Position numbers and translations under genes: made by a program
Notes under the pieces: generated by a model
What the model was told of the DNA's origin: nothing
Database searches by the model: none
The model's input: the letters and a program-made list of their open reading frames with translations, nothing else
From: Candidatus Bathyarchaeota archaeon
Lineage (GTDB): Archaea > Thermoproteota > Bathyarchaeia > Bathyarchaeales > Bathycorpusculaceae
NCBI GenBank assembly: GCA_963767735.1
Contig: CAVYES010000006.1
Location: 224,001-288,000 of the forward strand
DNA length: 64,000 bases
Reading direction: 5' to 3'
In this document: positions 1 through 64,000 of the stretch, one piece after another
How positions within the stretch are numbered: position 1 is the stretch's first letter
How the letters are laid out: each line of letters opens with the position of its first letter

Positions 1-14
1 GTCCAGAAGAGCAA

Positions 15-2042
15 ATGTTTTACGTAAAGACCAATTCCTATATTTACGCCTGGAGCTTTTCTGATCCATCAAAGCCGCCCACTTTGGCTTGGGAAACCTA
101 CATTCCAGGTGGAGGCATAACTGGCATCGGAACAACATACGGTGACGGCATGGTGTTCCCAGGATCTTTCGAAAATCAACAAATGGCGCTTAACGCCACG
201 ACAGGCGCAATTCTGTGGGAAACACCTACGAAAGGACCCATGATCTTCAGCGGCTCCTACTATGACGGCAGATTCTTAAGAGGAGGAACAGATGACAATA
301 CAATGTACTGTTTCAACGCCACAAACGGCCAAATCCTCTGGACATACACGCCAGACACGAACGGATACTTCTGTATCAGCTGTGCTGTAGCGTACGGAAT
401 GGTTTACGAACTCAATAAAGACGGATACATGTACGCCATCAATATAGAAACCGGCAATCTGGTATGGACATACAAAGGACCCGGTAGTGCACTTATCTTC
501 CCGGGAAGCCCTACAGTTGCGGACGGCATGGTCTATGCAACGACAGGGCAGTCCGCGGAATATCTTGGTCAGCTTGGTGTCTCTCAGTTTGCATGTTTGA
601 ACGCTTACACTGGGCAACTCATTTGGGCACTTCCTATGGAGGCATTAGCTCCACGGGAATCAGCCATTGTTGCATACGGCGACTTATACATCATTCCAGG
701 TGATGTGACAACAGCGGTTGATACTACTTCAGGAGACGAATACAATACGGATAACCAATTGTGGGCTATAGGATCAACTTCAATTCCAGTTAGTAACTGG
801 TCTTCATTTCGGGCTGATCCAACGCACTCCTCAACCGCTCAAGTAGGTCCTTCAAACCTCACTTTGGATTGGAAATTCACGACTGGCGGGGCAGTTATCT
901 CTTCGCCAACCGTTGTAGACGGAATAGTCTATGTTGGCTCACAGGACAAAAACATCTACGCCATTGGAGCGTGGAGCGGCAACCTCATCTGGAACTTTAC
1001 CACTAAAGCTGCCATTGCATCTTCACCTGCCGTGGCAAACGGCCTAGTTTACACGGGAGGCGATGACGGATACGTTTATTGCCTAAACGCTTACACAGGT
1101 GCCCTAGTCTGGCAAACATTTGTCAATAGCGACCTGCCTATCACATATGCAACGATAGTGCTTTCATCTTCACCAGTGGTATCGGGAGGCGTAGTCTACA
1201 TTGGATCCTTAGACGGCTACATGTACGCACTTAACGCAGACAACGGCAACACCATCTGGCAAACTAAAACCAACGGACCCATAGAATGTTCTCCCGCCGT
1301 TTCTGATGGCGCAGTCTACTTCACCTCGCAAGAACCCACGGCAGGCGCTCTCTACAAACTAGACGCCAACACTGGAAAAGTAATTTGGAACCTAACACTT
1401 CCCTATCAAATTTCATTCCAAGGCGGCACAGAGATGCTTGGTTCTCCATCAGTTGCAGACGGCATGGTCTTTGCCACCTCCGACTGGGGAGCTTATTACG
1501 CCGTAAACGTTACCTCGGGCAACGTTGTGTGGAAATTCATAGATCCAGCCGCCTCCGAGTTCATAATTTCTTCTCCGATTTATGTAAACGGTGACCTTTT
1601 CATCATCGATAAATTCAACATAGATTGCCTCAATGCAATGAACGGTGACACCCTTTGGAGCTACTTCACGGGGGACGAGTTATACGTTTCACCCTCTTAC
1701 GCTGACGGCAAAATCTATGTCACTACCAGTCAACGCGACATTTTCGTCCTCAACACGGCAGAAAACGGCACAACAATAGCAACCGTCACCACGCCTTCCA
1801 GCAGTTGGTCTTCACCAACCATAGCCAACGGAATGTTATACATCGGATGCAACGACTGGAACATTTACTGCTTCTCGGAAGATGTAACTAATCAAGCTCC
1901 AACTCCAACGCCGACTCCAGCGCCATCAAATAATTTGACTCTAGGATCTGCATTGATGGGCGCAATCGTTTTTATAGCTACTGCTTTGGTTGTTGCAATT
2001 CTTGCACTCAGCTATTTGGTGCTAAAAAAGCCCAAAAAATAG
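15..2042 (+). CDS. PQQ-like/BamB beta-propeller repeat surface protein, C-terminal TM anchor (probably 5'-truncated by window)
   Basis: Many repeats of the type SSP.V.DG.VY.GS.D..YA.NA.TG...W; PT-rich linker, hydrophobic helix and KKPKK tail; the frame is open to the window start. Confidence 0.85.
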   Translation: MFYVKTNSYIYAWSFSDPSKPPTLAWETYIPGGGITGIGTTYGDGMVFPGSFENQQMALNATTGAILWETPTKGPMIFSGSYYDGRFLRGGTDDNTMYCFNATNGQILWTYTPDTNGYFCISCAVAYGMVYELNKDGYMYAINIETGNLVWTYKGPGSALIFPGSPTVADGMVYATTGQSAEYLGQLGVSQFACLNAYTGQLIWALPMEALAPRESAIVAYGDLYIIPGDVTTAVDTTSGDEYNTDNQLWAIGSTSIPVSNWSSFRADPTHSSTAQVGPSNLTLDWKFTTGGAVISSPTVVDGIVYVGSQDKNIYAIGAWSGNLIWNFTTKAAIASSPAVANGLVYTGGDDGYVYCLNAYTGALVWQTFVNSDLPITYATIVLSSSPVVSGGVVYIGSLDGYMYALNADNGNTIWQTKTNGPIECSPAVSDGAVYFTSQEPTAGALYKLDANTGKVIWNLTLPYQISFQGGTEMLGSPSVADGMVFATSDWGAYYAVNVTSGNVVWKFIDPAASEFIISSPIYVNGDLFIIDKFNIDCLNAMNGDTLWSYFTGDELYVSPSYADGKIYVTTSQRDIFVLNTAENGTTIATVTTPSSSWSSPTIANGMLYIGCNDWNIYCFSEDVTNQAPTPTPTPAPSNNLTLGSALMGAIVFIATALVVAILALSYLVLKKPKK

Positions 2043-2136
2043 ACGTACTTTTGCAAGTGTTGCATTTTCTTTAACAGCTTTTTTCTTTGGTGGAATGTGC
2101 TCTGATTCCAAAATGTTTTAAACATGTCTGCTGAAC

Positions 2137-3606
2137 TTAATCTTGTTGGTCTTTGCTTGGGGTGCTGTGTCCGCCTGGGCTCTTTTTTGTGGGTCTAACT
2201 TTGCCTAATTGTCTGAAAGCCCATCTAGTAGACCTGTATTTCCAAACGAGATGGTTTAGTGCCATGCGTGCCATGATTTGGCTATGGAAGTCTCCTCTGT
2301 GTCTCATTTGCAGGTAATACGTTGGCGTGAATATGTTGTCGTAAACCTTTTTCTTGGATTGTTCAAGGTTTTCAAGGGGTAGCAGCATGTTTTTGAAAAC
2401 TTGCATCTGCTCATGATACAGGTTCCAGTTCTCTGAGAACTCTAATCCTAATTCCTTCACGTAATCGTACAGCTGTGTGCCTGGGTAAGGAACGGCTTCA
2501 CACATGTAAACGTAGTTAGGCTTCGTTTTGTGAATGAAGTCGATTGTTTGCTGAAGCATCTCGGGGGTCTCGCCTGGGTACCCGATTACAAGCGAAATGG
2601 CTACTAGAACATCTGACTCTTTTGCCAGCTTTATGGCGTTTGCGTTCTGCTCAACCGTTGTACCCTTGCGCATAACATTTAGTAATTGTTGGCTGCCTGA
2701 CTCAACGCCAAAGTGGATTAGCTGGCAGTTCGTGCTTCTGAGCTTAGTTAAAAGCTGCTTGGACACTTTGTCCACTCTTGTTCGGCAGTCCCATGGCATA
2801 TCAAACTTTCTTGCCTTCATTTCATCGCAGATCGCTATTGCCCTTGGCACATCAAAGGTGAACGTATCGTCGTAGAAAGCGAAGGCTCCTGCTCCGAACG
2901 TGTCTCTTAGCCATTCAAGCTCGTCGACAACTTTGCTTGGTTTTCTTGCTCTGAAGCCTTTGCCGCACATTTTAGATGCTAAGCAGAAGGCGCAGTTAAA
3001 TGGGCATCCCCTGCTGGTTATGATGGGCATGTAAAGTTTCCCGTTAATCCTATACCTGCTCACGTCAAAGTGCTTATGAGCAGGGTAAGGAAGCACATCG
3101 ATGTCTTCCAAAAAAGGCCTGTCAGGCGTACGATAAACTTGACCGTTCTTTTTGAAAGTGATGCCGGCAACTTCGCCAAGGCTTTTGAGGTTACCCTCAG
3201 ATATTAAGCGTGCAAACTCCAGCATAGTTTGCTCCCCTTCGCCTCGTACCACAATATCTACATCTGAGCTTTCAGTGAAGGTTCGCTCATCCAAAACCGT
3301 AACGTGGGGTCCACCAATCATGGTTATGCAGTTGGAGAGGGCGGCTTTGGCGGCTTTCAAGATTTGCAGTGCTGGAAAGTAAGTGACTGTTGCGGCGGTT
3401 ACGCCGATGATGTCAGGGTTGAGGCTCTTGAACTTGTCTTCGAGGTCTTTTTGGCTTAGTCTGGAAACTTGGCAGTCAACAACGTCCACTTCGTACCCGT
3501 TTTGCTCAAGCACCGCCACCAGATAGCTGATGCCGAGTGGGATAAAGACGGCTTGCGGCACATCCTCTGGATAAGGTGGATTTGCAAGCACTACATGAGC
3601 TTTCAC
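2137..3606 (-). CDS. Cobalamin-binding radical SAM protein (class B), paralog 1
   Basis: N-terminal NPP...PLGISYL and GGPH B12-binding domain; TSRGCPFNCAFC (CxxxCxxC); FGVESGS. Confidence 0.9.
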   Translation of the reverse strand: MKAHVVLANPPYPEDVPQAVFIPLGISYLVAVLEQNGYEVDVVDCQVSRLSQKDLEDKFKSLNPDIIGVTAATVTYFPALQILKAAKAALSNCITMIGGPHVTVLDERTFTESSDVDIVVRGEGEQTMLEFARLISEGNLKSLGEVAGITFKKNGQVYRTPDRPFLEDIDVLPYPAHKHFDVSRYRINGKLYMPIITSRGCPFNCAFCLASKMCGKGFRARKPSKVVDELEWLRDTFGAGAFAFYDDTFTFDVPRAIAICDEMKARKFDMPWDCRTRVDKVSKQLLTKLRSTNCQLIHFGVESGSQQLLNVMRKGTTVEQNANAIKLAKESDVLVAISLVIGYPGETPEMLQQTIDFIHKTKPNYVYMCEAVPYPGTQLYDYVKELGLEFSENWNLYHEQMQVFKNMLLPLENLEQSKKKVYDNIFTPTYYLQMRHRGDFHSQIMARMALNHLVWKYRSTRWAFRQLGKVRPTKKSPGGHSTPSKDQQD

Positions 3607-3951
3607 GTTGTTTCCCCGACTTTAATATGGAAAACGGTTAAGCCAACTATTATGTGTTTTGCAAACGACACCGAATCGGCAAGTTTTGATGTAGAATGAT
3701 GTTTTGCCTTTTATCAGCATTTATTTATGGTTATTTTTGTTGAACAGGGCTTATTTTGGGCTCTTCTAGCATTTCAAGAAAGTACATTGTTACTAGTCAC
3801 GCATGTTCAAGATCATGCCTCACATGTCACTTTTGTTTGCGTCTTCAGGTAAGGCGTTTTTTCGAAGCATGGCATCTTTGCTTAGGCGTGTAAAGCAAGG
3901 GTTTTTATGGAATGTATTCAATAGGCGAAGTGTAGCCGCCTTGGAGAAAAC

Positions 3952-5523
3952 ATGAGGTTGTCAGCCGATTTAGCCATTATCAACGCAAATGTTCGAACAA
4001 TGAACCCGAACCAGCATTTTGCTCAAGCAGTCGCCATAAAGAGAAACAGAATCATCCTAGTCGGCACAAACCAGGAAATAAATAATGTAGTCGGCGAAAA
4101 AACCAAAGTAATCAACCTAGACGGCAAAACCGTCATCCCCGGATTAATTGACACTCATATTCACGTGGCAGACTTTGGCAGATGCCTGTTATGGCTTGAC
4201 TTGACCAGCGCGGACTCCATCGAGAACCTGAAACGTCTGGTAAGTGAAAAGGCAAAGCAAACGCCGGCTGGCAAATGGATTATCGGTCGCGGATGGAACG
4301 AGAACCGCTTCAAGGAAAAACGCTTGCCCAATCTTTCAGATCTAAACAAGGCTTCACCCGACAACCCTGTAATTCTGTACCGTGAGGCAGCAATGATATG
4401 CGCCACAAACGGAAAAGCCTTAACTTTAGCTGGAGTCACAACGCAAACGGCTGCGCCCCCCAGCGGAGCCATTGACAAAAACCCTCAGACGGGCGAGCTT
4501 ACGGGAATTTTACGGGACACCGCCACCAGCCTAATCTGGCAAGTGGTTCCCGAGCCAACCGTCGATGAGCTTGTAGACGCAGCGGCGGTGGCTTGCCAAA
4601 AAATCGTTGAAGCAGGAATAAGCAGCATCCATTGGATATTGACCTCGCAAAACGAGCTTCAGATAGTTCAAAGGCTTCAAGCAGAAAGAAAGATCCCGAT
4701 AAGGGTTAACATTGTAGTTCCCTATGAGTTCTTAAAAGAAATAGAGGAGTTTCATTCAACTGACAGTTCAATGCTGCATGTCGATGGAGTTTTCATCACA
4801 ACAGACGGGTACCTGGATTCTAAAACAGCCGCTTTGATGCAGCCCTACAGCGATGATCCAGATAACAACGGCAAAATGCTGCTGACTCAGCAAGAATTGG
4901 CGTCTTCAGTTGCCCACGTTTTAGAGTTGGGTCTTCAGCCAGTTATACATGCCATGGGCGACAAAGCTATTGACACAGCGCTGAAAGTAATCGAGCAGAC
5001 AGCATCACCCGCGGTTCGTTTTCGAATGGAGCAAGCAGCAGTTCTAAACAAGCAATTAATCAAGCGCCTCAAAGCCTCAAACGTCATAGTCACGGTTCAG
5101 CCCACTGTTATTGCAACCGAATTCGCGGTTTGGTCAGCTGCGGCGCGGCTTGGCAGGGGAAGGGCTAGCCTGATTCATCCGCTTAAAACCCTGCTGAGCG
5201 CAGGCGTTAAGGTTGCTGGCGGCTCCGATTGCCCAATGGAGCCTCTAAGCCCGATGCTTGGCATGCAAGAAGCAGTGCAAAGAACCAGTTTTCCCGAGCA
5301 ACGCTTAACCGTTGAGGAAGCTACTTGCATGTACACTGCTGATGCAGCTTACTGTTCTGGGGAGGAAAACTTGAAAGGTTCAATTGAAGAGGGCAAGCTT
5401 GCGGATTTAACGGTGCTATCGGAAGACCCATTTACTGTTGGCGCAAAAAAAATCAAAGGCATCAGCATTGAAATAACTATTATTAATGGAAAAATTGTTT
5501 TTCGCAAGGCATTAAATCACTAG
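3952..5523 (+). CDS. Amidohydrolase 3 family (YtcJ-like) protein with atypical metal ligands
   Basis: VIPGLIDTHIH, GRGW, HAMGD, GGSDCP, KGSIEEGKLADLTVL motifs. Confidence 0.85.
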   Translation: MRLSADLAIINANVRTMNPNQHFAQAVAIKRNRIILVGTNQEINNVVGEKTKVINLDGKTVIPGLIDTHIHVADFGRCLLWLDLTSADSIENLKRLVSEKAKQTPAGKWIIGRGWNENRFKEKRLPNLSDLNKASPDNPVILYREAAMICATNGKALTLAGVTTQTAAPPSGAIDKNPQTGELTGILRDTATSLIWQVVPEPTVDELVDAAAVACQKIVEAGISSIHWILTSQNELQIVQRLQAERKIPIRVNIVVPYEFLKEIEEFHSTDSSMLHVDGVFITTDGYLDSKTAALMQPYSDDPDNNGKMLLTQQELASSVAHVLELGLQPVIHAMGDKAIDTALKVIEQTASPAVRFRMEQAAVLNKQLIKRLKASNVIVTVQPTVIATEFAVWSAAARLGRGRASLIHPLKTLLSAGVKVAGGSDCPMEPLSPMLGMQEAVQRTSFPEQRLTVEEATCMYTADAAYCSGEENLKGSIEEGKLADLTVLSEDPFTVGAKKIKGISIEITIINGKIVFRKALNH

Positions 5524-5795
5524 TCAATTTGCGCTTTGCTGTTTTCAACTTTCATTAGTTCAGCGACAACTCTCCAAATGAAGAATCCGAAAGCGCTGAC
5601 AAAAAACATAATGATGGTGAAGGTGTCTGTTCTCACGTTTATAAGATGAGAGACAGGCATCGGCAGCCAGCTGGGATGGGTAAACTGTATAACTACGCCG
5701 TCGAGCCACGCGAGCAAACCAAAAAAGAACAGCATCTGCCCAACAACCTTAACGACGACAAGCACTAATCGGCTGGAAGAAGCATTCATGTCCAT
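5520..5795 (-). CDS. Small 2-TM membrane protein
   Basis: Two hydrophobic helices; likely start ATG 5795 with an AT-rich TATA-like stretch about 25 bp upstream (ORF extends to 5852). Confidence 0.6.
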   Translation of the reverse strand: MDMNASSSRLVLVVVKVVGQMLFFFGLLAWLDGVVIQFTHPSWLPMPVSHLINVRTDTFTIIMFFVSAFGFFIWRVVAELMKVENSKAQID

Positions 5796-6099
5796 GACGG
5801 AACTTAAAACGGCATAATAAAACTTGCGAGAAAGCCGAAAGATTTTCGACATATAAAGTTAAAGAAGTCATTACACCATAGCGCTCTGCGCTTGTCTATT
5901 AGGCTCTTCTAGATGTCCCTATTAGGCTTCCTGTGCAGCTACCCCATGTTTCTGCCATTTAGTTCCAACTCACTGTAGGTGGTTCAAGCCCTAAACCGAA
6001 AAAGCAACCCAAACAAGCCTTGACCCTAAACCACCTACCCATAGACCTACCCTAATATTTGTGCCAAAAAGCCGTCACAAAAATGGGGCGGTCTTGTCT

Positions 6100-7548
6100 C
6101 TATTTCATTTTGAGAAGTATCTTGGCTGTTTTCTTCGGGTGGCGAAAAGCCCTCCCAATTTTGGTTCTTGTAAACGTTGGGTTCGCCATGTTTGCCCTCA
6201 TGCATAGCTGTTGCAGGTCTTGGGCTGAGAACTCCGGCGTCTCAATCAACGGCTCCGTGGCTGCCAAGGCGTAGTCGCAGAAGCCTTCTCTTAGAAAACC
6301 GCCTTCTTTTGCCTGTTCGTATAATTGTGTTCCGTAAAGTGGCATGGCGATGCTGAATATGAGGCTGTCAGCGCCTAAGCGTCTAAGTTTATACGCAAAC
6401 TTTATGGTCTCTTCGATGTCTGCTTTGGTTTCTCCAATCAACCCCAAAACGAAGAAGCAGCCAACTTTAATCCCGACTTTCTTGCATAAAACAACCGCTT
6501 GCTCGACGCACTTCAAATCCAAATTCTTGCCAATAACATCGTTCACAACACGTTGTACTCCAGATTCAGGAGCCACACGGATTTTTTTGCAGCCAGACTT
6601 CTTCATCTTTCGCAACAGTGGTTCATCAAGTGTGTCTGCCCTAACACCATTAGGCGTAAACCAATCAACATGCAAGCCTCGCTCGATAATTAAGTCGCAT
6701 ATATCGGCCATGCGTTTTTTATCCAACGTCATGTTCTCGTCATAAAAATCGATCTGCTTAACCCCGTAAGTCTTCACGACTTGTTCAAGCTCATCAACCA
6801 CGTTTTTTGGGCTTCTGGCACGCCAGATTCTACCCCAAACGATACAGGTTGTGCAGAAAACACAGTTGTACGGGCAGCCTCTGCTGGTCGTTATGATAGT
6901 CCATGGTTTGCTTATCTCGCCGCGCAACGGATTTTCCTTAACTGCTTCGTAGTAAACTTTCATTGGAAGTAAATGCCTTGCGGGAAACGGCAAAGAATCC
7001 ATATCCTTAATAATAGCGCGTTTACCGGTGAGAACGGGTTTCCCATTTTTCTTGAAGCCTAAACCCTCTATGGTTGCGAAATCTTGTTTTCTTGATTCAA
7101 GCGCATCAACCAACTCGAAAATCGTGTTCTCAGGTTCGCCGATAACAACAAAATCCACCTCAGAATCCGAAAGACAAGCTTCCGGTCTAGCTGACGGATG
7201 TTGACCCATCAACACGACAGCAATCTTCTTGTTAACGGCCTTTACTGCATAGACTACTTCAAACGCGGTTTTTGACCAACCCGAAAAGGGAATCTCAACA
7301 ACAACCACATCAGGATTCCATTGCCTCACGCGTTCAGCAATCGTTTGTGCACTTAAACCAACACGGTACTTGGTTTCATCCATTTCCTCAAGGTTCTTCC
7401 AGCCTTCCGTTGGAGCATCAATAATGCTGACACTGTACTTTTTTTCTAAAACAGCGGCGACTGACGCTAAGACTATTGGTGGAAAAACGTTTGGTTTTCC
7501 CCAAGCTTTAGGCTGAATTCGAGGCGGATTAATCAAGCAAACACGCAT
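6100..7548 (-). CDS. Cobalamin-binding radical SAM protein (class B), paralog 2
   Basis: LINPP N-terminus, GQHP variant of GGPH, TSRGCPYNCVFC, APESG. Confidence 0.9.
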   Translation of the reverse strand: MRVCLINPPRIQPKAWGKPNVFPPIVLASVAAVLEKKYSVSIIDAPTEGWKNLEEMDETKYRVGLSAQTIAERVRQWNPDVVVVEIPFSGWSKTAFEVVYAVKAVNKKIAVVLMGQHPSARPEACLSDSEVDFVVIGEPENTIFELVDALESRKQDFATIEGLGFKKNGKPVLTGKRAIIKDMDSLPFPARHLLPMKVYYEAVKENPLRGEISKPWTIITTSRGCPYNCVFCTTCIVWGRIWRARSPKNVVDELEQVVKTYGVKQIDFYDENMTLDKKRMADICDLIIERGLHVDWFTPNGVRADTLDEPLLRKMKKSGCKKIRVAPESGVQRVVNDVIGKNLDLKCVEQAVVLCKKVGIKVGCFFVLGLIGETKADIEETIKFAYKLRRLGADSLIFSIAMPLYGTQLYEQAKEGGFLREGFCDYALAATEPLIETPEFSAQDLQQLCMRANMANPTFTRTKIGRAFRHPKKTAKILLKMK

Positions 7549-7603
7549 CTGAACTGTGCACTTCTAAACCAGAATACCATAATGCTTCGATTAAAACTTT
7601 GCA

Positions 7604-8593
7604 CTAAAACGGCAAAAAGAACAAACGCACACCGACAATGACGCCGACACACATCAACACCCACAACACGATCGTGACATCTCTTATCCGCAAAGCACCC
7701 AAAATCTTGTCCCCAGTCAACGGCTCCAAACTGTCCCCAAGAATGTACTGTCCAGGCTTCTCCAACTGAATCCGCAATGCACCAGCCATAGCCGCCATTG
7801 GCCACCCATGATTTCGGCTTGGCGTTTTTTTGTGGTCTCTGCGGGCGATTTTCCAAGCGTTTTTTGCGTCTTTGCCAAGGATAGCGGCAGACACAATCAT
7901 GAATAGCGCAGTTAATCTTGTAGGTATGTAGTTGACGACGGTGTCTAGGTTTGCGCTAAACCACCCTGTGTTTATGTGTTCTTTATCTTTGAAGCCTACC
8001 ATGCCGTCAAGCGTGTTTATAGCTCGAAAAGCGATTGCTCCAGTAACACCGAACAAAGCGAACGACAGCATAGGTGAGAGTTTGAAGTCAATTAGGTTTT
8101 CAGCCATCGATTCGATAACCGCGCTGCTCATCTGTGACCCGTTTAGGTTTGTTGAGTCTCTTCTTGAAAAATGACTATATTTCTTTGATTCATCAACCTC
8201 GTTTGCTTGGATGGCTTTGGCTGCAGCTTTCGCCCAATCAGTCTCAAGCTTAATGCAAATAGTCATCTTCAACAGAATAATGCCGATGAAAGCGTAAACA
8301 AAGATGCTAATGTAAGTGTAAATCGCCCATAAACCAAAATAGACTGGAAGCGTAAACGCACAAATCACCGTCAGCGCCAAGAGAACGCCTAAGAGTTTTT
8401 CGATTTTTGGATTTGGATTTTTGAAGACGGGCTCGATTTTTTTAGTAAATTTGCCCATTAGAACGGTTGGGTGAAGCTTGAAAAACCACCTGTCAGGAAA
8501 ATTGGGTGAAGGGTCACCAAGAACCAAATCTAACATTATCGCCAGAATTAGCACGATGATTGCGACTAAGCTATTTAAGAGGTTTAGCACCAA
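7604..8593 (-). CDS. cbiB: Adenosylcobinamide-phosphate synthase CbiB
   Basis: LDLVLGDP...HP, IESMAEN, RAINTLDGMVG, LDTVVNYIPTRLTA, SRNHGWPMAAMAGAL. Confidence 0.9.
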   Translation of the reverse strand: MVLNLLNSLVAIIVLILAIMLDLVLGDPSPNFPDRWFFKLHPTVLMGKFTKKIEPVFKNPNPKIEKLLGVLLALTVICAFTLPVYFGLWAIYTYISIFVYAFIGIILLKMTICIKLETDWAKAAAKAIQANEVDESKKYSHFSRRDSTNLNGSQMSSAVIESMAENLIDFKLSPMLSFALFGVTGAIAFRAINTLDGMVGFKDKEHINTGWFSANLDTVVNYIPTRLTALFMIVSAAILGKDAKNAWKIARRDHKKTPSRNHGWPMAAMAGALRIQLEKPGQYILGDSLEPLTGDKILGALRIRDVTIVLWVLMCVGVIVGVRLFFLPF

Positions 8594-8775
8594 GAGTTAC
8601 CCAAGCATTGCTTTTCGAGATAAGTATAAACGGTTTATATCAATTGCGGTTTTCAGAACCACTATGCTTTTACGTTATGGCTCTTAGTAATTTCAAAATG
8701 TTCTTGCAGTTCAGAACCGCTTTTCTATTTCTGTAAAAAGTTCGGCGGGAAGACAGACATCAATTTTCCAGATGT

Positions 8776-10173
8776 CTAATTTTTTTGGCGAAGTTTCAGT
8801 TTTGCCGAACCTTTGAGATGTACCAGAATTGTTAATGCTGTCGAGATTGTCCAGAATTTTCTTTTGCGGTAGTTTCGGAAGAAGTAGCCTGGGCGCAAGT
8901 AGAAGTGATGGTAAGCTGCCTCGTCCAGAATTGCCAGTTCTTTCATGCTTAGCTGGGGGGTCTCAAAAATGGGTCTTTTCGTATCGTACTTGTCAAAGTC
9001 GGTTACTTTCAGCCACCCTTTCTCTTTAACCAAGTCATACAATGGCGTTCCTGGGAAAGGTGTTGCCACATGGAACCAGCTACTGTCGTCGGGAGAGATT
9101 TTCTCCACGAATTTGATGGTTTTCCACACACTTTTCTTTGTCTCGCCTGGAAAGCCAAGGATAACGTTTGAAATGGGCTTCAAACCGAGCTCTCTTACCC
9201 AACCGAAAACTTTCATTGTTAATTCAGGAGAAATTCCTTTTTTCATATCGTCTAAAACCTGTTGCGTGCCGGATTCAACTCCGAACCACACCGAGATGCA
9301 TCCAGCATCCTTCATCTTCGCAAGCAGCTCTTTTGTCAGCATATCAACGCGTGTACCACAGTTCCATTCGATTTTCAATCCGCGCTTTAGGATTTCATCG
9401 CAAAGTGCAACTGTTCTTGGCTGGTCAACCGTAAAAGCGTCATCACAAAACGTAAACGTGTTAATGCCGTAAGTTTTATTCAAAAACTCTAACTCGTCTA
9501 CGACGTTTTTGGGGCTTCGCATGCGGTACCTGCGTCCATGCATTCTAACTGTTGTGCAGAATTCGCACCAGTATACGCAGCCTCTGCTCGTTGTCAAGTA
9601 AAGTATATTTTCATATTTGCGTAGGGTCTCCATTGGCCAAAGATGGCGAGCTGGAAACGGCAAAGCATCCAACTCTTCAATGTATGGTCTATCTGGATTC
9701 CGCGTGATTTTGCCGTTTTTCCTGCAAGTGGTGCCAGCTACATCGGAGTAGCTTTTGCCTGCTTCAATCCTCTGAACAAGCTCCAACAGCGTATTTTCTC
9801 CTTCTTTCCTCACGACAACGTCTAATTCTGGGCACTCTTCGAGTGCTTTGTTATCCCAGAAGGTAACATGTGGACCACCTGCAACGGTTATGCAGTTTGG
9901 GCAAGCATCTTTTGCAATCTTTAACAATTTGAGCGAAGACTGATATGTAAGAGTGGAAGATGTGGCCCCAACAATGTCTGGTTTACGCTTACTAATCTCG
10001 CTCTTAAAATCTTCTAACGAAAGCCTTAGTATTTGGCAATCAATTACATCAACTTGATAGTTGTTTTTCTCTAAAACAGCCGCCAAATATCCTAAACCTA
10101 ACAGTGCAAAGGGCATGTGAGTTTCTGTGCCCGCTGGAGCGGCAGGATTAACTAAGGTTACATGGGGCTTCAT
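8776..10173 (-). CDS. Cobalamin-binding radical SAM protein (class B), paralog 3
   Basis: LGLGYLAAVL, GGPH, TSRGCVYWCEFC, FGVESG. Confidence 0.9.
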   Translation of the reverse strand: MKPHVTLVNPAAPAGTETHMPFALLGLGYLAAVLEKNNYQVDVIDCQILRLSLEDFKSEISKRKPDIVGATSSTLTYQSSLKLLKIAKDACPNCITVAGGPHVTFWDNKALEECPELDVVVRKEGENTLLELVQRIEAGKSYSDVAGTTCRKNGKITRNPDRPYIEELDALPFPARHLWPMETLRKYENILYLTTSRGCVYWCEFCTTVRMHGRRYRMRSPKNVVDELEFLNKTYGINTFTFCDDAFTVDQPRTVALCDEILKRGLKIEWNCGTRVDMLTKELLAKMKDAGCISVWFGVESGTQQVLDDMKKGISPELTMKVFGWVRELGLKPISNVILGFPGETKKSVWKTIKFVEKISPDDSSWFHVATPFPGTPLYDLVKEKGWLKVTDFDKYDTKRPIFETPQLSMKELAILDEAAYHHFYLRPGYFFRNYRKRKFWTISTALTILVHLKGSAKLKLRQKN

Positions 10174-10299
10174 TTTTCTGCTTCACAGCTTCCTATTTAT
10201 TCTTCAAAAAAGAGATGCATGAAGCGCTTAAACATTTCGCATTTTTTGCCTAAAATGGAAACGAATAAAAATTTGGTAAATAAATAATTTAGTCCTCTT

Positions 10300-11341
10300 T
10301 TATTCCGCTTTCGTGGTTTCAGTAGGCCAGTATTTTGGTTGAATGGCTGCATTTTCTAGCAATGATGGGAACAAGTTTAGAGGCCATGAAGGAGGCATTT
10401 TTGTCAAGTACAACAATACCGTTTCAAGCCCGTTTATTCTTCTAATTTTCTCGTTAGCCTCAAACAACTTGTCGAAATCTTCTAGTGCAACTGCACAGTA
10501 CAAGTCATAAGATCCTATAAGCCTTATAATCACTATCAAGTTTGGAATTTGAAGCAGTTGAGAGTATATTTCTGGCATTTTGCTTCGGTTTGAAACTCTG
10601 ATGTATATGTTGGCAAGAGCTTTGTATCCGAGTTTATTCAGGTTAAGAGTTATTGTAGAAAGAGTTAACAGGTTTCCTCGAAGTTTCTTGTATCTTTGAA
10701 TTACCGTCTTAGTGGATATGTCTAGTTGCAAAGCAATTTTTTTAAAAGGAACGCGTGATTTTTCTGAAAGAATTTTCGCGATTTTTCTGTCTATTTCATC
10801 GATTTGTAATGACGGCTTTATCCAAATTAGTCAAATTAGGATTACGGCTGATTGGACTATCATTTCCTTCTAACTGTTTGATGATTAAGTTTTGAGGAAA
10901 TTCTATGTTTACCGCTTCTGCCCAGATTAAAGCATCAACATGTTTGATGATGCTGTTCGACTCTAAATCTTCAATTATCTCATGTAACTTGTTAAGGTCT
11001 CTTAAGGCTACTTTTCCAAAGAAGTTATAGTTGCCAAATGGGCCTATCAACCCAGCGATGTACGGTTTGCTTTCAAGCAACTTAGCAACTTCTTTTTCGT
11101 TTTCAACAGAGGTTATTATGCCTAAATCAACGATATGGCGATATCCCAAGCAATGAGGGTTAATGAGCATTTTTTCGCCGTTAATTATTTCTTTTTTCCA
11201 CAATTGTTTATAACGCATTGTGACTGCAGTTACTGTAATTTTGCATTCTTTGGCAATATCAGTAAAACTAGTGCGAGATTCAGATAAGAGTATCTTCAAA
11301 ATTTTTGCGTCAATTGCATCAATTTTTACCCGATCTGCCAA
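10300..11341 (-). CDS. Tandem-domain Lrp/AsnC transcriptional regulator (one frameshift near 10810)
   Basis: Two Lrp units: IDAIDAKILKILLSESRTSFTDIAKE and, in the other frame, IDEIDRKIAKILSEKSRVPFKKIALQLD; joins ORFs 10796..11341 and 10300..10731. Confidence 0.8.
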
Positions 11342-11609
11342 AATCGTTACCCTTTAGACCTTGAAATCTGAGTAGAAAACATCATGGCATTTTATATATA
11401 TTTCTCATTCAAAATCTATCAAAGAATTCCCGTATTAGCCTCTTTATTTTTCTATTTTATTTTTTTGTTTCTTAAATTGGAAAAACGGCGGTTCCCAGTA
11501 AAACGATGTTCAGCTTATTGAGTATTTGTTGTAGGCTTAAGCCTGTGACAATTAAAAAAATGACATTTTTTCTCATAATTAAGCTATATTTTGAATAGAT
11601 AGGCATAAC

Positions 11610-11620
11610 TTTATAAATAA
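11610..11620 (+). promoter_or_regulatory. Putative archaeal TATA box
   Basis: TTTATAAATAA upstream of the large surface-protein gene in an AT-rich divergent intergenic region. Confidence 0.4.
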
Positions 11621-11665
11621 AATTCATTTAAATGTTATATGCAACTTATAAGGAGAAAAAGAAAA

Positions 11666-14452
11666 ATGCAAATTGCAAAACATAAAACTGCAGCAATTGC
11701 GATTGCTATATTCTTAACATTTTCCATGATAGCTTCAATGGAGCTAGTGCCAATAACTAGTGCCAGTGCACAACAAGCAGATAACCTACCAACATATGCC
11801 TACATTAGTGCGGCACCAAACCCGGCTGGTGTCGGTCAATCGGTGCTCGTCATCATGTGGTTAACCAACGTCTTTTCTATAGACTCAACGTTGGCAAACG
11901 ACTACAGGTTCCACAACTATGAACTCACCATTACATCACCTAGCGGCGCAACAACGACAACAACGTTTTCTATTGTCCAAGACCCTACATCGGACCAAGA
12001 CTATACCTTCACTCCTAGCGTGGCTGGCACATACACTTTGAACTTTACTTTCCCAGGACAACCATACGACGAATATGCCCATGACACAACTTACATCAAC
12101 CCGCTTTTCGGTCCCCCAGCCGTGCCTGAACCATACTTTAACGACACTTATCTTCCCAGCAGCGCACAAACAACCCTCACTGTCCTGTCAACACCAGTAC
12201 CTGCATATCCAACGACTCCGCTTCCAACTGCATACTGGACTCGCCCGATATACGGTTATAACTCTAACTGGTACACAGTTTCGTCAAACTGGCTAGGTTC
12301 AGGTGCACCCGTTGAATCTTGCGTAGGTTCAGGTGCCATCGGTGCCTTCGGAGCAAACGGTGTCTTTACTGGTGCAGGCCTCAATAGATATCCAGGTGAT
12401 GCTGTAGGTTCTTTAACCAGTCACATCATGTGGACAAAGCCGCTTGACCAAGGAGGCATAGTCGGAGGAAGCAATTTCCAAGTTGCAGGAGATAGTTACT
12501 TCGAAGGTTCCGCATACGTTCAACGATACACCAATCCGATAATAATGGATGGAATACTCTACTATCAAGCACCGCTAGGATACGATTACCCTGCTGGATT
12601 AGGTACATCTGGCGGATCGGGCGGTGGAACTTACGCCGTTAATCTGCAAACAGGACAGCAAATTTGGGAAAACAGTGCAATACCTGCTGGAGCACTATCA
12701 TTTGGTTACATCTATGACGCTCAAAACCCCAACCAAAAAGGAGTTGAACAGCCAGTTCTATTCACATCCAACTTTGCCCAAGCTTATGATGCATGGACAG
12801 GACAGTATCTGTTCAACGTTACCAACATCCCAAGCGGTGGTCCCATAACTATGGGTCCAAACGGTGAAACATTAGACTACATCATTGCAAACGGACAGCT
12901 GGCTGAATGGAATTCATCGAACCTTTGGAACTGGAACATAGTTGTCGGCGGAGGTTCACCAGCTCCTGCCACAAGCACTTTCAGCGTTACAACATCCAAT
13001 GAGCCATTTGCTCCAGGTTTCACCACAACTACCTATACCAACACGGTCAATGGCGGCGTTGGCAGTATGTACGATTCTATAGGACCTAACGGGGCGCAAA
13101 ACGCTACGTTACCAACAGGCCTCCCCGCTTCATTTACTCAAATTGCAGCCTTCTACGGAAATATGATACTTTGCGAAAGTGGCGTTCTGCCTAATACCGA
13201 AATTACCGTTCTAAACAGCGCTATCACTTCCGCGCCATACGAATACTTTGCGCTCAATCTCAACTCATCAAGAGGTGCAGTAGGTTCATTAATGTGGACA
13301 AACGTAGTTGACGCGCCACCAGGCAACTTGACTGTCTTAGAAGGTCCGGTTGATCCAGCGACAGGCGTCTTTATTGAAGGTTGGCAGCAAACTATGCAAT
13401 GGGTAGGATACAACCTGTACACAGGCGCGAAGATATGGGGTCCAACTCCATCCCAAGCACCACTTGACTACTATGGCAACCCAATCACACCCCTGATACA
13501 AGGACAATGTGCATACGGTAATCTCTACAGCATGGGATACGCAGGAATAATGTACTGTTATGATGATAAAACTGGAAAACTACTGTGGACCTACGGTAAC
13601 GGTGGCGAAGGCAACAGCACCTATGCCGGTCCCAACTCGCCTTTCGGTGATTATCCGACATTCATAAATTGCGTTGGTAACGGAGTCATATACGTAATTG
13701 CTTCCGAGCACACTATCAACACCCCGATTTACAAGGGAGCTTTAGCACGCGCTATTAACGCTACAAACGGACAAGAAATCTGGACGCTCTCTGATTACAC
13801 TGGCGAATTCTCAGCTATGAGTTACGCTATGGCAGACGGCTACAATACATGGTTCAACGGATATGACAGCTCAATCTACGTAGTCGGCCAAGGACCAAGC
13901 CAAACCACAATACAAGCGCCCCTGACTGCTGTTACAGAAGGCAGCAAAGCAGTTATACAAGGTAGCGTGATGGACATTTCCGCTGGCACGAAGCAAAACG
14001 AACAGGCAGCTGACTTTCCAAATGGCGTTCCATGCGCATCTGACGCTAGCATGACTCAGTGGATGGCATACGTTTACCAGCAACAACCACTACCAACTAA
14101 TTTCACAGGCGTAACAGTAACGTTAACCGCTATCGATCCGAACCACAATTTCGTCACTCTCGGCACTGCTACAACCAATCAATACGGCGTATTCGACCTC
14201 ACTTGGACTGCTCCAAGCGTTCCAGGCACCTACTCTATCACCGCAACATTCGCTGGCAACAACGGATACTATGGATCAAGCGCATATACTGGCATGGTAG
14301 TATCAGCAGCAGCAGCCACTCCAGCACCAACAGCCGTACCCCCCGCATCGAATACTAACACTTACGTTTTAGGCGCAGCAATCGCAATAATAATAGTGAT
14401 AATCATAATCGGCGCAGTTTTAGCGCTGCTAATGGTTCGAAAACGACCATAA
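11666..14452 (+). CDS. Large secreted PQQ-repeat/beta-propeller cell-surface protein with C-terminal TM anchor
   Basis: Signal peptide (KHKTAAIAIAIFLTF...), TG...W repeats, Ig-like C-terminal region, TPAPT linker, TM helix plus RKRP; AAGGAG RBS before ATG 11666. Confidence 0.8.
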   Translation: MQIAKHKTAAIAIAIFLTFSMIASMELVPITSASAQQADNLPTYAYISAAPNPAGVGQSVLVIMWLTNVFSIDSTLANDYRFHNYELTITSPSGATTTTTFSIVQDPTSDQDYTFTPSVAGTYTLNFTFPGQPYDEYAHDTTYINPLFGPPAVPEPYFNDTYLPSSAQTTLTVLSTPVPAYPTTPLPTAYWTRPIYGYNSNWYTVSSNWLGSGAPVESCVGSGAIGAFGANGVFTGAGLNRYPGDAVGSLTSHIMWTKPLDQGGIVGGSNFQVAGDSYFEGSAYVQRYTNPIIMDGILYYQAPLGYDYPAGLGTSGGSGGGTYAVNLQTGQQIWENSAIPAGALSFGYIYDAQNPNQKGVEQPVLFTSNFAQAYDAWTGQYLFNVTNIPSGGPITMGPNGETLDYIIANGQLAEWNSSNLWNWNIVVGGGSPAPATSTFSVTTSNEPFAPGFTTTTYTNTVNGGVGSMYDSIGPNGAQNATLPTGLPASFTQIAAFYGNMILCESGVLPNTEITVLNSAITSAPYEYFALNLNSSRGAVGSLMWTNVVDAPPGNLTVLEGPVDPATGVFIEGWQQTMQWVGYNLYTGAKIWGPTPSQAPLDYYGNPITPLIQGQCAYGNLYSMGYAGIMYCYDDKTGKLLWTYGNGGEGNSTYAGPNSPFGDYPTFINCVGNGVIYVIASEHTINTPIYKGALARAINATNGQEIWTLSDYTGEFSAMSYAMADGYNTWFNGYDSSIYVVGQGPSQTTIQAPLTAVTEGSKAVIQGSVMDISAGTKQNEQAADFPNGVPCASDASMTQWMAYVYQQQPLPTNFTGVTVTLTAIDPNHNFVTLGTATTNQYGVFDLTWTAPSVPGTYSITATFAGNNGYYGSSAYTGMVVSAAAATPAPTAVPPASNTNTYVLGAAIAIIIVIIIIGAVLALLMVRKRP

Positions 14453-14459
14453 ACCCAGT

Positions 14460-14494
14460 AAGGGAAAAAACAAATTTCCCCTTTTATTTTTTTG
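14460..14494 (+). terminator. Hairpin plus T-run terminator
   Basis: AAGGGAAA...TTTCCCCTT followed by TTATTTTTTT just after the stop codon. Confidence 0.55.
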
Positions 14495-14570
14495 TTAATT
14501 TCTAAATGAGAACTTTTTTCAAATTATTTAAATCTTAAAATGCACCTATTCGCAATGCTTACTCGAAAGA

Positions 14571-15401
14571 ATGAGGAGTAAACAGTTGCAACAGGACCCA
14601 ACGCTTAAGGAAAAAATTCACCAAGCAAACGTTTCCGTTCACCAGCATGAAGCACGATACTATGAACTGCTCCATCCAGAAGTATACGGTAAACAAGAGC
14701 AGAAAAGAATAGTTGCAGAGCTAGAACTGATTAACAAAATTGTGACAGATAACCAAAAAAACGCTCTTGATGTCGGAGCAGGCACCGGCAACTTAACAGG
14801 CAAACTTTTGCACATGGGCTATAAAGTTACCGCCGTAGACATCTCCGCAGAAATGTGTGCCATCCTCCAAACAAAATACAACGTTTACTTGAAAAATAAC
14901 AAATTAACTATAATCAACAAACCAATAGAAAATCTGGCTTTTGATGCTAGAGAATTTGACTTAATAACCTGCTACTCTGTGCTTCATCATCTTCCTGATT
15001 ACGTCAACTCCCTCAGAAGCCTCTCAGTTCTGCTAAAGAAAGGCGGCGTAATCTACATTGACCACGAAGCCTCCCCCTTTTATTGGAAAACTGAACCAAC
15101 CAGCTTATCCAACCTAATCAAAAGCACCTATTTTCATTCGAACCCCGTATTAAACAGCGTATACTTCCAAATTATTGGGCTAAAAGTTCCCTCAATCGAC
15201 TATTCCCTATCGGATTACTGGCACAAAAAAGAACACTCACTGGATCACAAAAGCATAGATGCAGTATTCAAAAAAGAAAAATATGAATTCTCAAAACGCA
15301 CGGACTATTACCAAAACAGCACCTGGATTCCGAATCCTCTATCCATAATTTATCGTCTCGTTTGCAAGCCTGAAATGAGTTATTGGATAGCCAAAAAATA
15401 A
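14571..15401 (+). CDS. Class I SAM-dependent methyltransferase
   Basis: ALDVGAGTG motif I, VDIS, FDLITCYSVLHH, LKKGG. Confidence 0.85.
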   Translation: MRSKQLQQDPTLKEKIHQANVSVHQHEARYYELLHPEVYGKQEQKRIVAELELINKIVTDNQKNALDVGAGTGNLTGKLLHMGYKVTAVDISAEMCAILQTKYNVYLKNNKLTIINKPIENLAFDAREFDLITCYSVLHHLPDYVNSLRSLSVLLKKGGVIYIDHEASPFYWKTEPTSLSNLIKSTYFHSNPVLNSVYFQIIGLKVPSIDYSLSDYWHKKEHSLDHKSIDAVFKKEKYEFSKRTDYYQNSTWIPNPLSIIYRLVCKPEMSYWIAKK

Positions 15402-16778
15402 TCAAGCAATTCCTACGGTTTTTTGTGCGTTGGGATTTAATCTCCTTTTTGCAAAGTTCACAACGCCTTCACGCCTAATTCTCTTCATTATCTGCTTTGG
15501 TGACCTGTGAAATTCTTTGAAAAATCTTCTTTGAATCGCCATAAGCGAGTTATAGTCAAATTCGTCAGTTTTTACGCTTAGCAAAAACTCGTCAAGACGG
15601 ACGTAATTTTTCGACTCCAAAACTTCTTGGTAGAGCTTGCTGTCTGGATTAGCAATAAAAATGTTGAATAGACACCAGTCAGGATTTAGTTTTTTAGCGA
15701 ATTTTAACGAGGTTTCCATGTCCTTTAACGTTTCATCTGGAACGCCGAGCATGAATGAGCACGCAGTTTTTATTCCGTTTTTGCTGCAAAGTTTGAACGC
15801 GCTTTCTATCTGCTCAAGCGTGGTATTTCTGCCGATCCGCTGTAAAATTTTCTGTGAACCTGATTCAACTCCAAACCAAATGGTTTTGCAACCAGCTTCC
15901 CTCATTTTTTCTAAAAGTTCTTGATCTACCAAATCCACACGTGTATCGCAGACCCATTCTAAATCCATCTTGTTTTTTATCATGAGATTGCATAATTCAA
16001 TTGTTTCTTTTTTTCTAATAGTAAAGTTGTCATTGATAAAGTAAAGACCCTTTGTGCCATATTTGCTTTGTAAATCTTGGATTTCGTCAATAACTCTCTG
16101 CGGACTGAAGGCGCGGCAAATGTTTCCCCACAGTTTCTTTGTTTCGCAAAAACCACAGCTAAATACGCATCCACGTGAGATGCTCATGACATCGGCGGGT
16201 TTAACGCTCAAATACTCTATAGTTCTATCGTAGAGTTCAAGCGGCAATAAGTGCCTTGCTGGATAAGGGATTTCGTCAAGGTTTTCGATAAATTTTGGTG
16301 GATTTTTGATGTTTTTTCCTTTGCGTCTGCATGCAACGCCTGGGATAGTTGCGGCAGCAGACTCATTGTTGTTAGTGATGCATGTTGCGAGTTGTGTTAT
16401 GGCTCTCTCGCCTTCACCCATAACCACATAATCGATTTCTGGGTTCGCCAGTAAACTATCAGGCACATAGGAAGCGTGCCAACCACCAACAACTATTCTG
16501 CAGTTAGGCAGGGCTTCTTTGATGGCCCTCGCGGTCTCTACACATCGCGCATAGGTGGCTGAGCCACATGTAATGCCTACAATTTGCGGGTTAAGGTTTG
16601 TGACTAACTGCTTGATTTCACCGATTGATTTTTTCATGAGATAGTTGTCGAGCATTTGCACTTCGAAACCTGCTTTTTCGAGTGCGGCGGCAACGTACAT
16701 TAAGCCTATCGGAGGCAACCGTTTGCCAAGATACCATGCGCCGTTTTCGGGCGGAGCAGTAGTCATTAAGAGAATCAA
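15402..16778 (-). CDS. Cobalamin-binding radical SAM protein (class B), paralog 4
   Basis: PPIGLMYVAAAL, GGWH, SRGCVFSCGFC, FGVESGS. Confidence 0.9.
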   Translation of the reverse strand: MILLMTTAPPENGAWYLGKRLPPIGLMYVAAALEKAGFEVQMLDNYLMKKSIGEIKQLVTNLNPQIVGITCGSATYARCVETARAIKEALPNCRIVVGGWHASYVPDSLLANPEIDYVVMGEGERAITQLATCITNNNESAAATIPGVACRRKGKNIKNPPKFIENLDEIPYPARHLLPLELYDRTIEYLSVKPADVMSISRGCVFSCGFCETKKLWGNICRAFSPQRVIDEIQDLQSKYGTKGLYFINDNFTIRKKETIELCNLMIKNKMDLEWVCDTRVDLVDQELLEKMREAGCKTIWFGVESGSQKILQRIGRNTTLEQIESAFKLCSKNGIKTACSFMLGVPDETLKDMETSLKFAKKLNPDWCLFNIFIANPDSKLYQEVLESKNYVRLDEFLLSVKTDEFDYNSLMAIQRRFFKEFHRSPKQIMKRIRREGVVNFAKRRLNPNAQKTVGIA

Positions 16779-17020
16779 TTGAGGATTTTCTCCTGTTTGC
16801 AGAATTGTTTGTTCCGTAGTTTATTGTGCACGTTTTGTCTCTCTGTGAACGTTTGCTTATTTTGATTAATTGCGAGTTTATAGGTTTAACTGAACTTGGT
16901 GATGATGCATGTTTCTTTTGTGTTTTGCTGTTTTTGAGATTAACCTCTTCGTGGGGAATGGGTTAAAGAAAAGGTTTATAGCCCTTTCAAGTGCCTTTTC
17001 CAGAAGGATGAGGTTTCAAA

Positions 17021-17737
17021 ATGAAAGTTGTTGTCCACTGGAGTGGGGGCAAAGAATGCGGCTTAGCTTACCACAAAGTTATCAAACAGGGACATCAGGT
17101 TGCTTATCTTCTCACCTTTGAGTATATGAAACCGTATGTTTTTCACAGTTTTCCAATGATGGAACTCCAATCCCAAACTTTGGGGACTCCCTTGAAGCGG
17201 GTTAGAATCAAAAAAGCATACGAGGACATCCTCAAAACTTTGACAACGTTACATGACGAAGAAGGAATCGAAGGCATCGTAACGGGCGACATAGTTGGAG
17301 CAGGATGCGCAGTTGTCCACTCCAGCTACTACGAGAGCATGTGCAAACAGTTAGGCATGGCTTTTATGATGCCTTTAGAAAACCCTTCAGGAGACACTTA
17401 TGATGTGTTGAAAGAAGTGGTTCAGACCGGCTTAAGACCAGTGTTAAACTGCATTAATACTAATTTCTTTGGTGAAGAATGGTTGGGGCGAGCCATAGAC
17501 AGCAACTCTATCAAAGAACTAAAAGAGTTAGCCGACGAAAAAAACATAGATGTTTCCAGCGAAGACGGACAAGGCTACCACAGCACAGTTGTCGACGCTC
17601 CGCTTTTCAAAGAATCCATCGGAATAGGCAAATTCAATAAGAAAACCAAGAAGGAAAAGTCGAAGAATTGGAAGAGAAATTGGCTGTATATGGACATCAA
17701 AGAAGCATATTTAAAACCCAAAGAAACACCCAAATGA
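17021..17737 (+). CDS. DUF71/Dph6-like PP-loop ATP pyrophosphatase, divergent paralog
   Basis: WSGGKEC (vs SGGKDS), GIVTGDI, WLGR, GYHSTVVDAPLF. Confidence 0.8.
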   Translation: MKVVVHWSGGKECGLAYHKVIKQGHQVAYLLTFEYMKPYVFHSFPMMELQSQTLGTPLKRVRIKKAYEDILKTLTTLHDEEGIEGIVTGDIVGAGCAVVHSSYYESMCKQLGMAFMMPLENPSGDTYDVLKEVVQTGLRPVLNCINTNFFGEEWLGRAIDSNSIKELKELADEKNIDVSSEDGQGYHSTVVDAPLFKESIGIGKFNKKTKKEKSKNWKRNWLYMDIKEAYLKPKETPK

Positions 17738-17888
17738 TCAGCAAATCAAAATCCTCATTATTTACTCCTAACTTTTCCCAGTTATCTCTGGTGATTCGCG
17801 CAGTTTGGGAAAAATCTAAATTTTGCATAAAGTAAATGAACCTGAACGCGCTTATGGGGTACAAAACTCTATTGTTTCAGGGAAGAAC

Positions 17889-19301
17889 ATGAAAACTCGC
17901 GTAACCCTTGTGAATCCACCCTACCCTGTCGGTTCCCATCAGCATCCACCTTTTATGCCCTTAGGTCTCGGGTACTTGGGTGCGGTGTTGTACAAGAATC
18001 ATTTTGAAGTTAACGTGATTGATTGTCAAGCGCAAAAACTCACTCATAAACAGTTTAGAGAAGAAATCGGTAAAGTCCAGCCTGACATCGTTGGAGTCAC
18101 CTCAACCACTCTCACATACAAGTCTGCCCTTCGAATAGTAAAAATCTGCAAAGAAGTTTGGCCAAACTGCATAACTGCAATCGGAGGTCCACATGTTACC
18201 TTCTGGGATGACCAGGCATTGCAAGAAGAGCCATCCTTAGATGTTGTTGTCAGACGGGAGGGCGAAAACACCATGTTGGAGCTTGCACAGCGAGTGGAGA
18301 GCGGTCAATCTTTCTTTGACCTTGTAGGTACTACTTGCAGGAAGGGTACAGAAGTAGTGAAGAACCCTGATCGACCTTTCTTGGAAGACCTCGACAGCTT
18401 GCCTTATCCAGCGCTTCATCTTTGGCAGCACACTGCGAATCTGCGGAAGTACGGAACGATACCTTATCCTGTGATGACCAGTCGAGGTTGCGTGTACTGG
18501 TGTAACTTCTGCACAGCCGTCAGAATGTTCGGCAGAAGGTACCGCATGAGAAGCCCCAAAAATGTGGTTGACGAGTTAGAGTTTCTCCACAAAAACTACT
18601 ATGCAAACCAGTTCACGTTCTACGACGATGCATTTACCGTGGATCAAGATAGAACGGCAAAAATATGCGATGAAATTCAGCGAAGAGGACTCAAAATCAA
18701 ATGGGACTGTGAAACCCGAGTAGACATGGTTAGTAAAGAGCTCTTCGTAAAAATGAGGGCGGCGGGCTGTATAGCTGTTTGGTTCGGTGTGGAATCAGGT
18801 TCAAAGAAAGTGTTAACCAGCATGGGCAAAGGCTTCTCGCTTACCCAAACTAGAAGAGCGTTTAAGTGGGCGAAAGAAGCAGGGTTAATGACGGTTGCAG
18901 GCGTTATTTTGGGTTTTCCTGGAGAAACAAAAGAAAGCGCTTGGGAAACAGTTCAGTTTGTAAAGGAATTGAACCCTAACGATGTCGGTTTCTACATAGC
19001 TACACCTTACCCCGGAACACCTATGTATGAAGAAGTCAAAGCTAACGGCTCCCTCAAAATAACTAACTTCGACAAATATGACACTGCGACACCAACCTTT
19101 GAGATTCCAAACATGACCATGCAAGAACTCACAGAAATTAGAGAACAAGCATTCCAAAGCTTCTACCTAAGCCCAGCCTACTTCGTCAGTGCGTTAGGCA
19201 TGTTCAGGCAAGGAAAAATGTGGGGTCTAGGCGCCACCCGTCTAATAATGGCGCATGCTCGAAGGGCAATCATTGCAAAAGCAAACAACCTGCTGAAGTA
19301 A
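17889..19301 (+). CDS. Cobalamin-binding radical SAM protein (class B), paralog 5
   Basis: LVNPP, PLGLGYL, GGPH, TSRGCVYWCNFC; likely start ATG 17889. Confidence 0.9.
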   Translation: MKTRVTLVNPPYPVGSHQHPPFMPLGLGYLGAVLYKNHFEVNVIDCQAQKLTHKQFREEIGKVQPDIVGVTSTTLTYKSALRIVKICKEVWPNCITAIGGPHVTFWDDQALQEEPSLDVVVRREGENTMLELAQRVESGQSFFDLVGTTCRKGTEVVKNPDRPFLEDLDSLPYPALHLWQHTANLRKYGTIPYPVMTSRGCVYWCNFCTAVRMFGRRYRMRSPKNVVDELEFLHKNYYANQFTFYDDAFTVDQDRTAKICDEIQRRGLKIKWDCETRVDMVSKELFVKMRAAGCIAVWFGVESGSKKVLTSMGKGFSLTQTRRAFKWAKEAGLMTVAGVILGFPGETKESAWETVQFVKELNPNDVGFYIATPYPGTPMYEEVKANGSLKITNFDKYDTATPTFEIPNMTMQELTEIREQAFQSFYLSPAYFVSALGMFRQGKMWGLGATRLIMAHARRAIIAKANNLLK

Positions 19302-19329
19302 AAAGAGGGCGCAAGGAGAAAGCCAACCG

Positions 19330-20700
19330 TTGATTTTATTGATGACCACCGCTCCACCATTAAAGTCACCTTGGGGGATGGCGGGAAGACTGCCGCCGTT
19401 AGGCTTAGCCTATGTTGCTGCGGTCCTGGAGAAAAATGGCTTTCAAGTTGAAATTTACGATAATTACCTGCTTGAGAGACCCATTGAAGAAGTTAAATCG
19501 GAAATAAGAAAGCGGTCGCCCGAAATAGTTGGTATAACCTGTAATTCTTTGGCTTATGAACGCTGCATAGAGTTGGCCAAAGCAGTCAAGGCGGCCTGTC
19601 CGTCTTGTCGGGTGGTTGTTGGTGGTCCACATGCTTCGTATATGCCCCAAACTCTATTGGAGCACTCAGAAATAGATTTCGTAGTTATTGGCGAGGGCGA
19701 ACAGGCAATGGTTAAGCTTGCCTCTAGCATCATAAAAGGTGAACCAGCCGAGTCAGCAACATTAATTCCTGGTGTCGCATGTAAAATCGGCAGCGGGATA
19801 GTCAAGATTGCGCCTCAATTTATTAGCGATTTGGATTCGATTCCGTTTCCAGCTCGACATTTGTTGCCTATGCGAATGTATGATCGTGCGTTGAGCTATT
19901 TGACTGTTAAACCCGTTGACACCATGAGTGTACATCGCGGTTGCCCTTACAAATGTGCGTACTGTGAAACTAGAGAGCTTTGGGGGACAGCTTGCCGAGC
20001 GTTTTCACCTCAAAGAGTCATCGACGAAATAAAGCACATGACAAAAACCTTTGGCACTAAGGGCATCTATTTTGTAGGCGACAACTTTACCATAAACAAA
20101 AAACGCACCACCGAGATATGCCAACTAATCAAAAGCAACAAGATAGACCTGAAATGGACCTGCGAAACCAGAGCGGACCTAGTCTCCAAAGAATTGCTCT
20201 CTGAAATGAAATCTTCAGGCTGCCAAACCATGTTTTTCGGGGTCGAGTCAGGTTCGCCTAGAATTCAGCAGAAACTCAACAAAGGCATTGACCTGCAGGA
20301 GATCCCTCGCACTTTTGAGCTTTGCAGGCAAGTGGGCATACAGACTGCAACTTCTTTCATGCTCGGCATTCCTGGAGAAACAGTAGCTGACATGAATGCT
20401 ACCTTCGAGTTCGCGAAAAAGCTGAAGGCGGACTGGTGCATGTTCAACATTTACATTGCCTGTCCAGGCAGCGCATTGTATGATGAAGTGATTAGCCAAG
20501 GCCTCTACGACCAGTTGGATAATTATCTGGCAAGAGTCAAAACCAAAGAGTTCGATTATGATATGCTGGTGAAGATTCAGCGGGATTTCCAGCGGCAATG
20601 TCAAAAATCGTCGTCATCGAAGCTTATGCGGGTTGTCAAGCAGGAAGGCTTGGGCAGCGCAGTTAAGAAGAGTGCAAAAGTGGTTTTTCACCGCTCATAA
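19330..20700 (+). CDS. Cobalamin-binding radical SAM protein (class B), paralog 6
   Basis: PPLGLAYVAAVL, GGPH, RGCPYKCAYC, FGVESGS; close paralog of 15402..16778. Confidence 0.9.
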   Translation: MILLMTTAPPLKSPWGMAGRLPPLGLAYVAAVLEKNGFQVEIYDNYLLERPIEEVKSEIRKRSPEIVGITCNSLAYERCIELAKAVKAACPSCRVVVGGPHASYMPQTLLEHSEIDFVVIGEGEQAMVKLASSIIKGEPAESATLIPGVACKIGSGIVKIAPQFISDLDSIPFPARHLLPMRMYDRALSYLTVKPVDTMSVHRGCPYKCAYCETRELWGTACRAFSPQRVIDEIKHMTKTFGTKGIYFVGDNFTINKKRTTEICQLIKSNKIDLKWTCETRADLVSKELLSEMKSSGCQTMFFGVESGSPRIQQKLNKGIDLQEIPRTFELCRQVGIQTATSFMLGIPGETVADMNATFEFAKKLKADWCMFNIYIACPGSALYDEVISQGLYDQLDNYLARVKTKEFDYDMLVKIQRDFQRQCQKSSSSKLMRVVKQEGLGSAVKKSAKVVFHRS

Positions 20701-20797
20701 TTGGAGTTTGATTACCTCAGGCGTGTTGACGGGGGCGGATTGCTTTTTACTTGTCAGAGTGAGGTGTTAATAGTGGAGCGAGGGGAGCTTGGTTTTG

Positions 20798-21094
20798 TTA
20801 TATGGTTATGTTAATTGTTTTTAGAATGTCACGGTAAGCCTTAAGAGGCGTTTCCTTGTCGCTGACATTTTTTATCAGCATTCGCCCACCATCAAATAAG
20901 CTAACGTCAAGCTTCATGTAATCAAACATCAAAACCATCGGAGATTTCACTCGGATTTTGCAGTGCTGCTTTTTGATTTTTTCGGATGCCTCGTTCATAT
21001 TGAACTTTAGAGGTTGCGCTGGAGTTATATCCGCAGTTGTACCTCCGCAGAGCCAAACAACATGCAGGTTGCCCACAACTTCTTTTTCAACCAT
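20798..21094 (-). CDS. Small protein resembling the C-terminal domain of some ThiF/MoeB adenylyltransferases
   Basis: WLCGG...ITP...SLFDGGRMLIKNV pattern resembles LCGR...FxDGRALI. Confidence 0.5.
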   Translation of the reverse strand: MVEKEVVGNLHVVWLCGGTTADITPAQPLKFNMNEASEKIKKQHCKIRVKSPMVLMFDYMKLDVSLFDGGRMLIKNVSDKETPLKAYRDILKTINITI

Positions 21095-21174
21095 TCAGCT
21101 TTTGCTCCAGCATTGCTATTTTAGGCGTATGTTTGCTTTATCAACATTGCCATAAAACGATTGAATGCGACGAC

Positions 21175-21924
21175 TTATTGGGTTGGGCTGCCTGCCTCTT
21201 TGGGTTTAAGAACCGCTTCTTCAATATCCATATACAAAAAGTTTCCCTCCCGATACGGTGACCCGCCGAAATCGACGACTCGGCTTTGCTTTGTGTACTT
21301 GACGATTTCGACGCGTTGCTTGAACAGCGGAGCATCAAGCGATGTGGAGTGGTACTCTCCGGGTTCCCCCGACACATCTATTCCCTTACCCGCTGGTCCA
21401 ACTAGCGGTTGCATGTCTTCGATGCATTTTCGGTCTATTTGCCTACCCAGCCACTCTTCGGTGAAGTATCTTTGGTCAATGCAGCTTAGAATCGCTTTAA
21501 CGCCGGTTGACTGCTCCATTTCCATGATGCGTTTGCGGTGTCGATTGCCTGGAATCAGGTTCAACGGGCGATCCCACAGCGGCATCATAAGTTCAACACC
21601 TAATTTTTTGCATGCATCCTTCCATACGCGCCTGTGATGCACGTTGTCAATGTCGCCTGTCACTATGGCGTTGGCGCCCTCTTCCTTATGCAGCCGCTCA
21701 AGAGTTCCCATGATGTCGTCATAGCGGTTATCGGTGATTTTCACAAACTGGTGAGGCATGCCAAGGGCTTTGGCTTGTTGCTCTATAACTTTGAAACTGT
21801 GAAAAACATAGGGCTCCATATAGATGTAGGTAACTAAACATGCTACCTCGTGACCCTGCTCTACCACTTTGTGAAGTGCCGTACAGCAATCTTTTCCCCC
21901 ACTCCAATGGACAATCACCTTCAT
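21175..21924 (-). CDS. DUF71/Dph6-like PP-loop ATP pyrophosphatase
   Basis: WSGGKDC, IVTGDI, PLW, WLGR, GEPGEYHS. Confidence 0.85.
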   Translation of the reverse strand: MKVIVHWSGGKDCCTALHKVVEQGHEVACLVTYIYMEPYVFHSFKVIEQQAKALGMPHQFVKITDNRYDDIMGTLERLHKEEGANAIVTGDIDNVHHRRVWKDACKKLGVELMMPLWDRPLNLIPGNRHRKRIMEMEQSTGVKAILSCIDQRYFTEEWLGRQIDRKCIEDMQPLVGPAGKGIDVSGEPGEYHSTSLDAPLFKQRVEIVKYTKQSRVVDFGGSPYREGNFLYMDIEEAVLKPKEAGSPTQ

Positions 21925-22066
21925 TCCGACTCAACATCCATGGTGCACTTTGGAATCTTCGATGATGGATAAACACATGAACTTATAAGCGTTTACGGAA
22001 ACCCGCCATCACACTGCAATTAGCTCAAAGAATTTATCTATCTTAGTGCACGCTTAAATTTAGTGT

Positions 22067-23183
22067 TCAGCATTTTCCAAGAATTTGTTTTATTGTTTCA
22101 GTTAGTTTTTGGTTGTCTTTAGCTGACCTGACTGTGACTCTAAAGTAACTGTTGTCTAAGCCCATGAAGGTGCAGCAGTCTCGGATTAGAATGTGCTCTT
22201 TAGTCAGCAAATCTTTAAGTTTGGTGGACGTGATTTTTTGGTTTAGAATTTTTACAAGCACAAAGTTTGTCACTGACGGGTAAACGTGCAGGCATTCGAT
22301 TTCGTTTAGGTTCTTGGTAAGCTGAGTCCTTTCCTTGGCAATTGTTTGTTTAGTATTTTGTATGAATTCCGTGTCGTTAAACGCTGCAGACGTCGCTACG
22401 CCTGCTATACAATTAATGCTCCACGGCAGCTTAACTGTCTCAAGCTTCTTGATTAGCTTTGGTGCTGCAATGCCGTAGCCTAGTCGTATGCCAGCCATAC
22501 CGTAAAATTTTGTTACCGACCTGATCACAAAGAGGTTCTCATACTCCTTTACTATGCCTGCCAGCGTAGTGTCTTCCCCCTTATCGGCAAATTCGATGTA
22601 GTTCTCATCTACGCTAAAGATTATTTCTTTTTTGCGGCAGAAATCAACAAGATCTACCAAGTTTTCCTTGCTGTACAATGTTCCTGAGGGACTATGCGGG
22701 TTGCATATACACATTATTTTTGTGTTGCCTAGTTACCGCCTTCTTGATTTTGTCTGGCTCTAACGCAAAATTTTCTGGTAACTGAACAAACACTGGCTTA
22801 CCGTCGACCCTCAAAGCCGCTTTCTCGTACTCTGAGAATGAAGGTACAGGAATTACTGCGTTTAAGCCTCGGGGTAAAATTTCAGTAATCGCGTAGATTA
22901 GCTCAATTGAGCCGTTGCCTAAAACAATGTTTTCTTCTTCAACGCCGTGCCCCACGTACTTGGCAACTTCCTCTTTAAACTCTATCGGGTTTGGGTCAGG
23001 ATAGAACTTAATCAACTTGGCATATTGCTTAACAGCTTCAACGGCTTTAGGTGAAGGACCAAGAAAATTGATGGGTCCGCTGAACTCAAGCACCTCTTCA
23101 AGTGGAACGTTGTATTTTCTGCTAAAACCCCAAATGTCTCCGCCATGACTAACAAACCTGCGTTCCTTACATGTGTCCGACAG
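22067..23183 (-). CDS. cobD: Threonine-phosphate decarboxylase CobD (class I/II PLP enzyme), frameshift near 22730
   Basis: HGGD...EFSGPINFLG, YPD, GNGSIE, CNPHSPSG, DENYIEF, RSVTKFYGMAGIRLGY; joins ORFs 22692..23093 and 22067..22714; start uncertain. Confidence 0.75.
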
Positions 23184-23721
23184 CTTTCCTTTCCTCCATT
23201 AACCTACCTGCTTCTTTTTCAACTTGCAACTGAGCTTTAAAGTGAGCGTTATACAGGTTAACAACCTTGTATAGCCAGTAAACTGACCCGATGCCCAGCG
23301 TAACAATTGTAATTAAAACATAAGTTTTTATCGGTATCGTCTGGGTCATAAACATCCGTTCTGGAAAAGCAGCCGCAAGAAACTTTTCCTGATTTCTCTC
23401 ATGCACCACTAAATCCCTAGACAATAAGTAAAGGATGACAAAAACCGGAATAACCAAAATGATGCTGACCGCCCAAGCCTTCGCATTCCTGTCTATAAAA
23501 TGTTCGCTCGTTGCCGGGGGCTCCTTTCCCTGGCTCCTCAGATAGGTGGCAACCTGATTTTCAAGTTTTGCTTCACGCTGAAAATGCTTATTTCTTCCCT
23601 CGATTAGTCGGTAGAACATGGGGAAAAACGCCAATCCAAAGGTAACGATCGCCGCCAGGAACCACATGGAAAACCAAATTTTCCTGTCGCTTCCAACTTT
23701 ACTCTGCATAGCGGTTTCCAT
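23167..23721 (-). CDS. Membrane protein (DUF4234-like)
   Basis: Duplicated IVTFGL / IVTLGIGSVYWLYK...N.H motifs with 3 TM helices. Confidence 0.6.
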   Translation of the reverse strand: METAMQSKVGSDRKIWFSMWFLAAIVTFGLAFFPMFYRLIEGRNKHFQREAKLENQVATYLRSQGKEPPATSEHFIDRNAKAWAVSIILVIPVFVILYLLSRDLVVHERNQEKFLAAAFPERMFMTQTIPIKTYVLITIVTLGIGSVYWLYKVVNLYNAHFKAQLQVEKEAGRLMEERKAVGHM

Positions 23722-23788
23722 GTAAATCCCGAACTGGCCCTTAAAGTGCTAACAAGGTTGGAGCACCCAAACTTTATAAGCTCTTCCA

Positions 23789-24505
23789 TTGGCATCTAAA
23801 AGTAAAATGAGCCGAAATGAAATGCTGCTTTCCATAATAATTCCCGTTTACAACGAGGAATTAACAATAGGTGACATAATCGAACGTGTAAAAAAGTCAG
23901 TGCAGCAAACAGGATTAAAAAGTGAAATTATAGTGGTGGATGACCGCTCTTATGATCGATCGCTTGAAGTTGCCAAAAAACATGGCATCAAAATCTATAC
24001 CCTAAAAGAACATTTGGGCAAGGGCTATGCTCTTCGTGCTGGTTTTGCCAAGGCAAAAGGCGACATTATAGTCACCATTGACTCAGATGGTTCACATCGA
24101 CCCGAAGAATTGCCAGAAGTCTTGGAGCCAATCCTGCAAGATCGAGCTGACCTAGTTATCGGTTCAAGGTATCAAAATCACAAGCATGTGGCTGCAAGGT
24201 GGCTGAACGCTTTCGGCGTGCGCCTATTCAATTATTTTATCCAGATGCTGACGGGCGTAGCCATTACTGATTCTCAATCAGGCTATCGTGCTATGAAACG
24301 CGAAGTCCTGAAAAGCCAGAAACCAAAGTCAGGAGGATACGAGATAGAGTCAGAGATGCTGGTCAAGACGGCGAAAAAAAAATTCCGAATCACTGAGGTT
24401 CCGATAAGTTTTGAGCAGCGAACCTACGGGAGGTCTGGAGTAGACCCGTTGGTTGATGGGTTCAAAATTATAATATCTATAGTTTCAGCTTACGTGAGGG
24501 GTTAA
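23789..24505 (+). CDS. GT2 glycosyltransferase (polyprenyl-phosphate sugar synthase-like)
   Basis: SIIIPVYNEE, VVDD, DSDGSH, VIGSR, DSQSGYR. Confidence 0.9.
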   Translation: MASKSKMSRNEMLLSIIIPVYNEELTIGDIIERVKKSVQQTGLKSEIIVVDDRSYDRSLEVAKKHGIKIYTLKEHLGKGYALRAGFAKAKGDIIVTIDSDGSHRPEELPEVLEPILQDRADLVIGSRYQNHKHVAARWLNAFGVRLFNYFIQMLTGVAITDSQSGYRAMKREVLKSQKPKSGGYEIESEMLVKTAKKKFRITEVPISFEQRTYGRSGVDPLVDGFKIIISIVSAYVRG

Positions 24506-24509
24506 GCAA

Positions 24510-25514
24510 GTGGCTGGCAACGCGCTTCGTGAAGTTTCAATCATTGTTGCAGCCTACAATAATGAGCAAACAATTGAGGAGTGCCTAAAATCGATTCTGA
24601 CGCTAGATTATCCCTCGGGCTTCATTGAAGTTATCGTCATGGACGGAGGCTCAAAAGACGCTACGGTCAAAATAGCCCAAAATTTCCCAGTCAAAGTCGT
24701 TTCTATTCGTTTAAACGCTCCCGCAGCCTATAATTACGCCATGAAAATCGCTGCGCATTCGGTTCTGGGCTTCATAGATGCAGATGCTAAAGTCGAATCA
24801 GGATGGCTAAGAAAACTCGTACCTCACTTGGAAGAGCCTAAAGCGGCAGGAGTCAGCGGTAGCATAGAAACTTGGAATGCACAAAACCCGTGGGCAAAAA
24901 GCATCGGTTACGAACTTAAAAACCGATACAGCCGCATAGGAAAATACACAAGCCGCATAGCCACCATGAACCTGCTGTTGAAAAAAGAGGTTATCGAAGA
25001 GGCTGGCGGATGGGACGAAAACTTGCCAAGCCAATATGACACAGACTTAGGCTTCAGAATAAGCGCGAGGGGCTACAAAATCGCTTACGAACCAAACGCC
25101 GTCTGCTACCACTACAACAGACCTACGCTTCGGGCTTATTACAGGCAGCAGCTGCAGTACGGAAAAAACACTTTAAAACTATACTTTAAACACGGAAGCT
25201 TAGCCAAAGGCGATGAAATCACCGATTTTGGCATGAACATCCAGCCTGTGCTGCTGTTGGCAGTCATCGCCTTTTTCCTTGTCGGAATCATTCCAGCGCT
25301 CCGGCTGTTATGGCTCGGTTCAGGCTTAATCCTAGCGTTCATGCTCGTTTACTTCGTTTATTCCGCCGGCAAAATTGCCTTTAAGTTTCATGATAACGTG
25401 GCTTTTCGGTTAGTGGCGCTTTATTTTGTGAGAGCGTTCGCTTGGTTTGTCGGCGCAGTAACAACCACCATCAACTATGCTAGAGGCAAAGGGAGGAAAA
25501 CACTCGATGCGTAG
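24510..25514 (+). CDS. GT2 glycosyltransferase with C-terminal TM helices
   Basis: SIIVAAYN, DGGSKD, FIDAD, GGWDE, C-terminal hydrophobic segments. Confidence 0.9.
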   Translation: MAGNALREVSIIVAAYNNEQTIEECLKSILTLDYPSGFIEVIVMDGGSKDATVKIAQNFPVKVVSIRLNAPAAYNYAMKIAAHSVLGFIDADAKVESGWLRKLVPHLEEPKAAGVSGSIETWNAQNPWAKSIGYELKNRYSRIGKYTSRIATMNLLLKKEVIEEAGGWDENLPSQYDTDLGFRISARGYKIAYEPNAVCYHYNRPTLRAYYRQQLQYGKNTLKLYFKHGSLAKGDEITDFGMNIQPVLLLAVIAFFLVGIIPALRLLWLGSGLILAFMLVYFVYSAGKIAFKFHDNVAFRLVALYFVRAFAWFVGAVTTTINYARGKGRKTLDA

Positions 25515-26700
25515 CGTCTGCTTTGTTTCGCCTGAGTATTGGCCTCTTTCTGGTGGAACAGGCGCCTACGTTTACTATCTGTCAAACGAGCTTATGAAAA
25601 ACGGCTACAAAATCATCGTAGTCACAGGCTCTGACCAAACGTTAGACGTAGAAGTCAACGAGCAATTAAAGGTGTTTTTCCTAAAAATCCCCAAAGCACC
25701 CGTTATAAAATCGTTTATGCTTGCAGCCTCCAGCTACCGCAAACTAAACAGCGTCCGCGGAACCGTTAACGTGGATATCACGCATGCCAACTTGCCGTTA
25801 ACGCCGAACTTTGCAGTGCCGCCGAACTTTGGAAAAACACTCGTTTGCACCGTTCACTCAACATGGAAAGGCGAAGCACAAGCTATACGAGGCGAACCCT
25901 ACAGCAGGCTTAACGCCAACGAAAAGTTTATGGTAAGTTTCAACTGGTTTTTGCGGATTTTCGAAGAAAAAATGCTTGAGAACGTAAGAAAAATTATCGC
26001 TGTCAGCCACTTCACAAAACGCGAACTGCTTGACTACTACAAAGTGCCCGAAGAAAAAATCCGAGTCATCCACAACGGCGTCAACACAAGCAAGTTCCAG
26101 CCGGCAAAAGATAAGCGCAAAATCAAGGAAGAGCTCGGCTTTAACCCAAACGATTTAGCTATAGTGTCAGTGGGTAGGCTCTACGCACGCAAAGGTTTAT
26201 TCACGCTTATTGAAAGCATGCCCGCCATCATTAAGCGGTTCAAAAACGCCAAATTTATAATTTCAGGCAAAGGACAAAGCGACGAAATGCATAAACTCAT
26301 CGTCTATGCCGAAAAAATCGGCGTAAAAGACAACATAATCTTCACTGGTTACTATCCCGACAAGAAACTGCCCAAACTCTACCAAGCTGCAGACGTATTC
26401 GCTTTCTCCACATTCTATGAGCACCACCCCTTCGCTGTCCTCGAAGCTCTTTCAACAGGGTTGCCCGTGGTAACAACAAATGTTGGCGGAATTCCAGAAA
26501 CGATTGAAAATGGCAAAAACGGGTTCTTGGTTGAGCCGTTCAATCCAAAACAATTCGGCGACAAGATACTGTATTTGCTTGATCACCCATCTGAAGCGTC
26601 GGAAATGGGGGTTCTTGCCAGAAAAAGCATTTTAGAACGTTTTGATTGGCGCATCGTCGTTAAAGACGCCATGAAAGTTTATGATGAAGCGCTTGGCTAA
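25507..26700 (+). CDS. GT4 glycosyltransferase
   Basis: IIAVS, IHNGV, VGRLYARKG, EHHPFAVLEALSTGLPVV. Confidence 0.9.
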   Translation: MRSVCFVSPEYWPLSGGTGAYVYYLSNELMKNGYKIIVVTGSDQTLDVEVNEQLKVFFLKIPKAPVIKSFMLAASSYRKLNSVRGTVNVDITHANLPLTPNFAVPPNFGKTLVCTVHSTWKGEAQAIRGEPYSRLNANEKFMVSFNWFLRIFEEKMLENVRKIIAVSHFTKRELLDYYKVPEEKIRVIHNGVNTSKFQPAKDKRKIKEELGFNPNDLAIVSVGRLYARKGLFTLIESMPAIIKRFKNAKFIISGKGQSDEMHKLIVYAEKIGVKDNIIFTGYYPDKKLPKLYQAADVFAFSTFYEHHPFAVLEALSTGLPVVTTNVGGIPETIENGKNGFLVEPFNPKQFGDKILYLLDHPSEASEMGVLARKSILERFDWRIVVKDAMKVYDEALG

Positions 26701-27659
26701 GCGATTTGTACTGGTTCTCGCCTGTAAGCCACCGTTACTTTCTGGAAAAGCTTTACTACATCAAGAGAGCAAAACAGCAGCTTCGTTAAGTACTCATGCT
26801 GATAAATTGTCATCTGGGCTTTTACCGGCAAATCAATCCGCGGTGGCTCAAATTTGTGCTCAACCATGGCAATCGGCAAACCTTCAACACTAAGGTCCCC
26901 TTCTCGTAGACCCGTTTTGTCGGCGATGTACCCCAGATAGGTTTCCTTCCAGTTCAACATCATAACTTTGGCGGCAGTTACGTCAACGGCTAACGCGTCG
27001 CTGCCTGACAGCATTAACCCCATTTTGACTGGTTTGCCTTTAGTTGGACCATTGCCTTCGATGCCTATCCTTGCATCCATAATCGTTAATTGTGGCCTAA
27101 GCAGGTTGTATAATCGATAGAGCACTTCCGGTAAGTAAGGATGTAAATAGATGCGTTTGTTGCTGGGAACGCAGCCGAAGAGGTTTTTGATGGCGCCGCT
27201 GAAAGCCATAAACTCATGCGTTTTCATCAAAGGCAAATCCACCACAGCATCCGCATCCAACAAGGTTTTAGGTAGAAACAGCCGCTTCAATGGAGTGCTG
27301 CCTTGAAATTTTACTTCGACAACTTTATCTTCGGAGAGGTTGATGACGCTGCCACCTGCCGCTTTTACTGCGGCTTCGACGCCTGTTTTATCGAACGCTG
27401 TCCAGCAGGGATAGTTAAAGCCATTTGATTCGCCCACAATGACTTCGCTGTTTCCGTCGCGGAGCAAGCCGACGAGTTGCTGCATCAATTCAGGGCTCGT
27501 AACAACGCCCGGCAGGTATTCTGGGTGACTTAAGTTTGGCTTAATGAAAATTTTGCGTTTGCCATGTAACCCTGAATTATCGACGGCTTCCTTTACAATC
27601 TCGCTTACGTCATCTTTTGCACGGAAAATTTTAACTGTTTTCTGCTCTACGCGTGGCAT
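26697..27659 (-). CDS. DUF362 domain protein
   Basis: IKPNL, VGES, LPLMKTH, GAIKNLFG, EGNGP, DALAVD. Confidence 0.85.
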   Translation of the reverse strand: MPRVEQKTVKIFRAKDDVSEIVKEAVDNSGLHGKRKIFIKPNLSHPEYLPGVVTSPELMQQLVGLLRDGNSEVIVGESNGFNYPCWTAFDKTGVEAAVKAAGGSVINLSEDKVVEVKFQGSTPLKRLFLPKTLLDADAVVDLPLMKTHEFMAFSGAIKNLFGCVPSNKRIYLHPYLPEVLYRLYNLLRPQLTIMDARIGIEGNGPTKGKPVKMGLMLSGSDALAVDVTAAKVMMLNWKETYLGYIADKTGLREGDLSVEGLPIAMVEHKFEPPRIDLPVKAQMTIYQHEYLTKLLFCSLDVVKLFQKVTVAYRREPVQIA

Positions 27660-27661
27660 AA

Positions 27662-29087
27662 CTATGCACCCTTCACTTGTTTTCCCATTATGCAGCCTGG
27701 GTCAGAATTGAGCATGTCACCGTTATGGTATGCAGCTGACCGTGCTCTGCACCCGCCGCAAATGTACTTGTAGTCGCATTTTCCGCAGGCTCCTTTTAGG
27801 TTGCCTCTGTTGCGTAAAGATTTAAAGAGTGGCGAGTTCAGCCAGATATCCTGAAACTTTTCCGTTTTCAGGTTTCCAACGTTTACCGGGAGAAAGACGC
27901 ATGGGTGAACATCGCCTTGAGGCGAGAGAGAACAGTATAATCTTCCTGCGCCGCAGCCGCCAATGAAATCCGCCAGCGGCACGGCTTTCTTGGTGACTTT
28001 GACGGTTTGCATGTGCGCCATAGACATAGTTACTTCGCCTGTGCCTTGCTGGTCCTTGACATTGCAAGCCAACGCGGGCTAGCTGGGGCGCCGTGGTGAG
28101 AATGGTTGTTTTGCAGCCCTTCGACATCCTTGCAAGCAGGTACCGCATGAGTTTTTCGCGTTCTTCAGGAGAGAGGTCTTGGTCGTAGTGTGCTTTGCCT
28201 CTGCCTGTTGGAATGAAGTTGAAGTAAGTGAACCGCTCCGCACCTACGTCTTCGGCTAAATCGATAATTGCCGGCATTTCTTCAAGGTTATTTTTAGTAG
28301 CCGTGGTAGCTATGCATACGCATAAATCAGCTTCAACACAGTTCTTCAACCCCGCAACTGCCCTATCAAAAGCGCCCGGTACACCTCGAAACTCGTCATG
28401 TGTTTTGGCGGATGCGCCGTCTATGCTGATGTCTAAATAGTTAACTTTGGCTTGCTTTAGCTTCTGCACAGTTTCCTTGGTAAGCAGGGTGCCGTTTGTA
28501 GCGACCGACACGTAGAGCCCGCGGTCGGCGGCATGCCTTGCAACTTCAAAGAAGTCTTTTCGGCTCAGTGGTTCACCGCCTGAAAAAGCCAGCGCTGTCA
28601 CTCCGGCATCGGCAAGCTGATCAACCACCGCCAAGGCTTCTTTGGTTGTTAATTCTTCCTCGTTGACTGCGCCACTGTTTGAGTAGCAGTGCTTGCAGCT
28701 CAAGTTACATTTATGCGTGAAATCCCAAACAATCAAGAAAGGCGCATAAAGCGAGATTGGCTTTTTAATTCCCATGTAAGCGAAGGACTTTGTCAAGTTG
28801 GTTATTGCTCTTCGCGCATATGGGTCAGCTAAGAGCTTTTCAACTTTTTCCCGCTTAATGTTTAGGCTTCTTCTTAGAAATTCAACCCAAAAACCAATAA
28901 CCTGCGAGTACAAAGCGCTGCATTTCTCACAGTTCTGCTCGGTTTTTCCAGAATAAGAGTCCAATGCTGCTTCAAGAACCGTTCTGCCGCAAGCAGGGCA
29001 TTTTTTTAGAGATAGCCGCAGCATTTTTTTTGTCATGGGCAGAGTTATCACTGCGTTCCAGAAGCTATCATGACTCAATAGACTCAT
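27662..29087 (-). CDS. Radical SAM/SPASM protein with N-terminal Cys-rich extension (possibly GMGT synthase Gms-like); frameshift near 28045
   Basis: N-terminal CPAC...CEKC; WDFTHKCNLSCKHCY; SGGEP; SPASM GCGAGR...PC...CGKCDYKYICGGCRAR...DPGC in the second frame. Confidence 0.8.
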
Positions 29088-29235
29088 CCGCGGTCGGACT
29101 CCTGAATCAGCAACAGTTGTAGAGTAGGTTACGTGGGGATGTTAAAGATTTCTCCGCAACGGCTTAAATCGAGGATTTTTAAAACTTATTCTGCCGAGAG
29201 TTTTATAAGTCAAAAAATCATATAGCCCGAAGGAT

Positions 29236-30304
29236 ATGCTTCCCACCTTCAAACAGGACTTACCGTTAATAACCATAGGGATAGTGGTTTTCAATAGGGA
29301 ATGGATATTGAAAAAATGCTTGCTTCAGTGCAAAGCCAAACTTATCCTCATGATAAACTCTTTGTGTTGGTGGTGGATGGGAAAAGCAAAGACAACACCG
29401 TAAAGATTGCCGAGCAAGTTTTAGCTAAATCCGATTTTAACGGTTGTCAAGTCATCGTTAAAGAATCAAATATTCCTGAGGCTAGAAACATCTGCATTCA
29501 AAACATGAGGGGCGATTTTCTTCTTTTTTGGGACAGCGACGTGATAATGGAATCAACAGCCGTCGCTCACTCACTTGAAACACTCAAAAAAGAAAACGCC
29601 GACATGGTCCAATCAACAATCACCCAGGTAACCGTTGACTCAGCGGATGAAATAGCTGAAAAATGGAGAGCGTGGGAAACAAAATATCCTCGACAAGAAA
29701 AAACCAGAATCGTTAACTTAACTGGAACCGGTAATCTTCTAATCTCAAAAAAAGTATTAACGCAGTTATCCTTTGACCCAGATTTAACTTTTTTTGAAGA
29801 CCAAGATTTCACGTCACGTGCAACAAAGCAAGGCTTCAAAGTATTGGAGACAAAAAACGTCATTGGTTTTGACGTTAATTCAAATAAGCCCTACAGTAGC
29901 ATCTACGCATTTGATATGCCCCTAAAAGAAGCGTTGCGGGGGATTCGCAAAAAGGAAAATTTCAAGCGCAAAACGTCACAGCCAACTCCTCTTCAATCAG
30001 CAAAGCAACGATAGAATTCTTTTTGGCAAACAAACGCTACATATTTTACGTTGGCTACATCCCAATCATAATCTTAACGTTTGTTGGAGTTTTGATTCAG
30101 AATTTGTGGTTGAGTCTGATTTTTCCAGTTTACTTTTTGCTCTACGTAGGTGTTCAGCTGGCGAGAAGAGGATTTGCCAAAGGGCTCAACGTTGCAGTTA
30201 GAAGCTTTATTGTCGGAATCCCCACAACTTGCAGCCTCCTCTACTACTGCATAAAGTTAAGCGTCAAAAATCAAAAAAAGCTTAGCAATAAACCCGCAGC
30301 TTAA
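29236..30304 (+). CDS. GT2 glycosyltransferase with C-terminal TM segments (two frameshifts, ~29305 and ~29955)
   Basis: MLPTFKQDLPLITIGIVVFNRE from ATG 29236, then VVDGKSKD, ARN, WDSD, FED, then membrane ORF 30023..30304. Confidence 0.7.
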
Positions 30305-30308
30305 CCAG

Positions 30309-30932
30309 TCACCTTTTCAGGTTTCTGTTCATTATTTTTTCTGCAATTTCCAAATCCTTAAGCGTGTTAATGTTTAGAAGAACTTCAACCTCTTCTGTGA
30401 TAAGGGCGCTTGTTTCAATTTTGCCGACGCCTTGAATTTTGGCGCCGTTAACAATGTTGACTCCCGAAACGGCATACCATTCGCCCATGTACTCGTCAGT
30501 AGAGTCAACGGAGAGTCCTAGAGCTTCACGGGCTGATACTGGGACGAAAACGGCGTAGAAGTCTTTACCGCAGGCTTCAAACTGTCTGATGATTCTGTCA
30601 AGAAATTTACCCGTGACAGCAGGAGAATCAGCTGGAATCGTCAAGACAGGACCCATCAAATCAGCCATAGCTGCCGCCTGCTTCAAATCATTATGATAGC
30701 CTTTGGCGTCTGTACGCAGCACATTCCACCCATTGCTTAGGCAGTGTTTCTCCGTTTCAGGCGTGTTTGCACTGGTCACAACGTAAAACTCTAAAACTTT
30801 CTCCGCGCTCGCAACCGCCTCAGCAACCCAATCAATCAGCGGTTTACCTAAAAAAAGCAAAAGTGGCTTCTCCACTGGCAAACCCATGCGTTTGCCTTTT
30901 CCGCCAGCCATAATCAAAGCGGGAACTTTCAT
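30309..30932 (-). CDS. cobY: CobY-like nucleotidyltransferase (adenosylcobinamide-phosphate guanylyltransferase), copy 1
   Basis: ALIMAGGKGKRM..EKPL, GYHNDL, PADSP, GVNIV, NINT; overlaps cobS. Confidence 0.75.
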   Translation of the reverse strand: MKVPALIMAGGKGKRMGLPVEKPLLLFLGKPLIDWVAEAVASAEKVLEFYVVTSANTPETEKHCLSNGWNVLRTDAKGYHNDLKQAAAMADLMGPVLTIPADSPAVTGKFLDRIIRQFEACGKDFYAVFVPVSAREALGLSVDSTDEYMGEWYAVSGVNIVNGAKIQGVGKIETSALITEEVEVLLNINTLKDLEIAEKIMNRNLKR

Positions 30933-31759
30933 ATCAGCATCAACACTCCTGCAATCAAAATAAGCGTAACTGCCCTAGCCACCTCGTTGGTTGCCCCAAT
31001 CATGTCGCCTGAAACTCCGCCGAAAACGTTTTCCGCAACTTTCTCCATAACGAGCGCCACTGGAATGCTGACTAAAACCAATCCGACGGCAACTAAACCT
31101 AAAAACGGTTTACCCGTCAAACCAAAAAACGGGTAGACAATCAAAATAGAAAGCGCGTAAGCGATAATATTGAGTTTCTTTTTGGCTTTTTGAAGGAAAA
31201 TAGAACCTAACCCTTTATGTGTAGGTTTCCCCACCCAAACAATCGTAACCATAGCTAATTTCGCTGAGAGTTCAGCCGCAACTATACCTCCGAAAGCATA
31301 AAGCGGGTTAATTAAAAATAAGCCTGCGAAAGCGGCAAACTCGACAATAATCGCGAGCAGTGCTCCCCAGTAAGTTACCGTCCAAGCGTGGGCAACCATT
31401 TTGCGGTCATGCAAATTTCTAAGCCCAAACGCGTTGCCTAAATCGATTAAGCCGTCAAAATGTTGGAGTCCAGTTACGACAAGCAGAAAAGCCACGGTCA
31501 TCGCGGAAACCGCTAGCTTTGTCAATAAGTCAGTTGGCAAGGCAATGATCGGGTTAACTAGGTTGAGTAGGAAATGAACGATGATGCTTGCGCCGATGAA
31601 GTAAGCGCCGGCCAGTATGCCTATGATAGCGCCAATAAATGGGAAAAGGTACATGTGCTCGGCTGTGGTGAAAATGAAATCTTCCTTTCCGCCCACGGGG
31701 ATTATTGTTAGGAAAGACAGTAAATCCCTAAAAGTTTTTATAGCTTTCAGCGGCGACAT
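30929..31759 (-). CDS. cobS: CobS-family cobalamin 5'-phosphate synthase, divergent copy 1
   Basis: FLTIIP, FPFIG, TGLQHFDGLID, FGGVSGDMIGATNE; multiple TM helices. Confidence 0.75.
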   Translation of the reverse strand: MSPLKAIKTFRDLLSFLTIIPVGGKEDFIFTTAEHMYLFPFIGAIIGILAGAYFIGASIIVHFLLNLVNPIIALPTDLLTKLAVSAMTVAFLLVVTGLQHFDGLIDLGNAFGLRNLHDRKMVAHAWTVTYWGALLAIIVEFAAFAGLFLINPLYAFGGIVAAELSAKLAMVTIVWVGKPTHKGLGSIFLQKAKKKLNIIAYALSILIVYPFFGLTGKPFLGLVAVGLVLVSIPVALVMEKVAENVFGGVSGDMIGATNEVARAVTLILIAGVLMLI

Positions 31760-31805
31760 ATACCCTACAACTATCTAAAGATAATATAGACTTTGTCGTG
31801 ATTAT

Positions 31806-32738
31806 ATGGGGGAACTTAAAGAGAAAAAAATACTAGTCACTGGCGGCGCGGGGTTTATCGGCTTTCATTTGTGTAGTAGGCTATCGGGACTAACGTCCGA
31901 CTTAACAATTTATGATAACTTATCAAGCGGCAAAAAAGAAAACGTAAAAGACGTCCCAAACGCCAAATTCATTAAAGGCGACATTTTGGACCTCAAAAAA
32001 CTTCTCTCCTTGGAGAAGACCGATTTAATCTATCATTTAGCCGCCCAAGTTGTAGTTCCCTACTCAATGGAGAATCCCCTTATAGATTTTGAAACAAACG
32101 CTAAAGGAACCGTGCAGGTTCTTGAGAAAGCACGCAAAGACGATGCAAAACTGGTTTTCGCTTCCAGCGCAGCCGTCTATGGCAACCCAACCGTCTTTCC
32201 AACTCCAGAAGAATATGGTTTTCACCCCTTTTCCTGCTACGGGTTATCCAAAGTAGTCGGCGAAGAATACTGCGAAATGTACCGAAGCCAATACGGCTTA
32301 GACATCACGATAATGAGGTTTGCTAACGTTTACGGACCAAGATGCCACGGAGTCATCCATGACTTTATAGATAAACTCGCTAAAAACCCAAGCAAACTAG
32401 AAATCATAGGTACCGGGCTTCAATCACGCGATTTTGTACAGGTATCCGATGTTGTGGATGCATTAGTAACTGTCGGCTCAAACGATTCTGCTAACGGTAA
32501 AACTTACAACATTGGCTTTGGAACGACAACCCAGATAATAGATCTTGCCAAAATGATTCTCCAAATTCTCAATTTGCAAGCCAAGACATTCGTTACAACA
32601 ACCAATGTTTCTTGGCAAGGCGATGTGACAAAAATTTGGTTTGACAATTCTAAAGCAAAGAAAGAATTGAATTGGAATCCAAAAATAACTCTTGAAGACA
32701 GCATAAAAGCGATTATTGCTGAGAGGAAACTTTCGTAA
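31806..32738 (+). CDS. NAD-dependent NDP-sugar epimerase/dehydratase (GalE-like)
   Basis: TGGAGFIG, SSAAVYG, YGLSK, RFANVYGP. Confidence 0.9.
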   Translation: MGELKEKKILVTGGAGFIGFHLCSRLSGLTSDLTIYDNLSSGKKENVKDVPNAKFIKGDILDLKKLLSLEKTDLIYHLAAQVVVPYSMENPLIDFETNAKGTVQVLEKARKDDAKLVFASSAAVYGNPTVFPTPEEYGFHPFSCYGLSKVVGEEYCEMYRSQYGLDITIMRFANVYGPRCHGVIHDFIDKLAKNPSKLEIIGTGLQSRDFVQVSDVVDALVTVGSNDSANGKTYNIGFGTTTQIIDLAKMILQILNLQAKTFVTTTNVSWQGDVTKIWFDNSKAKKELNWNPKITLEDSIKAIIAERKLS

Positions 32739-33620
32739 TGGCCACTTCAAAGCCAGCTAGAGGATTGATAGCGCTTCTGCGCCTTCCCTACTGGCTGATG
32801 ACAGGTGGTTTATCTCTCCTAACAGCCTTCGCTATCACCAGAAAACCATTTAGCCTCAGCATCCAAACGGATTTGCTGATTTTCTTCTCCATGGCATTCA
32901 TAACTTCCGCAGGCTTCGCAATCAACGATTACTTCGACAGGGAAAGCGATGCGGTAATCAAGCCAAAACGCCCCATACCTTCAGGTGCACTGTCGTTAAA
33001 GCAGGTGGTAGCAGTGTCAAGCGTACTTTTCGTTGCAGGTTTGATCATGGCGTCTTATATTAACTGGTTAAGTTTCGCAATTATCGCCGCTGATTCTGCC
33101 CTTCTTCTGGTTTACTCAATAGTCGTGAAGCGCAAATCAGGCTTTGCAGCGAATGTTTTAGTGGGCATTTTAACAGGTACCGCCTTCATGTTTGGAGAAG
33201 CCACAATCACCATCCCTCCGACGATTAGCTTGATTTCTTTAAGCCTCTACCCCATAGCTTTTGGAACAATAGGCGGCAACGTCCTGCGCGATGTCCTAAG
33301 CCTTGATGGCGACTCAAAAACTGGGTACCCAACGCTCCCGCAGAAAATTGGCATCGGCAAATCGGTGAAAATGGCTGCTGTGTTTTTCACATTAACGGGG
33401 TTGCTTGCGCCTCTTCCTTACTTCATAGGCAAGTTTACAGTTTACTATTTGCCTCCTATTCTTTTCTGGAGCGTTCTTCTAATTTACTGTTCAATCCGCC
33501 TAGCTAACCTCAGCTTCAACGTTGACCAATGTGCGAAAATATGAGCGCATAGTCACGATGTCGATGATTCTTCTTCCGTTAGCATTAATAATCGAGGCAA
33601 CACTTGGAGGGTTACTATGA
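32738..33620 (+). CDS. UbiA-family prenyltransferase, DGGGP synthase-like (frameshift near 33508)
   Basis: INDYFDRESD..KPKRPIPSG, RDVLSLDGD...PTLP; the alternative frame continues NVRKYERIVTMSMILLPLALII to TGA 33620, overlapping the next ATG. Confidence 0.8.
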
Positions 33621-35084
33621 CCAAAACCAAAAGCATCTGCCCTGAATGCCAGAAAAAAATCGATGCACAACTAACTCAAGCTAACGGAAAAATCCAAATC
33701 ACCAAGCAGTGCCCCGAACATGGCGCTTTTGAAGCTACTCACTGGCAAAGCACTGACATCTACAATCACATGCAAACTTATGACCAATTTCAGTACCTCG
33801 GCGATTTGAACGCTCCCAAAGACCCAAAAGGTTGCCCCTACGTCTGCGAAACATGCAACAACCATGCTTCAGGCACGGTCATAGGCGTAATAGACGTTAC
33901 AAAACGCTGCAACTTCAAATGTGCAGTTTGCTTCTCAACTTTTCCGCAGCAAGAAGTCGATTATGAGCCAACTAAAGAAGCGCTTATAGATATGCTTGAG
34001 TTCGTAAGCAAAGCTAACCCTAAGCCTCCAGCCATTCTTTTTTCAGGCGGTGAGCCGCTGGAGCGCGAGGATATGCCTGAAATAATCGAGTGCTGCACAC
34101 AAGCTAAAATTTATGACTATATTAGCGACCAACGGGACACATTTGGTTGACACCCCGGGGCTGGCAAAGAAGCTGAAAGATAGCGGCTTAAACATCGTTT
34201 ATTTATCGTTTGACAGTTTCCACGAAGAATTCAACAAGAAAATTAGAGGGCAAGAACTCGTAGATATGAAACTTAAGGCTATTGAGGTTTGCCGAAAATA
34301 CGACATGGAAATCATCTTGGTCAACACTTTGATGAAAAGCTTGAACGATAAAGAAGTCGGCGACATGATACGGTTCGCGGCTAAGAACACTGACATAGTG
34401 CGAGGCTTAATTTTCCAACCTATCGCCTTCACAGGCAGAGCCACCGAGAACCCGTTCCGCGAAAATTTCCGTGAATGGTCATTTGCAGAGGACGTTGAAA
34501 AACAAACAGACGGCGAAGTAAAAACCACCGACCTCTTCCCCATGTCGGTTATGACTTCTCCGATAAAGATAATGCGTAAATTCATGCAAAAACCTTGGCC
34601 CCTGTTCTCTTGCAGCCCACAATGCGGAATCGTAAACTGGGTTTACGTTTCAAAAAACGGCAAAATGTTCCCAATCAACCGATTCGTCAACTTTGACCGA
34701 TTCTTTAACTACATCAGAAAAACCGCTGAAAATGCAGAGTCAAAGGGCAAATTTTCTCTGCTCTCATCACTATTCATGGCATCAATGCTTTCAATGAACA
34801 TGCTCGAAGTCACCAAGGAAGTCGGCATGCCAACCCTGATGAAATCAATCATGAGGATGCATCTTTCACCATCATACCAGTCACTGGGAAAAATCCGCAG
34901 ACGCATCTTCTTGCTTGGCTGCATGGCGTTCATGGACTCATACAACTTCGACGTCAACCGAGTCCGTCGATGCGTGGTTCACTACATTACGCCCGACAAG
35001 AAGATCATACCTTTCTGCGCATACAACAATATCCATAGGGTAGCAATCGAGAAAGAGTACGCTGAAAGGCATAAGACGGCTTAA
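33617..35084 (+). CDS. tes: Tetraether lipid synthase Tes / GDGT-MAS (MJ0619 family) radical SAM homolog; +1 frameshift near 34088
   Basis: TKSICPEC...KQCPEHG, GCPYVCETCNNH, DVTKRCNFKCAVCF, FSGGEP, LATNG, FQPIAFTGR, CMAFMDSYNFDVNRVRRCVVHYITPD..IIPFCAYN. Confidence 0.8.
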
Positions 35085-35614
35085 CTTAGCACTTGAATGT
35101 TTAAGACGCAATAGTTGTTTACATTGTTATTTGTAAACTGGTAAGTTGCTGAATCTGAATTATATTGCCAAAGCTCAAAAACTACCGAGTAGCTTCCAAC
35201 TTGATTTTCCGTAACAGGGACTGATTTTTGCCAGCTTTGGCCGTTCCCCAAGGTAAAATTATACGCGTCGATGGGCTGAGTATTAACTGGCAGAGTTGTA
35301 ATGTCATTGGTGATTTTCACTAAAACTTCGTATTGCACAGTGCCTCCCATATTGTTCACAACGGTAACAGGCTCATTGAATGTGCTGTTCTGGTTAGCTA
35401 CCAAAACTGACGGGTAATCAGCGGCTTTGTTTTGTGAATCAAGCAGATAAATCGTGCTGTACCCCGCTGGCGCCGGCCTAAAAAACACAAAGTAACTTGC
35501 AGCTACTGCAGAAATAATTATTAAGGCAACAAAAATGGCGACGGCATAGCCTTTTTCATCGTTTAAACCAATTTTTCTGCCAAGCTTCTTCGTTTTTTCT
35601 AACCATGTCGGCAT
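35081..35614 (-). CDS. DUF1616-like membrane-anchored protein
   Basis: N-terminal TM, YSTIYLLD..KAADYP, V.N.MG..YEV; likely start ATG 35614. Confidence 0.65.
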   Translation of the reverse strand: MPTWLEKTKKLGRKIGLNDEKGYAVAIFVALIIISAVAASYFVFFRPAPAGYSTIYLLDSQNKAADYPSVLVANQNSTFNEPVTVVNNMGGTVQYEVLVKITNDITTLPVNTQPIDAYNFTLGNGQSWQKSVPVTENQVGSYSVVFELWQYNSDSATYQFTNNNVNNYCVLNIQVLS

Positions 35615-36293
35615 CCAGAAGGCCTCTAAATATAGTGCTAAATATTTCAATTCCTGACTTAAATTTTTTGAGCTTGGTTTTCCCGTATTTTCGGGCTTTA
35701 TAGGTGGTGGGAACTTCAACCATGTTGTATCCTTCTTTTGCGAATTTTACAAGCATTTCAGTAGCGTAAGCCATGTCTCCCTCGTTTAACTTTACTTTGT
35801 CGATGGCTTCATGAGAAATTGCTCGGAAACCTGATTGTGTGTCGCTGAGGAATTGGCTATAGAAGAAGTCGAAGCAGAATGTAATCACTTTGTTTCCTAT
35901 GAAATTCATGAATCCCATGGCTTTGTTTGGGTCATACATGCGAGTGGCTAAAACCATGTCTGCGTCTTTCTGAATCATCATATCCAGCAAGCGGTTGATG
36001 TGTTTTACCTCGTAGGTGCCATCGCCGTCAACCATCACGATAATGTTGCCTTTCGCGTTTTTCATGCCTGTTTTAAGGGCGACGCCGTACCCGCGTCTTG
36101 GTTCAATAATAAGCTTGCAAAAACTTGTGTCTTTAACGATTTCTATTGTTCCATCAGTAGAGTTGCCATCAACAACAATTATCTCCTTTGGGTACTCCAA
36201 GTCTTTATAGATGGTTGTGACAGCTTCTAAGATGTTTCCTGCTTCATTGAGTGTTGGAATTACTACCGAGACCAGTTCAACTTTCGATGTCAT
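35556..36293 (-). CDS. GT2 glycosyltransferase (DPM synthase-like)
   Basis: SVVIPTLNE, VVDGNSTDGT, RGYG, DGDGTY, DTQSGFR. Confidence 0.9.
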   Translation of the reverse strand: MTSKVELVSVVIPTLNEAGNILEAVTTIYKDLEYPKEIIVVDGNSTDGTIEIVKDTSFCKLIIEPRRGYGVALKTGMKNAKGNIIVMVDGDGTYEVKHINRLLDMMIQKDADMVLATRMYDPNKAMGFMNFIGNKVITFCFDFFYSQFLSDTQSGFRAISHEAIDKVKLNEGDMAYATEMLVKFAKEGYNMVEVPTTYKARKYGKTKLKKFKSGIEIFSTIFRGLLDADMVRKNEEAWQKNWFKR

Positions 36294-36334
36294 GGTAACT
36301 CTCATCTTAAGGCTATATTGTTTCACCATCTTAG

Positions 36335-37493
36335 TTAAATAAGCTCTTCGTATATCCCGATTAATGTTTCAACGTTTTTATCCCAGCTGAACTTTTCTTC
36401 CATCCTTGCTCGAAGCTCTACTTTACGCGAAGAAAAATCAATATTTGCAAATTCCAAAACTGCGTTTGCAAGTTGCTCAGGCTGGTTAGATGGCACAAGT
36501 TTTCCGTAATCTTCCATAAGAATTTCACTTATTCCTCCAACGTTTGTGGCTATTACTGGCAATCCGCAAGCCATGGCTTCAAGCGCAACCAAAGGCAAGC
36601 CTTCTCCCGATTTTGATGGCAGCACAAAGAAGTCTGCGGCGTTATAGTAAAACGGTAAATCTTCATCTTTAACAAAGCCTGTAAGCCTAAAATTGTTTTC
36701 TATCCCTAACTGTCGTGTCATCATTTGAACGTTGTTTAGATCTGGTCCTTTTCCAACAACTAGGAAAGTAATCTTTGGGTTCTTTTTGACGGCTATGTTT
36801 GCGCTCTCTATTAACGTGTCAACGCCGTTTTTGTAAACAAGCCTTCTGACGGTTAAAGCCACGATTGCGTCTTGGGCTATTCCAAGTTTTCTTCTCATTT
36901 CTTCTCGTTTCCCCGTCAAAGGCCTGAAACGGACCAGGTCAACTCCGTTGTGTGACACTTTAATCTTGTTTGGTTTTGCGCCTAAACTTAAAACATAATC
37001 TTTTGTTGCGTTGCTCACAGTGATTATTTTGTCGGCTTCTTTTAGCGTCTCCTTTCCAACTGCCAAATCATTTAACCGTTCAACGTTGTCAAAAATGCTG
37101 TCGTATTCAATGAAGGTGTTGTGCTGCGTCAACACAAATGGCTTATTGTACCTCTTCGCAAGTTTGGCTGCAATAAGCGACGTTAGGTACGGGTGACCAT
37201 GCGCATGGACAATTTTGCTTGATTTTACAGCTTTAAGAAAAGTTTCAAAACTTGTCACTGTCGGAATCGAGTAAGGGATTCCCAGGCGGAAACCCGTGTT
37301 TAACGATTCATAACATTCGACGTTTACGCCGTCAACAACATAGTTTTTTGGCTGTTCCAATCCGGTTCGTGACCACCATGGGCTCAAAATTTCTTTGAAG
37401 TAGCCGCTTGCTTTGCTCATAAACAACCCTTTCTATTCCGCCAGTATGGGGCAAAAAGGTGTGAGTAACAATGCAAAGCCTTGTTTGAACCAT
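36335..37493 (-). CDS. GT4 glycosyltransferase (frameshift near 37350)
   Basis: N-terminal FLPHTGGIERVV in ORF 37332..37520; HNGVD, KNGVD, EGLPLVALEAMACGLPV in the main ORF. Confidence 0.85.
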
Positions 37494-37711
37494 GGAAGCC
37501 CAACTGCTTAAACTCCTCAATCAACATAGTATTATAACCTTATGGTAAAACAAAGTCTGGTGCAAAAACAGCTTAAAGTTGTACTTTTTGTTACTTAGGT
37601 TATCAAGCAAAAAGGATACCATCCCCCCGCCCTCAATTTAGCTAGAGAAATTCACTAGTTAAATTGATACCTTATCCCTCCTTTGGACTTTGTAAGAATT
37701 AATAAAGTGTT

Positions 37712-38193
37712 TTATTGTTTTGCCTGTGCATTTTTAGTGGCGCGTGTATAAACGTTTGATGATACGCCTGCAACCAAGGCGCCTATGGCGTCGTTTGTGA
37801 TTGAGCCGAGTTTCTTTAGAATTCCGGGTTTAGCTTGGTCAAACCGCACGTACTCGAAAACTGCTCTGGTTCCGCCGATGTAGCTGGCAATCGCTATTCC
37901 TAAAACTTCGTCAGCAACTGGTCCTGGTCTACCCTTGAACCTTTCCTGCGTTAAGCCGGGAATCAAGCCCTTCTCTGCATCTTCCTGCGCTCGGAAAGCA
38001 GCACTTCAAGGATGGAAACATTGACATCTGAGAGGACATCGAGGAATTCTTCTCTGAACATTTCAACGGCTTTTTCCTCTGTTTCCACGCCTGGGTGAGG
38101 CACAAACATTTCAAGTGCACAGTGAATGAGGCTTTTTAGGGATATGTCTTTTTTTTCAAGAAACTCAAGTAAGGCTGGCATTTCATTGCTCAT
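37712..38193 (-). CDS. cobZ: Alpha-ribazole-phosphate phosphatase CobZ (PgpA-like), frameshift near 38000
   Basis: MFVPHPGVET...LSDVNV then VADEVLGIAIASYIGGTRAVFEYVRFDQAKPGIL...DAIGALVAG. Confidence 0.75.
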
Positions 38194-38528
38194 AATTTCA
38201 ACCTCAATTTTTAAAGGTAAAGTGTGCTTTAAGCGTTGCGTGACTCTGATTACCGTAATGCTTATATGAAAAGGTTGGATAAACCAACCAAACATGGCGG
38301 TGATAATTTGCTGAACTTCCAGAAAAAACCTGATATTCCGCTCAAAATATTATGGCAAGGCAAATTATCTGAATGTTTGAAGAGTAAAACAACATTTTTG
38401 TGGTTACCTGTTTCTGCAACTGAAGAAACCGGTTTTTTCGGAAAATCAAATATTTCAAATTCACCTAAAACCTAAACAAAACAAAATAATGGTTGAGGGT
38501 GAAGATACTTAGGGAGGAAAAATTAGAA

Positions 38529-39215
38529 ATGAAAGTTGTTGCTTCATGGAGTGGCGGAAAAGACAGTTGCTATGCTTATTATTTGGCAACCCAGCAAGGC
38601 TACGAAGTAATTAGCCTTTTAACTATGATGATGAGTGAAACCAAATCAAACTTCCACATGATACCCTCCGGCATACTTGACGCTCAAGCAGAAGCCATCG
38701 GAATCCCACTTCTAAAGCAGGTGACTACGGCTGAAACCTACGAGAACGATTTCAAACGTGCACTGCGAATACTCAAAGCAAAGGGCGCCGAAGGCTTAGT
38801 TACAGGGGACATCTACGAGGTAGCGGGGCACGAAGAAGGTTGGCTTGGGCGAGTGCTCAAAGAAGTCGGGTTGAAGCCAATAAAGCCTCTTTGGATGGGT
38901 GACACAAAACAAATTTACCTTGACTACTTAAAAACGGGTTTCAAAGCAACCGTGGTGCGCACTAACCTCAGCAAGTTGGGTGTGGAGTGGCTTGGGCGAG
39001 TTCTGGACAAAAAATTCTACGATGACATCCTGAAGCTTGGCAATGTTGATTCTTGCGGGGAAGGCGGCGAATACCATACCGTAGTGACTGATGGACCGAC
39101 TTTTAAGAAAAAGATTGAAATTCTTGAAACGCAAAAGCATAAGCTTGACGGCGGCTTCGGATATTTAGAAATTAAAAGATTCGAAGTTAAGCCCAAAGGC
39201 AAGGTAAAATCGTAG
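38529..39215 (+). CDS. DUF71/Dph6-like ATP pyrophosphatase (canonical motifs), first gene of cob operon
   Basis: SWSGGKDS, QAEAIGIP, TGDI, PLW, DSCGEGGEYHT.V.DGP.F. Confidence 0.9.
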   Translation: MKVVASWSGGKDSCYAYYLATQQGYEVISLLTMMMSETKSNFHMIPSGILDAQAEAIGIPLLKQVTTAETYENDFKRALRILKAKGAEGLVTGDIYEVAGHEEGWLGRVLKEVGLKPIKPLWMGDTKQIYLDYLKTGFKATVVRTNLSKLGVEWLGRVLDKKFYDDILKLGNVDSCGEGGEYHTVVTDGPTFKKKIEILETQKHKLDGGFGYLEIKRFEVKPKGKVKS

Positions 39216-39216
39216 A

Positions 39217-40317
39217 ATGGACAAGACTCTTGACGTACTGATTGCTCATAACCCGCTAAAAGCGGAAGCTTTCCTCGATGAAATCGACGGAAAAAACCCT
39301 TTATTTATTTGTACAATAGCCACCACTGAAACAGGCAAAATCTCTGGCATATCCGCGGCTGGAGCAAACCCAGAATTCACCGATTACACACCCCCAGCAG
39401 ACGCTGAACTGCTCTTGCTGGGCAAATGCAAATCCATAGCCGGCGTGCCCATAACTCCAGACGGCATTCCGACACCAGGCTTGATAACTATGTCGGCTCT
39501 ACACTTAGCCGATATTCCAGTGCTCATTGCCAGCGGCGGACTAAAAGTGAAACCGCAGATTCCCTTCTTAGATTTCGGCGGCAACCCCGGAAGAGACATC
39601 CGAACAGGCAACGCCGTTGATAACGTTGCGGAAGTAATCGAGCGCGCGAAAATTGCGGGGCAGAATTTGGCTAAAGCCGTGGATTATCTTGTGATTGGCG
39701 AGAGTATCCCTGGGGGAACAACAACCGCTCTTGGTGTATTGTCGGCTTTAGGCGTGAAAGCGGAGGGAAAAGTAAGCAGCACTCTGCCTGAAAACCCCCA
39801 CAGCTTGAAAGCAGAAACCGTCAAGGCAGGATTAAAAGCGGCTGGCGAGAGTTTTGGCAGCTTAGCAAACAATCCCGTTAAGGCTATTTCCTGCGTCGGC
39901 GACCCCATGATGGCTGCTTTCTCGGGACTGGTGATTGGTGCGGCATCGCAGGTGCCCGTGCTGATGGCTGGCGGAACACAGATGAGCGCTATCTTAGCCC
40001 TTGTGAACGCTTTGGAACCCGATGTTCTCTGCAACGTGGCGGTGGGCACAACAAGATGGGTTGCAAAAGACAAGTCATCCGACCTCAAAGGCATAGTTAC
40101 CCAGTTCTGCGATGTCCCGATTTTAGCGGCGGACCTAAACTTTGGCTCCTCACGTTTCCCAGGCTTGCGGACATATGAAACTGGTCTTGTGAAGGAAGGC
40201 GTCGGCGCAGGAGGCGCTTCTATCGCGGCGATGGCGAAGCTTGGCGGCGCAGTCACAGCTGACCTACTGCTTAAAGAGATAGAGCGTAATTATGCTCTGC
40301 TGATGGGTCTGAAGTGA
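39217..40317 (+). CDS. cobT: Archaeal NaMN:DMB phosphoribosyltransferase CobT
   Basis: TETGKISGISAAG, TPPADAE, PTPGLIT, GESIPGGTTTA, GDPM, AGGTQM, KEGVGAGG. Confidence 0.9.
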   Translation: MDKTLDVLIAHNPLKAEAFLDEIDGKNPLFICTIATTETGKISGISAAGANPEFTDYTPPADAELLLLGKCKSIAGVPITPDGIPTPGLITMSALHLADIPVLIASGGLKVKPQIPFLDFGGNPGRDIRTGNAVDNVAEVIERAKIAGQNLAKAVDYLVIGESIPGGTTTALGVLSALGVKAEGKVSSTLPENPHSLKAETVKAGLKAAGESFGSLANNPVKAISCVGDPMMAAFSGLVIGAASQVPVLMAGGTQMSAILALVNALEPDVLCNVAVGTTRWVAKDKSSDLKGIVTQFCDVPILAADLNFGSSRFPGLRTYETGLVKEGVGAGGASIAAMAKLGGAVTADLLLKEIERNYALLMGLK

Positions 40318-40318
40318 A

Positions 40319-41089
40319 TTGGTTACTAAAGAGTTAAAGAACCTTCTTTCTTTCCTCACAATTTTTCCAGTAACAATGGATAAAGACATGCTGACTGACT
40401 GCGCCAAAAACATGTGGGTTTTCCCATTAATCGGCGCATTCATCGGTTTATTAGCTGGAGTGTTCGGCTGGGTAGCTTACCACTTTTTGCCCGACATAGT
40501 GGTCGGCGGCTTAGTGTTGGCTTTGTTGCTGCTGATTACCGGGCTTCACCACACCGACGGCTTACTTGACTTCGGCGACGGCGTCATGGCTCACGGCACA
40601 GCTGAACACAAAATTGAGGTTATGCATGACCAACTCACAGGCGCAGGCGGCTTAACGTTGGGCATCATGACCATTCTGATCACCGCTTTAGCCATCGGAC
40701 AAATCAGCGGCAATGGTGAACTCAAAATTCCCTTAATCATCGGCGGCATCATCGCCATAGAAGCGTCAGCAAAGCTTGCCATGGTTATTATGGCGTGGGC
40801 TGGAAAATCAGTCCATCAAGGCATGAACTCACCCTTCTTAGAAGCTATGCATGGGAGCAAAGGCAACTTGCGCCTCATCGCTGCGGTGGTGATTTCTTTT
40901 GCGGTTGCTTTGCCTCTGCTGGGTTGGGCAGGCGCTTTCACCGTGATTGCAGCCATTATCACCAGCCTTGTCATGGTTGCCATTGCGCACAAGCACTTCA
41001 ACGGAGTCACAGGCGACGTGTTCGGAGCAACTAACGAGATAACCAGAATGGTCTGCGTGATCGTCCTGTTGGCGGTGGTTATACGGTAA
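40319..41089 (+). CDS. cobS: Cobalamin 5'-phosphate synthase CobS, copy 2 (canonical)
   Basis: FLTIFP, TGLHHTDGLLDFGDG, MHD..TG, GVTGDVFGATNE. Confidence 0.9.
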   Translation: MVTKELKNLLSFLTIFPVTMDKDMLTDCAKNMWVFPLIGAFIGLLAGVFGWVAYHFLPDIVVGGLVLALLLLITGLHHTDGLLDFGDGVMAHGTAEHKIEVMHDQLTGAGGLTLGIMTILITALAIGQISGNGELKIPLIIGGIIAIEASAKLAMVIMAWAGKSVHQGMNSPFLEAMHGSKGNLRLIAAVVISFAVALPLLGWAGAFTVIAAIITSLVMVAIAHKHFNGVTGDVFGATNEITRMVCVIVLLAVVIR

Positions 41090-41100
41090 CCGCACTCGTT

Positions 41101-41697
41101 ATGGCTGGCGGAAAAGGAACCCGCATGAAAGTCGCACAGGAGAAGCCGCTGATTAAAGTCTGTGGCAAACCCGTTATCTTATACGTGCTGGAGGCGTTGA
41201 AAAACGCTAAGAAAATTGATTCCGTCGTTGTCGCTGTCAGCTGTTGCACCCCCAAAACTGCCCAGTTTCTGAGTCAGTTTCCAGTCCAAGTGGTTGAAAC
41301 TCCCGGGGTAGATTATGTTTCCGATATGGGCTACGCTAGTAAAGCACTCAAACTCGGCGTTTTCTTAGCTATCGCAGCCGACTTGCCGCTGGTCACAGGA
41401 GAGGTGCTGGATAAAATTGTTGAACGTTACGAGCGATGCGGCAAACCAGCATTAACTGTTGCCGTTCCGCTTGAAACTAAAACCAAGCTTGGCATGTGTG
41501 TTGAGTACTCGTTCAAAATCGGCGATAAAGACGTAGTTCCCGTCGGCATCAATGTTATAGATGGGCATAAACGGTACGGCGACGAATGGCTCGACCAAGA
41601 CATCTGCCTGTTAAACCTAGATGAACTGGCAGTAAATATCAACACTGTACAGGAAATGCAAATAGCCGAACGCTTAGTATCAAAGCATGCGAAATAA
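41101..41697 (+). CDS. cobY: CobY guanylyltransferase, copy 2
   Basis: (TALV)MAGGKGTRM..EKPL, YVSD, ADLPL, VGINVI, NINT. Confidence 0.85.
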   Translation: MAGGKGTRMKVAQEKPLIKVCGKPVILYVLEALKNAKKIDSVVVAVSCCTPKTAQFLSQFPVQVVETPGVDYVSDMGYASKALKLGVFLAIAADLPLVTGEVLDKIVERYERCGKPALTVAVPLETKTKLGMCVEYSFKIGDKDVVPVGINVIDGHKRYGDEWLDQDICLLNLDELAVNINTVQEMQIAERLVSKHAK

Positions 41698-41751
41698 AAG
41701 ACTGATTTATACACAGATTAATCCTGCAATCCCTGTTCATCGTTTAATATT

Positions 41752-42630
41752 TTAGCCATCCTTAGGCTTGTGCGCCTCTAAAACTTGTTTTAGAATCTCT
41801 TGCATTTTTCTGGCATCAACGTCTAGGTTTGGTGATTCGCATATCATTGTGGGGTGCATTTGGAAGTCGGCGATTACTTCGGCCAGCATGCGGAAGTCTG
41901 GTCCGTACTTTTCTTCGTCGAGGGTGTGGTGGCGTTTTTCGCCCTGTGCGGTGAACTCGATTTTTGAGAAGTGGCAGTGCATGCTTTTTAGGGCTTCTGT
42001 GCCCAGTTTCTGTTCGACTTTTTCGGCGATTGCCCTGAAGTCTTCGGTTTTCTTTAGGGTTCCTTGATGCAGGGCGTGGAGGTGTGCCCAGTCAACGACG
42101 AGCTGTGTGCCTTCCACTTCTTGGTTGAGGGTTATGATTTCGTCTAAGGAGCCTACCTGGAACTTTCTTCCCATCGTTTCTGGGCCAAGCTTCACATGAA
42201 GCCCGAGTCTTCGCATTTCAGCGCGGACCTCTTTTAACGCGTTGAGGCAGGTTTTGAACGCATATTCCTTTTCGAAGCGACCATAAAACCCGGTGTGAAA
42301 AACCATGACGTATGCTCCCATCCAGTCAGCAGCAGTTGCCGATGCAATTAGCCGCCGTTTGCTTGCCTCGACGACGTCTTTTGTGCCTGACAGGTTAATG
42401 AAGTACGAGCCGTGAAGGCTAAGTCGCACGTCGTTTTCCCTCGCCGCGGCACCCAGCTTTTGGGCAAGTTCCTGCCTGATCTGCGGCTTTGGACCCCAAC
42501 GCACAGCCTCGTACTCCAAAGCATCCAAGCCTTCCTCACGTAGCAAACGCGGAACATCAGGCAAATCTGCTCCCATAAGCCTAAACATCGGCGGAACTCC
42601 CGCTGGACCAAAACGCGTATGCTCAGCCAT
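41752..42630 (-). CDS. nfo: Endonuclease IV (archaeal Nfo-type TIM barrel)
   Basis: RFGPAG, HGSYFINL, FHTG, ETMG, DWAHLHA, HCHFS, GEKRH, ICESP. Confidence 0.85.
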   Translation of the reverse strand: MAEHTRFGPAGVPPMFRLMGADLPDVPRLLREEGLDALEYEAVRWGPKPQIRQELAQKLGAAARENDVRLSLHGSYFINLSGTKDVVEASKRRLIASATAADWMGAYVMVFHTGFYGRFEKEYAFKTCLNALKEVRAEMRRLGLHVKLGPETMGRKFQVGSLDEIITLNQEVEGTQLVVDWAHLHALHQGTLKKTEDFRAIAEKVEQKLGTEALKSMHCHFSKIEFTAQGEKRHHTLDEEKYGPDFRMLAEVIADFQMHPTMICESPNLDVDARKMQEILKQVLEAHKPKDG

Positions 42631-42824
42631 CTAATCCCAATCTGCATTTTTTTTAGGTTAAATGTTCAATATCGTTCTCTATTTTAAAAAGATGCACTTT
42701 CAATGGCCGATTATTGTAGTGTTCATTTGTGGGTTCGAGCGAACTGGTAGCCATTTCAATTTTGATCTGATAGACCCATTTTGAGTTATTGCTGTGTTTA
42801 AAACTCCGACAGTATTGTCAGACT

Positions 42825-43613
42825 TTAGTGCTGCAGTAAGTGTACTATTGTTGGAATTGACACGTAAAAGTGGACGTAAACGGCTGCGACCAGAAGTCCA
42901 ACAGTGATTGCTAGCAACGTGTAGTCTCCCTTGTGAAGTTTCAGCACATACAGGTTAGTGCGTTTCTTGGTGGCTCCCCAAGCTCTGGATTCCATTGCCT
43001 CTGCCAATTCCAGGCTTCGTCTGATAGCGCTAACGATCAACGGGATAAGCACGGGTATGTAATTCCGTATTTTCTTAAGCAAGCCGCCCTTCTCAAGTTC
43101 CAATCCTCTGGCTTTCTGTGCATCCATTATTGTTTGGGCTTCTTCCGCCAGAACAGGAACAAAACGCACCGCGGTTGTGAAGGCGAAAGCGAACTCGTAG
43201 GGCACGCGTGATTCCTCCAGCGCCAAGCCTAAGTGGTCAGGGGAAGTGGTCAGGAAGAAAACTGAGAAAGACTCAACAAGCACCACAAAACGAAGAGTTA
43301 ACCCAACTGCGCTCTCTACGTTAGCAGCCGTCACTGTGTACCCTGAAGTAAAATAGTCTGTTCCAACGTTAACTGCAAAAATGACCACTGCCAAAAAAGC
43401 GGCTCCTCGAAGCGAACGAAGCCACTGCCTTTGAACATGAGCTAACAAAACAAATGGAATCTGCAGAGCAAACAGAAAAAGCAGCGGAATAATTTGGTAG
43501 AAGATAATGGCGACTACGAAAACGGAGATAACGTAGGCGAATTTCACTCGTGGGTCTAAATCGTGGATTGGAGAGTGAACTTTCCTGAACTTTAAGCCGT
43601 CAAAAACGCTCAT
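42825..43613 (-). CDS. ecfT: ECF transporter transmembrane T component
   Basis: SPIHDLDPRVK, TTSP, RFVP, AQKARG, AMESRA. Confidence 0.9.
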   Translation of the reverse strand: MSVFDGLKFRKVHSPIHDLDPRVKFAYVISVFVVAIIFYQIIPLLFLFALQIPFVLLAHVQRQWLRSLRGAAFLAVVIFAVNVGTDYFTSGYTVTAANVESAVGLTLRFVVLVESFSVFFLTTSPDHLGLALEESRVPYEFAFAFTTAVRFVPVLAEEAQTIMDAQKARGLELEKGGLLKKIRNYIPVLIPLIVSAIRRSLELAEAMESRAWGATKKRTNLYVLKLHKGDYTLLAITVGLLVAAVYVHFYVSIPTIVHLLQH

Positions 43614-44437
43614 TTACCAGCTGTGGTCTCCTTGGCGTTTAGGATTATTTTTTCTGCTTCGTAAATGTCAATAACGTTTTTGGGAAGCCCTAACTGCGAT
43701 AATTTCATGAAGATTTGAGCTATCTGTGGCAGAACAATCGATGATTCAGCCAAAACACTGGGGTTTGTGAGTATTTCTTTTCCTAAGCCTTCCGCAACGA
43801 TTTTTCCTTCCTTCATCAAAACAACGCGGGGATTGCATTCAGCCACAAACTCCACGTCATGCGTGACGATAACGACAGTTTTTCCTTGAGTTTGCATCTG
43901 CACTATAAACTGACGCAGAATCTCTTTTTGCTCATGGTCCTGCCCAATGGTGGGTTCATCCAAAATCAAAGATTGCGGATCCCAAGCCAAAACGGAAGCC
44001 AACGCGACACGTTTCCGCTCGCCTCCGCTGAGAAGGAAAGGTGAAGTTTTCCGGTACTGGGTTAACGATAGAAGATTCAAAGCCCATGTTACCCGCTCGT
44101 CTACGACCTCAGCTTTGAAGCCGAAGTTTTTGAGGGCGAAAGCGATTTCTTCTTCTACTGTTTCGCTGAATAACTGGTGGTCTGGGTTCTGGAAAACAAA
44201 ACCCACGTTTCTAGCCAAAGCCGCAACACTTGTTTTGGTTGTTTCAACGCCATCTATACAGACTTTTCCAGATGAGGGTTTTAAGAGTCCGTTAAAATGT
44301 TTGACGAATGTTGATTTTCCAGCGCCGTTCTGCCCCATTATCGCAACGAATTCGCCGTCTGTTATAGTTAGAGAAACACCTTTGAGGGCTTCCACTTTGT
44401 TAGGATACGAAAAGTGAACGTCTTCAGCCACAATCAT
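43610..44437 (-). CDS. ecfA2: ECF transporter ATPase
   Basis: GQNGAGKS, FQNPDHQLF, LSGGE, LDEPT. Confidence 0.9.
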   Translation of the reverse strand: MIVAEDVHFSYPNKVEALKGVSLTITDGEFVAIMGQNGAGKSTFVKHFNGLLKPSSGKVCIDGVETTKTSVAALARNVGFVFQNPDHQLFSETVEEEIAFALKNFGFKAEVVDERVTWALNLLSLTQYRKTSPFLLSGGERKRVALASVLAWDPQSLILDEPTIGQDHEQKEILRQFIVQMQTQGKTVVIVTHDVEFVAECNPRVVLMKEGKIVAEGLGKEILTNPSVLAESSIVLPQIAQIFMKLSQLGLPKNVIDIYEAEKIILNAKETTAGK

Positions 44438-45285
44438 TTGGCTTTCAACGTCTCCAACAGCTCGTCAGCTAGTTCTTCAGAAGACAATGGGGTGTTGCCG
44501 CCCAGGTTTAAGCCGTCTTTTTTTAGCATTTGATACAGCAATGTGGCTTTGGGGATTCCCACTCCAATCAAACGCGTTTCTTCTGTGCTGAGGATTTCTT
44601 TTGGGTTTCCTTCGAAATGGATTTTCCCTTTATCCATAACGATGAGGTGGTTTGTGTATTTTGCTGTTAAGTCCAGTCTGTGCTCGACAAGGATGACGGT
44701 TATTCCCTGTTTTTTGTTTAATTCATAGATTACTTCGAAAATTTTTTCAGCGCTCAGCGGATCAAGAAAAGAAGTTGGCTCGTCCAAGACGATAATTTCA
44801 GGCTCCATAGCGAGAACAGACGCGATTGCCACTCGTTGCTGCTGCCCCCCCGAAATTTCATGAGGCGACCGTTCACGCAAATCATAAATGCCCGTTTGAT
44901 TCATTGCCCAGTCAACCTTTTTCCTCATTTCCTCTCGGGGAACCCCAAGGTTTTCCAGCCCGAACGCCACGTCTTTCTCAACAGATAATGCGAACAGCTG
45001 GTTTTCTGGATTCTGAAACACTAAGCCCACGTGTTTTGCCATTTCGTACGTGTGATGCTTAAGAGTGTCTTCGCCCGCGACAGAAATTTCGCCCGTCAAT
45101 TCCCCATTATAGAAGTGCGGGATTAATCCGTTGAAACATCGGCACAAAGTTGTTTTCCCACAGCCGCTTGGTCCAGTAATTAAAACAAACTCGCCTTTCT
45201 CCACCTTAAACGAGACATCAACAATGGAGGGTTTGGATGCGCCTGGATAAGTATAGGTAAGGTTTTTTGTTTCAATTATAGCCAT
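44434..45285 (-). CDS. ecfA1: ECF transporter ATPase
   Basis: GPSGCGKT, FQNPENQ, ISGGQQQR, LDEPT. Confidence 0.9.
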   Translation of the reverse strand: MAIIETKNLTYTYPGASKPSIVDVSFKVEKGEFVLITGPSGCGKTTLCRCFNGLIPHFYNGELTGEISVAGEDTLKHHTYEMAKHVGLVFQNPENQLFALSVEKDVAFGLENLGVPREEMRKKVDWAMNQTGIYDLRERSPHEISGGQQQRVAIASVLAMEPEIIVLDEPTSFLDPLSAEKIFEVIYELNKKQGITVILVEHRLDLTAKYTNHLIVMDKGKIHFEGNPKEILSTEETRLIGVGIPKATLLYQMLKKDGLNLGGNTPLSSEELADELLETLKAK

Positions 45286-45333
45286 TTTTTATGCCTGCTA
45301 ACTTAAGCGTAGAGTTTGCTCATTTAAGCGTAG

Positions 45334-46332
45334 CTACACATTTTTGGCTATTTTCTGCTTTAACAGCACAAGGCACTGCTTAAGTGTCGGCTCTATTTCG
45401 CCTAAGCCGCTTACTCCAGCTGCCATCGCGTGGCCGCCGCCGACTCCCTGCAAAAATTCACCTAAAGGCGCTGCAATGTCCTTTCCCAAATTGACACCTG
45501 CCTGCTCAGTGAACTGGCGTGTGCAACGTAGGCTTACATCTATTTTCCCGTTTTTCAATCCCGCAACAGCCGACATGTGCGCCCCCAAATCAACAAGGGC
45601 TTTAGCTGCTGGAGCTTGGTAAGCGCTAACATGGGAGAGAGCAATTATCCACCCGTTGACTCTTATGATTTTAGCTCGTTTACAGGCCTTCAGTTTAGCT
45701 AAACGCTCAGAAGTGTCAATCGGCAAGTTAAACTCTGCCAGTGTTTGCTGTACATCTATTCCTTGAGTTACCAGTTTAGCAATAATTTGGAGAGTAGATG
45801 CACTTGCCAAAGAAAAATGCCGCGTATCAAAAGCTATGCCAACAAACAAGGCCTTAGCCTCGTTAAAGTTAGGCTTGGTTTTCGCCTGCCTGAAAAGCCT
45901 ATAAACTACTTCGCAGTTAGCGGCTGCCTTCTCATCTACAATGCATAACTTGCAGATTTTAGCTGTTTCTGGGTTCGGCGAGTGGTGGTCAATTATTATT
46001 TTTGGGGCGGGAGACCTTTTTATTGTTTCGGCGACTTGGTCAAGCTGGTCAATGGTGTTCATGTCTACGAGTGCGATGAGGTCTGCCGATTCAATGTTGG
46101 GGTTCAAGTTAACCGTTATAGGCAGATATTCCAAAAGCAGCTTGGAAGGCTTGTTGATGCCTTGAGGGCATCCGACTTCAATTATAACATTTGGCATAAA
46201 CCGCTTAAGCAAACCCTGCAACGCATAAGCCGAACATATCGCATCAGCATCCGCACTGCGATGACACAACAAAAGTACAAAAGCCGCATCGGTATCTTTT
46301 AAAATTTTTAAAAGTTTTTGGAAGTCACTCAT
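45334..46332 (-). CDS. DHH/DHHA1 family phosphoesterase
   Basis: HRSADAD, IIDHH, FDT, GGGHAMAAG. Confidence 0.85.
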   Translation of the reverse strand: MSDFQKLLKILKDTDAAFVLLLCHRSADADAICSAYALQGLLKRFMPNVIIEVGCPQGINKPSKLLLEYLPITVNLNPNIESADLIALVDMNTIDQLDQVAETIKRSPAPKIIIDHHSPNPETAKICKLCIVDEKAAANCEVVYRLFRQAKTKPNFNEAKALFVGIAFDTRHFSLASASTLQIIAKLVTQGIDVQQTLAEFNLPIDTSERLAKLKACKRAKIIRVNGWIIALSHVSAYQAPAAKALVDLGAHMSAVAGLKNGKIDVSLRCTRQFTEQAGVNLGKDIAAPLGEFLQGVGGGHAMAAGVSGLGEIEPTLKQCLVLLKQKIAKNV

Positions 46333-46625
46333 TTTATTTTTCTCAAGTAGTTTTCACTGGCTTTATGCGCTTCGTTTGTGGCTTCTTTAACCAGAGCCTG
46401 CGCATCAACGTCTTTTGCTTGGGGTGTTAAGGAAAGGTCTATTTCTACAGTAACGTTTACTGGTTTTGACCCTTCTGCTTCCACACTAATATCCAACCTC
46501 TCGACCATTTTAGAGGGAACTTTGGAGAGAACGTATTTTCTTGCTGCGTTCTCTGCTGTTGAACATAAAGTTTCTATTTGCTCAGTGGTTAGCTCTGGTA
46601 TACCCAGCTCTACCACAAGCTTCAC
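46329..46625 (-). CDS. DUF3194-like protein
   Basis: GIPELT.EQIE...AENAARKY pattern; typical neighbour of pfdB. Confidence 0.6.
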   Translation of the reverse strand: MKLVVELGIPELTTEQIETLCSTAENAARKYVLSKVPSKMVERLDISVEAEGSKPVNVTVEIDLSLTPQAKDVDAQALVKEATNEAHKASENYLRKIK

Positions 46626-46629
46626 TCCT

Positions 46630-47001
46630 CTACGATGATGGCTGAGAAACTGGGCTTAGGTCTTCTTGGAGTTTTGTTTGAGCTTCTTTTATCTGGCTGC
46701 GCATTCTTTCTTCTTGTCTCGCAAGAACTGTGCTGCGTGTATCCAAAAGCTCTTTTCGCTCAACGAGGTCTTCAGTAACTTTCGGCTTCTCCGCTTTAAC
46801 CAATAATGAACCGATTGCCTTGTAAATAACCGCGTCTTCAGCTGTTTTTTGCAGCTCAGCTACGGTCTGCTCTACTTCTGTTTTTTCCATTTCAACCTGC
46901 TGCTTCTGCGCTAAAATTGATTGTAAGGTTTGTTGCAGTTGCTGCAGTCTAAGAAGCCTTTCTTGCACGTTAGGCGGTAATCTTGAAAGTTCATCACTCA
47001 A
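46630..47001 (-). CDS. pfdB: Prefoldin subunit beta
   Basis: LPPNVQ, coiled coils, IYKAIGSLLVK hairpin. Confidence 0.9.
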   Translation of the reverse strand: MSDELSRLPPNVQERLLRLQQLQQTLQSILAQKQQVEMEKTEVEQTVAELQKTAEDAVIYKAIGSLLVKAEKPKVTEDLVERKELLDTRSTVLARQEERMRSQIKEAQTKLQEDLSPVSQPSS

Positions 47002-47080
47002 ATTTTATCCTTCCGTATCCAGCAATACGGAAAGCTCTTAATTAAGCATTTCCAACAAGGTCGACGTTAAAGCAAGCCCC

Positions 47081-48361
47081 CTAAATGCTTGTTGAGTTCC
47101 AGTAGTAAACTTGTTTGTAGGCTACATCAGCAATGGGGAACGCTGGGTCATAATACACTATATCAAGGCTGACGCCGTATTGCGCTAAAAGCTCGCTTGT
47201 GGCTATTGCAATCTGTTGGGTTTTGTCATCGGTTGGCCAGAAGCCCCAAATGGTGTCATTTGGATTCCGCATCCCCCACCCATAGTTTTGCGGCAGAACC
47301 AACACGGCATCTGGAGCGCTTAGATTGGGCAGTTTCTGTTGAGTTATGTCATTCCAGAATCTTTGAAGCGCAATAAACTGGTCATTACTCATAACCCCAT
47401 AGACGTTGCCCGCAGAGTAGGGATAATCAAAAACCACAATGTATTTTGCCCCAGCCTCATAAGAGGATAACATTTGATCGTAAATTTGGTCTCCGCTGTC
47501 AAGGTAAGGCGGCGAATCGTATGTCCAAGTAATTATTGAACCCCACTCTTTATTTTGAAGCCTTGCTGCCCCCTTAACTAGAGCTATTTGCTCCGCCACA
47601 CTGCAGTTCCAACCTAATTCAGTAAACAAAACATTGTATCCTCCCAAGTAATCGAACCAGTACAAGCCATAATCAGAAGTGAACGTGGTGATTCCAGCCG
47701 CGTTTAACTCGTCAAGCCCCCTGTCGCTCTTGAGAACGTCTTGAACAAAAAACTTGGCTTCCAAATTGTAGTTTTGAGGTTCCGTCCCGTTGTCCATGTA
47801 AGCCAGCATTTTCAAATAGATCTGGTCGAGGTCATTGCTAGTACTGGAATTACTTTGTAGGTATTCCTCCCCGTAAGTCCTAAACCAGGCTGACCAGTTC
47901 CCGTCCAGTTGTACCCCTCCTGGCTCGTCATTGTAGTATATACCCAGGAATTTGCTGCCCCATCGCTGTGTCCAAAGTTGCTCAGTAACATTAAGTGGCT
48001 GTCGCCAAAACCAGCTATTATTGGCTTGAAGAGCATCTCTGACGCCGAGATTTATTATAACGCTTAAACCTTGAGAAACAGCATAATCGCAAATTTCCTC
48101 CACAGCTGACTGGTTTTCGCTAATTGCGTTTCTGCCAGAATCCAAGATGAATAAGTTAGTGTAACTTTTAACCCTGTCAATTAGAACTTTGGCTTCCTCA
48201 GTAGTGTTTCCTCCAAAAGCAACTCCGACATAAACGTCAGGATTAGCTTTCGCCTGGGTTCCACTTGAATACGACGCATAGGCTGCCAAAATTGAAATCG
48301 CCAGAATCACTACAAGTAAGGTTGGAATCAGATATTTCCTAATCCGTTTGAAGCTGCTCAT
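47081..48361 (-). CDS. Secreted/membrane-anchored hypothetical protein (possible glycoside hydrolase-like TIM barrel)
   Basis: N-terminal signal/TM; GIYYNDEPGG, TSDYGLYWFDY, aromatic-rich. Confidence 0.6.
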   Translation of the reverse strand: MSSFKRIRKYLIPTLLVVILAISILAAYASYSSGTQAKANPDVYVGVAFGGNTTEEAKVLIDRVKSYTNLFILDSGRNAISENQSAVEEICDYAVSQGLSVIINLGVRDALQANNSWFWRQPLNVTEQLWTQRWGSKFLGIYYNDEPGGVQLDGNWSAWFRTYGEEYLQSNSSTSNDLDQIYLKMLAYMDNGTEPQNYNLEAKFFVQDVLKSDRGLDELNAAGITTFTSDYGLYWFDYLGGYNVLFTELGWNCSVAEQIALVKGAARLQNKEWGSIITWTYDSPPYLDSGDQIYDQMLSSYEAGAKYIVVFDYPYSAGNVYGVMSNDQFIALQRFWNDITQQKLPNLSAPDAVLVLPQNYGWGMRNPNDTIWGFWPTDDKTQQIAIATSELLAQYGVSLDIVYYDPAFPIADVAYKQVYYWNSTSI

Positions 48362-48547
48362 GCTTAAACCTTACAAGAGAATGTTTATTTGTTCCATCCT
48401 TAATGTTTTTTGCGATAAAACAATAATTTATGAAATCAAACATCAAACAGCAACTTACTTTTGGTATGACATTCCGCAAGCATGCTTGTGAAGTCTTTTT
48501 TAAGAAGTCCTTGCATTAAACCAAACATAAAGAAGGAGCGATAGAAA

Positions 48548-48919
48548 GTGGAACGCGCCAAAGTCGTGAAGGAAGAGTTACTTGAGCAGGACACTCGTTT
48601 TCTAGCTGTTTATGTGGAAGCAAAAAATTCATGCATGATAATGCTTAGCGAAAAAGAAGATAAGCTTGGAACCTTGGCAATAGCCGTTCCCAAACCCAAA
48701 GATATGGTTGGCGCAGCCACCTCCTCAGTGCTTTTAGGAGACAGGAATGTTATTTCAGCGAGAATGTTCGCTGAGTATGTGGCTGCCAAGAAGGGAAAAA
48801 TAGCCCTCGTTTCGGTTTATTTAGATAAACTTGACGAAATGCAAGCCCAAGCATTCTTCATGCATCTCGTTGAAAAACTAACTCAAGTCGAGACCCCAAA
48901 AGAACCCACCTCAATCTGA
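48548..48919 (+). CDS. Putative proteasome assembly chaperone 4 (PSMG4/PAC4)-like protein
   Basis: LGTLAIAV...SSVLLGD...ARMFAEYVAAKKGKIALVSVYL parallels recalled PSMG4 motifs. Confidence 0.55.
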   Translation: MERAKVVKEELLEQDTRFLAVYVEAKNSCMIMLSEKEDKLGTLAIAVPKPKDMVGAATSSVLLGDRNVISARMFAEYVAAKKGKIALVSVYLDKLDEMQAQAFFMHLVEKLTQVETPKEPTSI

Positions 48920-48963
48920 AGCCATAATGCAAACGCATTACTTAAAGCGGCGAAAAACCTGAA

Positions 48964-49458
48964 ATGATTTGCAAACTAACAACCGCTGACTTCGAAGCAA
49001 TTCTAAACGTCGTAAACAACTCCGCGGCAGCTTACAAAGGTAAAATTCCCAATGACAGATGGAGAGAACCATACATGCCAGCGCAAGAGCTAAAGGAAGA
49101 AATCCAAAGCGGAGTGCAATTTTACGGCTGGAAAGAAAACAATGTTTTGCTTGCCGTAATGGGAATTCAACTCGTCAACGATGTCACATTAATAAGGCAT
49201 GCATACGTTCTGACAAGTCAACAGCGTAAAGGTCTTGGAGAAAATTTACTCAATTATTTACTCGGCTTAGCCCAAACATCAGAGGTTTACGTGGGAACTT
49301 GGGAAGCAGCAGCATGGGCAGTAAATTTTTATGAAAAGCATGGTTTCAAACTCGTTTCAACTGAAGAAAAAAATAAACTTTTAAAGAAATACTGGAATAT
49401 TCCAGAACGGCAAGTTGAAACCTCAGTAGTACTTGAATTAAAAAGGCACTCCAAATGA
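48964..49458 (+). CDS. GNAT family N-acetyltransferase
   Basis: YVL..QQRKGLG acetyl-CoA motif, FYEKHGF. Confidence 0.85.
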   Translation: MICKLTTADFEAILNVVNNSAAAYKGKIPNDRWREPYMPAQELKEEIQSGVQFYGWKENNVLLAVMGIQLVNDVTLIRHAYVLTSQQRKGLGENLLNYLLGLAQTSEVYVGTWEAAAWAVNFYEKHGFKLVSTEEKNKLLKKYWNIPERQVETSVVLELKRHSK

Positions 49459-50516
49459 AAGAAACCCTCCTGTTAAAAGTTGACTCGGAAAACCCGGATC
49501 CTGCAAAAATAAAAATCGCCGCACAAATTATCCAAAAAGGCGGATTAGTAGCATTCCCAACCGAGACGGTTTATGGCTTAGGCGCAGACGCACTTAATCC
49601 AGCCGCTGTCTTGGCGCTTTTTGAAGCTAAAAAGAGACCCTTAGATAACCCGCCGATTGTCCACGTAGCAAATGATAGCGAAGTCTGTAGACTAGTACAG
49701 GCGGTCCCAAAGAAAGCTGAGTTGCTGATGAAAACGTTTTGGCCCGGACCATTAACACTGGTTTTCAAACGCTCAAACATAGTGCCCGACGTAACTGTTG
49801 CAGGTTTAGACACTGTTGCGGTTCGAATGCCCAAACACAGAGTCGCCTTGGCACTGATTAAACAAAGCGGTCTTCCCATCGCTGCTCCAAGTGCAAATCT
49901 CGCAGGCAAACCTAGCCCAACGACCGCAGGACACGTTTACGAAGACCTAAACGGGAGAATTGACGCCATCCTTGACGGCGGACCCACAAGTATCGGTGTT
50001 GAATCCACGGTTGTAGACTTAACTGTTGATCCACCCATGGTTCTTCGACCAGGAGGAACATCTTTTGAAGCATTAAAGAAAGTTCTCATTGATGTGAACC
50101 TTCACCCCTTTGTCCAAGCTGAAGAGGAATTGCCTCTTGAAAAGATAAGGTCTCCTGGAATGAAACATAGGCATTATGCGCCTAAAGCAGAGGTTATTCT
50201 TGTTGAAGGTTCAGTTTCCGCTGTCACATGCAAAATAAAAGAGCTGTCGGAATCTTACAGGCTTAAGGGCGCAAAAGTAGGCATCTTAGCTACTGATGAA
50301 ACACAAGCCGCCTACAACGCAGATGTAGTTAAATCTCTGGGGAGCCGCTTTAACTTGGCAGTTGTTGCCCAAAACCTTTTTCGTTTACTTAGAGAAGTTG
50401 ACGCTGAAAACGTTGACGTTATAATTGCTGAAGGTGTGTCTTCCGAAGAAATCGGTTTAGCCATCATGAACAGGCTGCGTAAAGCTTCGGGTTACCATAT
50501 CGTCAAAGCAGAATAG
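49455..50516 (+). CDS. sua5: L-threonylcarbamoyladenylate synthase Sua5 (TsaC2)
   Basis: AFPTETVYGL, K.RP.DNP, FWPGPLT, APSAN, SPGMKHRHYAP, NRLRKA. Confidence 0.95.
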   Translation: MKETLLLKVDSENPDPAKIKIAAQIIQKGGLVAFPTETVYGLGADALNPAAVLALFEAKKRPLDNPPIVHVANDSEVCRLVQAVPKKAELLMKTFWPGPLTLVFKRSNIVPDVTVAGLDTVAVRMPKHRVALALIKQSGLPIAAPSANLAGKPSPTTAGHVYEDLNGRIDAILDGGPTSIGVESTVVDLTVDPPMVLRPGGTSFEALKKVLIDVNLHPFVQAEEELPLEKIRSPGMKHRHYAPKAEVILVEGSVSAVTCKIKELSESYRLKGAKVGILATDETQAAYNADVVKSLGSRFNLAVVAQNLFRLLREVDAENVDVIIAEGVSSEEIGLAIMNRLRKASGYHIVKAE

Positions 50517-50523
50517 ACGCGAA

Positions 50524-50745
50524 TTATCTGTGGATAAGCGAGAGAAGGTTATCCAAACTTATTGTAGCTACGCAGAGAACCCTGTCAGCTGCTCCATAAT
50601 AAACAAAAAGACGGTTATCCAAAATTACGTTACCACAGCTGAAAACAACGTTGGGCACTTTGCCGAATCGCCCATAATCTTCTTTCGGAGCTAAAATGGG
50701 CTCTTTTGAGCGGTAAAGTACCTGCTGAGGTTGATCCTGATCAAG
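50524..50745 (-). pseudogene. C-terminal remnant of a GH130-family glycosidase/phosphorylase
   Basis: Manual translation LDQDQPQQVLYRSKEPILAPKEDYGRFGKVPNVVFSCGNVILDNRLFVYYGAADRVLCVATISLDNLLSLIHR*; no start codon, upstream in-frame stop. Confidence 0.7.
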
Positions 50746-50840
50746 ACCGTTTGTTGTATCATTTTTGTGCCAACAAATAATCTTATACTCTTTTTGCTAT
50801 ATTTTGGGCATTAAAAAATTTGCTGGAGAGCAGAGCTTAC

Positions 50841-50966
50841 ATGGTAAAATGCCCACAATGCAATGAAGAAGTTGCGAAACCTGACAAATCACTCAAAAAC
50901 CACGTATTTCACATAGAATCTTACACATGCAAGAACTGCAAACATATATTTAAAGTGACGAATTAA
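50841..50966 (+). CDS. 41-aa CxxC...CxxC zinc-ribbon protein (Cren7-like?)
   Basis: MVKCPQCNEEVAKPDKSLKNHVFHIESYTCKNCKHIFKVTN*; GGAGAG upstream, T-run after the stop; below ORF-track cutoff. Confidence 0.7.
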   Translation: MVKCPQCNEEVAKPDKSLKNHVFHIESYTCKNCKHIFKVTN

Positions 50967-51210
50967 CTGATTTTTTTGAACGAAAAACTAAGCGCCCGTT
51001 AAAGGTAACCATTTCCTTAGCCATCGGGTACAAGTTTTTTCTGTGACTTCGCTATTCTTCATTTTTGCGTTATAGAAGTTTCTGCAACTTTCAAAACTAA
51101 GAAGCTATGCTTTATCATTGTCGGTCAAGCTGTTCACTGCATCTCACCTCTATGTAACCTAAAATTAAAGAATTGTGAGTTCTTCACGGAATTTCTTTTA
51201 TTTAACTCTC

Positions 51211-51230
51211 CCAAAAAATTTATATTTAAA
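51211..51230 (+). promoter_or_regulatory. Putative BRE/TATA of thermosome gene
   Basis: CCAAAAAATTTATATTTAAA upstream of ths. Confidence 0.4.
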
Positions 51231-51271
51231 TATTTGATTGTTGAATTCGGTTGTTATTAAGTAAATAAAAC

Positions 51272-52960
51272 TTGGTGAAAATTATGTCTACAGGTGGAGG
51301 AACAGTCCCCGTTCTAGTATTAAAAGAAGGTACCGGAAGATCAACTGGCCGTGACGCGCAAAAAAACAACATCATGGCTGCAAAAATAGTAGCTGAAGCA
51401 GTGAAATCTACGCTCGGTCCATGCGGCATGGATAAAATGCTCGTTACCAGCATGGGCGACGTTGCTATAACTAATGACGGTGCAACCATAATGAAAGAGC
51501 TTGACATTCAACATCCAGCAGCAAAAATGCTTGTAGAAGTTGCAAAGGCTCAAGACAACGAGGTTGGTGACGGAACCACAACCGCAGTAATTTTGGCTGG
51601 AGAGTTACTCTCAAAAGCTGAAGGCTTGCTTGACAAAAACGTCCATCCCACAGTTATAATCGAAGGTTACAAGAAAGCTAGTGAGAAAGCTCAGGAAATT
51701 TTGGAACAAATAGCCATTCCCGTTTCCATTGAAGATGACAAAACCCTAAGGGATATAGCAATCACATCTTTGGCTAGCAAAGGCATCAATGTTGCCGAAG
51801 ACCACTTCGCAAAAATCATTGTTGAAGCAGTAAAACAGGTTTCAGAAAAAATCGACGGCAAATACACTTCGGACATCGACCTAATAAAAGTCGTTAAGAA
51901 ACACGGTAAAAGCCTAGATGAAACAGAACTTGTCAAAGGCATGGTTATCGACAAGGAAGTTGCAAGCTCACAAATGCCAAAGATCATTGACGGCGCCAAA
52001 ATCGCTTTGCTAAACGGCAAGATGGAGATTGAGAAAACAGAGTTCGACGCTAAAATAAACATTGAAAGTCCCAATCAAATGCAGCTTTTCCTCGATGAAG
52101 AAGAACGCATGCTCAAAGAAATGGTTACCGCAGTTACAAAAGCAGGCGCGAACGTTATCTTCTGCGAAAAAGGCATAGATGACATGGCACTGCACTTTTT
52201 AGGCAAAGCAGGCGTTTTAGCTGTTAAAAGCTTAAGCAGCAGCGACATGGAGAAAATGTCAAAGGCAACAGGCGGCAAAATAGTTGCAAACGTAAAAGAT
52301 TTAACTGCAGATGCACTTGGCAAGGCGAAACGTGTCGAAGAAGTAAAAATCGGCGACGACAAACTCATTTACGTACGTGAAGCCAAGAACCCCAAAGCCG
52401 TAACAATCGTAATCCGAGGCGCATCCAACCACGTTATCGACGAAGCAGAACGCTCACTACACGACGGCTTATGCGTCGTACGCAATGCAATTGAAGACGG
52501 CAAAATCGTTGCAGGCGGCGGCGCACCCGAAGCAGAACTGGCCAAAAACCTACGAGCCTACGCAGTTAAAGTCGGTGGACGAGAACAGTTGGCAGTGGAA
52601 GCTTACGCAGAAGCAGTCGAAGCGATACCATTAACGCTGGCGGAGAATGCAGGTTTAGACCCAATCGACATCATGGTAGCACTCAGAGCTCAGCATGAGA
52701 AACCAGACAGCAAATATTTCGGCATCGAAGTTTCAACAGGCAAAATCAAAAACATGCTTGACCTACTAGTCATTGAGCCACTACGCGTGAAGCAACAAGT
52801 CATAAAATCGGCCACTGAAGCCACAAACATGATACTTAAAATCGACGATATAATAAGCGTTAAAGGCGGCGGCAAAATGCCCCCAATGCCTCCAGGCGGA
52901 ATGGGAGGTATGGGTGGAATGGGCGGCATGGGTGGTATGGGCGGCGGAATGCCCTACTAA
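51272..52960 (+). CDS. ths: Thermosome (group II chaperonin) subunit
   Basis: [30 protein letters not shown]; GGM-repeat tail; probable start 51284. Confidence 0.97.
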
Positions 52961-53000
52961 ATCCCTTCTTTATTCTTTTTTAGTTTTTTTTTAAAAAAAA
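52961..53000 (+). terminator. T-rich archaeal terminator
   Basis: Long oligo-T tracts directly after the thermosome stop. Confidence 0.5.
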
Positions 53001-53100
53001 ATAGTTGCTAATTATTTTTTGATCTGAAATTAAGGTAGCTGTTTACTGCAAATTTTATATTCACACGTTTAGTCATTATTCGGTATCTTGGAGTCTAAGT

Positions 53101-53859
53101 ATGAGGCACGTTAAGGTTACAGCATTTGATTGTCCTGATGCTTGGTTCAAAACGTTAAACAGTATATGGAGTGAAGGCGACGTTTTTCAAGTTGGCTACG
53201 GCTCGGAAGAAACAGAAACAAAAAAGCTCAATTTAACAATAGAAATCACTCATCCTGAAAACCGTCCACTCGTTAGTGACAAAGCACCTTGCGATATGAA
53301 GTATGTGCAGTGGTATGCTTTGACTTACTTGTGGTGTGGCGAGGGAAAGCAGGATGAAACTTACACTTACGGCAGCAGGCTCCGTGAACCCGTTGATCAA
53401 GTTGAAGAAGCAATCAAAAACTACGTAAAAGAGCAACGGGACAGGCAGGTTACAATGGTTGTTAGGTTGCCAGAGGATATCTACAAAATTAATCCAAAAA
53501 CAAAGGAAAAGCATGAACCGCCCTGCTTAAGCCTGATTGACACAGAAATTCTTGAGGGGAAAATGCATTTAACCTGCTACTTCCGCTCTTGGGATGCTTA
53601 CGCTGGTTTGCCAGCCAACATTGCAGGTTTGCAGCTTTTCAATGAGGCGTTCGTTTCTGAGATTAATGAGCGTGGAAATCTTTCTTTGAAAACTGGTAAA
53701 CTGATTTTCCATTCAAAGAACTGTCATATTTATCATCGCCAATTCAACCTTGTTAAGGAACTCTTTGAGCCTAAGGATAGTTCTAAGAATACTCGGATCG
53801 CAAAAACCATGCAAGAAGTCGAAAAACAAGAGCCAGCAAATACTGTGGAAAAGACTTGA
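53101..53859 (+). CDS. thyA: Thymidylate synthase family protein (archaeal ThyA-like)
   Basis: YTYGSRL, PPCL catalytic Cys, FRSWD, PANI, HIY. Confidence 0.7.
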   Translation: MRHVKVTAFDCPDAWFKTLNSIWSEGDVFQVGYGSEETETKKLNLTIEITHPENRPLVSDKAPCDMKYVQWYALTYLWCGEGKQDETYTYGSRLREPVDQVEEAIKNYVKEQRDRQVTMVVRLPEDIYKINPKTKEKHEPPCLSLIDTEILEGKMHLTCYFRSWDAYAGLPANIAGLQLFNEAFVSEINERGNLSLKTGKLIFHSKNCHIYHRQFNLVKELFEPKDSSKNTRIAKTMQEVEKQEPANTVEKT

Positions 53860-53937
53860 TGATTTATAACTTTACAAATATTTCTGATGACAATATTTTA
53901 TAGTTTCTGCAGCATTACTATTCTTAAGGGGAAAAAT

Positions 53938-54450
53938 ATGGGCCACTCAGCCACATGGAAAGTTTTGGAGGACTTGATGATAGAGCTTCGCACAAACGGG
54001 GTCACTATATTACCCGAAGTTCTTTCTGATTTAAAAAGCGCTAAGTTTATGATTAAACTTTCAGAGCAAGAAGGTAACTGGGGAGAGGCATCGCAGAAAG
54101 TTGAAGAGTACCTTGGAAGTGTTGAATCGTACCTTATTACTGAAGCACAAAAAAGTTTGAACCCTGAAATAATTGATCATTGGCTTGTTCGCTTGGAGGA
54201 AGCTAACGCAGAAACTTGCGAAAAGCAAGTAGATGAAGAAAACCTATTTATCACGGGCGTTCCTCGAGACCAAAAATGGGTCAGAGTTGAACCCATAGGC
54301 AATTTGCCAACCGAGCGAATACTGCAGATCGCAAAAGAGCGCCATCTCTCGGTCAACCCGCAAAAGGATGGGCGCCTAGTTGTCTACGGTCAACAAGAAG
54401 GCATCAAAGACTTCCTCAAAAAAATGACTGCAGAAACAGCAAAAAAATAA
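53938..54450 (+). CDS. DUF2096-like protein
   Basis: WKVLEDL, DLKSAK, VESYLI, GVPRD.KWVRV; likely start ATG 53938. Confidence 0.6.
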   Translation: MGHSATWKVLEDLMIELRTNGVTILPEVLSDLKSAKFMIKLSEQEGNWGEASQKVEEYLGSVESYLITEAQKSLNPEIIDHWLVRLEEANAETCEKQVDEENLFITGVPRDQKWVRVEPIGNLPTERILQIAKERHLSVNPQKDGRLVVYGQQEGIKDFLKKMTAETAKK

Positions 54451-54550
54451 ATGCGTGGTAACCTTCCCTAAAAACTCGAGTCCATCTTAGAAAATGATTT
54501 ATACTAAAGATTTTTATGAAATCGTTTACACATGTAAATGGTGAAAGGTT

Positions 54551-54796
54551 ATGAAGTTTGCTGAGATTGCTGTTTTGCTGAGGGAAATTGTTGACAGTTG
54601 CCCAAGTCTAGATGGAGCCACCATCGCTTTGATACCTCAGAGAGCCATGTACCCCTTGTATCAGGGGTATCACATTAATATTAAGGCGAATCTCTCGAAG
54701 GAAAGCATGAGTTGCCTAAGAAAAATAGTGGAAGGACACGACTTAGTGATGCAAATAAAGTCGGATTCAGTAATAGTCTATGAAACTCGATCATGA
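54551..54796 (+). CDS. Small hypothetical protein
   Basis: 81-aa ORF with GGTGA RBS-like sequence and downstream T-runs. Confidence 0.55.
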   Translation: MKFAEIAVLLREIVDSCPSLDGATIALIPQRAMYPLYQGYHINIKANLSKESMSCLRKIVEGHDLVMQIKSDSVIVYETRS

Positions 54797-54888
54797 CAAA
54801 ATCTTTTTTGTTTATTTTTTGTCATTTTTTAGGGTTTTGTTTCGATATGTTTTTTACGATAAGTCGCTAGTGAGTACTGGGAACCATT

Positions 54889-56133
54889 TTGGTAAGACTC
54901 AAAGGATTCCAAAAATTAACGTTAACTGACCAAGCACTGCAAAGCTGGCTGGCGGCGTTGCAAATTGGACCGTCCAAAGCTGCCACGGTATCTTTGCAGG
55001 ATGCTTTAGGTCGCGTTTTAGCCCAAGACTTAGTTGCCCAAGAAGACTTACCGAGGTTTGACAAGTCAGCCATGGATGGGTATGCAGTAAAATCCGCTAA
55101 CACAATTGGTGCTTCGCAATCTAAACCAACAACCTTCCAATTAACGGAAAACCAGGAAATAACCGATAAGCAGGTCAAGCAGGTTTGGACAGGAAACCCC
55201 ATCCCCAAAGGTGCGGATGCAGTGGTTATGCTTGAGGACATTAAGAAACGAGAGAAGGCTCTGGAAGTTTGGAGCCAACTTGCCCCTGGAGCCAACGTTG
55301 CCAAGATAGGTGAGGACCTTAAAAAAGGCTCAATCATCGCTAAGGCTGGCACACGATTGAACCCTTACCACATAGGATTAGCTGCTGCATTAGGATACAG
55401 TCAACTAAAAGTTGCGGAGAAACCGAAAATTGCCATTTTAGCCACAGGAAATGAACTTGCGGAAGTCGGCACGCAGCTTTCTGGAAGCCTCATTTATGAT
55501 TCAAACAAAATTATGATTTCTGCCATGTGCACAGAATTGGGTGCAGAAGCAACTGATTGCGGCATAGCCAAAGATAACGTAGATGAAATCGCCGTAAAAA
55601 TCCAAAATGCCCTCAAGACACACGATGCAGTAATCACTACTGGCGGGACAAGTGTTGGGGGATTAGACTTGGTGCCCGATGCAGTTAACAAGCTTGGAAA
55701 ACCCGGGGTGATAGTTCACGGTGTTGCACTTAGACCAGCGATGCCGACAGCCCTTGGTATGTTGGAGGGTAAGCCCGTTTTGATTTTGTCAGGTAACCCA
55801 GTGGCTGCAATAGTTGGTTTTGAAGTGTTCGGTAGACCGATGATTTGCCGGTTGCTTGGAATGAGCAAAACAGAGCCAAGGCCAATGTTGAAAGCTACTT
55901 TGGCAAAGAGGATTGCTAGTGCGCTTGGAAGAAAAACTTACGTTCGGGTCCGTGTGATTTTGAAGGGCGGCGACGAGTTTTATGCTGAGCCAGTTAGCGC
56001 GAAAGGTTCAGGGTCAATATCTACCATGACTCAGAGCAACGGTTTCGTAGCCGTGCCAGAGAATCGTGAAGGCGTAAGCGAAGGCGAAACTGTGATAGTT
56101 CATGTGTTTGGGAGTTTGGAGGTTGTGAACTGA
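54889..56133 (+). CDS. moeA: Molybdopterin molybdotransferase MoeA
   Basis: GRVLA, SAMDGYAV, TG.PIP.GADAV, TGNEL, TGGTSVG, LSGNP. Confidence 0.95.
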   Translation: MVRLKGFQKLTLTDQALQSWLAALQIGPSKAATVSLQDALGRVLAQDLVAQEDLPRFDKSAMDGYAVKSANTIGASQSKPTTFQLTENQEITDKQVKQVWTGNPIPKGADAVVMLEDIKKREKALEVWSQLAPGANVAKIGEDLKKGSIIAKAGTRLNPYHIGLAAALGYSQLKVAEKPKIAILATGNELAEVGTQLSGSLIYDSNKIMISAMCTELGAEATDCGIAKDNVDEIAVKIQNALKTHDAVITTGGTSVGGLDLVPDAVNKLGKPGVIVHGVALRPAMPTALGMLEGKPVLILSGNPVAAIVGFEVFGRPMICRLLGMSKTEPRPMLKATLAKRIASALGRKTYVRVRVILKGGDEFYAEPVSAKGSGSISTMTQSNGFVAVPENREGVSEGETVIVHVFGSLEVVN

Positions 56134-57384
56134 GTGTTTAGGAAGCTTATGACGTTTGATGAGGCGCAGAAAGCTATTGGAGACCATTTTGTGCCTGCTG
56201 TTTTAGGTGAAGAAGAGGCTGTGCTGCTTGAAGCTTACAATCGTGTTCTAAGTGAAGACGTGGTTTCAACGCTTGATATTCCACCGTTTAACCGTTCAAC
56301 CGTTGACGGCTACGCTGTCCGTGCCGAGGACACTTTTGGAGCAGAAGAAAACCAACCTGTAACCCTGAAAGTTTGCGGCATCGTGAACATTGGGGAGCAG
56401 CCAAAAGTGGTCCTAGCGAAAGGTGAAGCTGTAGAAATTGTCACCGGTGCCCCGATTCCCGAAGGAGCTAACGCCGCGGTTATGGTTGAGGACACGGAAA
56501 GAGAGGACACCGAACTGCATGTTTTCTGTCCAGTCACCGTGAACGAGAATGTCATGAAGAAGGGCTCAGACATAAAACGTGGCGAAGCGGTGCTCAAAAA
56601 AGGGCAGGTTTTGGGATCTTCAGAGATTGGCGTTTTAGCAGCTTTGGGTTTGACTACAGCTAAAGTTTCCAAAATCCCCATAGTTGCGGTTTTGTCTACA
56701 GGCGGTGAAGTGACTGAGCCCGGTAAGGTTTTGCCTGCTGGAAAAATCTATGACATTAACGCTTACAGCCTGAGCACGGCAGTGATTGAAAGCGGTGGAA
56801 AACCAGTTTACTTCGGCGTTGTTCCTGACGATAAAGCGGCTTTGTCTAAGGCTTTGCAGACTTCTTTGGCTTCAGCCGACATGGTGATTACTTCTGGCGG
56901 AGTCTCTGTTGGTCCAAGAGACTACACTCCGCAAATCGTGGATTCGCTTGGTAAGCCCGGAATAGTTGTTTACGGCATCGCGGTTAAGCCGGGGAAACCT
57001 ACGACTGTTGGGTTTGTAGGCGAGAAACCCGTTTTTTCGTTGCCTGGTCATCCCACGTCTGCTTTGCTGATTTTTTATTTGCTTGCTAGGCCCCTGATTC
57101 AGCGGTTAGCTGGCAGACCTGCGACTGGAATGACGGTGGTTAGGGCTGTTGCTGGCGCACGAATGTTTAGCGCTAAAGGCAGACGAACCTTCGTCATGGT
57201 TAAGTTGGAATTTGATAAAGATTGCCATTTGATTGCTGAACCGGTTGAAAGTGGCGCTTCTGGCGCAATTACGACTTTAGCTAAAGCTGACGGATTCGTT
57301 GAAATACCTGAGAACGAGCAATTCGTGGATGTTGATGAAGAGATTGCTGTTTTCTTATTCCGTAATGTTTCAGGTAAGGTTTAG
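56134..57384 (+). CDS. moeA: Molybdopterin molybdotransferase MoeA (second paralog)
   Basis: PPFNRSTVDGYAV, SGGVSVG, KPGKP, LPGHP. Confidence 0.95.
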   Translation: MFRKLMTFDEAQKAIGDHFVPAVLGEEEAVLLEAYNRVLSEDVVSTLDIPPFNRSTVDGYAVRAEDTFGAEENQPVTLKVCGIVNIGEQPKVVLAKGEAVEIVTGAPIPEGANAAVMVEDTEREDTELHVFCPVTVNENVMKKGSDIKRGEAVLKKGQVLGSSEIGVLAALGLTTAKVSKIPIVAVLSTGGEVTEPGKVLPAGKIYDINAYSLSTAVIESGGKPVYFGVVPDDKAALSKALQTSLASADMVITSGGVSVGPRDYTPQIVDSLGKPGIVVYGIAVKPGKPTTVGFVGEKPVFSLPGHPTSALLIFYLLARPLIQRLAGRPATGMTVVRAVAGARMFSAKGRRTFVMVKLEFDKDCHLIAEPVESGASGAITTLAKADGFVEIPENEQFVDVDEEIAVFLFRNVSGKV

Positions 57385-57518
57385 AATTTAAGCCGAAACA
57401 TTTGAAGTTTTTTCTTGTGAACGTTCAGTGCTATTTTAGGCTTCTTTCAATTGAAAAGATAGGTTATTTTTTCAATGTAAGAAAAAATTAAATGTTGCTT
57501 TCTAAATGCTTGTTAAAT

Positions 57519-57875
57519 TTATCTTCTCCTTGCCAACAGGAGGTATCCTGCAAATATGAATGTGAGAGCTGCGTAAACAGTCATGCTTATGCCAATTAGT
57601 GCATTGCTGAATCCTGCGATGACTAAGGTGTAGATTGAAAAGGTTGCTGCACCAGCAAATAAGACGAATAGTATCCAAGGTGCCCAAGCTCTTTTTGTAA
57701 AGATGCCATAATCAGTTATCAAGCTAAGGATGCCGACTAAAGCAAGCTGCGGCGGGAACCCAGTGAAGGGCAGAAAAACCAAAAGGATTATTCCGCTGAT
57801 GGCATAGAAGGCTATTGCTGCTATTTCTATGCGGCTGAAATTTTTTAGTCTAGATACCATTGACGCTAAAGACAC
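57519..57875 (-). CDS. Small 4-TM membrane protein
   Basis: Four hydrophobic segments, basic C-terminus. Confidence 0.65.
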   Translation of the reverse strand: MSLASMVSRLKNFSRIEIAAIAFYAISGIILLVFLPFTGFPPQLALVGILSLITDYGIFTKRAWAPWILFVLFAGAATFSIYTLVIAGFSNALIGISMTVYAALTFIFAGYLLLARRR

Positions 57876-57992
57876 TTTTTGCTCGCCTTTACCCTATGCA
57901 GTAGAGGTTTAATTAATAAATTTAATGCATTGATTGAGCGAAAAAGTTTAGAGCAAGCGCAGGTGAATACCAAGAGAGGATTGAAATTACCT

Positions 57993-58891
57993 ATGAGTTA
58001 TCTTGAACTGTTCACTTCGCAAACTAACGTTTTCAGTGGTGTGCAAAAGTCGTTTGAAGAAGCACGATACGTGATTTTCGGTGCGCCCTTTGATGCGACA
58101 AGCACGTATCGGAGCGGTGCAAGGTTTGCTCCGCAGGCAATTAGGCAGGCGTCTTTGAATATTGAAACATACAGTTTTCGCAGCAGAATTGACGTTGAAG
58201 ATTTAGCTCTGCATGACGCTGGCGACTTGGATGTATCTGTGGATGCCCAGAGGACCCTGGATATGACTAGGCTTGTGGTTGCGGATATTTTGGCTGCTGG
58301 CAAGGTGCCTGTGGCTTTAGGTGGAGAACACACGATTACGCTTGGGCTTGCGAAGGGTTTAGGCGCAAAAGCGGCGAAAACGGCGGTGGTAAGTTTTGAT
58401 GCGCATTTGGATTTGCGATGCGAATTTTTAGGTTCAACCCTGTCCCACACGACGTTTATGCAACAAATAAGTGAGGAAGTGAAGCCCGCGAAAATCTTTG
58501 AGGTCGGCACACGCTCAGCATGCAAGGAAGAATTGGCATATGCCAATAAGGCCGGGGTAGAGTTTTTCACTTCACAGCAAATAATCAATCAAGGTTCAAA
58601 TCGGGTTGCCGAACAGTTGAAACAGAAGCTTTTGCCTTACGAGAACGTGTATTTAACGGTGGATATGGATGTGCTTGACCCTGCGTTTGCTCCTGCAGTG
58701 CAGAACCCTGAGCCTGAAGGACTCACCACAACCGCCTTGCTAGACATTGCCTGTACTTGTGCGATAAACGCATGTTAGGCTTTGATGTAGTGGAGATTGC
58801 GCCGATTTACGACCAAGGCGTATCAGCCATTGTAGCGGCAAAGATAATCTTTGAAATGCTATGTCAACTTGAAAAATCAAGAAAAAAGTAA
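57993..58891 (+). CDS. speB: Agmatinase (arginase family), frameshift near 58757
   Basis: GGEH, DAHLD, DMDVLDP; the alternative frame gives GFDVVEIAPIYD...AAKIIFE to TAA 58891. Confidence 0.85.
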
Positions 58892-58897
58892 TCTCTA

Positions 58898-59441
58898 TTA
58901 AACCATCTTAGCAAGTTCTTCTGCCCAGATTCGGATTGCGCCAAGGTCTCTTGTGTCATAGATTCCCGGTTCTGTTTCTTTGTAGGCGGCCTCTACTCTT
59001 GATCGGTCAATTTCCATGGCTTTTTTGGCGTACCATGGCACATTGTTGTAGTTATAGATCCCGCCGAACAACCCTAAAGCCGCTGGGTGCAGATTGAACT
59101 TACCTGCTTTTTCTTCAAGATACTTCCGTTTTGCCCGCTCAACTACCTCAGGTTTATCCTTGTCAGAAGCTGAACCGCAACAGACAAAAAGCGCCACCTT
59201 CTTGTTTGCAAGCTGCTTTTGGAAGGTTTTGAGGAATTTTTCTGGTTCGCGTGTCCAATTATTGATTTGGATGCCGCTGCCAACGATGACGAGGTCAAAT
59301 GGGTTATGTCTTTGATTTTTTCTTTTTTAGCGTTAACAACTTGCGCTTGGATTCCTTTTTGCCTAAAGTATTTGCGATTTCTTCAGAGGTGCTCGCTGCT
59401 GCGCCGTAACGGGTTCCATAAACAATCAATGCTTTATTCAT
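58898..59441 (-). CDS. Flavodoxin-domain protein (HemG-like), frameshifted
   Basis: MNKALIVYGTRYGAAASTSEEIA from ATG 59441; C-terminal ALFVCC...FGG...DTRD..IRIWAEEL. Confidence 0.7.
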
Positions 59442-59453
59442 TGTTTTTCCCTC

Positions 59454-60126
59454 CTAGATGGGTTTCTTAGTTTTAATAGTTCCATATTCCAGACGTACAA
59501 TTCTGTCGGCGATTATCATGCGGATGTCATGCGTCACTATGACCACAGATTTATTATTGTTCTTGGCGAGGTCCTGGAGGATGCTGCCTATTTTTTGTCC
59601 TGTCTTCGAATCCAGATTTCCTGTCGGTTCGTCGGCCAATATTATTTTCGGGTTGTTTGCTAAGGCCCATGCAATAGACACTCTCTGTTTCTCTCCCCCG
59701 CTAGTCCGCAGGGAAGAAACCAGTCTTTCTCCCAAGCCTACGTCGGTTAACAGTTCTCTGGCTTTTGTTTTTGCTTCATTGCCTCGTGTTCCATTGAGGT
59801 TCAAAGCGATTTCAACGTTTTCTTGAGCAGTCAATGATTTTAAGAGGTTGAAGCTTTGGAAGACGAAGCCGATTTTCTTTCTCATGATTCCCGGTAGCTC
59901 TTTTTCGGGTAGATAGATTTTCTCTCCTCTATGTATATGTCTCCGCTCGTAGGGGTTAATATGAAGCCTAGCAAGGAGAGCAATCTTGTTTTTCCGCTTC
60001 CGCTTGGACCAAGATCACCAGGACTTACCCTTCGCTGACCTTCATAGACAATCTTTACCGCTTGTACCTTCTGTTATTAGAGCTAAATTCTTTGCTCAAA
60101 TTTCTAACTTTGACTACTTCATTCAT
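59454..60126 (-). pseudogene. LolD/MacB-type ABC ATPase, multiply frameshifted
   Basis: MNEVVKVRNLSKEF start; GPSGSGK region; IGFVFQSFNL, SGGEKQRV, ADEPTGNLD. Confidence 0.75.
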
Positions 60127-60138
60127 GCGATACATCTC

Positions 60139-61100
60139 CTATGCCCTGAATACTATCGCGGGGTCTATTTTGCCTACTTTTCGTATCGACAATAGAGAGC
60201 CCAAAACCGACAGCGTCACAGTCAAGCCGTACACGGCAACTACAGGCTGAACGGTGATTTCATAGGCAAGATGGTAACGGAAGTAATCACCAATGTGGCA
60301 GCCAATGACAATGCCAATCCAGCGATGAAGCCTATTGTTGCTGGCCAAAACGCCTGTTCAATGAGGATTTTATAGATGTCCCTCTTTGCTGCTCCTATCG
60401 CCTTGAGTGTTCCATATTCGGTATGCTTTCCATGGTCGCAGTATAGATTGTGAGCGAAACGATGGTTACTGCTACGAATAATCCGACTCCGGCAAAAACC
60501 GCAACCATCGCGCCTATCCCTGATTGATACAACATATAATTTACTGTATTTGCCCGATTTCAGAATTTGACAATGCGTTAACACCGCTTATCTGAGCAAT
60601 CTGCTTTGTAACCTGCGCTACATCTTGGGGCTGCTGAACCACGACCAGCACGTAATTCGTTTCGTTGCCGTTTAAGTTGCAGAGTTTCTGGGCGTTTTCT
60701 TCGAGGTGAAAAGCAACGGGTACAAGAATGACTTTGCGCCGCTGCATACGCCCATGATTTCTTCAGGTGAACATTAACCTAATGTTTCGCCAATCAAATT
60801 GCCCAAGCCAACGAGCGATTCATCCACAACACCGAATTATTGGCTATTTAAATTGCTGATCCTACCTGAAACAAGATTCCAAGAGTAACCGAGTTTTAGC
60901 CATGTACGCCGCCTATACGTTTGTTTTCATGCCTTAGGTATGCTGATTAAACCACGGAGTACGTTTTTCACGCCGTATTGGTTCTACTCGTTAAAAGTTT
61001 GCTGATATTGATTGTCCTTTGCAAATCCACATTCTGAGGATTAGCGCCAAATTCGCGTTTGAATGGTCTGCTATGCACCATGCTATCCCAGATCCTATAG
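60139..61100 (-). pseudogene. FtsX/DevC-type ABC permease, heavily fragmented
   Basis: Fragments EYGTLKAIGA, SIRKVGKIDPAIVFRA, NYVLV...QIAQ in alternating frames. Confidence 0.65.
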
Positions 61101-61327
61101 ATTGCCTATCCAATAGGACCATTGTCGAAGGCGGTGCCGTTTGCCGAATGCTGAACGCTTTTAAGGTACTTTTTGGATTGAAGTTCAACCGAGAACGCCT
61201 TTTCTTTTTTTTCTCCATTTTTGTCTTTTCCTCAGCCATTTATAAGCCGCGAAGGGTGATTAGTTTTATTTGATTCAGATGCTAAGAAGTAAGCATTGAA
61301 GTCAAAATCTCAATAGGGTGCAAAAGG

Positions 61328-62075
61328 ATGGTTGAGGAGTCTGGGTTGGCAAAGTTGTTTTTTGAGTTGGCGAGTGAAAGCCGCCTTTGCATACTACGTG
61401 AGCTGCAGAAGGAAAATTTGAAGATGCAGGAAATCGCCCGCCGACTTGACGTCACTCCGACTGAAGCTTTTAGGCAGCTGGAACGGCTAAGCGCAGGTTC
61501 GCTGGTTCAGAGGCAGCCTGACGGCACATTCGCGCTTGCTGAGTATGGCAAACTGGTTCTTCAAATTTCCACTTCTTTAGATTTCATCTCAAAGCATAAG
61601 GAGTATTTTTCAACGCATGATTTGATGCGGTTTGCCCAACCAATTCGTGAACAGGTTAGGCGAGCTTGCAGGCGCAAAGTTTGAAATGGACACGGTTGAG
61701 AGCCTAAATAAGGGCGCGAAGTGGTTTACTGAGGCTAAGCAGTACGCTTGGGGTATCGGCGAAGGCACTATTCCAGAACACATGATTCCAGTAATGAATC
61801 AGCAGGTTCAACGGGGAATCCAAATCAAAATGCTTATTCCAAGGGAACTTCTCCCTGCTGTGAATCAGCCTGGAACGCCGAAAAACGTGGAAACACGAGG
61901 CTTATCCGACCTCCCTGGAATAATCGCCCTTACTGAAGAGATGGCTGGCATATGCTTCCGCCAAATTGGAGGAAGAATTGACTATGCGGGCTTTTTCGGA
62001 AGCGACCCCACATTCCACAACTGGGTTAAAGACCTATTCCAGTATTATTGGGAAAAGGGAAAAAGAGCTCCATAA
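61328..62075 (+). CDS. ArsR-like wHTH transcriptional regulator (DUF1724/FilR1-type), frameshift near 61632
   Basis: LFFELASESRLCIL...AFRQLERL...LAEYG; continues P.QFVNRLGEL...FHNWVKDLFQYYWE. Confidence 0.75.
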
Positions 62076-62090
62076 TTTGTACCTGAAGGA

Positions 62091-62672
62091 ATGTGTTTGG
62101 TTAAGGAATCAGAATTAAGTGTCTTCACAATCGGGCACTCAACCAGGACCATGGACGAGTTCATTGAGTTGCTCAAAACTTACTGCGTCGCCTTGGTAGT
62201 GGATGTGCGCACCGTTCCCCGTAGCAGACATAACCCACAATTTAACAAGGAAACCCTGCCAAACACACTCAAACCAGAAGGCATAAAATACATTCATATG
62301 CCAGACATCGGCGGCTTACGGAGACCCAAACATGACTCCATAAACCTGGCATGGAAAAACAGCGGCTTTCGAGGCTACGCAGATTACATGCAGACCCAAG
62401 AGTTCACCGACAACCTGCTAAAAATCATCGCCCTCGCACGGGAGAACCGTTTAGCGTTGATGTGTGCTGAAGCGTTGCCTTGGCGATGCCACCGAAGCCT
62501 CATCTCCGACGCACTTGTCGTTCGGCACGTCAAAGTTGAACATGTCATAAGCGCAACCAGCTGCCTCAACCATCAACTCAACGAGATGGCGCATGTGGAA
62601 GGAACACAAATAACCTACCCCTTATTCACTAAAGAAACACCTCAGAGAACACTTGGCGACTTTGGAGCATAA
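62091..62672 (+). CDS. DUF488 family protein
   Basis: FTIGHSTR, DVRTVPRSR, GGLR, MCAE.LPWRCHR. Confidence 0.85.
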   Translation: MCLVKESELSVFTIGHSTRTMDEFIELLKTYCVALVVDVRTVPRSRHNPQFNKETLPNTLKPEGIKYIHMPDIGGLRRPKHDSINLAWKNSGFRGYADYMQTQEFTDNLLKIIALARENRLALMCAEALPWRCHRSLISDALVVRHVKVEHVISATSCLNHQLNEMAHVEGTQITYPLFTKETPQRTLGDFGA

Positions 62673-62692
62673 CTTGGCTTTTTTTATTTACT

Positions 62693-63994
62693 TCATTCTT
62701 TCTGAAGCTTTGCTATGAAGAAGCCGTTGCATTGATGAAGCTGCGGATAGAGTCTTTGGCATTTTGTTAGTTCGCGTAGTCCAGGCAAGCCGATTTTAGG
62801 CTCTATTTCTGCCAAGTTGAATTCTGGGTGCCACTTTAGGAACCGCTCAATTATCATCTCATTCTCTTCCACCGTTATGCTGCATGTTGAGTAGGTTAAT
62901 GCTCCTCCGTCGGCGACTTTTTCGGCGCAGCTGCTAATCATTTTCCACTGGATTGCCGCCATTTTCTCGGCGGATTTTGGTCTGAGCCGCCATTTTGCTG
63001 AGGGTTGCTTGGCGAAGACGCCTGTGCTGGTGCATGGCGGATCCAAAATAACCAAATCCGCTTGCATGGTGAAGGGCAAAGGTTTGCATGCATCGGCAAT
63101 TACTGGCTCAGCAATTTTGGTTCCCATGCGGGCGGTTTCTTTTTTCCACACTTTCATTCTTCTATTCGAAAAATCAATTGAGCTTATGCTGCCTTCGTTA
63201 TGCATTAGCTGAGCTAAATATGTCGTTTTGGCGCCGGGTGCAGCGCAAACATCAAAAACTACGCATCCTGGTTTGGGGTCTGCGGCTTGTGCGGCGAAGC
63301 AGCTTGCTTTATCTTGAATGTAAAATAAGCCTTCTTTGTAGCTGAGTAGCGTGTTTAGGGGCTTTTTCATTTCCCCGATTTTGTAGGTGAACTTTAGCGG
63401 TTCGGCTTTTTCTGCTTTAACGCCTTCTGCCTCAAGTTTCTGCACAATTTCCTCTTCGGTTGCCATTAAAGTGTTGACTCGGATGTAGGTGGACGGCGGA
63501 GTTATGCTTCCCTCTAAGAATGCAATGGCTTCGTTGCGTCCAAAAAGCCTGTAACAGTACTTAACGAACCATGAAGGATGAAAGGTTTGCAAACTAACCC
63601 TCTCCACGTCGCTTGCCTCCTTCAGGATCGGCTCCAGCTGGCGCGTCAGCAAAAAGCCCAAAATCGGCTCAACTTCCCGTACAATTTCCCATCCCAGAAT
63701 AGACCTGCCAAGACCAGCGATGCTCTCAGCTTCCTGCATGTTAATTTTAGCCCAATTCTTGGCAACACGCGTCTGATAAACATAAAGCCGCAGAAAAGAT
63801 TGGATGCCTAAATTGTACTCGCCGATTTTTTTGGGCGCCACAACTGTGTTGACGAATTTGTCTATGAGGTTTCTGCGCCGTGTGGTTTCAACAACTAACC
63901 CGTAAGCGTAGCGGATAGCGTTGGGGTCGCTTGCGCCAAGCTGCTTGATTGTTCTTGCCAGGGCTAAGCGTTCGCTTAGTTTCTGCATCTCCAT
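62693..63994 (-). CDS. RsmB/NOP2 (Fmu) RNA m5C methyltransferase, likely 5'-truncated by window
   Basis: IRVNTL, IQDKAS, DVCAAPGAKT, LDPPCTSTG, YSTCS, GFFIAKL. Confidence 0.9.
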   Translation of the reverse strand: MEMQKLSERLALARTIKQLGASDPNAIRYAYGLVVETTRRRNLIDKFVNTVVAPKKIGEYNLGIQSFLRLYVYQTRVAKNWAKINMQEAESIAGLGRSILGWEIVREVEPILGFLLTRQLEPILKEASDVERVSLQTFHPSWFVKYCYRLFGRNEAIAFLEGSITPPSTYIRVNTLMATEEEIVQKLEAEGVKAEKAEPLKFTYKIGEMKKPLNTLLSYKEGLFYIQDKASCFAAQAADPKPGCVVFDVCAAPGAKTTYLAQLMHNEGSISSIDFSNRRMKVWKKETARMGTKIAEPVIADACKPLPFTMQADLVILDPPCTSTGVFAKQPSAKWRLRPKSAEKMAAIQWKMISSCAEKVADGGALTYSTCSITVEENEMIIERFLKWHPEFNLAEIEPKIGLPGLRELTKCQRLYPQLHQCNGFFIAKLQKE

Positions 63995-64000
63995 CCAGCT

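Follow-up and report, generated by a model that had tools for sequence, protein, structure and literature searches.

The genome of a Bathyarchaeia member (3.04 Mb) holds cobamide genes and gene classes of tetraether-lipid formation as one block (positions 2137-41697 of the 64,000-nucleotide stretch analysed, hereafter the window). This block is a genomic island restricted to a lineage of Bathyarchaeia from soil and peat. The domain content, family scores, conserved gene order and phyletic pattern of this island were observed directly, and the balance of evidence leans slightly towards a reading in which it unites the last cobamide steps with the making and tailoring of membrane-spanning tetraether lipids. 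The enzyme families themselves, as well as multi-copy Gmm homologs in Bathyarchaeota, are already published; their combination with B12-finishing genes is new.

The lipid part of the island is centred on Tes2, a second tetraether-synthase paralog (33617-35084, plus strand), which directly follows a UbiA prenyltransferase (32738-33544, plus), a coupling anticipated by the sequence-only reading, and an SDR 'epimerase' (31806-32738, plus). The latter, previously described as an NDP-sugar epimerase, is present, with a GalE score of 168.6 vs a cut-off of 262. Tes2 matches NF045702 in two frames (162 and 293 bits); its intact orthologue scores above the Tes cut-off (465.6 vs 450), and the alignment with GDGT-MAS (7TOL, 379 bits) runs end to end, Zn ribbon and Cys motifs included. 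On the other hand, the DGGGPS label proposed for the UbiA protein is not established, as none of the DGGGPS cut-offs is reached (164.5 vs 296 bits); behind the DGGGPS/prenyltransferase models ranks ChlG (88.8 bits), and the nearest UbiA paralog in the genome is just 27% identical. Across a divergent intergenic region of 46 nt (31760-31805), which carries a conserved ATATAG(A/G)CTTTGTCGTG block in a 41-sequence alignment, these genes face CobS1 (30929-31759, minus; cobS 108.9 vs 110) and CobY-like NTP transferase 1 (30309-30932, minus; TIGR00454 116.5 vs 174.7). The other intergenic regions of the window contain no second copy of this motif, and no operator motif common to the island modules was found among the intergenic regions of the window.

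Three genes of the island (those for Tes2 and for the CobD-like and Gms-like proteins described below) carry frameshifts, each being a 1-nt insertion in this assembly (at 34089-34091, near 22730 and near 28047, respectively); the CobD-like insertion is seen relative to G003 and G012. The Tes2 frameshift is probably an assembly error, because the extra base is missing from the contigs of three public runs (X1, X2 and X4).

The radical SAM/SPASM gene of the earlier description was found (27662-29087, minus) and has the architecture of a GMGT synthase (Gms). According to the published account, Gms is an AhbD homologue with an N-terminal extension of ~100 aa, gms and gmm are often clustered, and many Gms homologues occur in Bathyarchaeota and in peat. 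The island gene matches this architecture, with an AhbD-like core and an extension of ~117 aa: its intact 474-aa orthologue contains Radical_SAM and SPASM domains, the AhbD model matches residues 118-467 (308.7 vs a cut-off of 500), and its 117-aa N-terminal domain can be aligned with that of 20 homologues belonging to other classes of the phylum. Neither a second protein of this type (the six other AhbD-like proteins lack the N-terminal domain) nor an AttH/Hgs gene was found in the genome. In 9 of the 20 homologue loci (L111-L113, L116, L118-L121 and L128) a B12 radical SAM gene adjoins, and mostly overlaps, gms, whereas the Gms-like gene of family f1 adjoins a DUF362 protein (26697-27659, minus; PF04015), its constant neighbour (40 of 56 loci). 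A four-Cys N-terminal motif present in the island protein is missing from eight mutually related gmm-coupled homologues, in which 1-3 Cys precede the radical SAM motif; a ninth (G652) retains three of the four. Given this architecture, the lipid link is, on sequence grounds, stronger than first proposed.

All six expected B12-binding radical SAM genes were located, each with B12-binding and Radical_SAM domains: rB1 (489 aa; 2137-3606, minus; PF02310 and PF04055), rB2, the most divergent paralog (6100-7548, minus), rB3 (8776-10173, minus), rB4 (15402-16778, minus), rB5 (17823-19301, plus) and rB6 (19330-20700, plus). Six of the ~14 class-B-sized genes in the genome thus fall inside 18.6 kb, the chance expectation for such clusters being 1.5e-7. 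The proteins (456-492 aa) are shorter than the limits used for Cgm (>495 aa) and Ted (at least 500 aa) in the homologue searches of a preprint. Pairwise identity among them is 30-59% (41% for rB1 to rB3/rB5, 59% for rB3 to rB5, 53% for rB4 to rB6). Their top NCBIfam matches (BchE, HpnJ, ApyD and P-methyltransferases) are all far under cut-off; for rB1, which reached no NCBIfam cut-off, BchE gives 225 vs 481. Comparison with any solved class-B enzyme yields at most 93 bits (AprD4, the best solved relative of rB5, 92.9 bits), and comparison with the B12 radical SAMs adjoining gms in other Thermoproteota classes 156-318 bits (phmmer; 156-198 for rB2, 267-314 for rB3 and 263-318 for rB5); the best window match of these gms-adjacent enzymes is rB3 or rB5 (35-38% identity). 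In a tree composed of rB1-6, the gms-adjacent enzymes and further B12 radical SAMs from this genome, rB1-6 cluster with the gms-adjacent enzymes in a single 100/100 group, from which two of the genome's other B12 radical SAMs are separate. The interior of this family is a polytomy; rB1 groups with a paralog from contig C8, which carries a second cluster (rB, Dph6-like, AhbD-like and CbiZ) far from any Tes. A 'Gmm-like' label for rB1-6 would draw on the enzymes neighbouring gms, not on named Grs, Gmm, Cgm, Pgm, Ted or non-lipid references.

Several other genes are interleaved in the rB block. An Amidohydro_3 metal hydrolase (3952-5523, plus; PF07969, E 9e-97; no NCBIfam family above cut-off) has orthologues adjoining rB1 in G014 and rB2 in G012, and the rB blocks of the same two genomes contain orthologues of an AsnC/Lrp-type HTH regulator recognized by domain search (10796-11341, minus). 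A small protein at 10300-10731 (minus) matches the AsnC ligand domain weakly. The 937-aa PQQ-like beta-propeller/filamin-repeat protein (11639-14452, plus; weak PF13360 and PF00630 matches), which has tandem paralogs in relatives, is probably a surface protein. The class I SAM methyltransferase, also part of the earlier description, is present (14571-15401, plus; PF08241 and related; best NCBIfam match CpaM-like, 59 vs 180). Orthologues that adjoin an rB gene occur in 7 of 56 loci, and the second family shows this arrangement in G228. There are two Dph6-like ATP pyrophosphatases here, number 1 (17021-17737, plus; PF01902), with a 58% identical paralog beside the rB genes of contig C8, and number 2 (21175-21924, minus; 11 of 56 loci). 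A Dph6 identity of number 1 was rejected (Dph6 model 99.7 vs a cut-off of 197.3). Together with a third Dph6-like paralog, DUF362, DUF6693 and DUF1616, these pyrophosphatases extend the earlier gene list.

The cobamide nucleotide-loop genes named by the sequence-only reading are likewise in place. CbiB, the adenosylcobinamide-phosphate synthase (7604-8593, minus; NF002281 282.7 vs 273, TIGR00380 237.9 vs 165.9), adjoins rB2, as it does in G012 and G014; a second CbiB on contig C4 scores above it (324.6), and in G346 and G406 the island copy is the sole CbiB found. A CobD-like PLP enzyme of the threonine-phosphate decarboxylase family (22067-23093, minus) is represented by two ORFs matching PF00155; its intact orthologue scores 269.5-285.8 vs a cut-off of 290.55 (the contig C4 paralog, 313), and an rB4 orthologue adjoins it in 10 of 56 loci. 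It is always adjoined by a DUF6693/DUF4234 small protein (23167-23721, minus), and in g21 there are two genomes that have both as a single ORF, of 549 aa in one and 685 aa in the other. Dph6-like 3, CobT, CobS2 and CobY-like 2 make up one operon (38493-41697, plus; the last three spanning 39217-41697), kept in 28-32 of 56 loci, with scores of 393.4 vs 240 for CobT, 155.5 vs 110 for CobS2, 133.9 vs 174.7 for CobY-like 2 and, on the Dph6 model, 141.4 vs 197.3 for Dph6-like 3. Beyond the block lie CbiQ/EcfT and two ECF-type ATPases (42825-45285, minus; PF02361; ECF_ATPase_1 280 vs 315); in G001, G010 and G012 their orthologues come after the cobT operon. The suggestion that the island has its own cofactor supply holds for the nucleotide loop but not beyond it, as the genome encodes CbiC and CbiZ elsewhere, along with another CobD-CbiB pair that scores higher.

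All six glycosyltransferases were recovered. The GT2a-GT2b-GT4a trio (23789-24505, 24510-25514 and 25477-26700, plus; all under curated cut-offs) is kept in 35-38 of 56 loci and recurs in the second family, GT2a resembling AglJ/polyprenyl-phosphate-hexose synthase. A DUF1616 membrane protein, the AglJ-like GT2d (35556-36329) and GT4b (36335-37426) follow Tes2 on the minus strand (35084-37426 in all); 42 of 56 loci have them, and they also occur in the second family. The remaining one, a GT2 fragment-like gene (29301-30014, plus) with a PF00535 match beginning at model position 13, has no orthologue among 73 related loci. A conserved small protein of no family (37963-38295, minus; ~160 aa in relatives) occurs in 28 of 56 loci.

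Comparison across the class confirmed that gene order is conserved in two Bathyarchaeia families. All counts are inflated by kinship: the number of independent lineages is, in effect, two or three. The Tes2 type occurs in 78 of 401 class genomes, being limited to family f1 (66/103) and genus g16 of family f7 (11 of the 18 f7 genomes). The conserved core consists of CobY-like/CobS1 facing SDR-UbiA-Tes2, plus the Gms-like gene and glycosyltransferases, and was not found in the other sampled families. Its order is intact in 17 of 17 genomes examined, CobY-like 1/CobS1 adjoining Tes2 in all 17 and in 53 of 56 CobS1 loci; these 56 loci contain CobY-like 55 times, SDR 55, UbiA 53, Tes2 53 and Gms-like 46 times. 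The expected gene order stands for Tes2, CobS1 with its CobY-like partner, the Gms-like gene and glycosyltransferases, but the block of B12 radical SAMs is not constantly found beside this core. An rB-family gene lies <30 kb from Tes2 in at least 26 of 43 genomes (at least 16/20 in g1, 3/15 in other f1 genera and 7/8 in g16), vs a chance expectation of 7-22%, and an rB6 orthologue lies <10 kb from CobS1 in 7 of 56 loci. Small genomes retain the core without the rB block: in G346 and G401 the B12 radical SAMs are on other contigs, and in G406 no rB5 match was obtained at E<=1e-45. In G040 the distance between the rB cluster and the Gms-like gene is 4 kb. Among 16 Tes2-negative f1 genomes outside the genus, a CobS1 query retrieved no CobS, and B12-binding proteins occur in 14.

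The alternative that carries most weight, albeit still an unlikely one, is that the modules are co-inherited yet functionally separate: cobamide finishing would be one unit, Tes2, UbiA and Gms-like would be lipid genes, the rB enzymes with the Dph6-like proteins, methyltransferase and amidohydrolase would act on a non-lipid substrate (a peptide or protein, cofactor or sugar), the glycosyltransferases would serve surface-protein glycosylation, and the genes would lie close together through common ancestry and a common requirement for B12 rather than as parts of a single pathway. AglJ is an enzyme of protein N-glycosylation, and both GT2a and GT2d are AglJ-like. The large surface-type beta-propeller proteins interleaved in the block, the separate contig C8 cluster, the core standing alone in G346 and G401, an rB block away from it in up to 17 of 43 genomes, RiPP and P-methyltransferases among the best curated-model matches of rB1-6 and the lack of a shared operator motif all point the same way. 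However, the similarity of the rB family to gms-coupled enzymes far exceeds that to any solved class-B enzyme, its proximity to Tes2 recurs in the second family despite rearranged order, in G040 an rB cluster lies near Gms-like, and published text places several Gmm2-clade copies in Bathyarchaeota.

Three narrower proposals are less probable. Methylation of unactivated carbon is class-B radical SAM chemistry, and the methyl groups of BDGT derive from methionine; both fit a role of one of the six rB paralogs, none with an assigned function, as the backbone methylase converting glycerol to butanetriol or pentanetriol (BDGT/PDGT). We consider this improbable: the link to these lipids put forward earlier is not supported. 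A review describes BDGTs as a biomarker specific to one lineage, the marine Baizosediminiarchaeum, a different Bathyarchaeia genus, while the relatives of the island's genus comprise MAGs from soil and peat and Ca. Bathycorpusculum. Hardly better are the prospects of CobS1 and its CobY-like partner having left cobamide synthesis to furnish the Tes2/UbiA lipid with a phospho-linked head group via a GDP-activated intermediate. The analogy of CobY/CobS with CarS and CDP-alcohol phosphatidyltransferase chemistry speaks for it, as do the position of both genes opposite SDR-UbiA-Tes2 across the conserved 46 nt, their location <5 kb from Tes2 even after the second-family rearrangement, the score of CobS1 below that of CobS2 and the fact that CobS is the sole loop enzyme duplicated in each checked genome (G001, G008 and G040; G346 and G401 by synteny). 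On the other hand, the only strong CobY-type gene in G346, G406 and G040 adjoins CobS1 and therefore must serve cobamide there; the sole CbiB of G346 and G406 is the island one, and the lack of any CobS in Tes2-lacking f1 genomes fits a simple cobamide role. Most remote is a whole island devoted to a modified corrinoid or other tetrapyrrole-type cofactor, with AhbD/NirJ-like and BchE-like radical SAMs and Dph6-like amidating enzymes modifying the side chains and UbiA in the role of an esterifying prenyltransferase similar to ChlG. Loop genes interleaved throughout, the ChlG match, BchE among the top matches of the B12 enzymes and tetrapyrrole side-chain enzymes as the best curated matches of the SPASM protein would agree with it; yet every tetrapyrrole-model score is far under cut-off, Tes2 is a full-length Tes, the SPASM enzyme has a Gms-type N-terminal domain missing from the six other AhbD-like proteins, and five conserved glycosyltransferases would have no place.

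Overall, the lipid reading is partly supported, by the Gms architecture, the gms-adjacent kin of rB1-6, the Tes cut-off and synteny, but not in its DGGGPS, BDGT/PDGT and full self-supply components. In this joint cobamide-lipid pathway the substrates and products, the roles of individual paralogs and the action of glycosyltransferases on lipid rather than surface protein are all predicted. The cobamide module (CbiB, CobD-like, the CobY-like proteins, two CobS paralogs, CobT and the ECF/CbiQ transporter) would carry out the last steps of B12 synthesis; the divergent UbiA prenyltransferase would feed Tes2; the Gms-type radical SAM may cross-link the two biphytanyl chains to yield GMGT; methylation, desaturation or cyclisation of the chains would fall to the B12-dependent radical SAMs, a variable set of enzymes of the Gmm/Ted/Grs kind; and the polyprenyl-phosphate-sugar-type and GT4 glycosyltransferases, with the SDR, would provide glycosylation. 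The need of the B12 radical SAMs for cobamide would then explain why they and the cobamide genes are co-located and are present or absent together.

The host genome (3.04 Mb in 10 contigs, 95% complete) carries in the window an island whose 40 ORFs between positions 15 and 42630 were annotated by Pfam and NCBIfam scans; all the gene classes listed by the sequence-only reading were recovered. The island includes six genes of B12-binding radical SAM proteins (rB1-rB6), an operon of SDR, UbiA and Tes-like (Tes2) genes, a radical SAM/SPASM gene (27662-29087, referred to as Gms-like), six glycosyltransferases along with DUF362, DUF6693 and DUF1616 proteins, and the cobamide genes for CbiB, a CobD-like PLP enzyme, two CobS, two CobY-like NTP transferases and an archaeal CobT. 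Also encoded are three Dph6-like ATP pyrophosphatases (141.4, 118.0 and 99.7 bits on the Dph6 model TIGR03679, all below its cut-off of 197.3), a class I methyltransferase, an Amidohydro_3 hydrolase, an AsnC-type regulator and a 937-aa beta-propeller protein. To the right lie CbiQ and two ECF ATPases followed by housekeeping genes, amid which two tandem MoeA paralogs (414 and 416 aa) occupy 54889-57384. The rB block is bordered and broken up by large PQQ-like beta-propeller/filamin-repeat proteins (15-2042 and 11639-14452). Relatives have more of them (five matching ORFs in genome G012, four of them over 900 aa); they may be surface proteins that the adjoining glycosyltransferases possibly modify.

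Conservation of the tes and cob genes across Bathyarchaeia, suggested by the sequence-only reading as a check, was borne out in 17 genomes of 8 genera: a core is kept in f1, the family of the host, and in g16, a genus of the family f7, where the same core genes stand in a changed order. The core reads (CbiB)-CobD-like-DUF6693-GT2a-GT2b-GT4a-DUF362-Gms-like-CobY-like-CobS1, facing SDR-UbiA-Tes2, after which come DUF1616-GT2d-GT4b and then often Dph6-like-CobT-CobS2-CobY-like (GT, glycosyltransferase). UbiA-Tes2 lies within 5 kb of CobS1 in 17/17 genomes, SDR is present in 15/17, and the Gms-like gene falls within the fetched stretch in 14/17. Counts were also obtained for 56 loci within plus or minus 10 kb of CobS1 (some of them cut by contig ends), namely CobY-like 55, SDR 55, UbiA 53, Tes2 53, Gms-like 46, DUF1616/GT2d/GT4b 42, GT4a/GT2b/GT2a 38/37/35, cobT operon genes 28-32 and any rB gene 20; the glycosyltransferase at 29301-30014 was seen in none of these loci. 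The 46-nt intergenic region between CobS1 and SDR is conserved nearly base for base. A search of the window with this block returned a sole other match, with 3 mismatches, inside rB3, and an operator shared across modules was rejected, as the 10-mer core occurs at chance level (4 found versus 4.2 expected in the window).

The distribution of Tes2 was traced as well. With its C-terminal 323 aa as the query, orthologues (84-95%) are present in 22 of the 24 other members of the host genus, and among 16 other genomes of the order only in G040 (48%). Over 401 genomes of the class, the Tes2 type was found in 78 (66 of 103 in f1, and 11 of the 18 f7 genomes, as genus g16), with no match in the other families. 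Public loci with close CobS1 relatives are nearly all titled Candidatus Bathyarchaeota or Bathyarchaeia (54/56), one being Candidatus Bathycorpusculum soli and one labelled a bacterium, and many of the isolate names refer to peat, bog, fen, palsa or soil. The locus with the bacterial title (L063, Candidatus Limnocylindrales bacterium) holds the archaeal island in full, its proteins being 71-91% identical to those of the window (CobS1 82%), and is likely a mis-binned contig.

In the window the Tes-like, CobD-like and SPASM genes are each split by a single extra base relative to three relatives, at 34089-34091, near 22730 and near 28047, respectively, and the family tests were run on intact orthologues from a genome of the same genus (locus L024). 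On the Tes model NF045702 the intact Tes2 orthologue (L024:15440-16906) reaches 465.6 bits, a borderline pass over the cut-off of 450, and the window copy yields 162 + 293 bits in two frames. Tes2 aligns with the solved GDGT-MAS (MJ0619; PDB 7TOL chain A) over its full length (379 bits, residues 3-482), with the N-terminal Zn ribbon (PF23545), the radical SAM CxxxCxxC and the C-terminal Cys motifs all present and collinear. By these model and motif criteria Tes2 is assigned to the Tes family, and the formation of GDGTs from archaeol-type lipids is its predicted function. Its identity to the canonical Tes found in these same genomes is just 37-39%; in the host the canonical copy scores 562 bits over model positions 2-388 and is located 200 kb from Tes2. 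A survey of 1.84 billion representative proteins gave a single further full-length 50%-identity cluster (48% to Tes2), and the clusters after it reach at most 38%. A precedent for a second, differently behaving Tes copy per genome is found in a passage of Zeng et al. 2022 (PMC8941075), where MA_1114, the second Tes homologue of Methanosarcina acetivorans, gives only trace macrocyclic archaeol. Unlike this protein and GDGT-MAS, Tes2 is confined to two Bathyarchaeia families and always follows its own UbiA. The DGGGPS label that the sequence-only reading had given to this UbiA could not be upheld: the protein is DGGGPS-like, but below both curated cut-offs (164.5 vs 296 and 92.8 vs 353), and is one of four similar-scoring paralogs in the host (27% identity to the nearest).

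The splits themselves could be taken for pseudogenes or for assembly errors. Around the insertion site in Tes2 (34089-34091), contigs of three public runs (from three studies) are all one base shorter, and one such contig is identical to the window over 167 nt save the extra base; the best of the public runs carries 0.29 of the sampled words, and the strain is present in full in none, so that the runs served solely to read this site and had no part in assigning a habitat. Split genes are also seen in many assemblies of relatives. Overall, the three splits are probably assembly errors. The canonical Tes of the host (C6:22829-24251, outside the window) was likewise observed to break frame close to the C-terminus, the frame that continues containing stops, which is consistent with indel errors throughout this assembly.

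Passages of Garcia et al. 2024 (PMC11214058) describe Gms (GMGT synthase) as homologous to AhbD but extended at the N-terminus by ~100 aa (COG4001), a part that AhbD lacks. In the same passages gms and gmm (GMGT methylase) genes are frequently clustered, Bathyarchaeota have many Gms and several homologues of a "Gmm2" clade per genome, the Gms sequences from peat mostly group with Bathyarchaeota (uncultured), and GMGTs are found in peat with an abundance that correlates with temperature. The intact orthologue of the Gms-like protein has 474 aa with Radical_SAM (PF04055) and SPASM (PF13186) domains, and the AhbD model matches residues 118-467 with 308.7 bits (cut-off of 500 not reached). Its 117-aa N-terminal domain aligns with that of 20 homologues from other classes, and six other AhbD-like proteins of the host do not have it. 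Pfam returned only a sub-threshold rubredoxin-like match for the N-terminal 121 aa, and for the whole protein the ESM Atlas gave nothing more specific than "radical SAM/SPASM" clusters from Bathyarchaeota and Thermoproteota. Homologues aligning from about residue 10-40 occur in 179/401 genomes of the phylum. The protein thus fits the described Gms architecture (an AhbD-like core plus an N-terminal extension), as judged against the published description (the clade in that work was delimited with the T. guaymasensis, T. celer and P. furiosus enzymes at E<=1e-80).

At 9 of 20 loci from other classes the gms-like gene is coupled to a B12 radical SAM gene, which adjoins and mostly overlaps it and has rB3 or rB5 as its best window match (35-38%). 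No such coupling was found in f1, where the neighbor of the Gms-like gene is DUF362; in G040 the gene is separated by 4 kb from a group of four rB genes. The island copies have four Cys in the N-terminal domain. In eight gmm-coupled homologues, which are related to each other, 1-3 Cys precede the radical SAM motif and the four-Cys site is missing; a ninth (from G652) keeps 3/4 Cys. The island protein is therefore a Gms variant. Overall, the island resembles the gms-gmm(-grs) clusters of Thermococcus guaymasensis and other archaea, as described in those passages (PMC11214058), in combining an extended AhbD homologue with B12-binding radical SAMs. It differs from them in that the Gms-like gene adjoins DUF362 and is uncoupled from a B12 enzyme, in having six B12 paralogs versus one, and in the addition of a Tes paralog, UbiA, glycosyltransferases and cobamide genes.

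All of rB1-rB6 (6/6) combine B12-binding and Radical_SAM domains. The pairs rB3/rB5 and rB4/rB6 share 59% and 53% identity, rB1 is ~41% identical to rB3/5, and rB2 ~33% to all. The host has 17 B12-binding matches, about 14 of them of class-B radical SAM size, and the presence of six genes of this size within 18.6 kb is far beyond chance (1.5e-7 such clusters expected). None of the six reached an NCBIfam cut-off, the best models (BchE, HpnJ, ApyD and P-methyltransferase) giving 160-240 bits against 480-750. They match the nine gms-adjacent enzymes with 156-318 phmmer bits; against solved relatives, rB5 matches AprD4 best (92.9 bits), with TokK at 71.6. In a 23-sequence tree, rB1-6, five further host paralogs, a homologue from the second family (G228) and the gms-adjacent enzymes form one group (100/100), outside of which fall two other B12 radical SAMs of the host; the group is a polytomy inside, and the tree uses gms-adjacent enzymes as a proxy for named lipid references, with no non-lipid outgroups. 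A reading of rB1-6 as putative multi-copy Gmm2-type lipid enzymes fits these data, which are consistent with the published description, though short of proof (the published Gmm homology threshold is E<=1e-65 over at least 400 aa). TIGR04190 was also considered as a model of Grs and discarded, since it passes its cut-off in no control genome, Sulfolobus acidocaldarius included; its scores on rB1-6 are 53-98 bits.

According to a passage of a recent preprint (Garcia et al. 2025, 10.1101/2025.10.20.683597), Gmm homologues can methylate (Cgm, Pgm) or desaturate (Ted). The ted-hgs-grs locus of Candidatus Bathyarchaeota B1_G15 described there offers a parallel, since its B12 radical SAM is also Bathyarchaeal, is a distant relative of Gmm and has GDGTs as substrates. 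Unlike that locus, the host has no AttH/Hgs (zero matches to AttH/CrtC, PF07143, which was sought to locate a Ted-Hgs pair), and rB1-6, at 456-492 aa, are shorter than the 500-aa Ted threshold and below the 495-500 aa thresholds used in the Cgm and Ted searches.

The rB block behaves as a variable neighbor of Tes2. In at least 26/43 genomes (at least 16/20 in the genus, at least 3/15 in other f1 genera and at least 7/8 in g16) Tes2 has an rB5 homologue no more than 30 kb away on its contig, compared with a chance expectation of 7-22%, these being minimum counts from the 150 of 371 matches listed, for kin that are not independent. In G346 and G401 the whole core occupies about 17 kb and the class-B genes, two or three in number, are found on different contigs; in G406 no rB5 match at E<=1e-45 was found among the matches listed. 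In the host genus the rB genes sit between CbiB and the CobD-like gene, two genes that are adjacent in G346. A second cluster of the host (C8:7692-30478; loci L106, L107) comprises a Dph6-like gene (58% to Dph6-like 1), CbiZ, a small B12-binding protein, an AhbD-like gene that lacks the N-terminal domain, and three rB-family genes, one of them spread over three frames (59-72% to rB3), so that a Dph6-like gene stands beside rB3/5-type genes twice in this genome.

The cobamide genes resemble the archaeal nucleotide-loop assembly set (CbiB, CobD, CobY, CobS, CobT) in that CbiB, CobT and CobS2 pass their curated cut-offs. The remaining ones score below: CobS1 just short at 108.9 bits (108.7 in G003) on TIGR00317 (cut-off 110; CobS2 155.5), intact CobD-like orthologues at 269.5 and 285.8 on TIGR01140 (cut-off 290.55), and the CobY-like proteins at 133.9/109.6 and 116.5/97.2 on TIGR00454/NF045495 (cut-offs 174.7/250). 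Unlike in the archaeal set, CobS is duplicated, lipid and glycosyltransferase genes stand between the cobamide genes, and a Dph6-like gene heads the cobT operon. This Dph6-like gene (38493-39215, the copy with 141 bits) is located directly upstream of cobT-cobS-cobY, an arrangement found in 32/56 loci, and may represent a step that has so far escaped notice, in lower-ligand activation or in loop assembly. In two genomes of another genus, g21, DUF6693 and CobD-like read as one ORF of 685 aa (G390, L040:9668-11725; CobD-like part at residues 325-677) and 549 aa (G246, L030:13542-15191), which may be a fusion or an ORF-calling artefact. Elsewhere the host encodes CbiC, two CbiZ and, on contig C4, a second CobD-CbiB pair that outscores the island copies (313 and 324.6 bits). 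The C4 pair (C4:70001-79000, L105) adjoins dph5 (diphthine synthase) and a thiolase pair; its surroundings contain neither lipid nor rB genes.

A search with CobS1 gave no CobS match in 16 Tes2-negative f1 genomes outside the host genus (0/16; 20 Tes2-negative f1 genomes in all), and B12-binding proteins are present in 16/18 of the Tes2-negative f1 genomes (G357 and G365 left out). This pattern implies that the island comes and goes with the capacity to complete cobamides. CobS is the only loop gene duplicated in every genome checked, and CobS1 with its CobY-like partner consistently faces SDR-UbiA-Tes2, a canonical cobT-cobS operon being close by. On this basis one could propose that the two were recruited from cobamide to lipid synthesis, moving a GDP-activated phospho-intermediate to or from the Tes2/UbiA lipid, which would constitute a head-group attachment chemistry known for no membrane lipid. 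We consider such a recruitment very improbable: in the small genomes G346 and G406 the island CbiB and the CobY-like gene beside CobS1 are the only ones found, which implies that they do cobamide work there. The duplicated CobS facing a lipid operon is a small oddity that can be tested.

The alternative of a loose co-location of lipid and cobamide genes is ranked below a functional association with lipids because of the Gms architecture and the gms-adjacent enzymes related to rB1-6. The island is best read as coupling late cobamide assembly with the synthesis and tailoring of tetraethers (by Tes2/UbiA, the Gms variant and Gmm/Ted-like B12 enzymes) and with glycosylation, where all substrates and products are predicted ones. 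The interpretation of the sequence-only reading is thus supported in part. Its proposed link to BDGT/PDGT lipids found no support here, BDGTs being attributed to another genus in a review passage. The enzyme families, the gms-gmm clustering and the multi-copy Gmm homologues in Bathyarchaeota have been published before. What the island adds is a Tes/UbiA pair of its own, a Gms variant with a four-Cys motif, the mixing of these genes with cobamide genes, and the duplication of CobS. A literature search found no report joining GDGT, cobS, cobalamin, radical SAM and Bathyarchaea, and one on a tetraether synthase, paralog and UbiA returned an unrelated review as the sole match.

Tetraether lipids (GDGTs, cross-linked GMGTs and methylated forms) serve as climate and environment proxies, and the island provides a concrete, conserved candidate gene set from peat-associated Bathyarchaeota, with a private Tes/UbiA pair, a Gms variant and up to six B12 radical SAMs. 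It suggests that lipid tailoring in these archaea needs the cell's ability to finish cobamides; if so, their membrane composition would be tied to the supply of B12 and cobalt in soils.

Follow-up and report, generated by a model that had tools for sequence, protein, structure and literature searches.

A second prenyltransferase and tetraether-synthase homologue, coupled in Bathyarchaeia, as a candidate branch of ether-lipid synthesis

Here, we describe two coupled genes of a Candidatus Bathyarchaeota archaeon, ubiA2 and tes2, which are paralogues of housekeeping ether-lipid genes, are physically linked, evolve under selection and carry characteristic residue changes. This second lipid-enzyme pair, with what appear to be rebuilt substrate pockets, probably makes a membrane lipid not yet described. 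Our best explanation, to which we give about an even chance, is that UbiA2 and Tes2 form a branch route leading from a head-modified acceptor to a distinct membrane-spanning lipid.

Results

The genes lie in the window, the whole stretch of 64,000 nucleotides analysed, in a run of three on the forward strand: an accessory epimerase (31806..32738; NAD-dependent UDP-hexose 4-epimerase, GalE-type extended SDR, Pfam PF01370 at 192 bits), ubiA2 (32738..33620), encoding a DGGGP-synthase-derived prenyltransferase with a rewritten motif 3, and tes2 (33617..35084), encoding the second tetraether-synthase homologue. The original prediction of a TAATG stop/start overlap between the epimerase and ubiA2 (32736..32740, forward strand) and, after frameshift correction, of an ATGA overlap between ubiA2 and tes2 (33617..33620, forward strand) proved right. 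The ubiA2 frame contains a single break, one extra base at ~33504-33506, beyond which it terminates at the TGA of the ATGA, and tes2 likewise contains a single break, one extra base at ~34088-34091. Base 33506 is missing from two contigs from public short-read runs (X1 and X2) and base 34091 from the X2 contig; because these contigs are near-identical to the window (6/813 and 2/258 letters differ), the extra bases are assembly errors. The UbiA2-Tes2 pair is under purifying selection, with a dN/dS of 0.03-0.12 for the epimerase, ubiA2 and tes2 in pairs with estimable dS, which, together with the near-identical contigs lacking the extra bases and the intact genes of relatives, rules out a pseudogene reading. 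Elsewhere in this assembly, the same kind of frame break occurs in other genes, including ordinary tes.

Of 84 distinct UbiA2 loci, 79 could be scored for the ubiA2-tes2 junction and 56 for the epimerase-ubiA2 junction. The former showed a 4-base overlap in 69/79 and any overlap in 75/79, and the latter an overlap in 37/56 and a gap of 1-23 bases in 19/56. Since the overlaps recur among distinct loci, the predicted coupling of the three genes is conserved and not due to chance. A scan for sigma-70 promoters and terminators, using a model that leaves out archaeal promoters, gave counts at chance level.

The pair could have been the only copies in its genome, but ordinary tes and ordinary DGGGP synthase genes are present elsewhere in it; the latter is near-universal in the order, and most carriers hold both the housekeeping and the second sets. 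The UbiA2 and Tes2 clades were confined to one Bathyarchaeia order, and within it to family f1 and genus g16. In a panel of 80 hand-picked genomes, chosen by Tes2 status (38 carriers, 41 others and 1 undecidable), UbiA2 was present in 38/38 carriers and 0/41 others, its gene lying immediately upstream of tes2 in carriers, and this co-occurrence partly reflects physical linkage and kinship. The first Tes scoring of the panel was limited to three candidates per genome and overlooked at least one Tes2 (in G169), leaving its blanks weak; five negative genomes rechecked with a Tes2 profile contained none. In the phylogenies proposed with the original prediction, UbiA2 and Tes2 each formed their own clade (UbiA2 with an SH-aLRT of 99.6 and a stem of 1.23, Tes2 with a long stem), and in one tree Tes2 grouped with three long branches, one of them a Hodarchaeales protein. 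The best outside matches had suggested transfer from Methanobacteria, which the trees did not support. Outside these Bathyarchaeia, the search found no Tes2-like protein: one representative scored 734 bits and the next 395.

The epimerase is predicted to be an ordinary, dispensable GalE-type enzyme. It contains the extended SDR fold motifs and the catalytic Ser, Tyr and Lys, with Ser121 and Tyr145 invariant in 62/62 aligned copies, and its best PDB matches are the archaeal UDP-glucose/galactose 4-epimerases 3ICP and 3EHE, with which it shares the NAD-binding motif, Ser, YxxxK and an HGVIxDF segment. Unlike NCBIfam galE members, it scores below the galE cut-off (169 vs 262), with no sign of other chemistry. 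An orthologue is present in 33/38 carriers and 0/41 others; a backbone-changing role is unlikely for a GalE-like enzyme missing in 5/38 carriers.

The best PDB match and closest structural relative of UbiA2 is the M. jannaschii DGGGP synthase 6M31, and it scores 145 bits to DGGGP synthase versus 61 to chlorophyll synthase. Against PRK12882 and PRK12884 (cut-offs 296 and 269), UbiA2 scores 154-172 bits, but the housekeeping copy also falls short, at 180 and 235. Motif 1 (N62, D66 and D70; Mj numbering throughout) and motif 2 (Y125 and K130), as defined in the part of PMC9385802 consulted, are invariant in 88/88 UbiA2, and F148, D180 and D187 are also kept. Unlike 6M31, however, UbiA2 has a rewritten motif 3, GNxLRDxxSxxGD in 88/88, sits on a long separate branch and is additional to a housekeeping copy. 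The substitutions R175G, E176N, K179R and D183S, together with RxxN to RxPYW, occur in 88/88 UbiA2, whereas R175, E176, K179 and D183 are invariant in 30/30 and 34/34 ordinary DGGGP synthases. Motif-3 mutations of MjDGGGPS impaired the binding of GGGP and not of GGPP, according to the same part of PMC9385802, and UbiA2 would retain its donor site beside the rewritten motif 3. The departure from KDxxDxxGD originally seen in UbiA is by itself unremarkable, as 30/30 housekeeping copies of the order and 32/34 further Thermoproteota copies read KGxxDxxGD.

Tes2 matches 7TOL best by both sequence and fold. Against NF045702 (cut-off 450), the window Tes2, read in two pieces, scores 162 + 293 bits and 3/3 intact Tes2 pass at 470.8, 493.9 and 484.7 bits, compared with 670 bits for the housekeeping Tes. 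An AlphaFold model from 15 sequences (mean pLDDT 62.8) matched 7TOL at a TM of 0.60, but is too poor for pocket geometry. With Tes/GDGT-MAS (M. jannaschii MJ0619, PDB 7TOL/7TOM), Tes2 shares the four-domain layout, R210 and Q268. The rubredoxin site C9, C12, C33 and H36 (CxxC..CxxH) and the radical SAM CxxxCxxC, the motifs defining Tes in the sections of PMC9433317 consulted, are kept in 79/79 Tes2, as are C73, C80 and H83 of the [4Fe-4S]N site (C77 in 78/79) and M439, Y459, C338, C455 and C470. H83 fits as the [4Fe-4S]N histidine, since those sections place that histidine, unnumbered, in the N-terminal auxiliary domain. We infer that C338, C455 and C470 are the Cys ligands of [4Fe-4S]C because of their family-wide conservation (108-109/110 representatives) and not from coordinates.

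Unlike Tes/GDGT-MAS, Tes2 is a second copy beside a normal tes, is coupled to its own UbiA and has lost His335 and His440. These two residues and Q141, T193, V233 and N265 are all replaced in 79/79 Tes2, the last four by larger hydrophobic residues; they would face the barrel interior, a placement resting on strand alternation from residues contacting 5'-deoxyadenosine or its waters in the consulted sections of PMC9433317. Among 129 positions invariant in 46 ordinary Tes, Tes2 keeps 83 and loses 25, including His335 and His440. Every Tes and UbiA motif originally quoted is found in the window, and the MJ0619 motifs given for comparison, SSHQHCG, CMHFMD and RCCIHY, agree with 7TOL; the predicted divergence of Tes stands for the loss of His335 and the change of His440 to Ala, both clade-specific, but not for Cys456 to Val, which is common in ordinary Tes (Val in 15/21 other archaeal Tes and 8/25 Bathyarchaeia housekeeping copies). 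RCVVHY as a lost cluster ligand is ruled out, Cys456 being variable in ordinary Tes and Cys455 the conserved one. A term search of the preprint 10.64898/2026.09.04.749484 found no residue-level data, and an ESM Atlas search returned generic names only.

These sequences bear first on an isozyme explanation, which we consider unlikely, though not negligibly so, whereby the products of UbiA2 and Tes2 are the usual DGGGP and GDGT, made under different conditions or regulation, and the residue changes reflect drift that became fixed early in the lineage. Consistent with it, Tes2 passes NF045702 with its ligands kept, AU tests leave descent from the housekeeping copies standing (p 0.07 and 0.19), a few Tes2 carriers have no housekeeping tes match in draft genomes (e.g. 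G017), and two tes homologues occur in 22/322 methanogen genomes, according to the part of PMC8941075 consulted. As described there, M. acetivorans also has a working Tes and a further tes homologue, MA_1114; set against that description, Tes2 differs in having a dedicated prenyltransferase and a conserved set of neighbouring genes. However, drift sits poorly with the 25 lost invariant positions, with four invariant DGGGP-synthase positions that were rewritten and then fixed again in 88/88 UbiA2, and with the retention of both sets in most carriers.

A rather improbable alternative is that Tes2 acts on ordinary archaeol lipids to give a different product, mainly a macrocyclic diether, a sub-terminal link or a sulfur-linked lipid, an argument that derives from the changed [4Fe-4S]C second sphere and barrel lining. 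His335 and His440, both lost in 79/79, flank the ligands Cys338 and Met439, and Ala440 occurs in 0/46 representatives keeping Tyr459 and 30/64 without it. In the consulted parts of the respective papers, MA_1114 yielded only trace macrocyclic archaeol (PMC8941075) and a sulfur-lipid intermediate is known (PMC9433317); the latter, however, does not state roles for His335 or His440 there, and such a product leaves the rewritten UbiA coupled to tes2 unexplained.

The UbiA2-Tes2 pair sits within a block of ~15 genes that includes a Gms-like enzyme, glycosyltransferases and an altered CobS. The block contains genes for a CobD-like protein (22067-23147, split), a small membrane protein (23167-23721; a label without Pfam support at 1e-7), two GT2 enzymes (23789-24505 and 24510-25514, the second in 35/38 carriers and 0/41 others), a GT4 (25477-26700) and a DUF362 protein (26697-27659), followed on the reverse strand by a Gms-like radical SAM/SPASM protein with an AhbD-like core (27662..29087, split in this assembly), a CobY-like nucleotidyltransferase (30309..30932) and CobS2, an extra CobS-like membrane protein (30929..31759; TIGR00317 108.9 vs cut-off 110). 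A 46-base gap (31760..31805) separates cobS2 head-to-head from the epimerase and contains a conserved ATATAGRCTTTRTCG element, visible in most of the 56 gaps compared, making it a possible shared promoter. Genes for a DUF1616 protein, a GT2 and a GT4 (35081..37426, reverse strand) converge on tes2 in the window and sit upstream of the epimerase in g16, and in two families several glycosyltransferases remain with the pair despite rearrangement.

The Gms-like protein is present in 38/38 carriers (split in one) and in 0/41 others at 54% identity or more. Gms is defined as an AhbD homologue with an N-terminal extension of ~100 residues and a SPASM domain (PMC11214058), and compared by description with GMGT synthase Gms (PMC11214058, PMC11186832), the block protein is likewise an AhbD homologue, of ~475 residues, with an N-terminal extension of ~115 (AhbD model from residue 118, SPASM 378-437), in a clade separate from other Gms-like copies in the order. 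It is 48% identical to a protein adjoining a B12-binding radical SAM gene, and in two genomes (G040 and G228) the block itself adjoins B12-binding radical SAM genes that share 57-69% identity with genes of the window. CobS2, found in the 38 carriers (37 full and 1 contig-end fragment) and 0/41 others, has two motif aspartates changed and ~20 hydrophobic residues inserted relative to ordinary CobS, and may be inactive, its motif aspartates being lost. The block CobY is the only CobY found in 9/9 g16 and 5/5 g24/g46/g47 carriers; because g16 has no CobY, and usually no CobD, other than that of the block, part of the block probably serves cobamide completion.

These neighbours raise the improbable possibility of a butanetriol route to BDGT/PDGT-type lipids, in which either UbiA2 prenylates a methylated backbone and Tes2 couples the product, or a neighbouring B12-dependent methylase acts on the backbone. 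B12-binding radical SAM genes lie beside the block in the two genomes noted above, and the carriers include the genus Ca. Bathyarchaeum (L151), which is the former subgroup 8 (PMC10477458), for which BDGTs have been reported (PMC12694404), both papers being drawn on in part. Yet M. luminyensis makes BDGTs, according to the part of PMC13003381 consulted, with no Tes2-like protein found outside these Bathyarchaeia; there is a single GGGP synthase, and lipid data for family f1 were not found in the literature searched. Very unlikely is a product outside the bulk lipid, in which CobD, CobY and CobS2 make a nucleotide-loop-like phosphodiester and UbiA2 prenylates that or a corrinoid-related acceptor to give a lipid-anchored cofactor or an aminoalcohol-phosphate head group cross-linked by Tes2: CobS2 tracks Tes2 in the panel from across the conserved gap, has its insertion and changed motifs, and the UbiA2 DxxSxxGD pattern is shared with chlorophyll synthase 9SAU, but UbiA2 scores far higher to DGGGP synthase than to chlorophyll synthase, the block CobY and CobD, mostly single-copy in g16, probably complete normal cobamides, and CobS2 may be inactive.

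Discussion

In our preferred reading, the branch route from a head-modified acceptor, UbiA2 and Tes2 would be a co-translated pair off the normal ether-lipid pathway, making a second class of membrane-spanning isoprenoid lipid. The single GGGP synthase would give the monoether, the head end of which would be altered before the second ether forms. Most likely the phosphate would be lost and a sugar attached by the block GT2/GT4 enzymes, for which the epimerase would provide UDP-galactose or UDP-GalNAc as required. UbiA2, a prenyltransferase by family, would then move geranylgeranyl from GGPP onto the altered acceptor, and a shared geranylgeranyl reductase would saturate the chains. Judging from its intact ligands, Tes2 would share the radical SAM and [4Fe-4S]C chemistry of Tes and use it to couple the chain ends within a pocket that is reshaped and more hydrophobic. 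Bridging or methylation of the product may follow, carried out by the Gms-like enzyme and by B12-dependent radical SAM enzymes encoded nearby.

Several observations argue against this branch route. Tes2 lies above the Tes family cut-off, the epimerase is dispensable, and a second GGGP synthase or CarS was not found in the genome, where each is single-copy. Tes is reported to be non-specific in head-group binding (PMC9433317, in the sections consulted), so a changed head group alone needs no second Tes. One of the three motif-3 aspartates is likewise missing from the housekeeping DGGGP synthases of Thermoproteota, which shows that the motif tolerates change, and part of the block probably serves cobamide completion. 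Of the specialised second route originally proposed, the second copies in their own clades hold up, the epimerase proved ordinary, and the single GGGP synthase and CarS make a self-contained version with a non-standard backbone less likely; the glycolipid or head-modified version appears to be the best reading.

A wider scheme, which we hold to be doubtful, is a parallel workshop in which UbiA2, Tes2 and the Gms-like enzyme build a second membrane-spanning core and the Cob trio and glycosyltransferases add its heads. CobD-CobY-CobS2 would replace CarS and the usual head-group transferase, installing an aminoalcohol phosphate via NDP-alcohol chemistry, and glycosyltransferases would complete the other end. 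If true, this would yield a so far undescribed bipolar lipid, perhaps akin to the subgroup 8 butanetriol lipids, that would be a lineage-specific biomarker found in two abundant Bathyarchaeia lineages.

Among archaea living in anoxic soils and sediments, Bathyarchaeia rank as one of the most abundant groups, and to our knowledge their lipids are almost unknown. The literature searched identified no enzymes for the butanetriol tetraethers reported from Bathyarchaeia and, in a search without one key paper, no mention of the UbiA2-Tes2 pair. Because Tes2 passes the Tes family cut-off, tes counts used as a proxy for GDGT producers are inflated in these genomes. The pair provides two concrete genes that can be expressed in hosts previously used with Tes, Gms and Ted, and could allow orphan tetraethers from peats, paddies and sediments to be traced to their source. 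If Tes2 takes another substrate or forms another bond, it would reveal residues that set the outcome of a rare sp3-sp3 coupling.

Results

The second DGGGP-synthase-like prenyltransferase (UbiA2) and the second tetraether-synthase homologue (Tes2) of the window are a real, conserved and lineage-restricted paralogue pair. On the forward strand, an epimerase gene (31806–32738) is followed by ubiA2 (32738–33620) and tes2 (33617–35084), and the predicted overlaps, TAATG at 32736–32740 and ATGA at 33617–33620, were borne out, as was the frameshift in ubiA2, whose frame is broken once by one extra base near 33505 relative to intact relatives; the tes2 frame is likewise broken once, by one extra base near 34090. 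Both extra bases are absent from public short-read contigs with 6 differences from the window over 813 letters and 2 over 258, and the same assembly breaks further genes in like manner, the ordinary tes included; we read both breaks as assembly errors. Of the 79 loci at which the ubiA2–tes2 junction could be scored, 75 show an overlap, four bases long in 69, and the order epimerase–ubiA2–tes2 is kept in all 20 loci of a first set. At every Tes2 locus with upstream DNA in a larger set, ubiA2 immediately precedes tes2, and the epimerase is missing upstream at eight Tes2 loci, some sharing a genome. Purifying selection acts on all three genes (dN/dS 0.03–0.12 in those of seven pairs with estimable dS). 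An Altiarchaeales record (L158:5116-7479) also has an ordinary-type DGGGP synthase directly preceding an ordinary-type tes.

The genome (G000, 95% complete) carries another tes on contig C6 (22829–24269; locus L004, frameshifted near its 3′ end), which scores 562+112 bits on NF045702, whereas the window copy scores 160+293. The UbiA family is represented by nine matches at seven loci. The locus at C2:100466 had a match, nearly always one strong copy, in 150 of the order's 161 genomes, and we regard it as the housekeeping DGGGP synthase. The window genes are not the only copies in the genome, in line with the original suggestion of a second, specialised ether-lipid route. That route stands insofar as second tes and UbiA copies exist, but it is not self-contained because GGGP synthase and CarS are single-copy, alongside three geranylgeranyl reductases. 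Two more paralogues resembling DGGGP synthase (C6:402364-403224 and C5:216409-217278) carry the motif GEEIAGGAMDxEGD and sit on a long branch of their own, and second tes homologues outside the Tes2 clade occur in other genomes, as two ordinary-type copies in G376 and as shorter, more distant ones in G175 and G342.

Residues were compared among 79 Tes2, 25 Bathyarchaeia housekeeping, 21 other archaeal (mostly Methanobacteria) and 110 representative sequences in MJ0619 numbering; the MJ0619 motifs quoted earlier agree with PDB 7TOL, whose chain number minus 20 gives the numbering of Lloyd et al. (PMC9433317). All 79 Tes2 retain C9, C12, C33, H36, C73, C80, H83, the radical SAM cysteines, C338, M439, C455, Y459 and C470, and 78 retain C77. 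Lloyd et al. name the rubredoxin, N-cluster and radical SAM residue sets, Met439 and Tyr459 (PMC9433317), and we infer from their conservation that C338, C455 and C470 are the three C-cluster cysteines. RCVVHY, put forward as a mark of divergence, proved ordinary, since Cys456 is Val in 15/21 other archaeal and 8/25 Bathyarchaeia housekeeping copies. None of the 79 Tes2 has His335 or His440, which 45 and 46, respectively, of the 46 ordinary copies possess; in total, Tes2 has lost 25 of the 129 positions that never vary in ordinary Tes. Among these, Q141, T193, V233 and N265 (Tes2 numbering) give way to a larger hydrophobic residue in 79/79; each lies two residues ahead of a SAM-site position, suggesting that the four sites probably make up a single ring on the inside of the barrel. 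Intact Tes2 score 471–494 bits on NF045702 (cut-off 450; housekeeping copy 670) and form a single clade with full support on a long stem. By score and predicted ligands, Tes2 is a member of the Tes family with a changed pocket, as judged from sequence.

Among solved structures UbiA2 is nearest to the DGGGP synthase 6M31, at 145 bits against 61 for chlorophyll synthase, and it retains N62, D66, D70, Y125, K130, F148, D180 and D187 (M. jannaschii numbering). Its motif 3 reads GNxLRDxxSxxGD in 88/88, whereas ordinary DGGGP synthases of the order have REx2KGx2Dx2GD in 30/30; 34 further Thermoproteota enzymes show no variation at R175, E176, K179, D183 and D187, and 32 of them carry Gly at 180. KDxxDxxGD, against which this motif had been called odd, was the wrong yardstick, yet the divergence is more marked than claimed: UbiA2 has new residues, again fixed, at four positions that do not vary in ordinary copies. 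According to a review, motif-3 mutations impair the binding of GGGP without impairing that of GGPP, and F148 is a lining residue of the GGPP tunnel (PMC9385802); the simplest reading is a UbiA2 with its donor site kept and its acceptor site rebuilt. By the motif-3 membership test UbiA2 falls outside the DGGGP synthases, and it probably works like one.

Homologues with assigned names put the organism within Bathyarchaeia. Of 24 genomes from the same genus, 22 carry a Tes2 orthologue, as does one among 16 from other families (84–95% identity); the two of the genus without one are 58% and 65% complete. A survey of 401 genomes from the class gave scores at the Tes2 level only in family f1 and genus g16 of one order, the blanks being weak because three candidates were scored per genome. 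One of 1.84 billion representatives reached 734 bits for Tes2 (next, 395), and UbiA2 had 15 matches at 401–469 bits in 301 genomes of the phylum, all f1 or g16 (next, 153). Records titled Ca. Bathycorpusculum (L115, L120) fall in the Tes2 subclades, as does one titled Ca. Bathyarchaeum (L151).

The real unit is a block of ~15 genes (window 22067–37426), with ubiA2–tes2 its tightest part, as indicated by co-occurrence and by the block genes staying linked in both families despite changes in their order. A panel of 80 hand-picked genomes (completeness ≥90%) comprised 38 Tes2 carriers (36 from the 401-genome survey plus G169 and G357, added later), 41 non-carriers, and G365, placed in neither group as its contig ends at the relevant place. 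UbiA2 and a Gms-like radical SAM/SPASM protein were present in 38/38 carriers, the extra CobS-like protein CobS2 in 37 plus one contig-end fragment, one block GT2 in 35 and the epimerase in 33, each with 0/41 in non-carriers; these counts are not independent tests, because the genomes are kin and the genes physically linked. Since genus g24 has members with and without the set, its genes are gained or lost together.

Carriers with complete data have two CobS genes, and none was seen in 39 of the 41 panel non-carriers. CobS2 lacks two motif aspartates that ordinary CobS keeps, which we take to belong to the family's catalytic motifs. The block CobY is the sole CobY found in 14 carriers (g16, g24, g46, g47); the block therefore mixes cobamide-completion and lipid genes. 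A conserved element, ATATAGRCTTTRTCG, occupies the head-to-head gap (31760–31805) and on the minus strand resembles a BRE and TATA box ~23 bases ahead of the cobS2 start. Several g16 loci have a HemN-like radical SAM gene directly before cobS2 (L151:9669-10955, L136:10265-11587, L178:11545-12831), none being seen in the f1 loci examined, a lead towards subgroup-8-specific lipid chemistry. The epimerase, nearest to archaeal GalE-type enzymes with catalytic residues intact, is dispensable and fits sugar-nucleotide supply to the block's glycosyltransferases. The Gms-like protein has an AhbD core with an N-terminal extension, and its likeness to Gms follows the published description (PMC11214058, PMC11186832). 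In two non-carriers, a Gms-like gene abuts a B12-binding radical SAM gene (L269:2817-5715 in G059; L271:2664-5481 in G380), an arrangement like published gms–gmm pairs.

Window 2137–20700 holds six B12-binding radical SAM genes (starts 2137, 6100, 8776, 15402, 17823 and 19330), CbiB (7604) and a methyltransferase (14571); homologues at 53–69% identity adjoin the block in G040, G228 and G258, and these genes are candidate lipid methylases. Cobamide genes of the window are interspersed with three diphthamide-synthase-like PP-loop genes (PF01902; 17021–17737, 21175–21924 and 38493–39215), and the rest of the genome holds at least two further ones. An ordinary cobamide-completion run (37712–41697) comprises a small conserved gene, a PP-loop gene, CobT-like, CobS (155 on TIGR00317) and CobY; its CobT-like and CobZ-like labels are our assumption from gene context, and Pfam gave no match to these genes at 1e-7.

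Discussion

We favour, with about an even chance of being right, a branch route in which a head-modified monoether, probably dephosphorylated or glycosylated, would be prenylated by UbiA2, then reduced and coupled by Tes2, perhaps with bridging by the Gms-like enzyme. Head-group binding by Tes is reported to be non-specific (PMC9433317), so a head-group change alone would be insufficient for the rebuilt Tes2 pocket, which counts against the branch route; the tails of the Tes2 substrate may differ too. That UbiA2 and Tes2 are plain isozymes is unlikely. Two tes homologues are reported in 22 of 322 methanogens, where one tested second copy yielded trace macrocyclic archaeol only (PMC8941075), and the literature searched, with incomplete coverage, gave no description of a second Tes or ubiA–tes pair in Bathyarchaeia. 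A normal diether coupled by Tes2 into a different product appears less probable again. Former subgroup 8, of which Bathyarchaeum is reported as a member (PMC10477458), is reported to have BDGTs (PMC12694404), and we give a butanetriol route a slightly smaller chance still. A cobamide-loop-like or lipid-anchored product is the most doubtful. The product of the UbiA2–Tes2 pair is directly testable.
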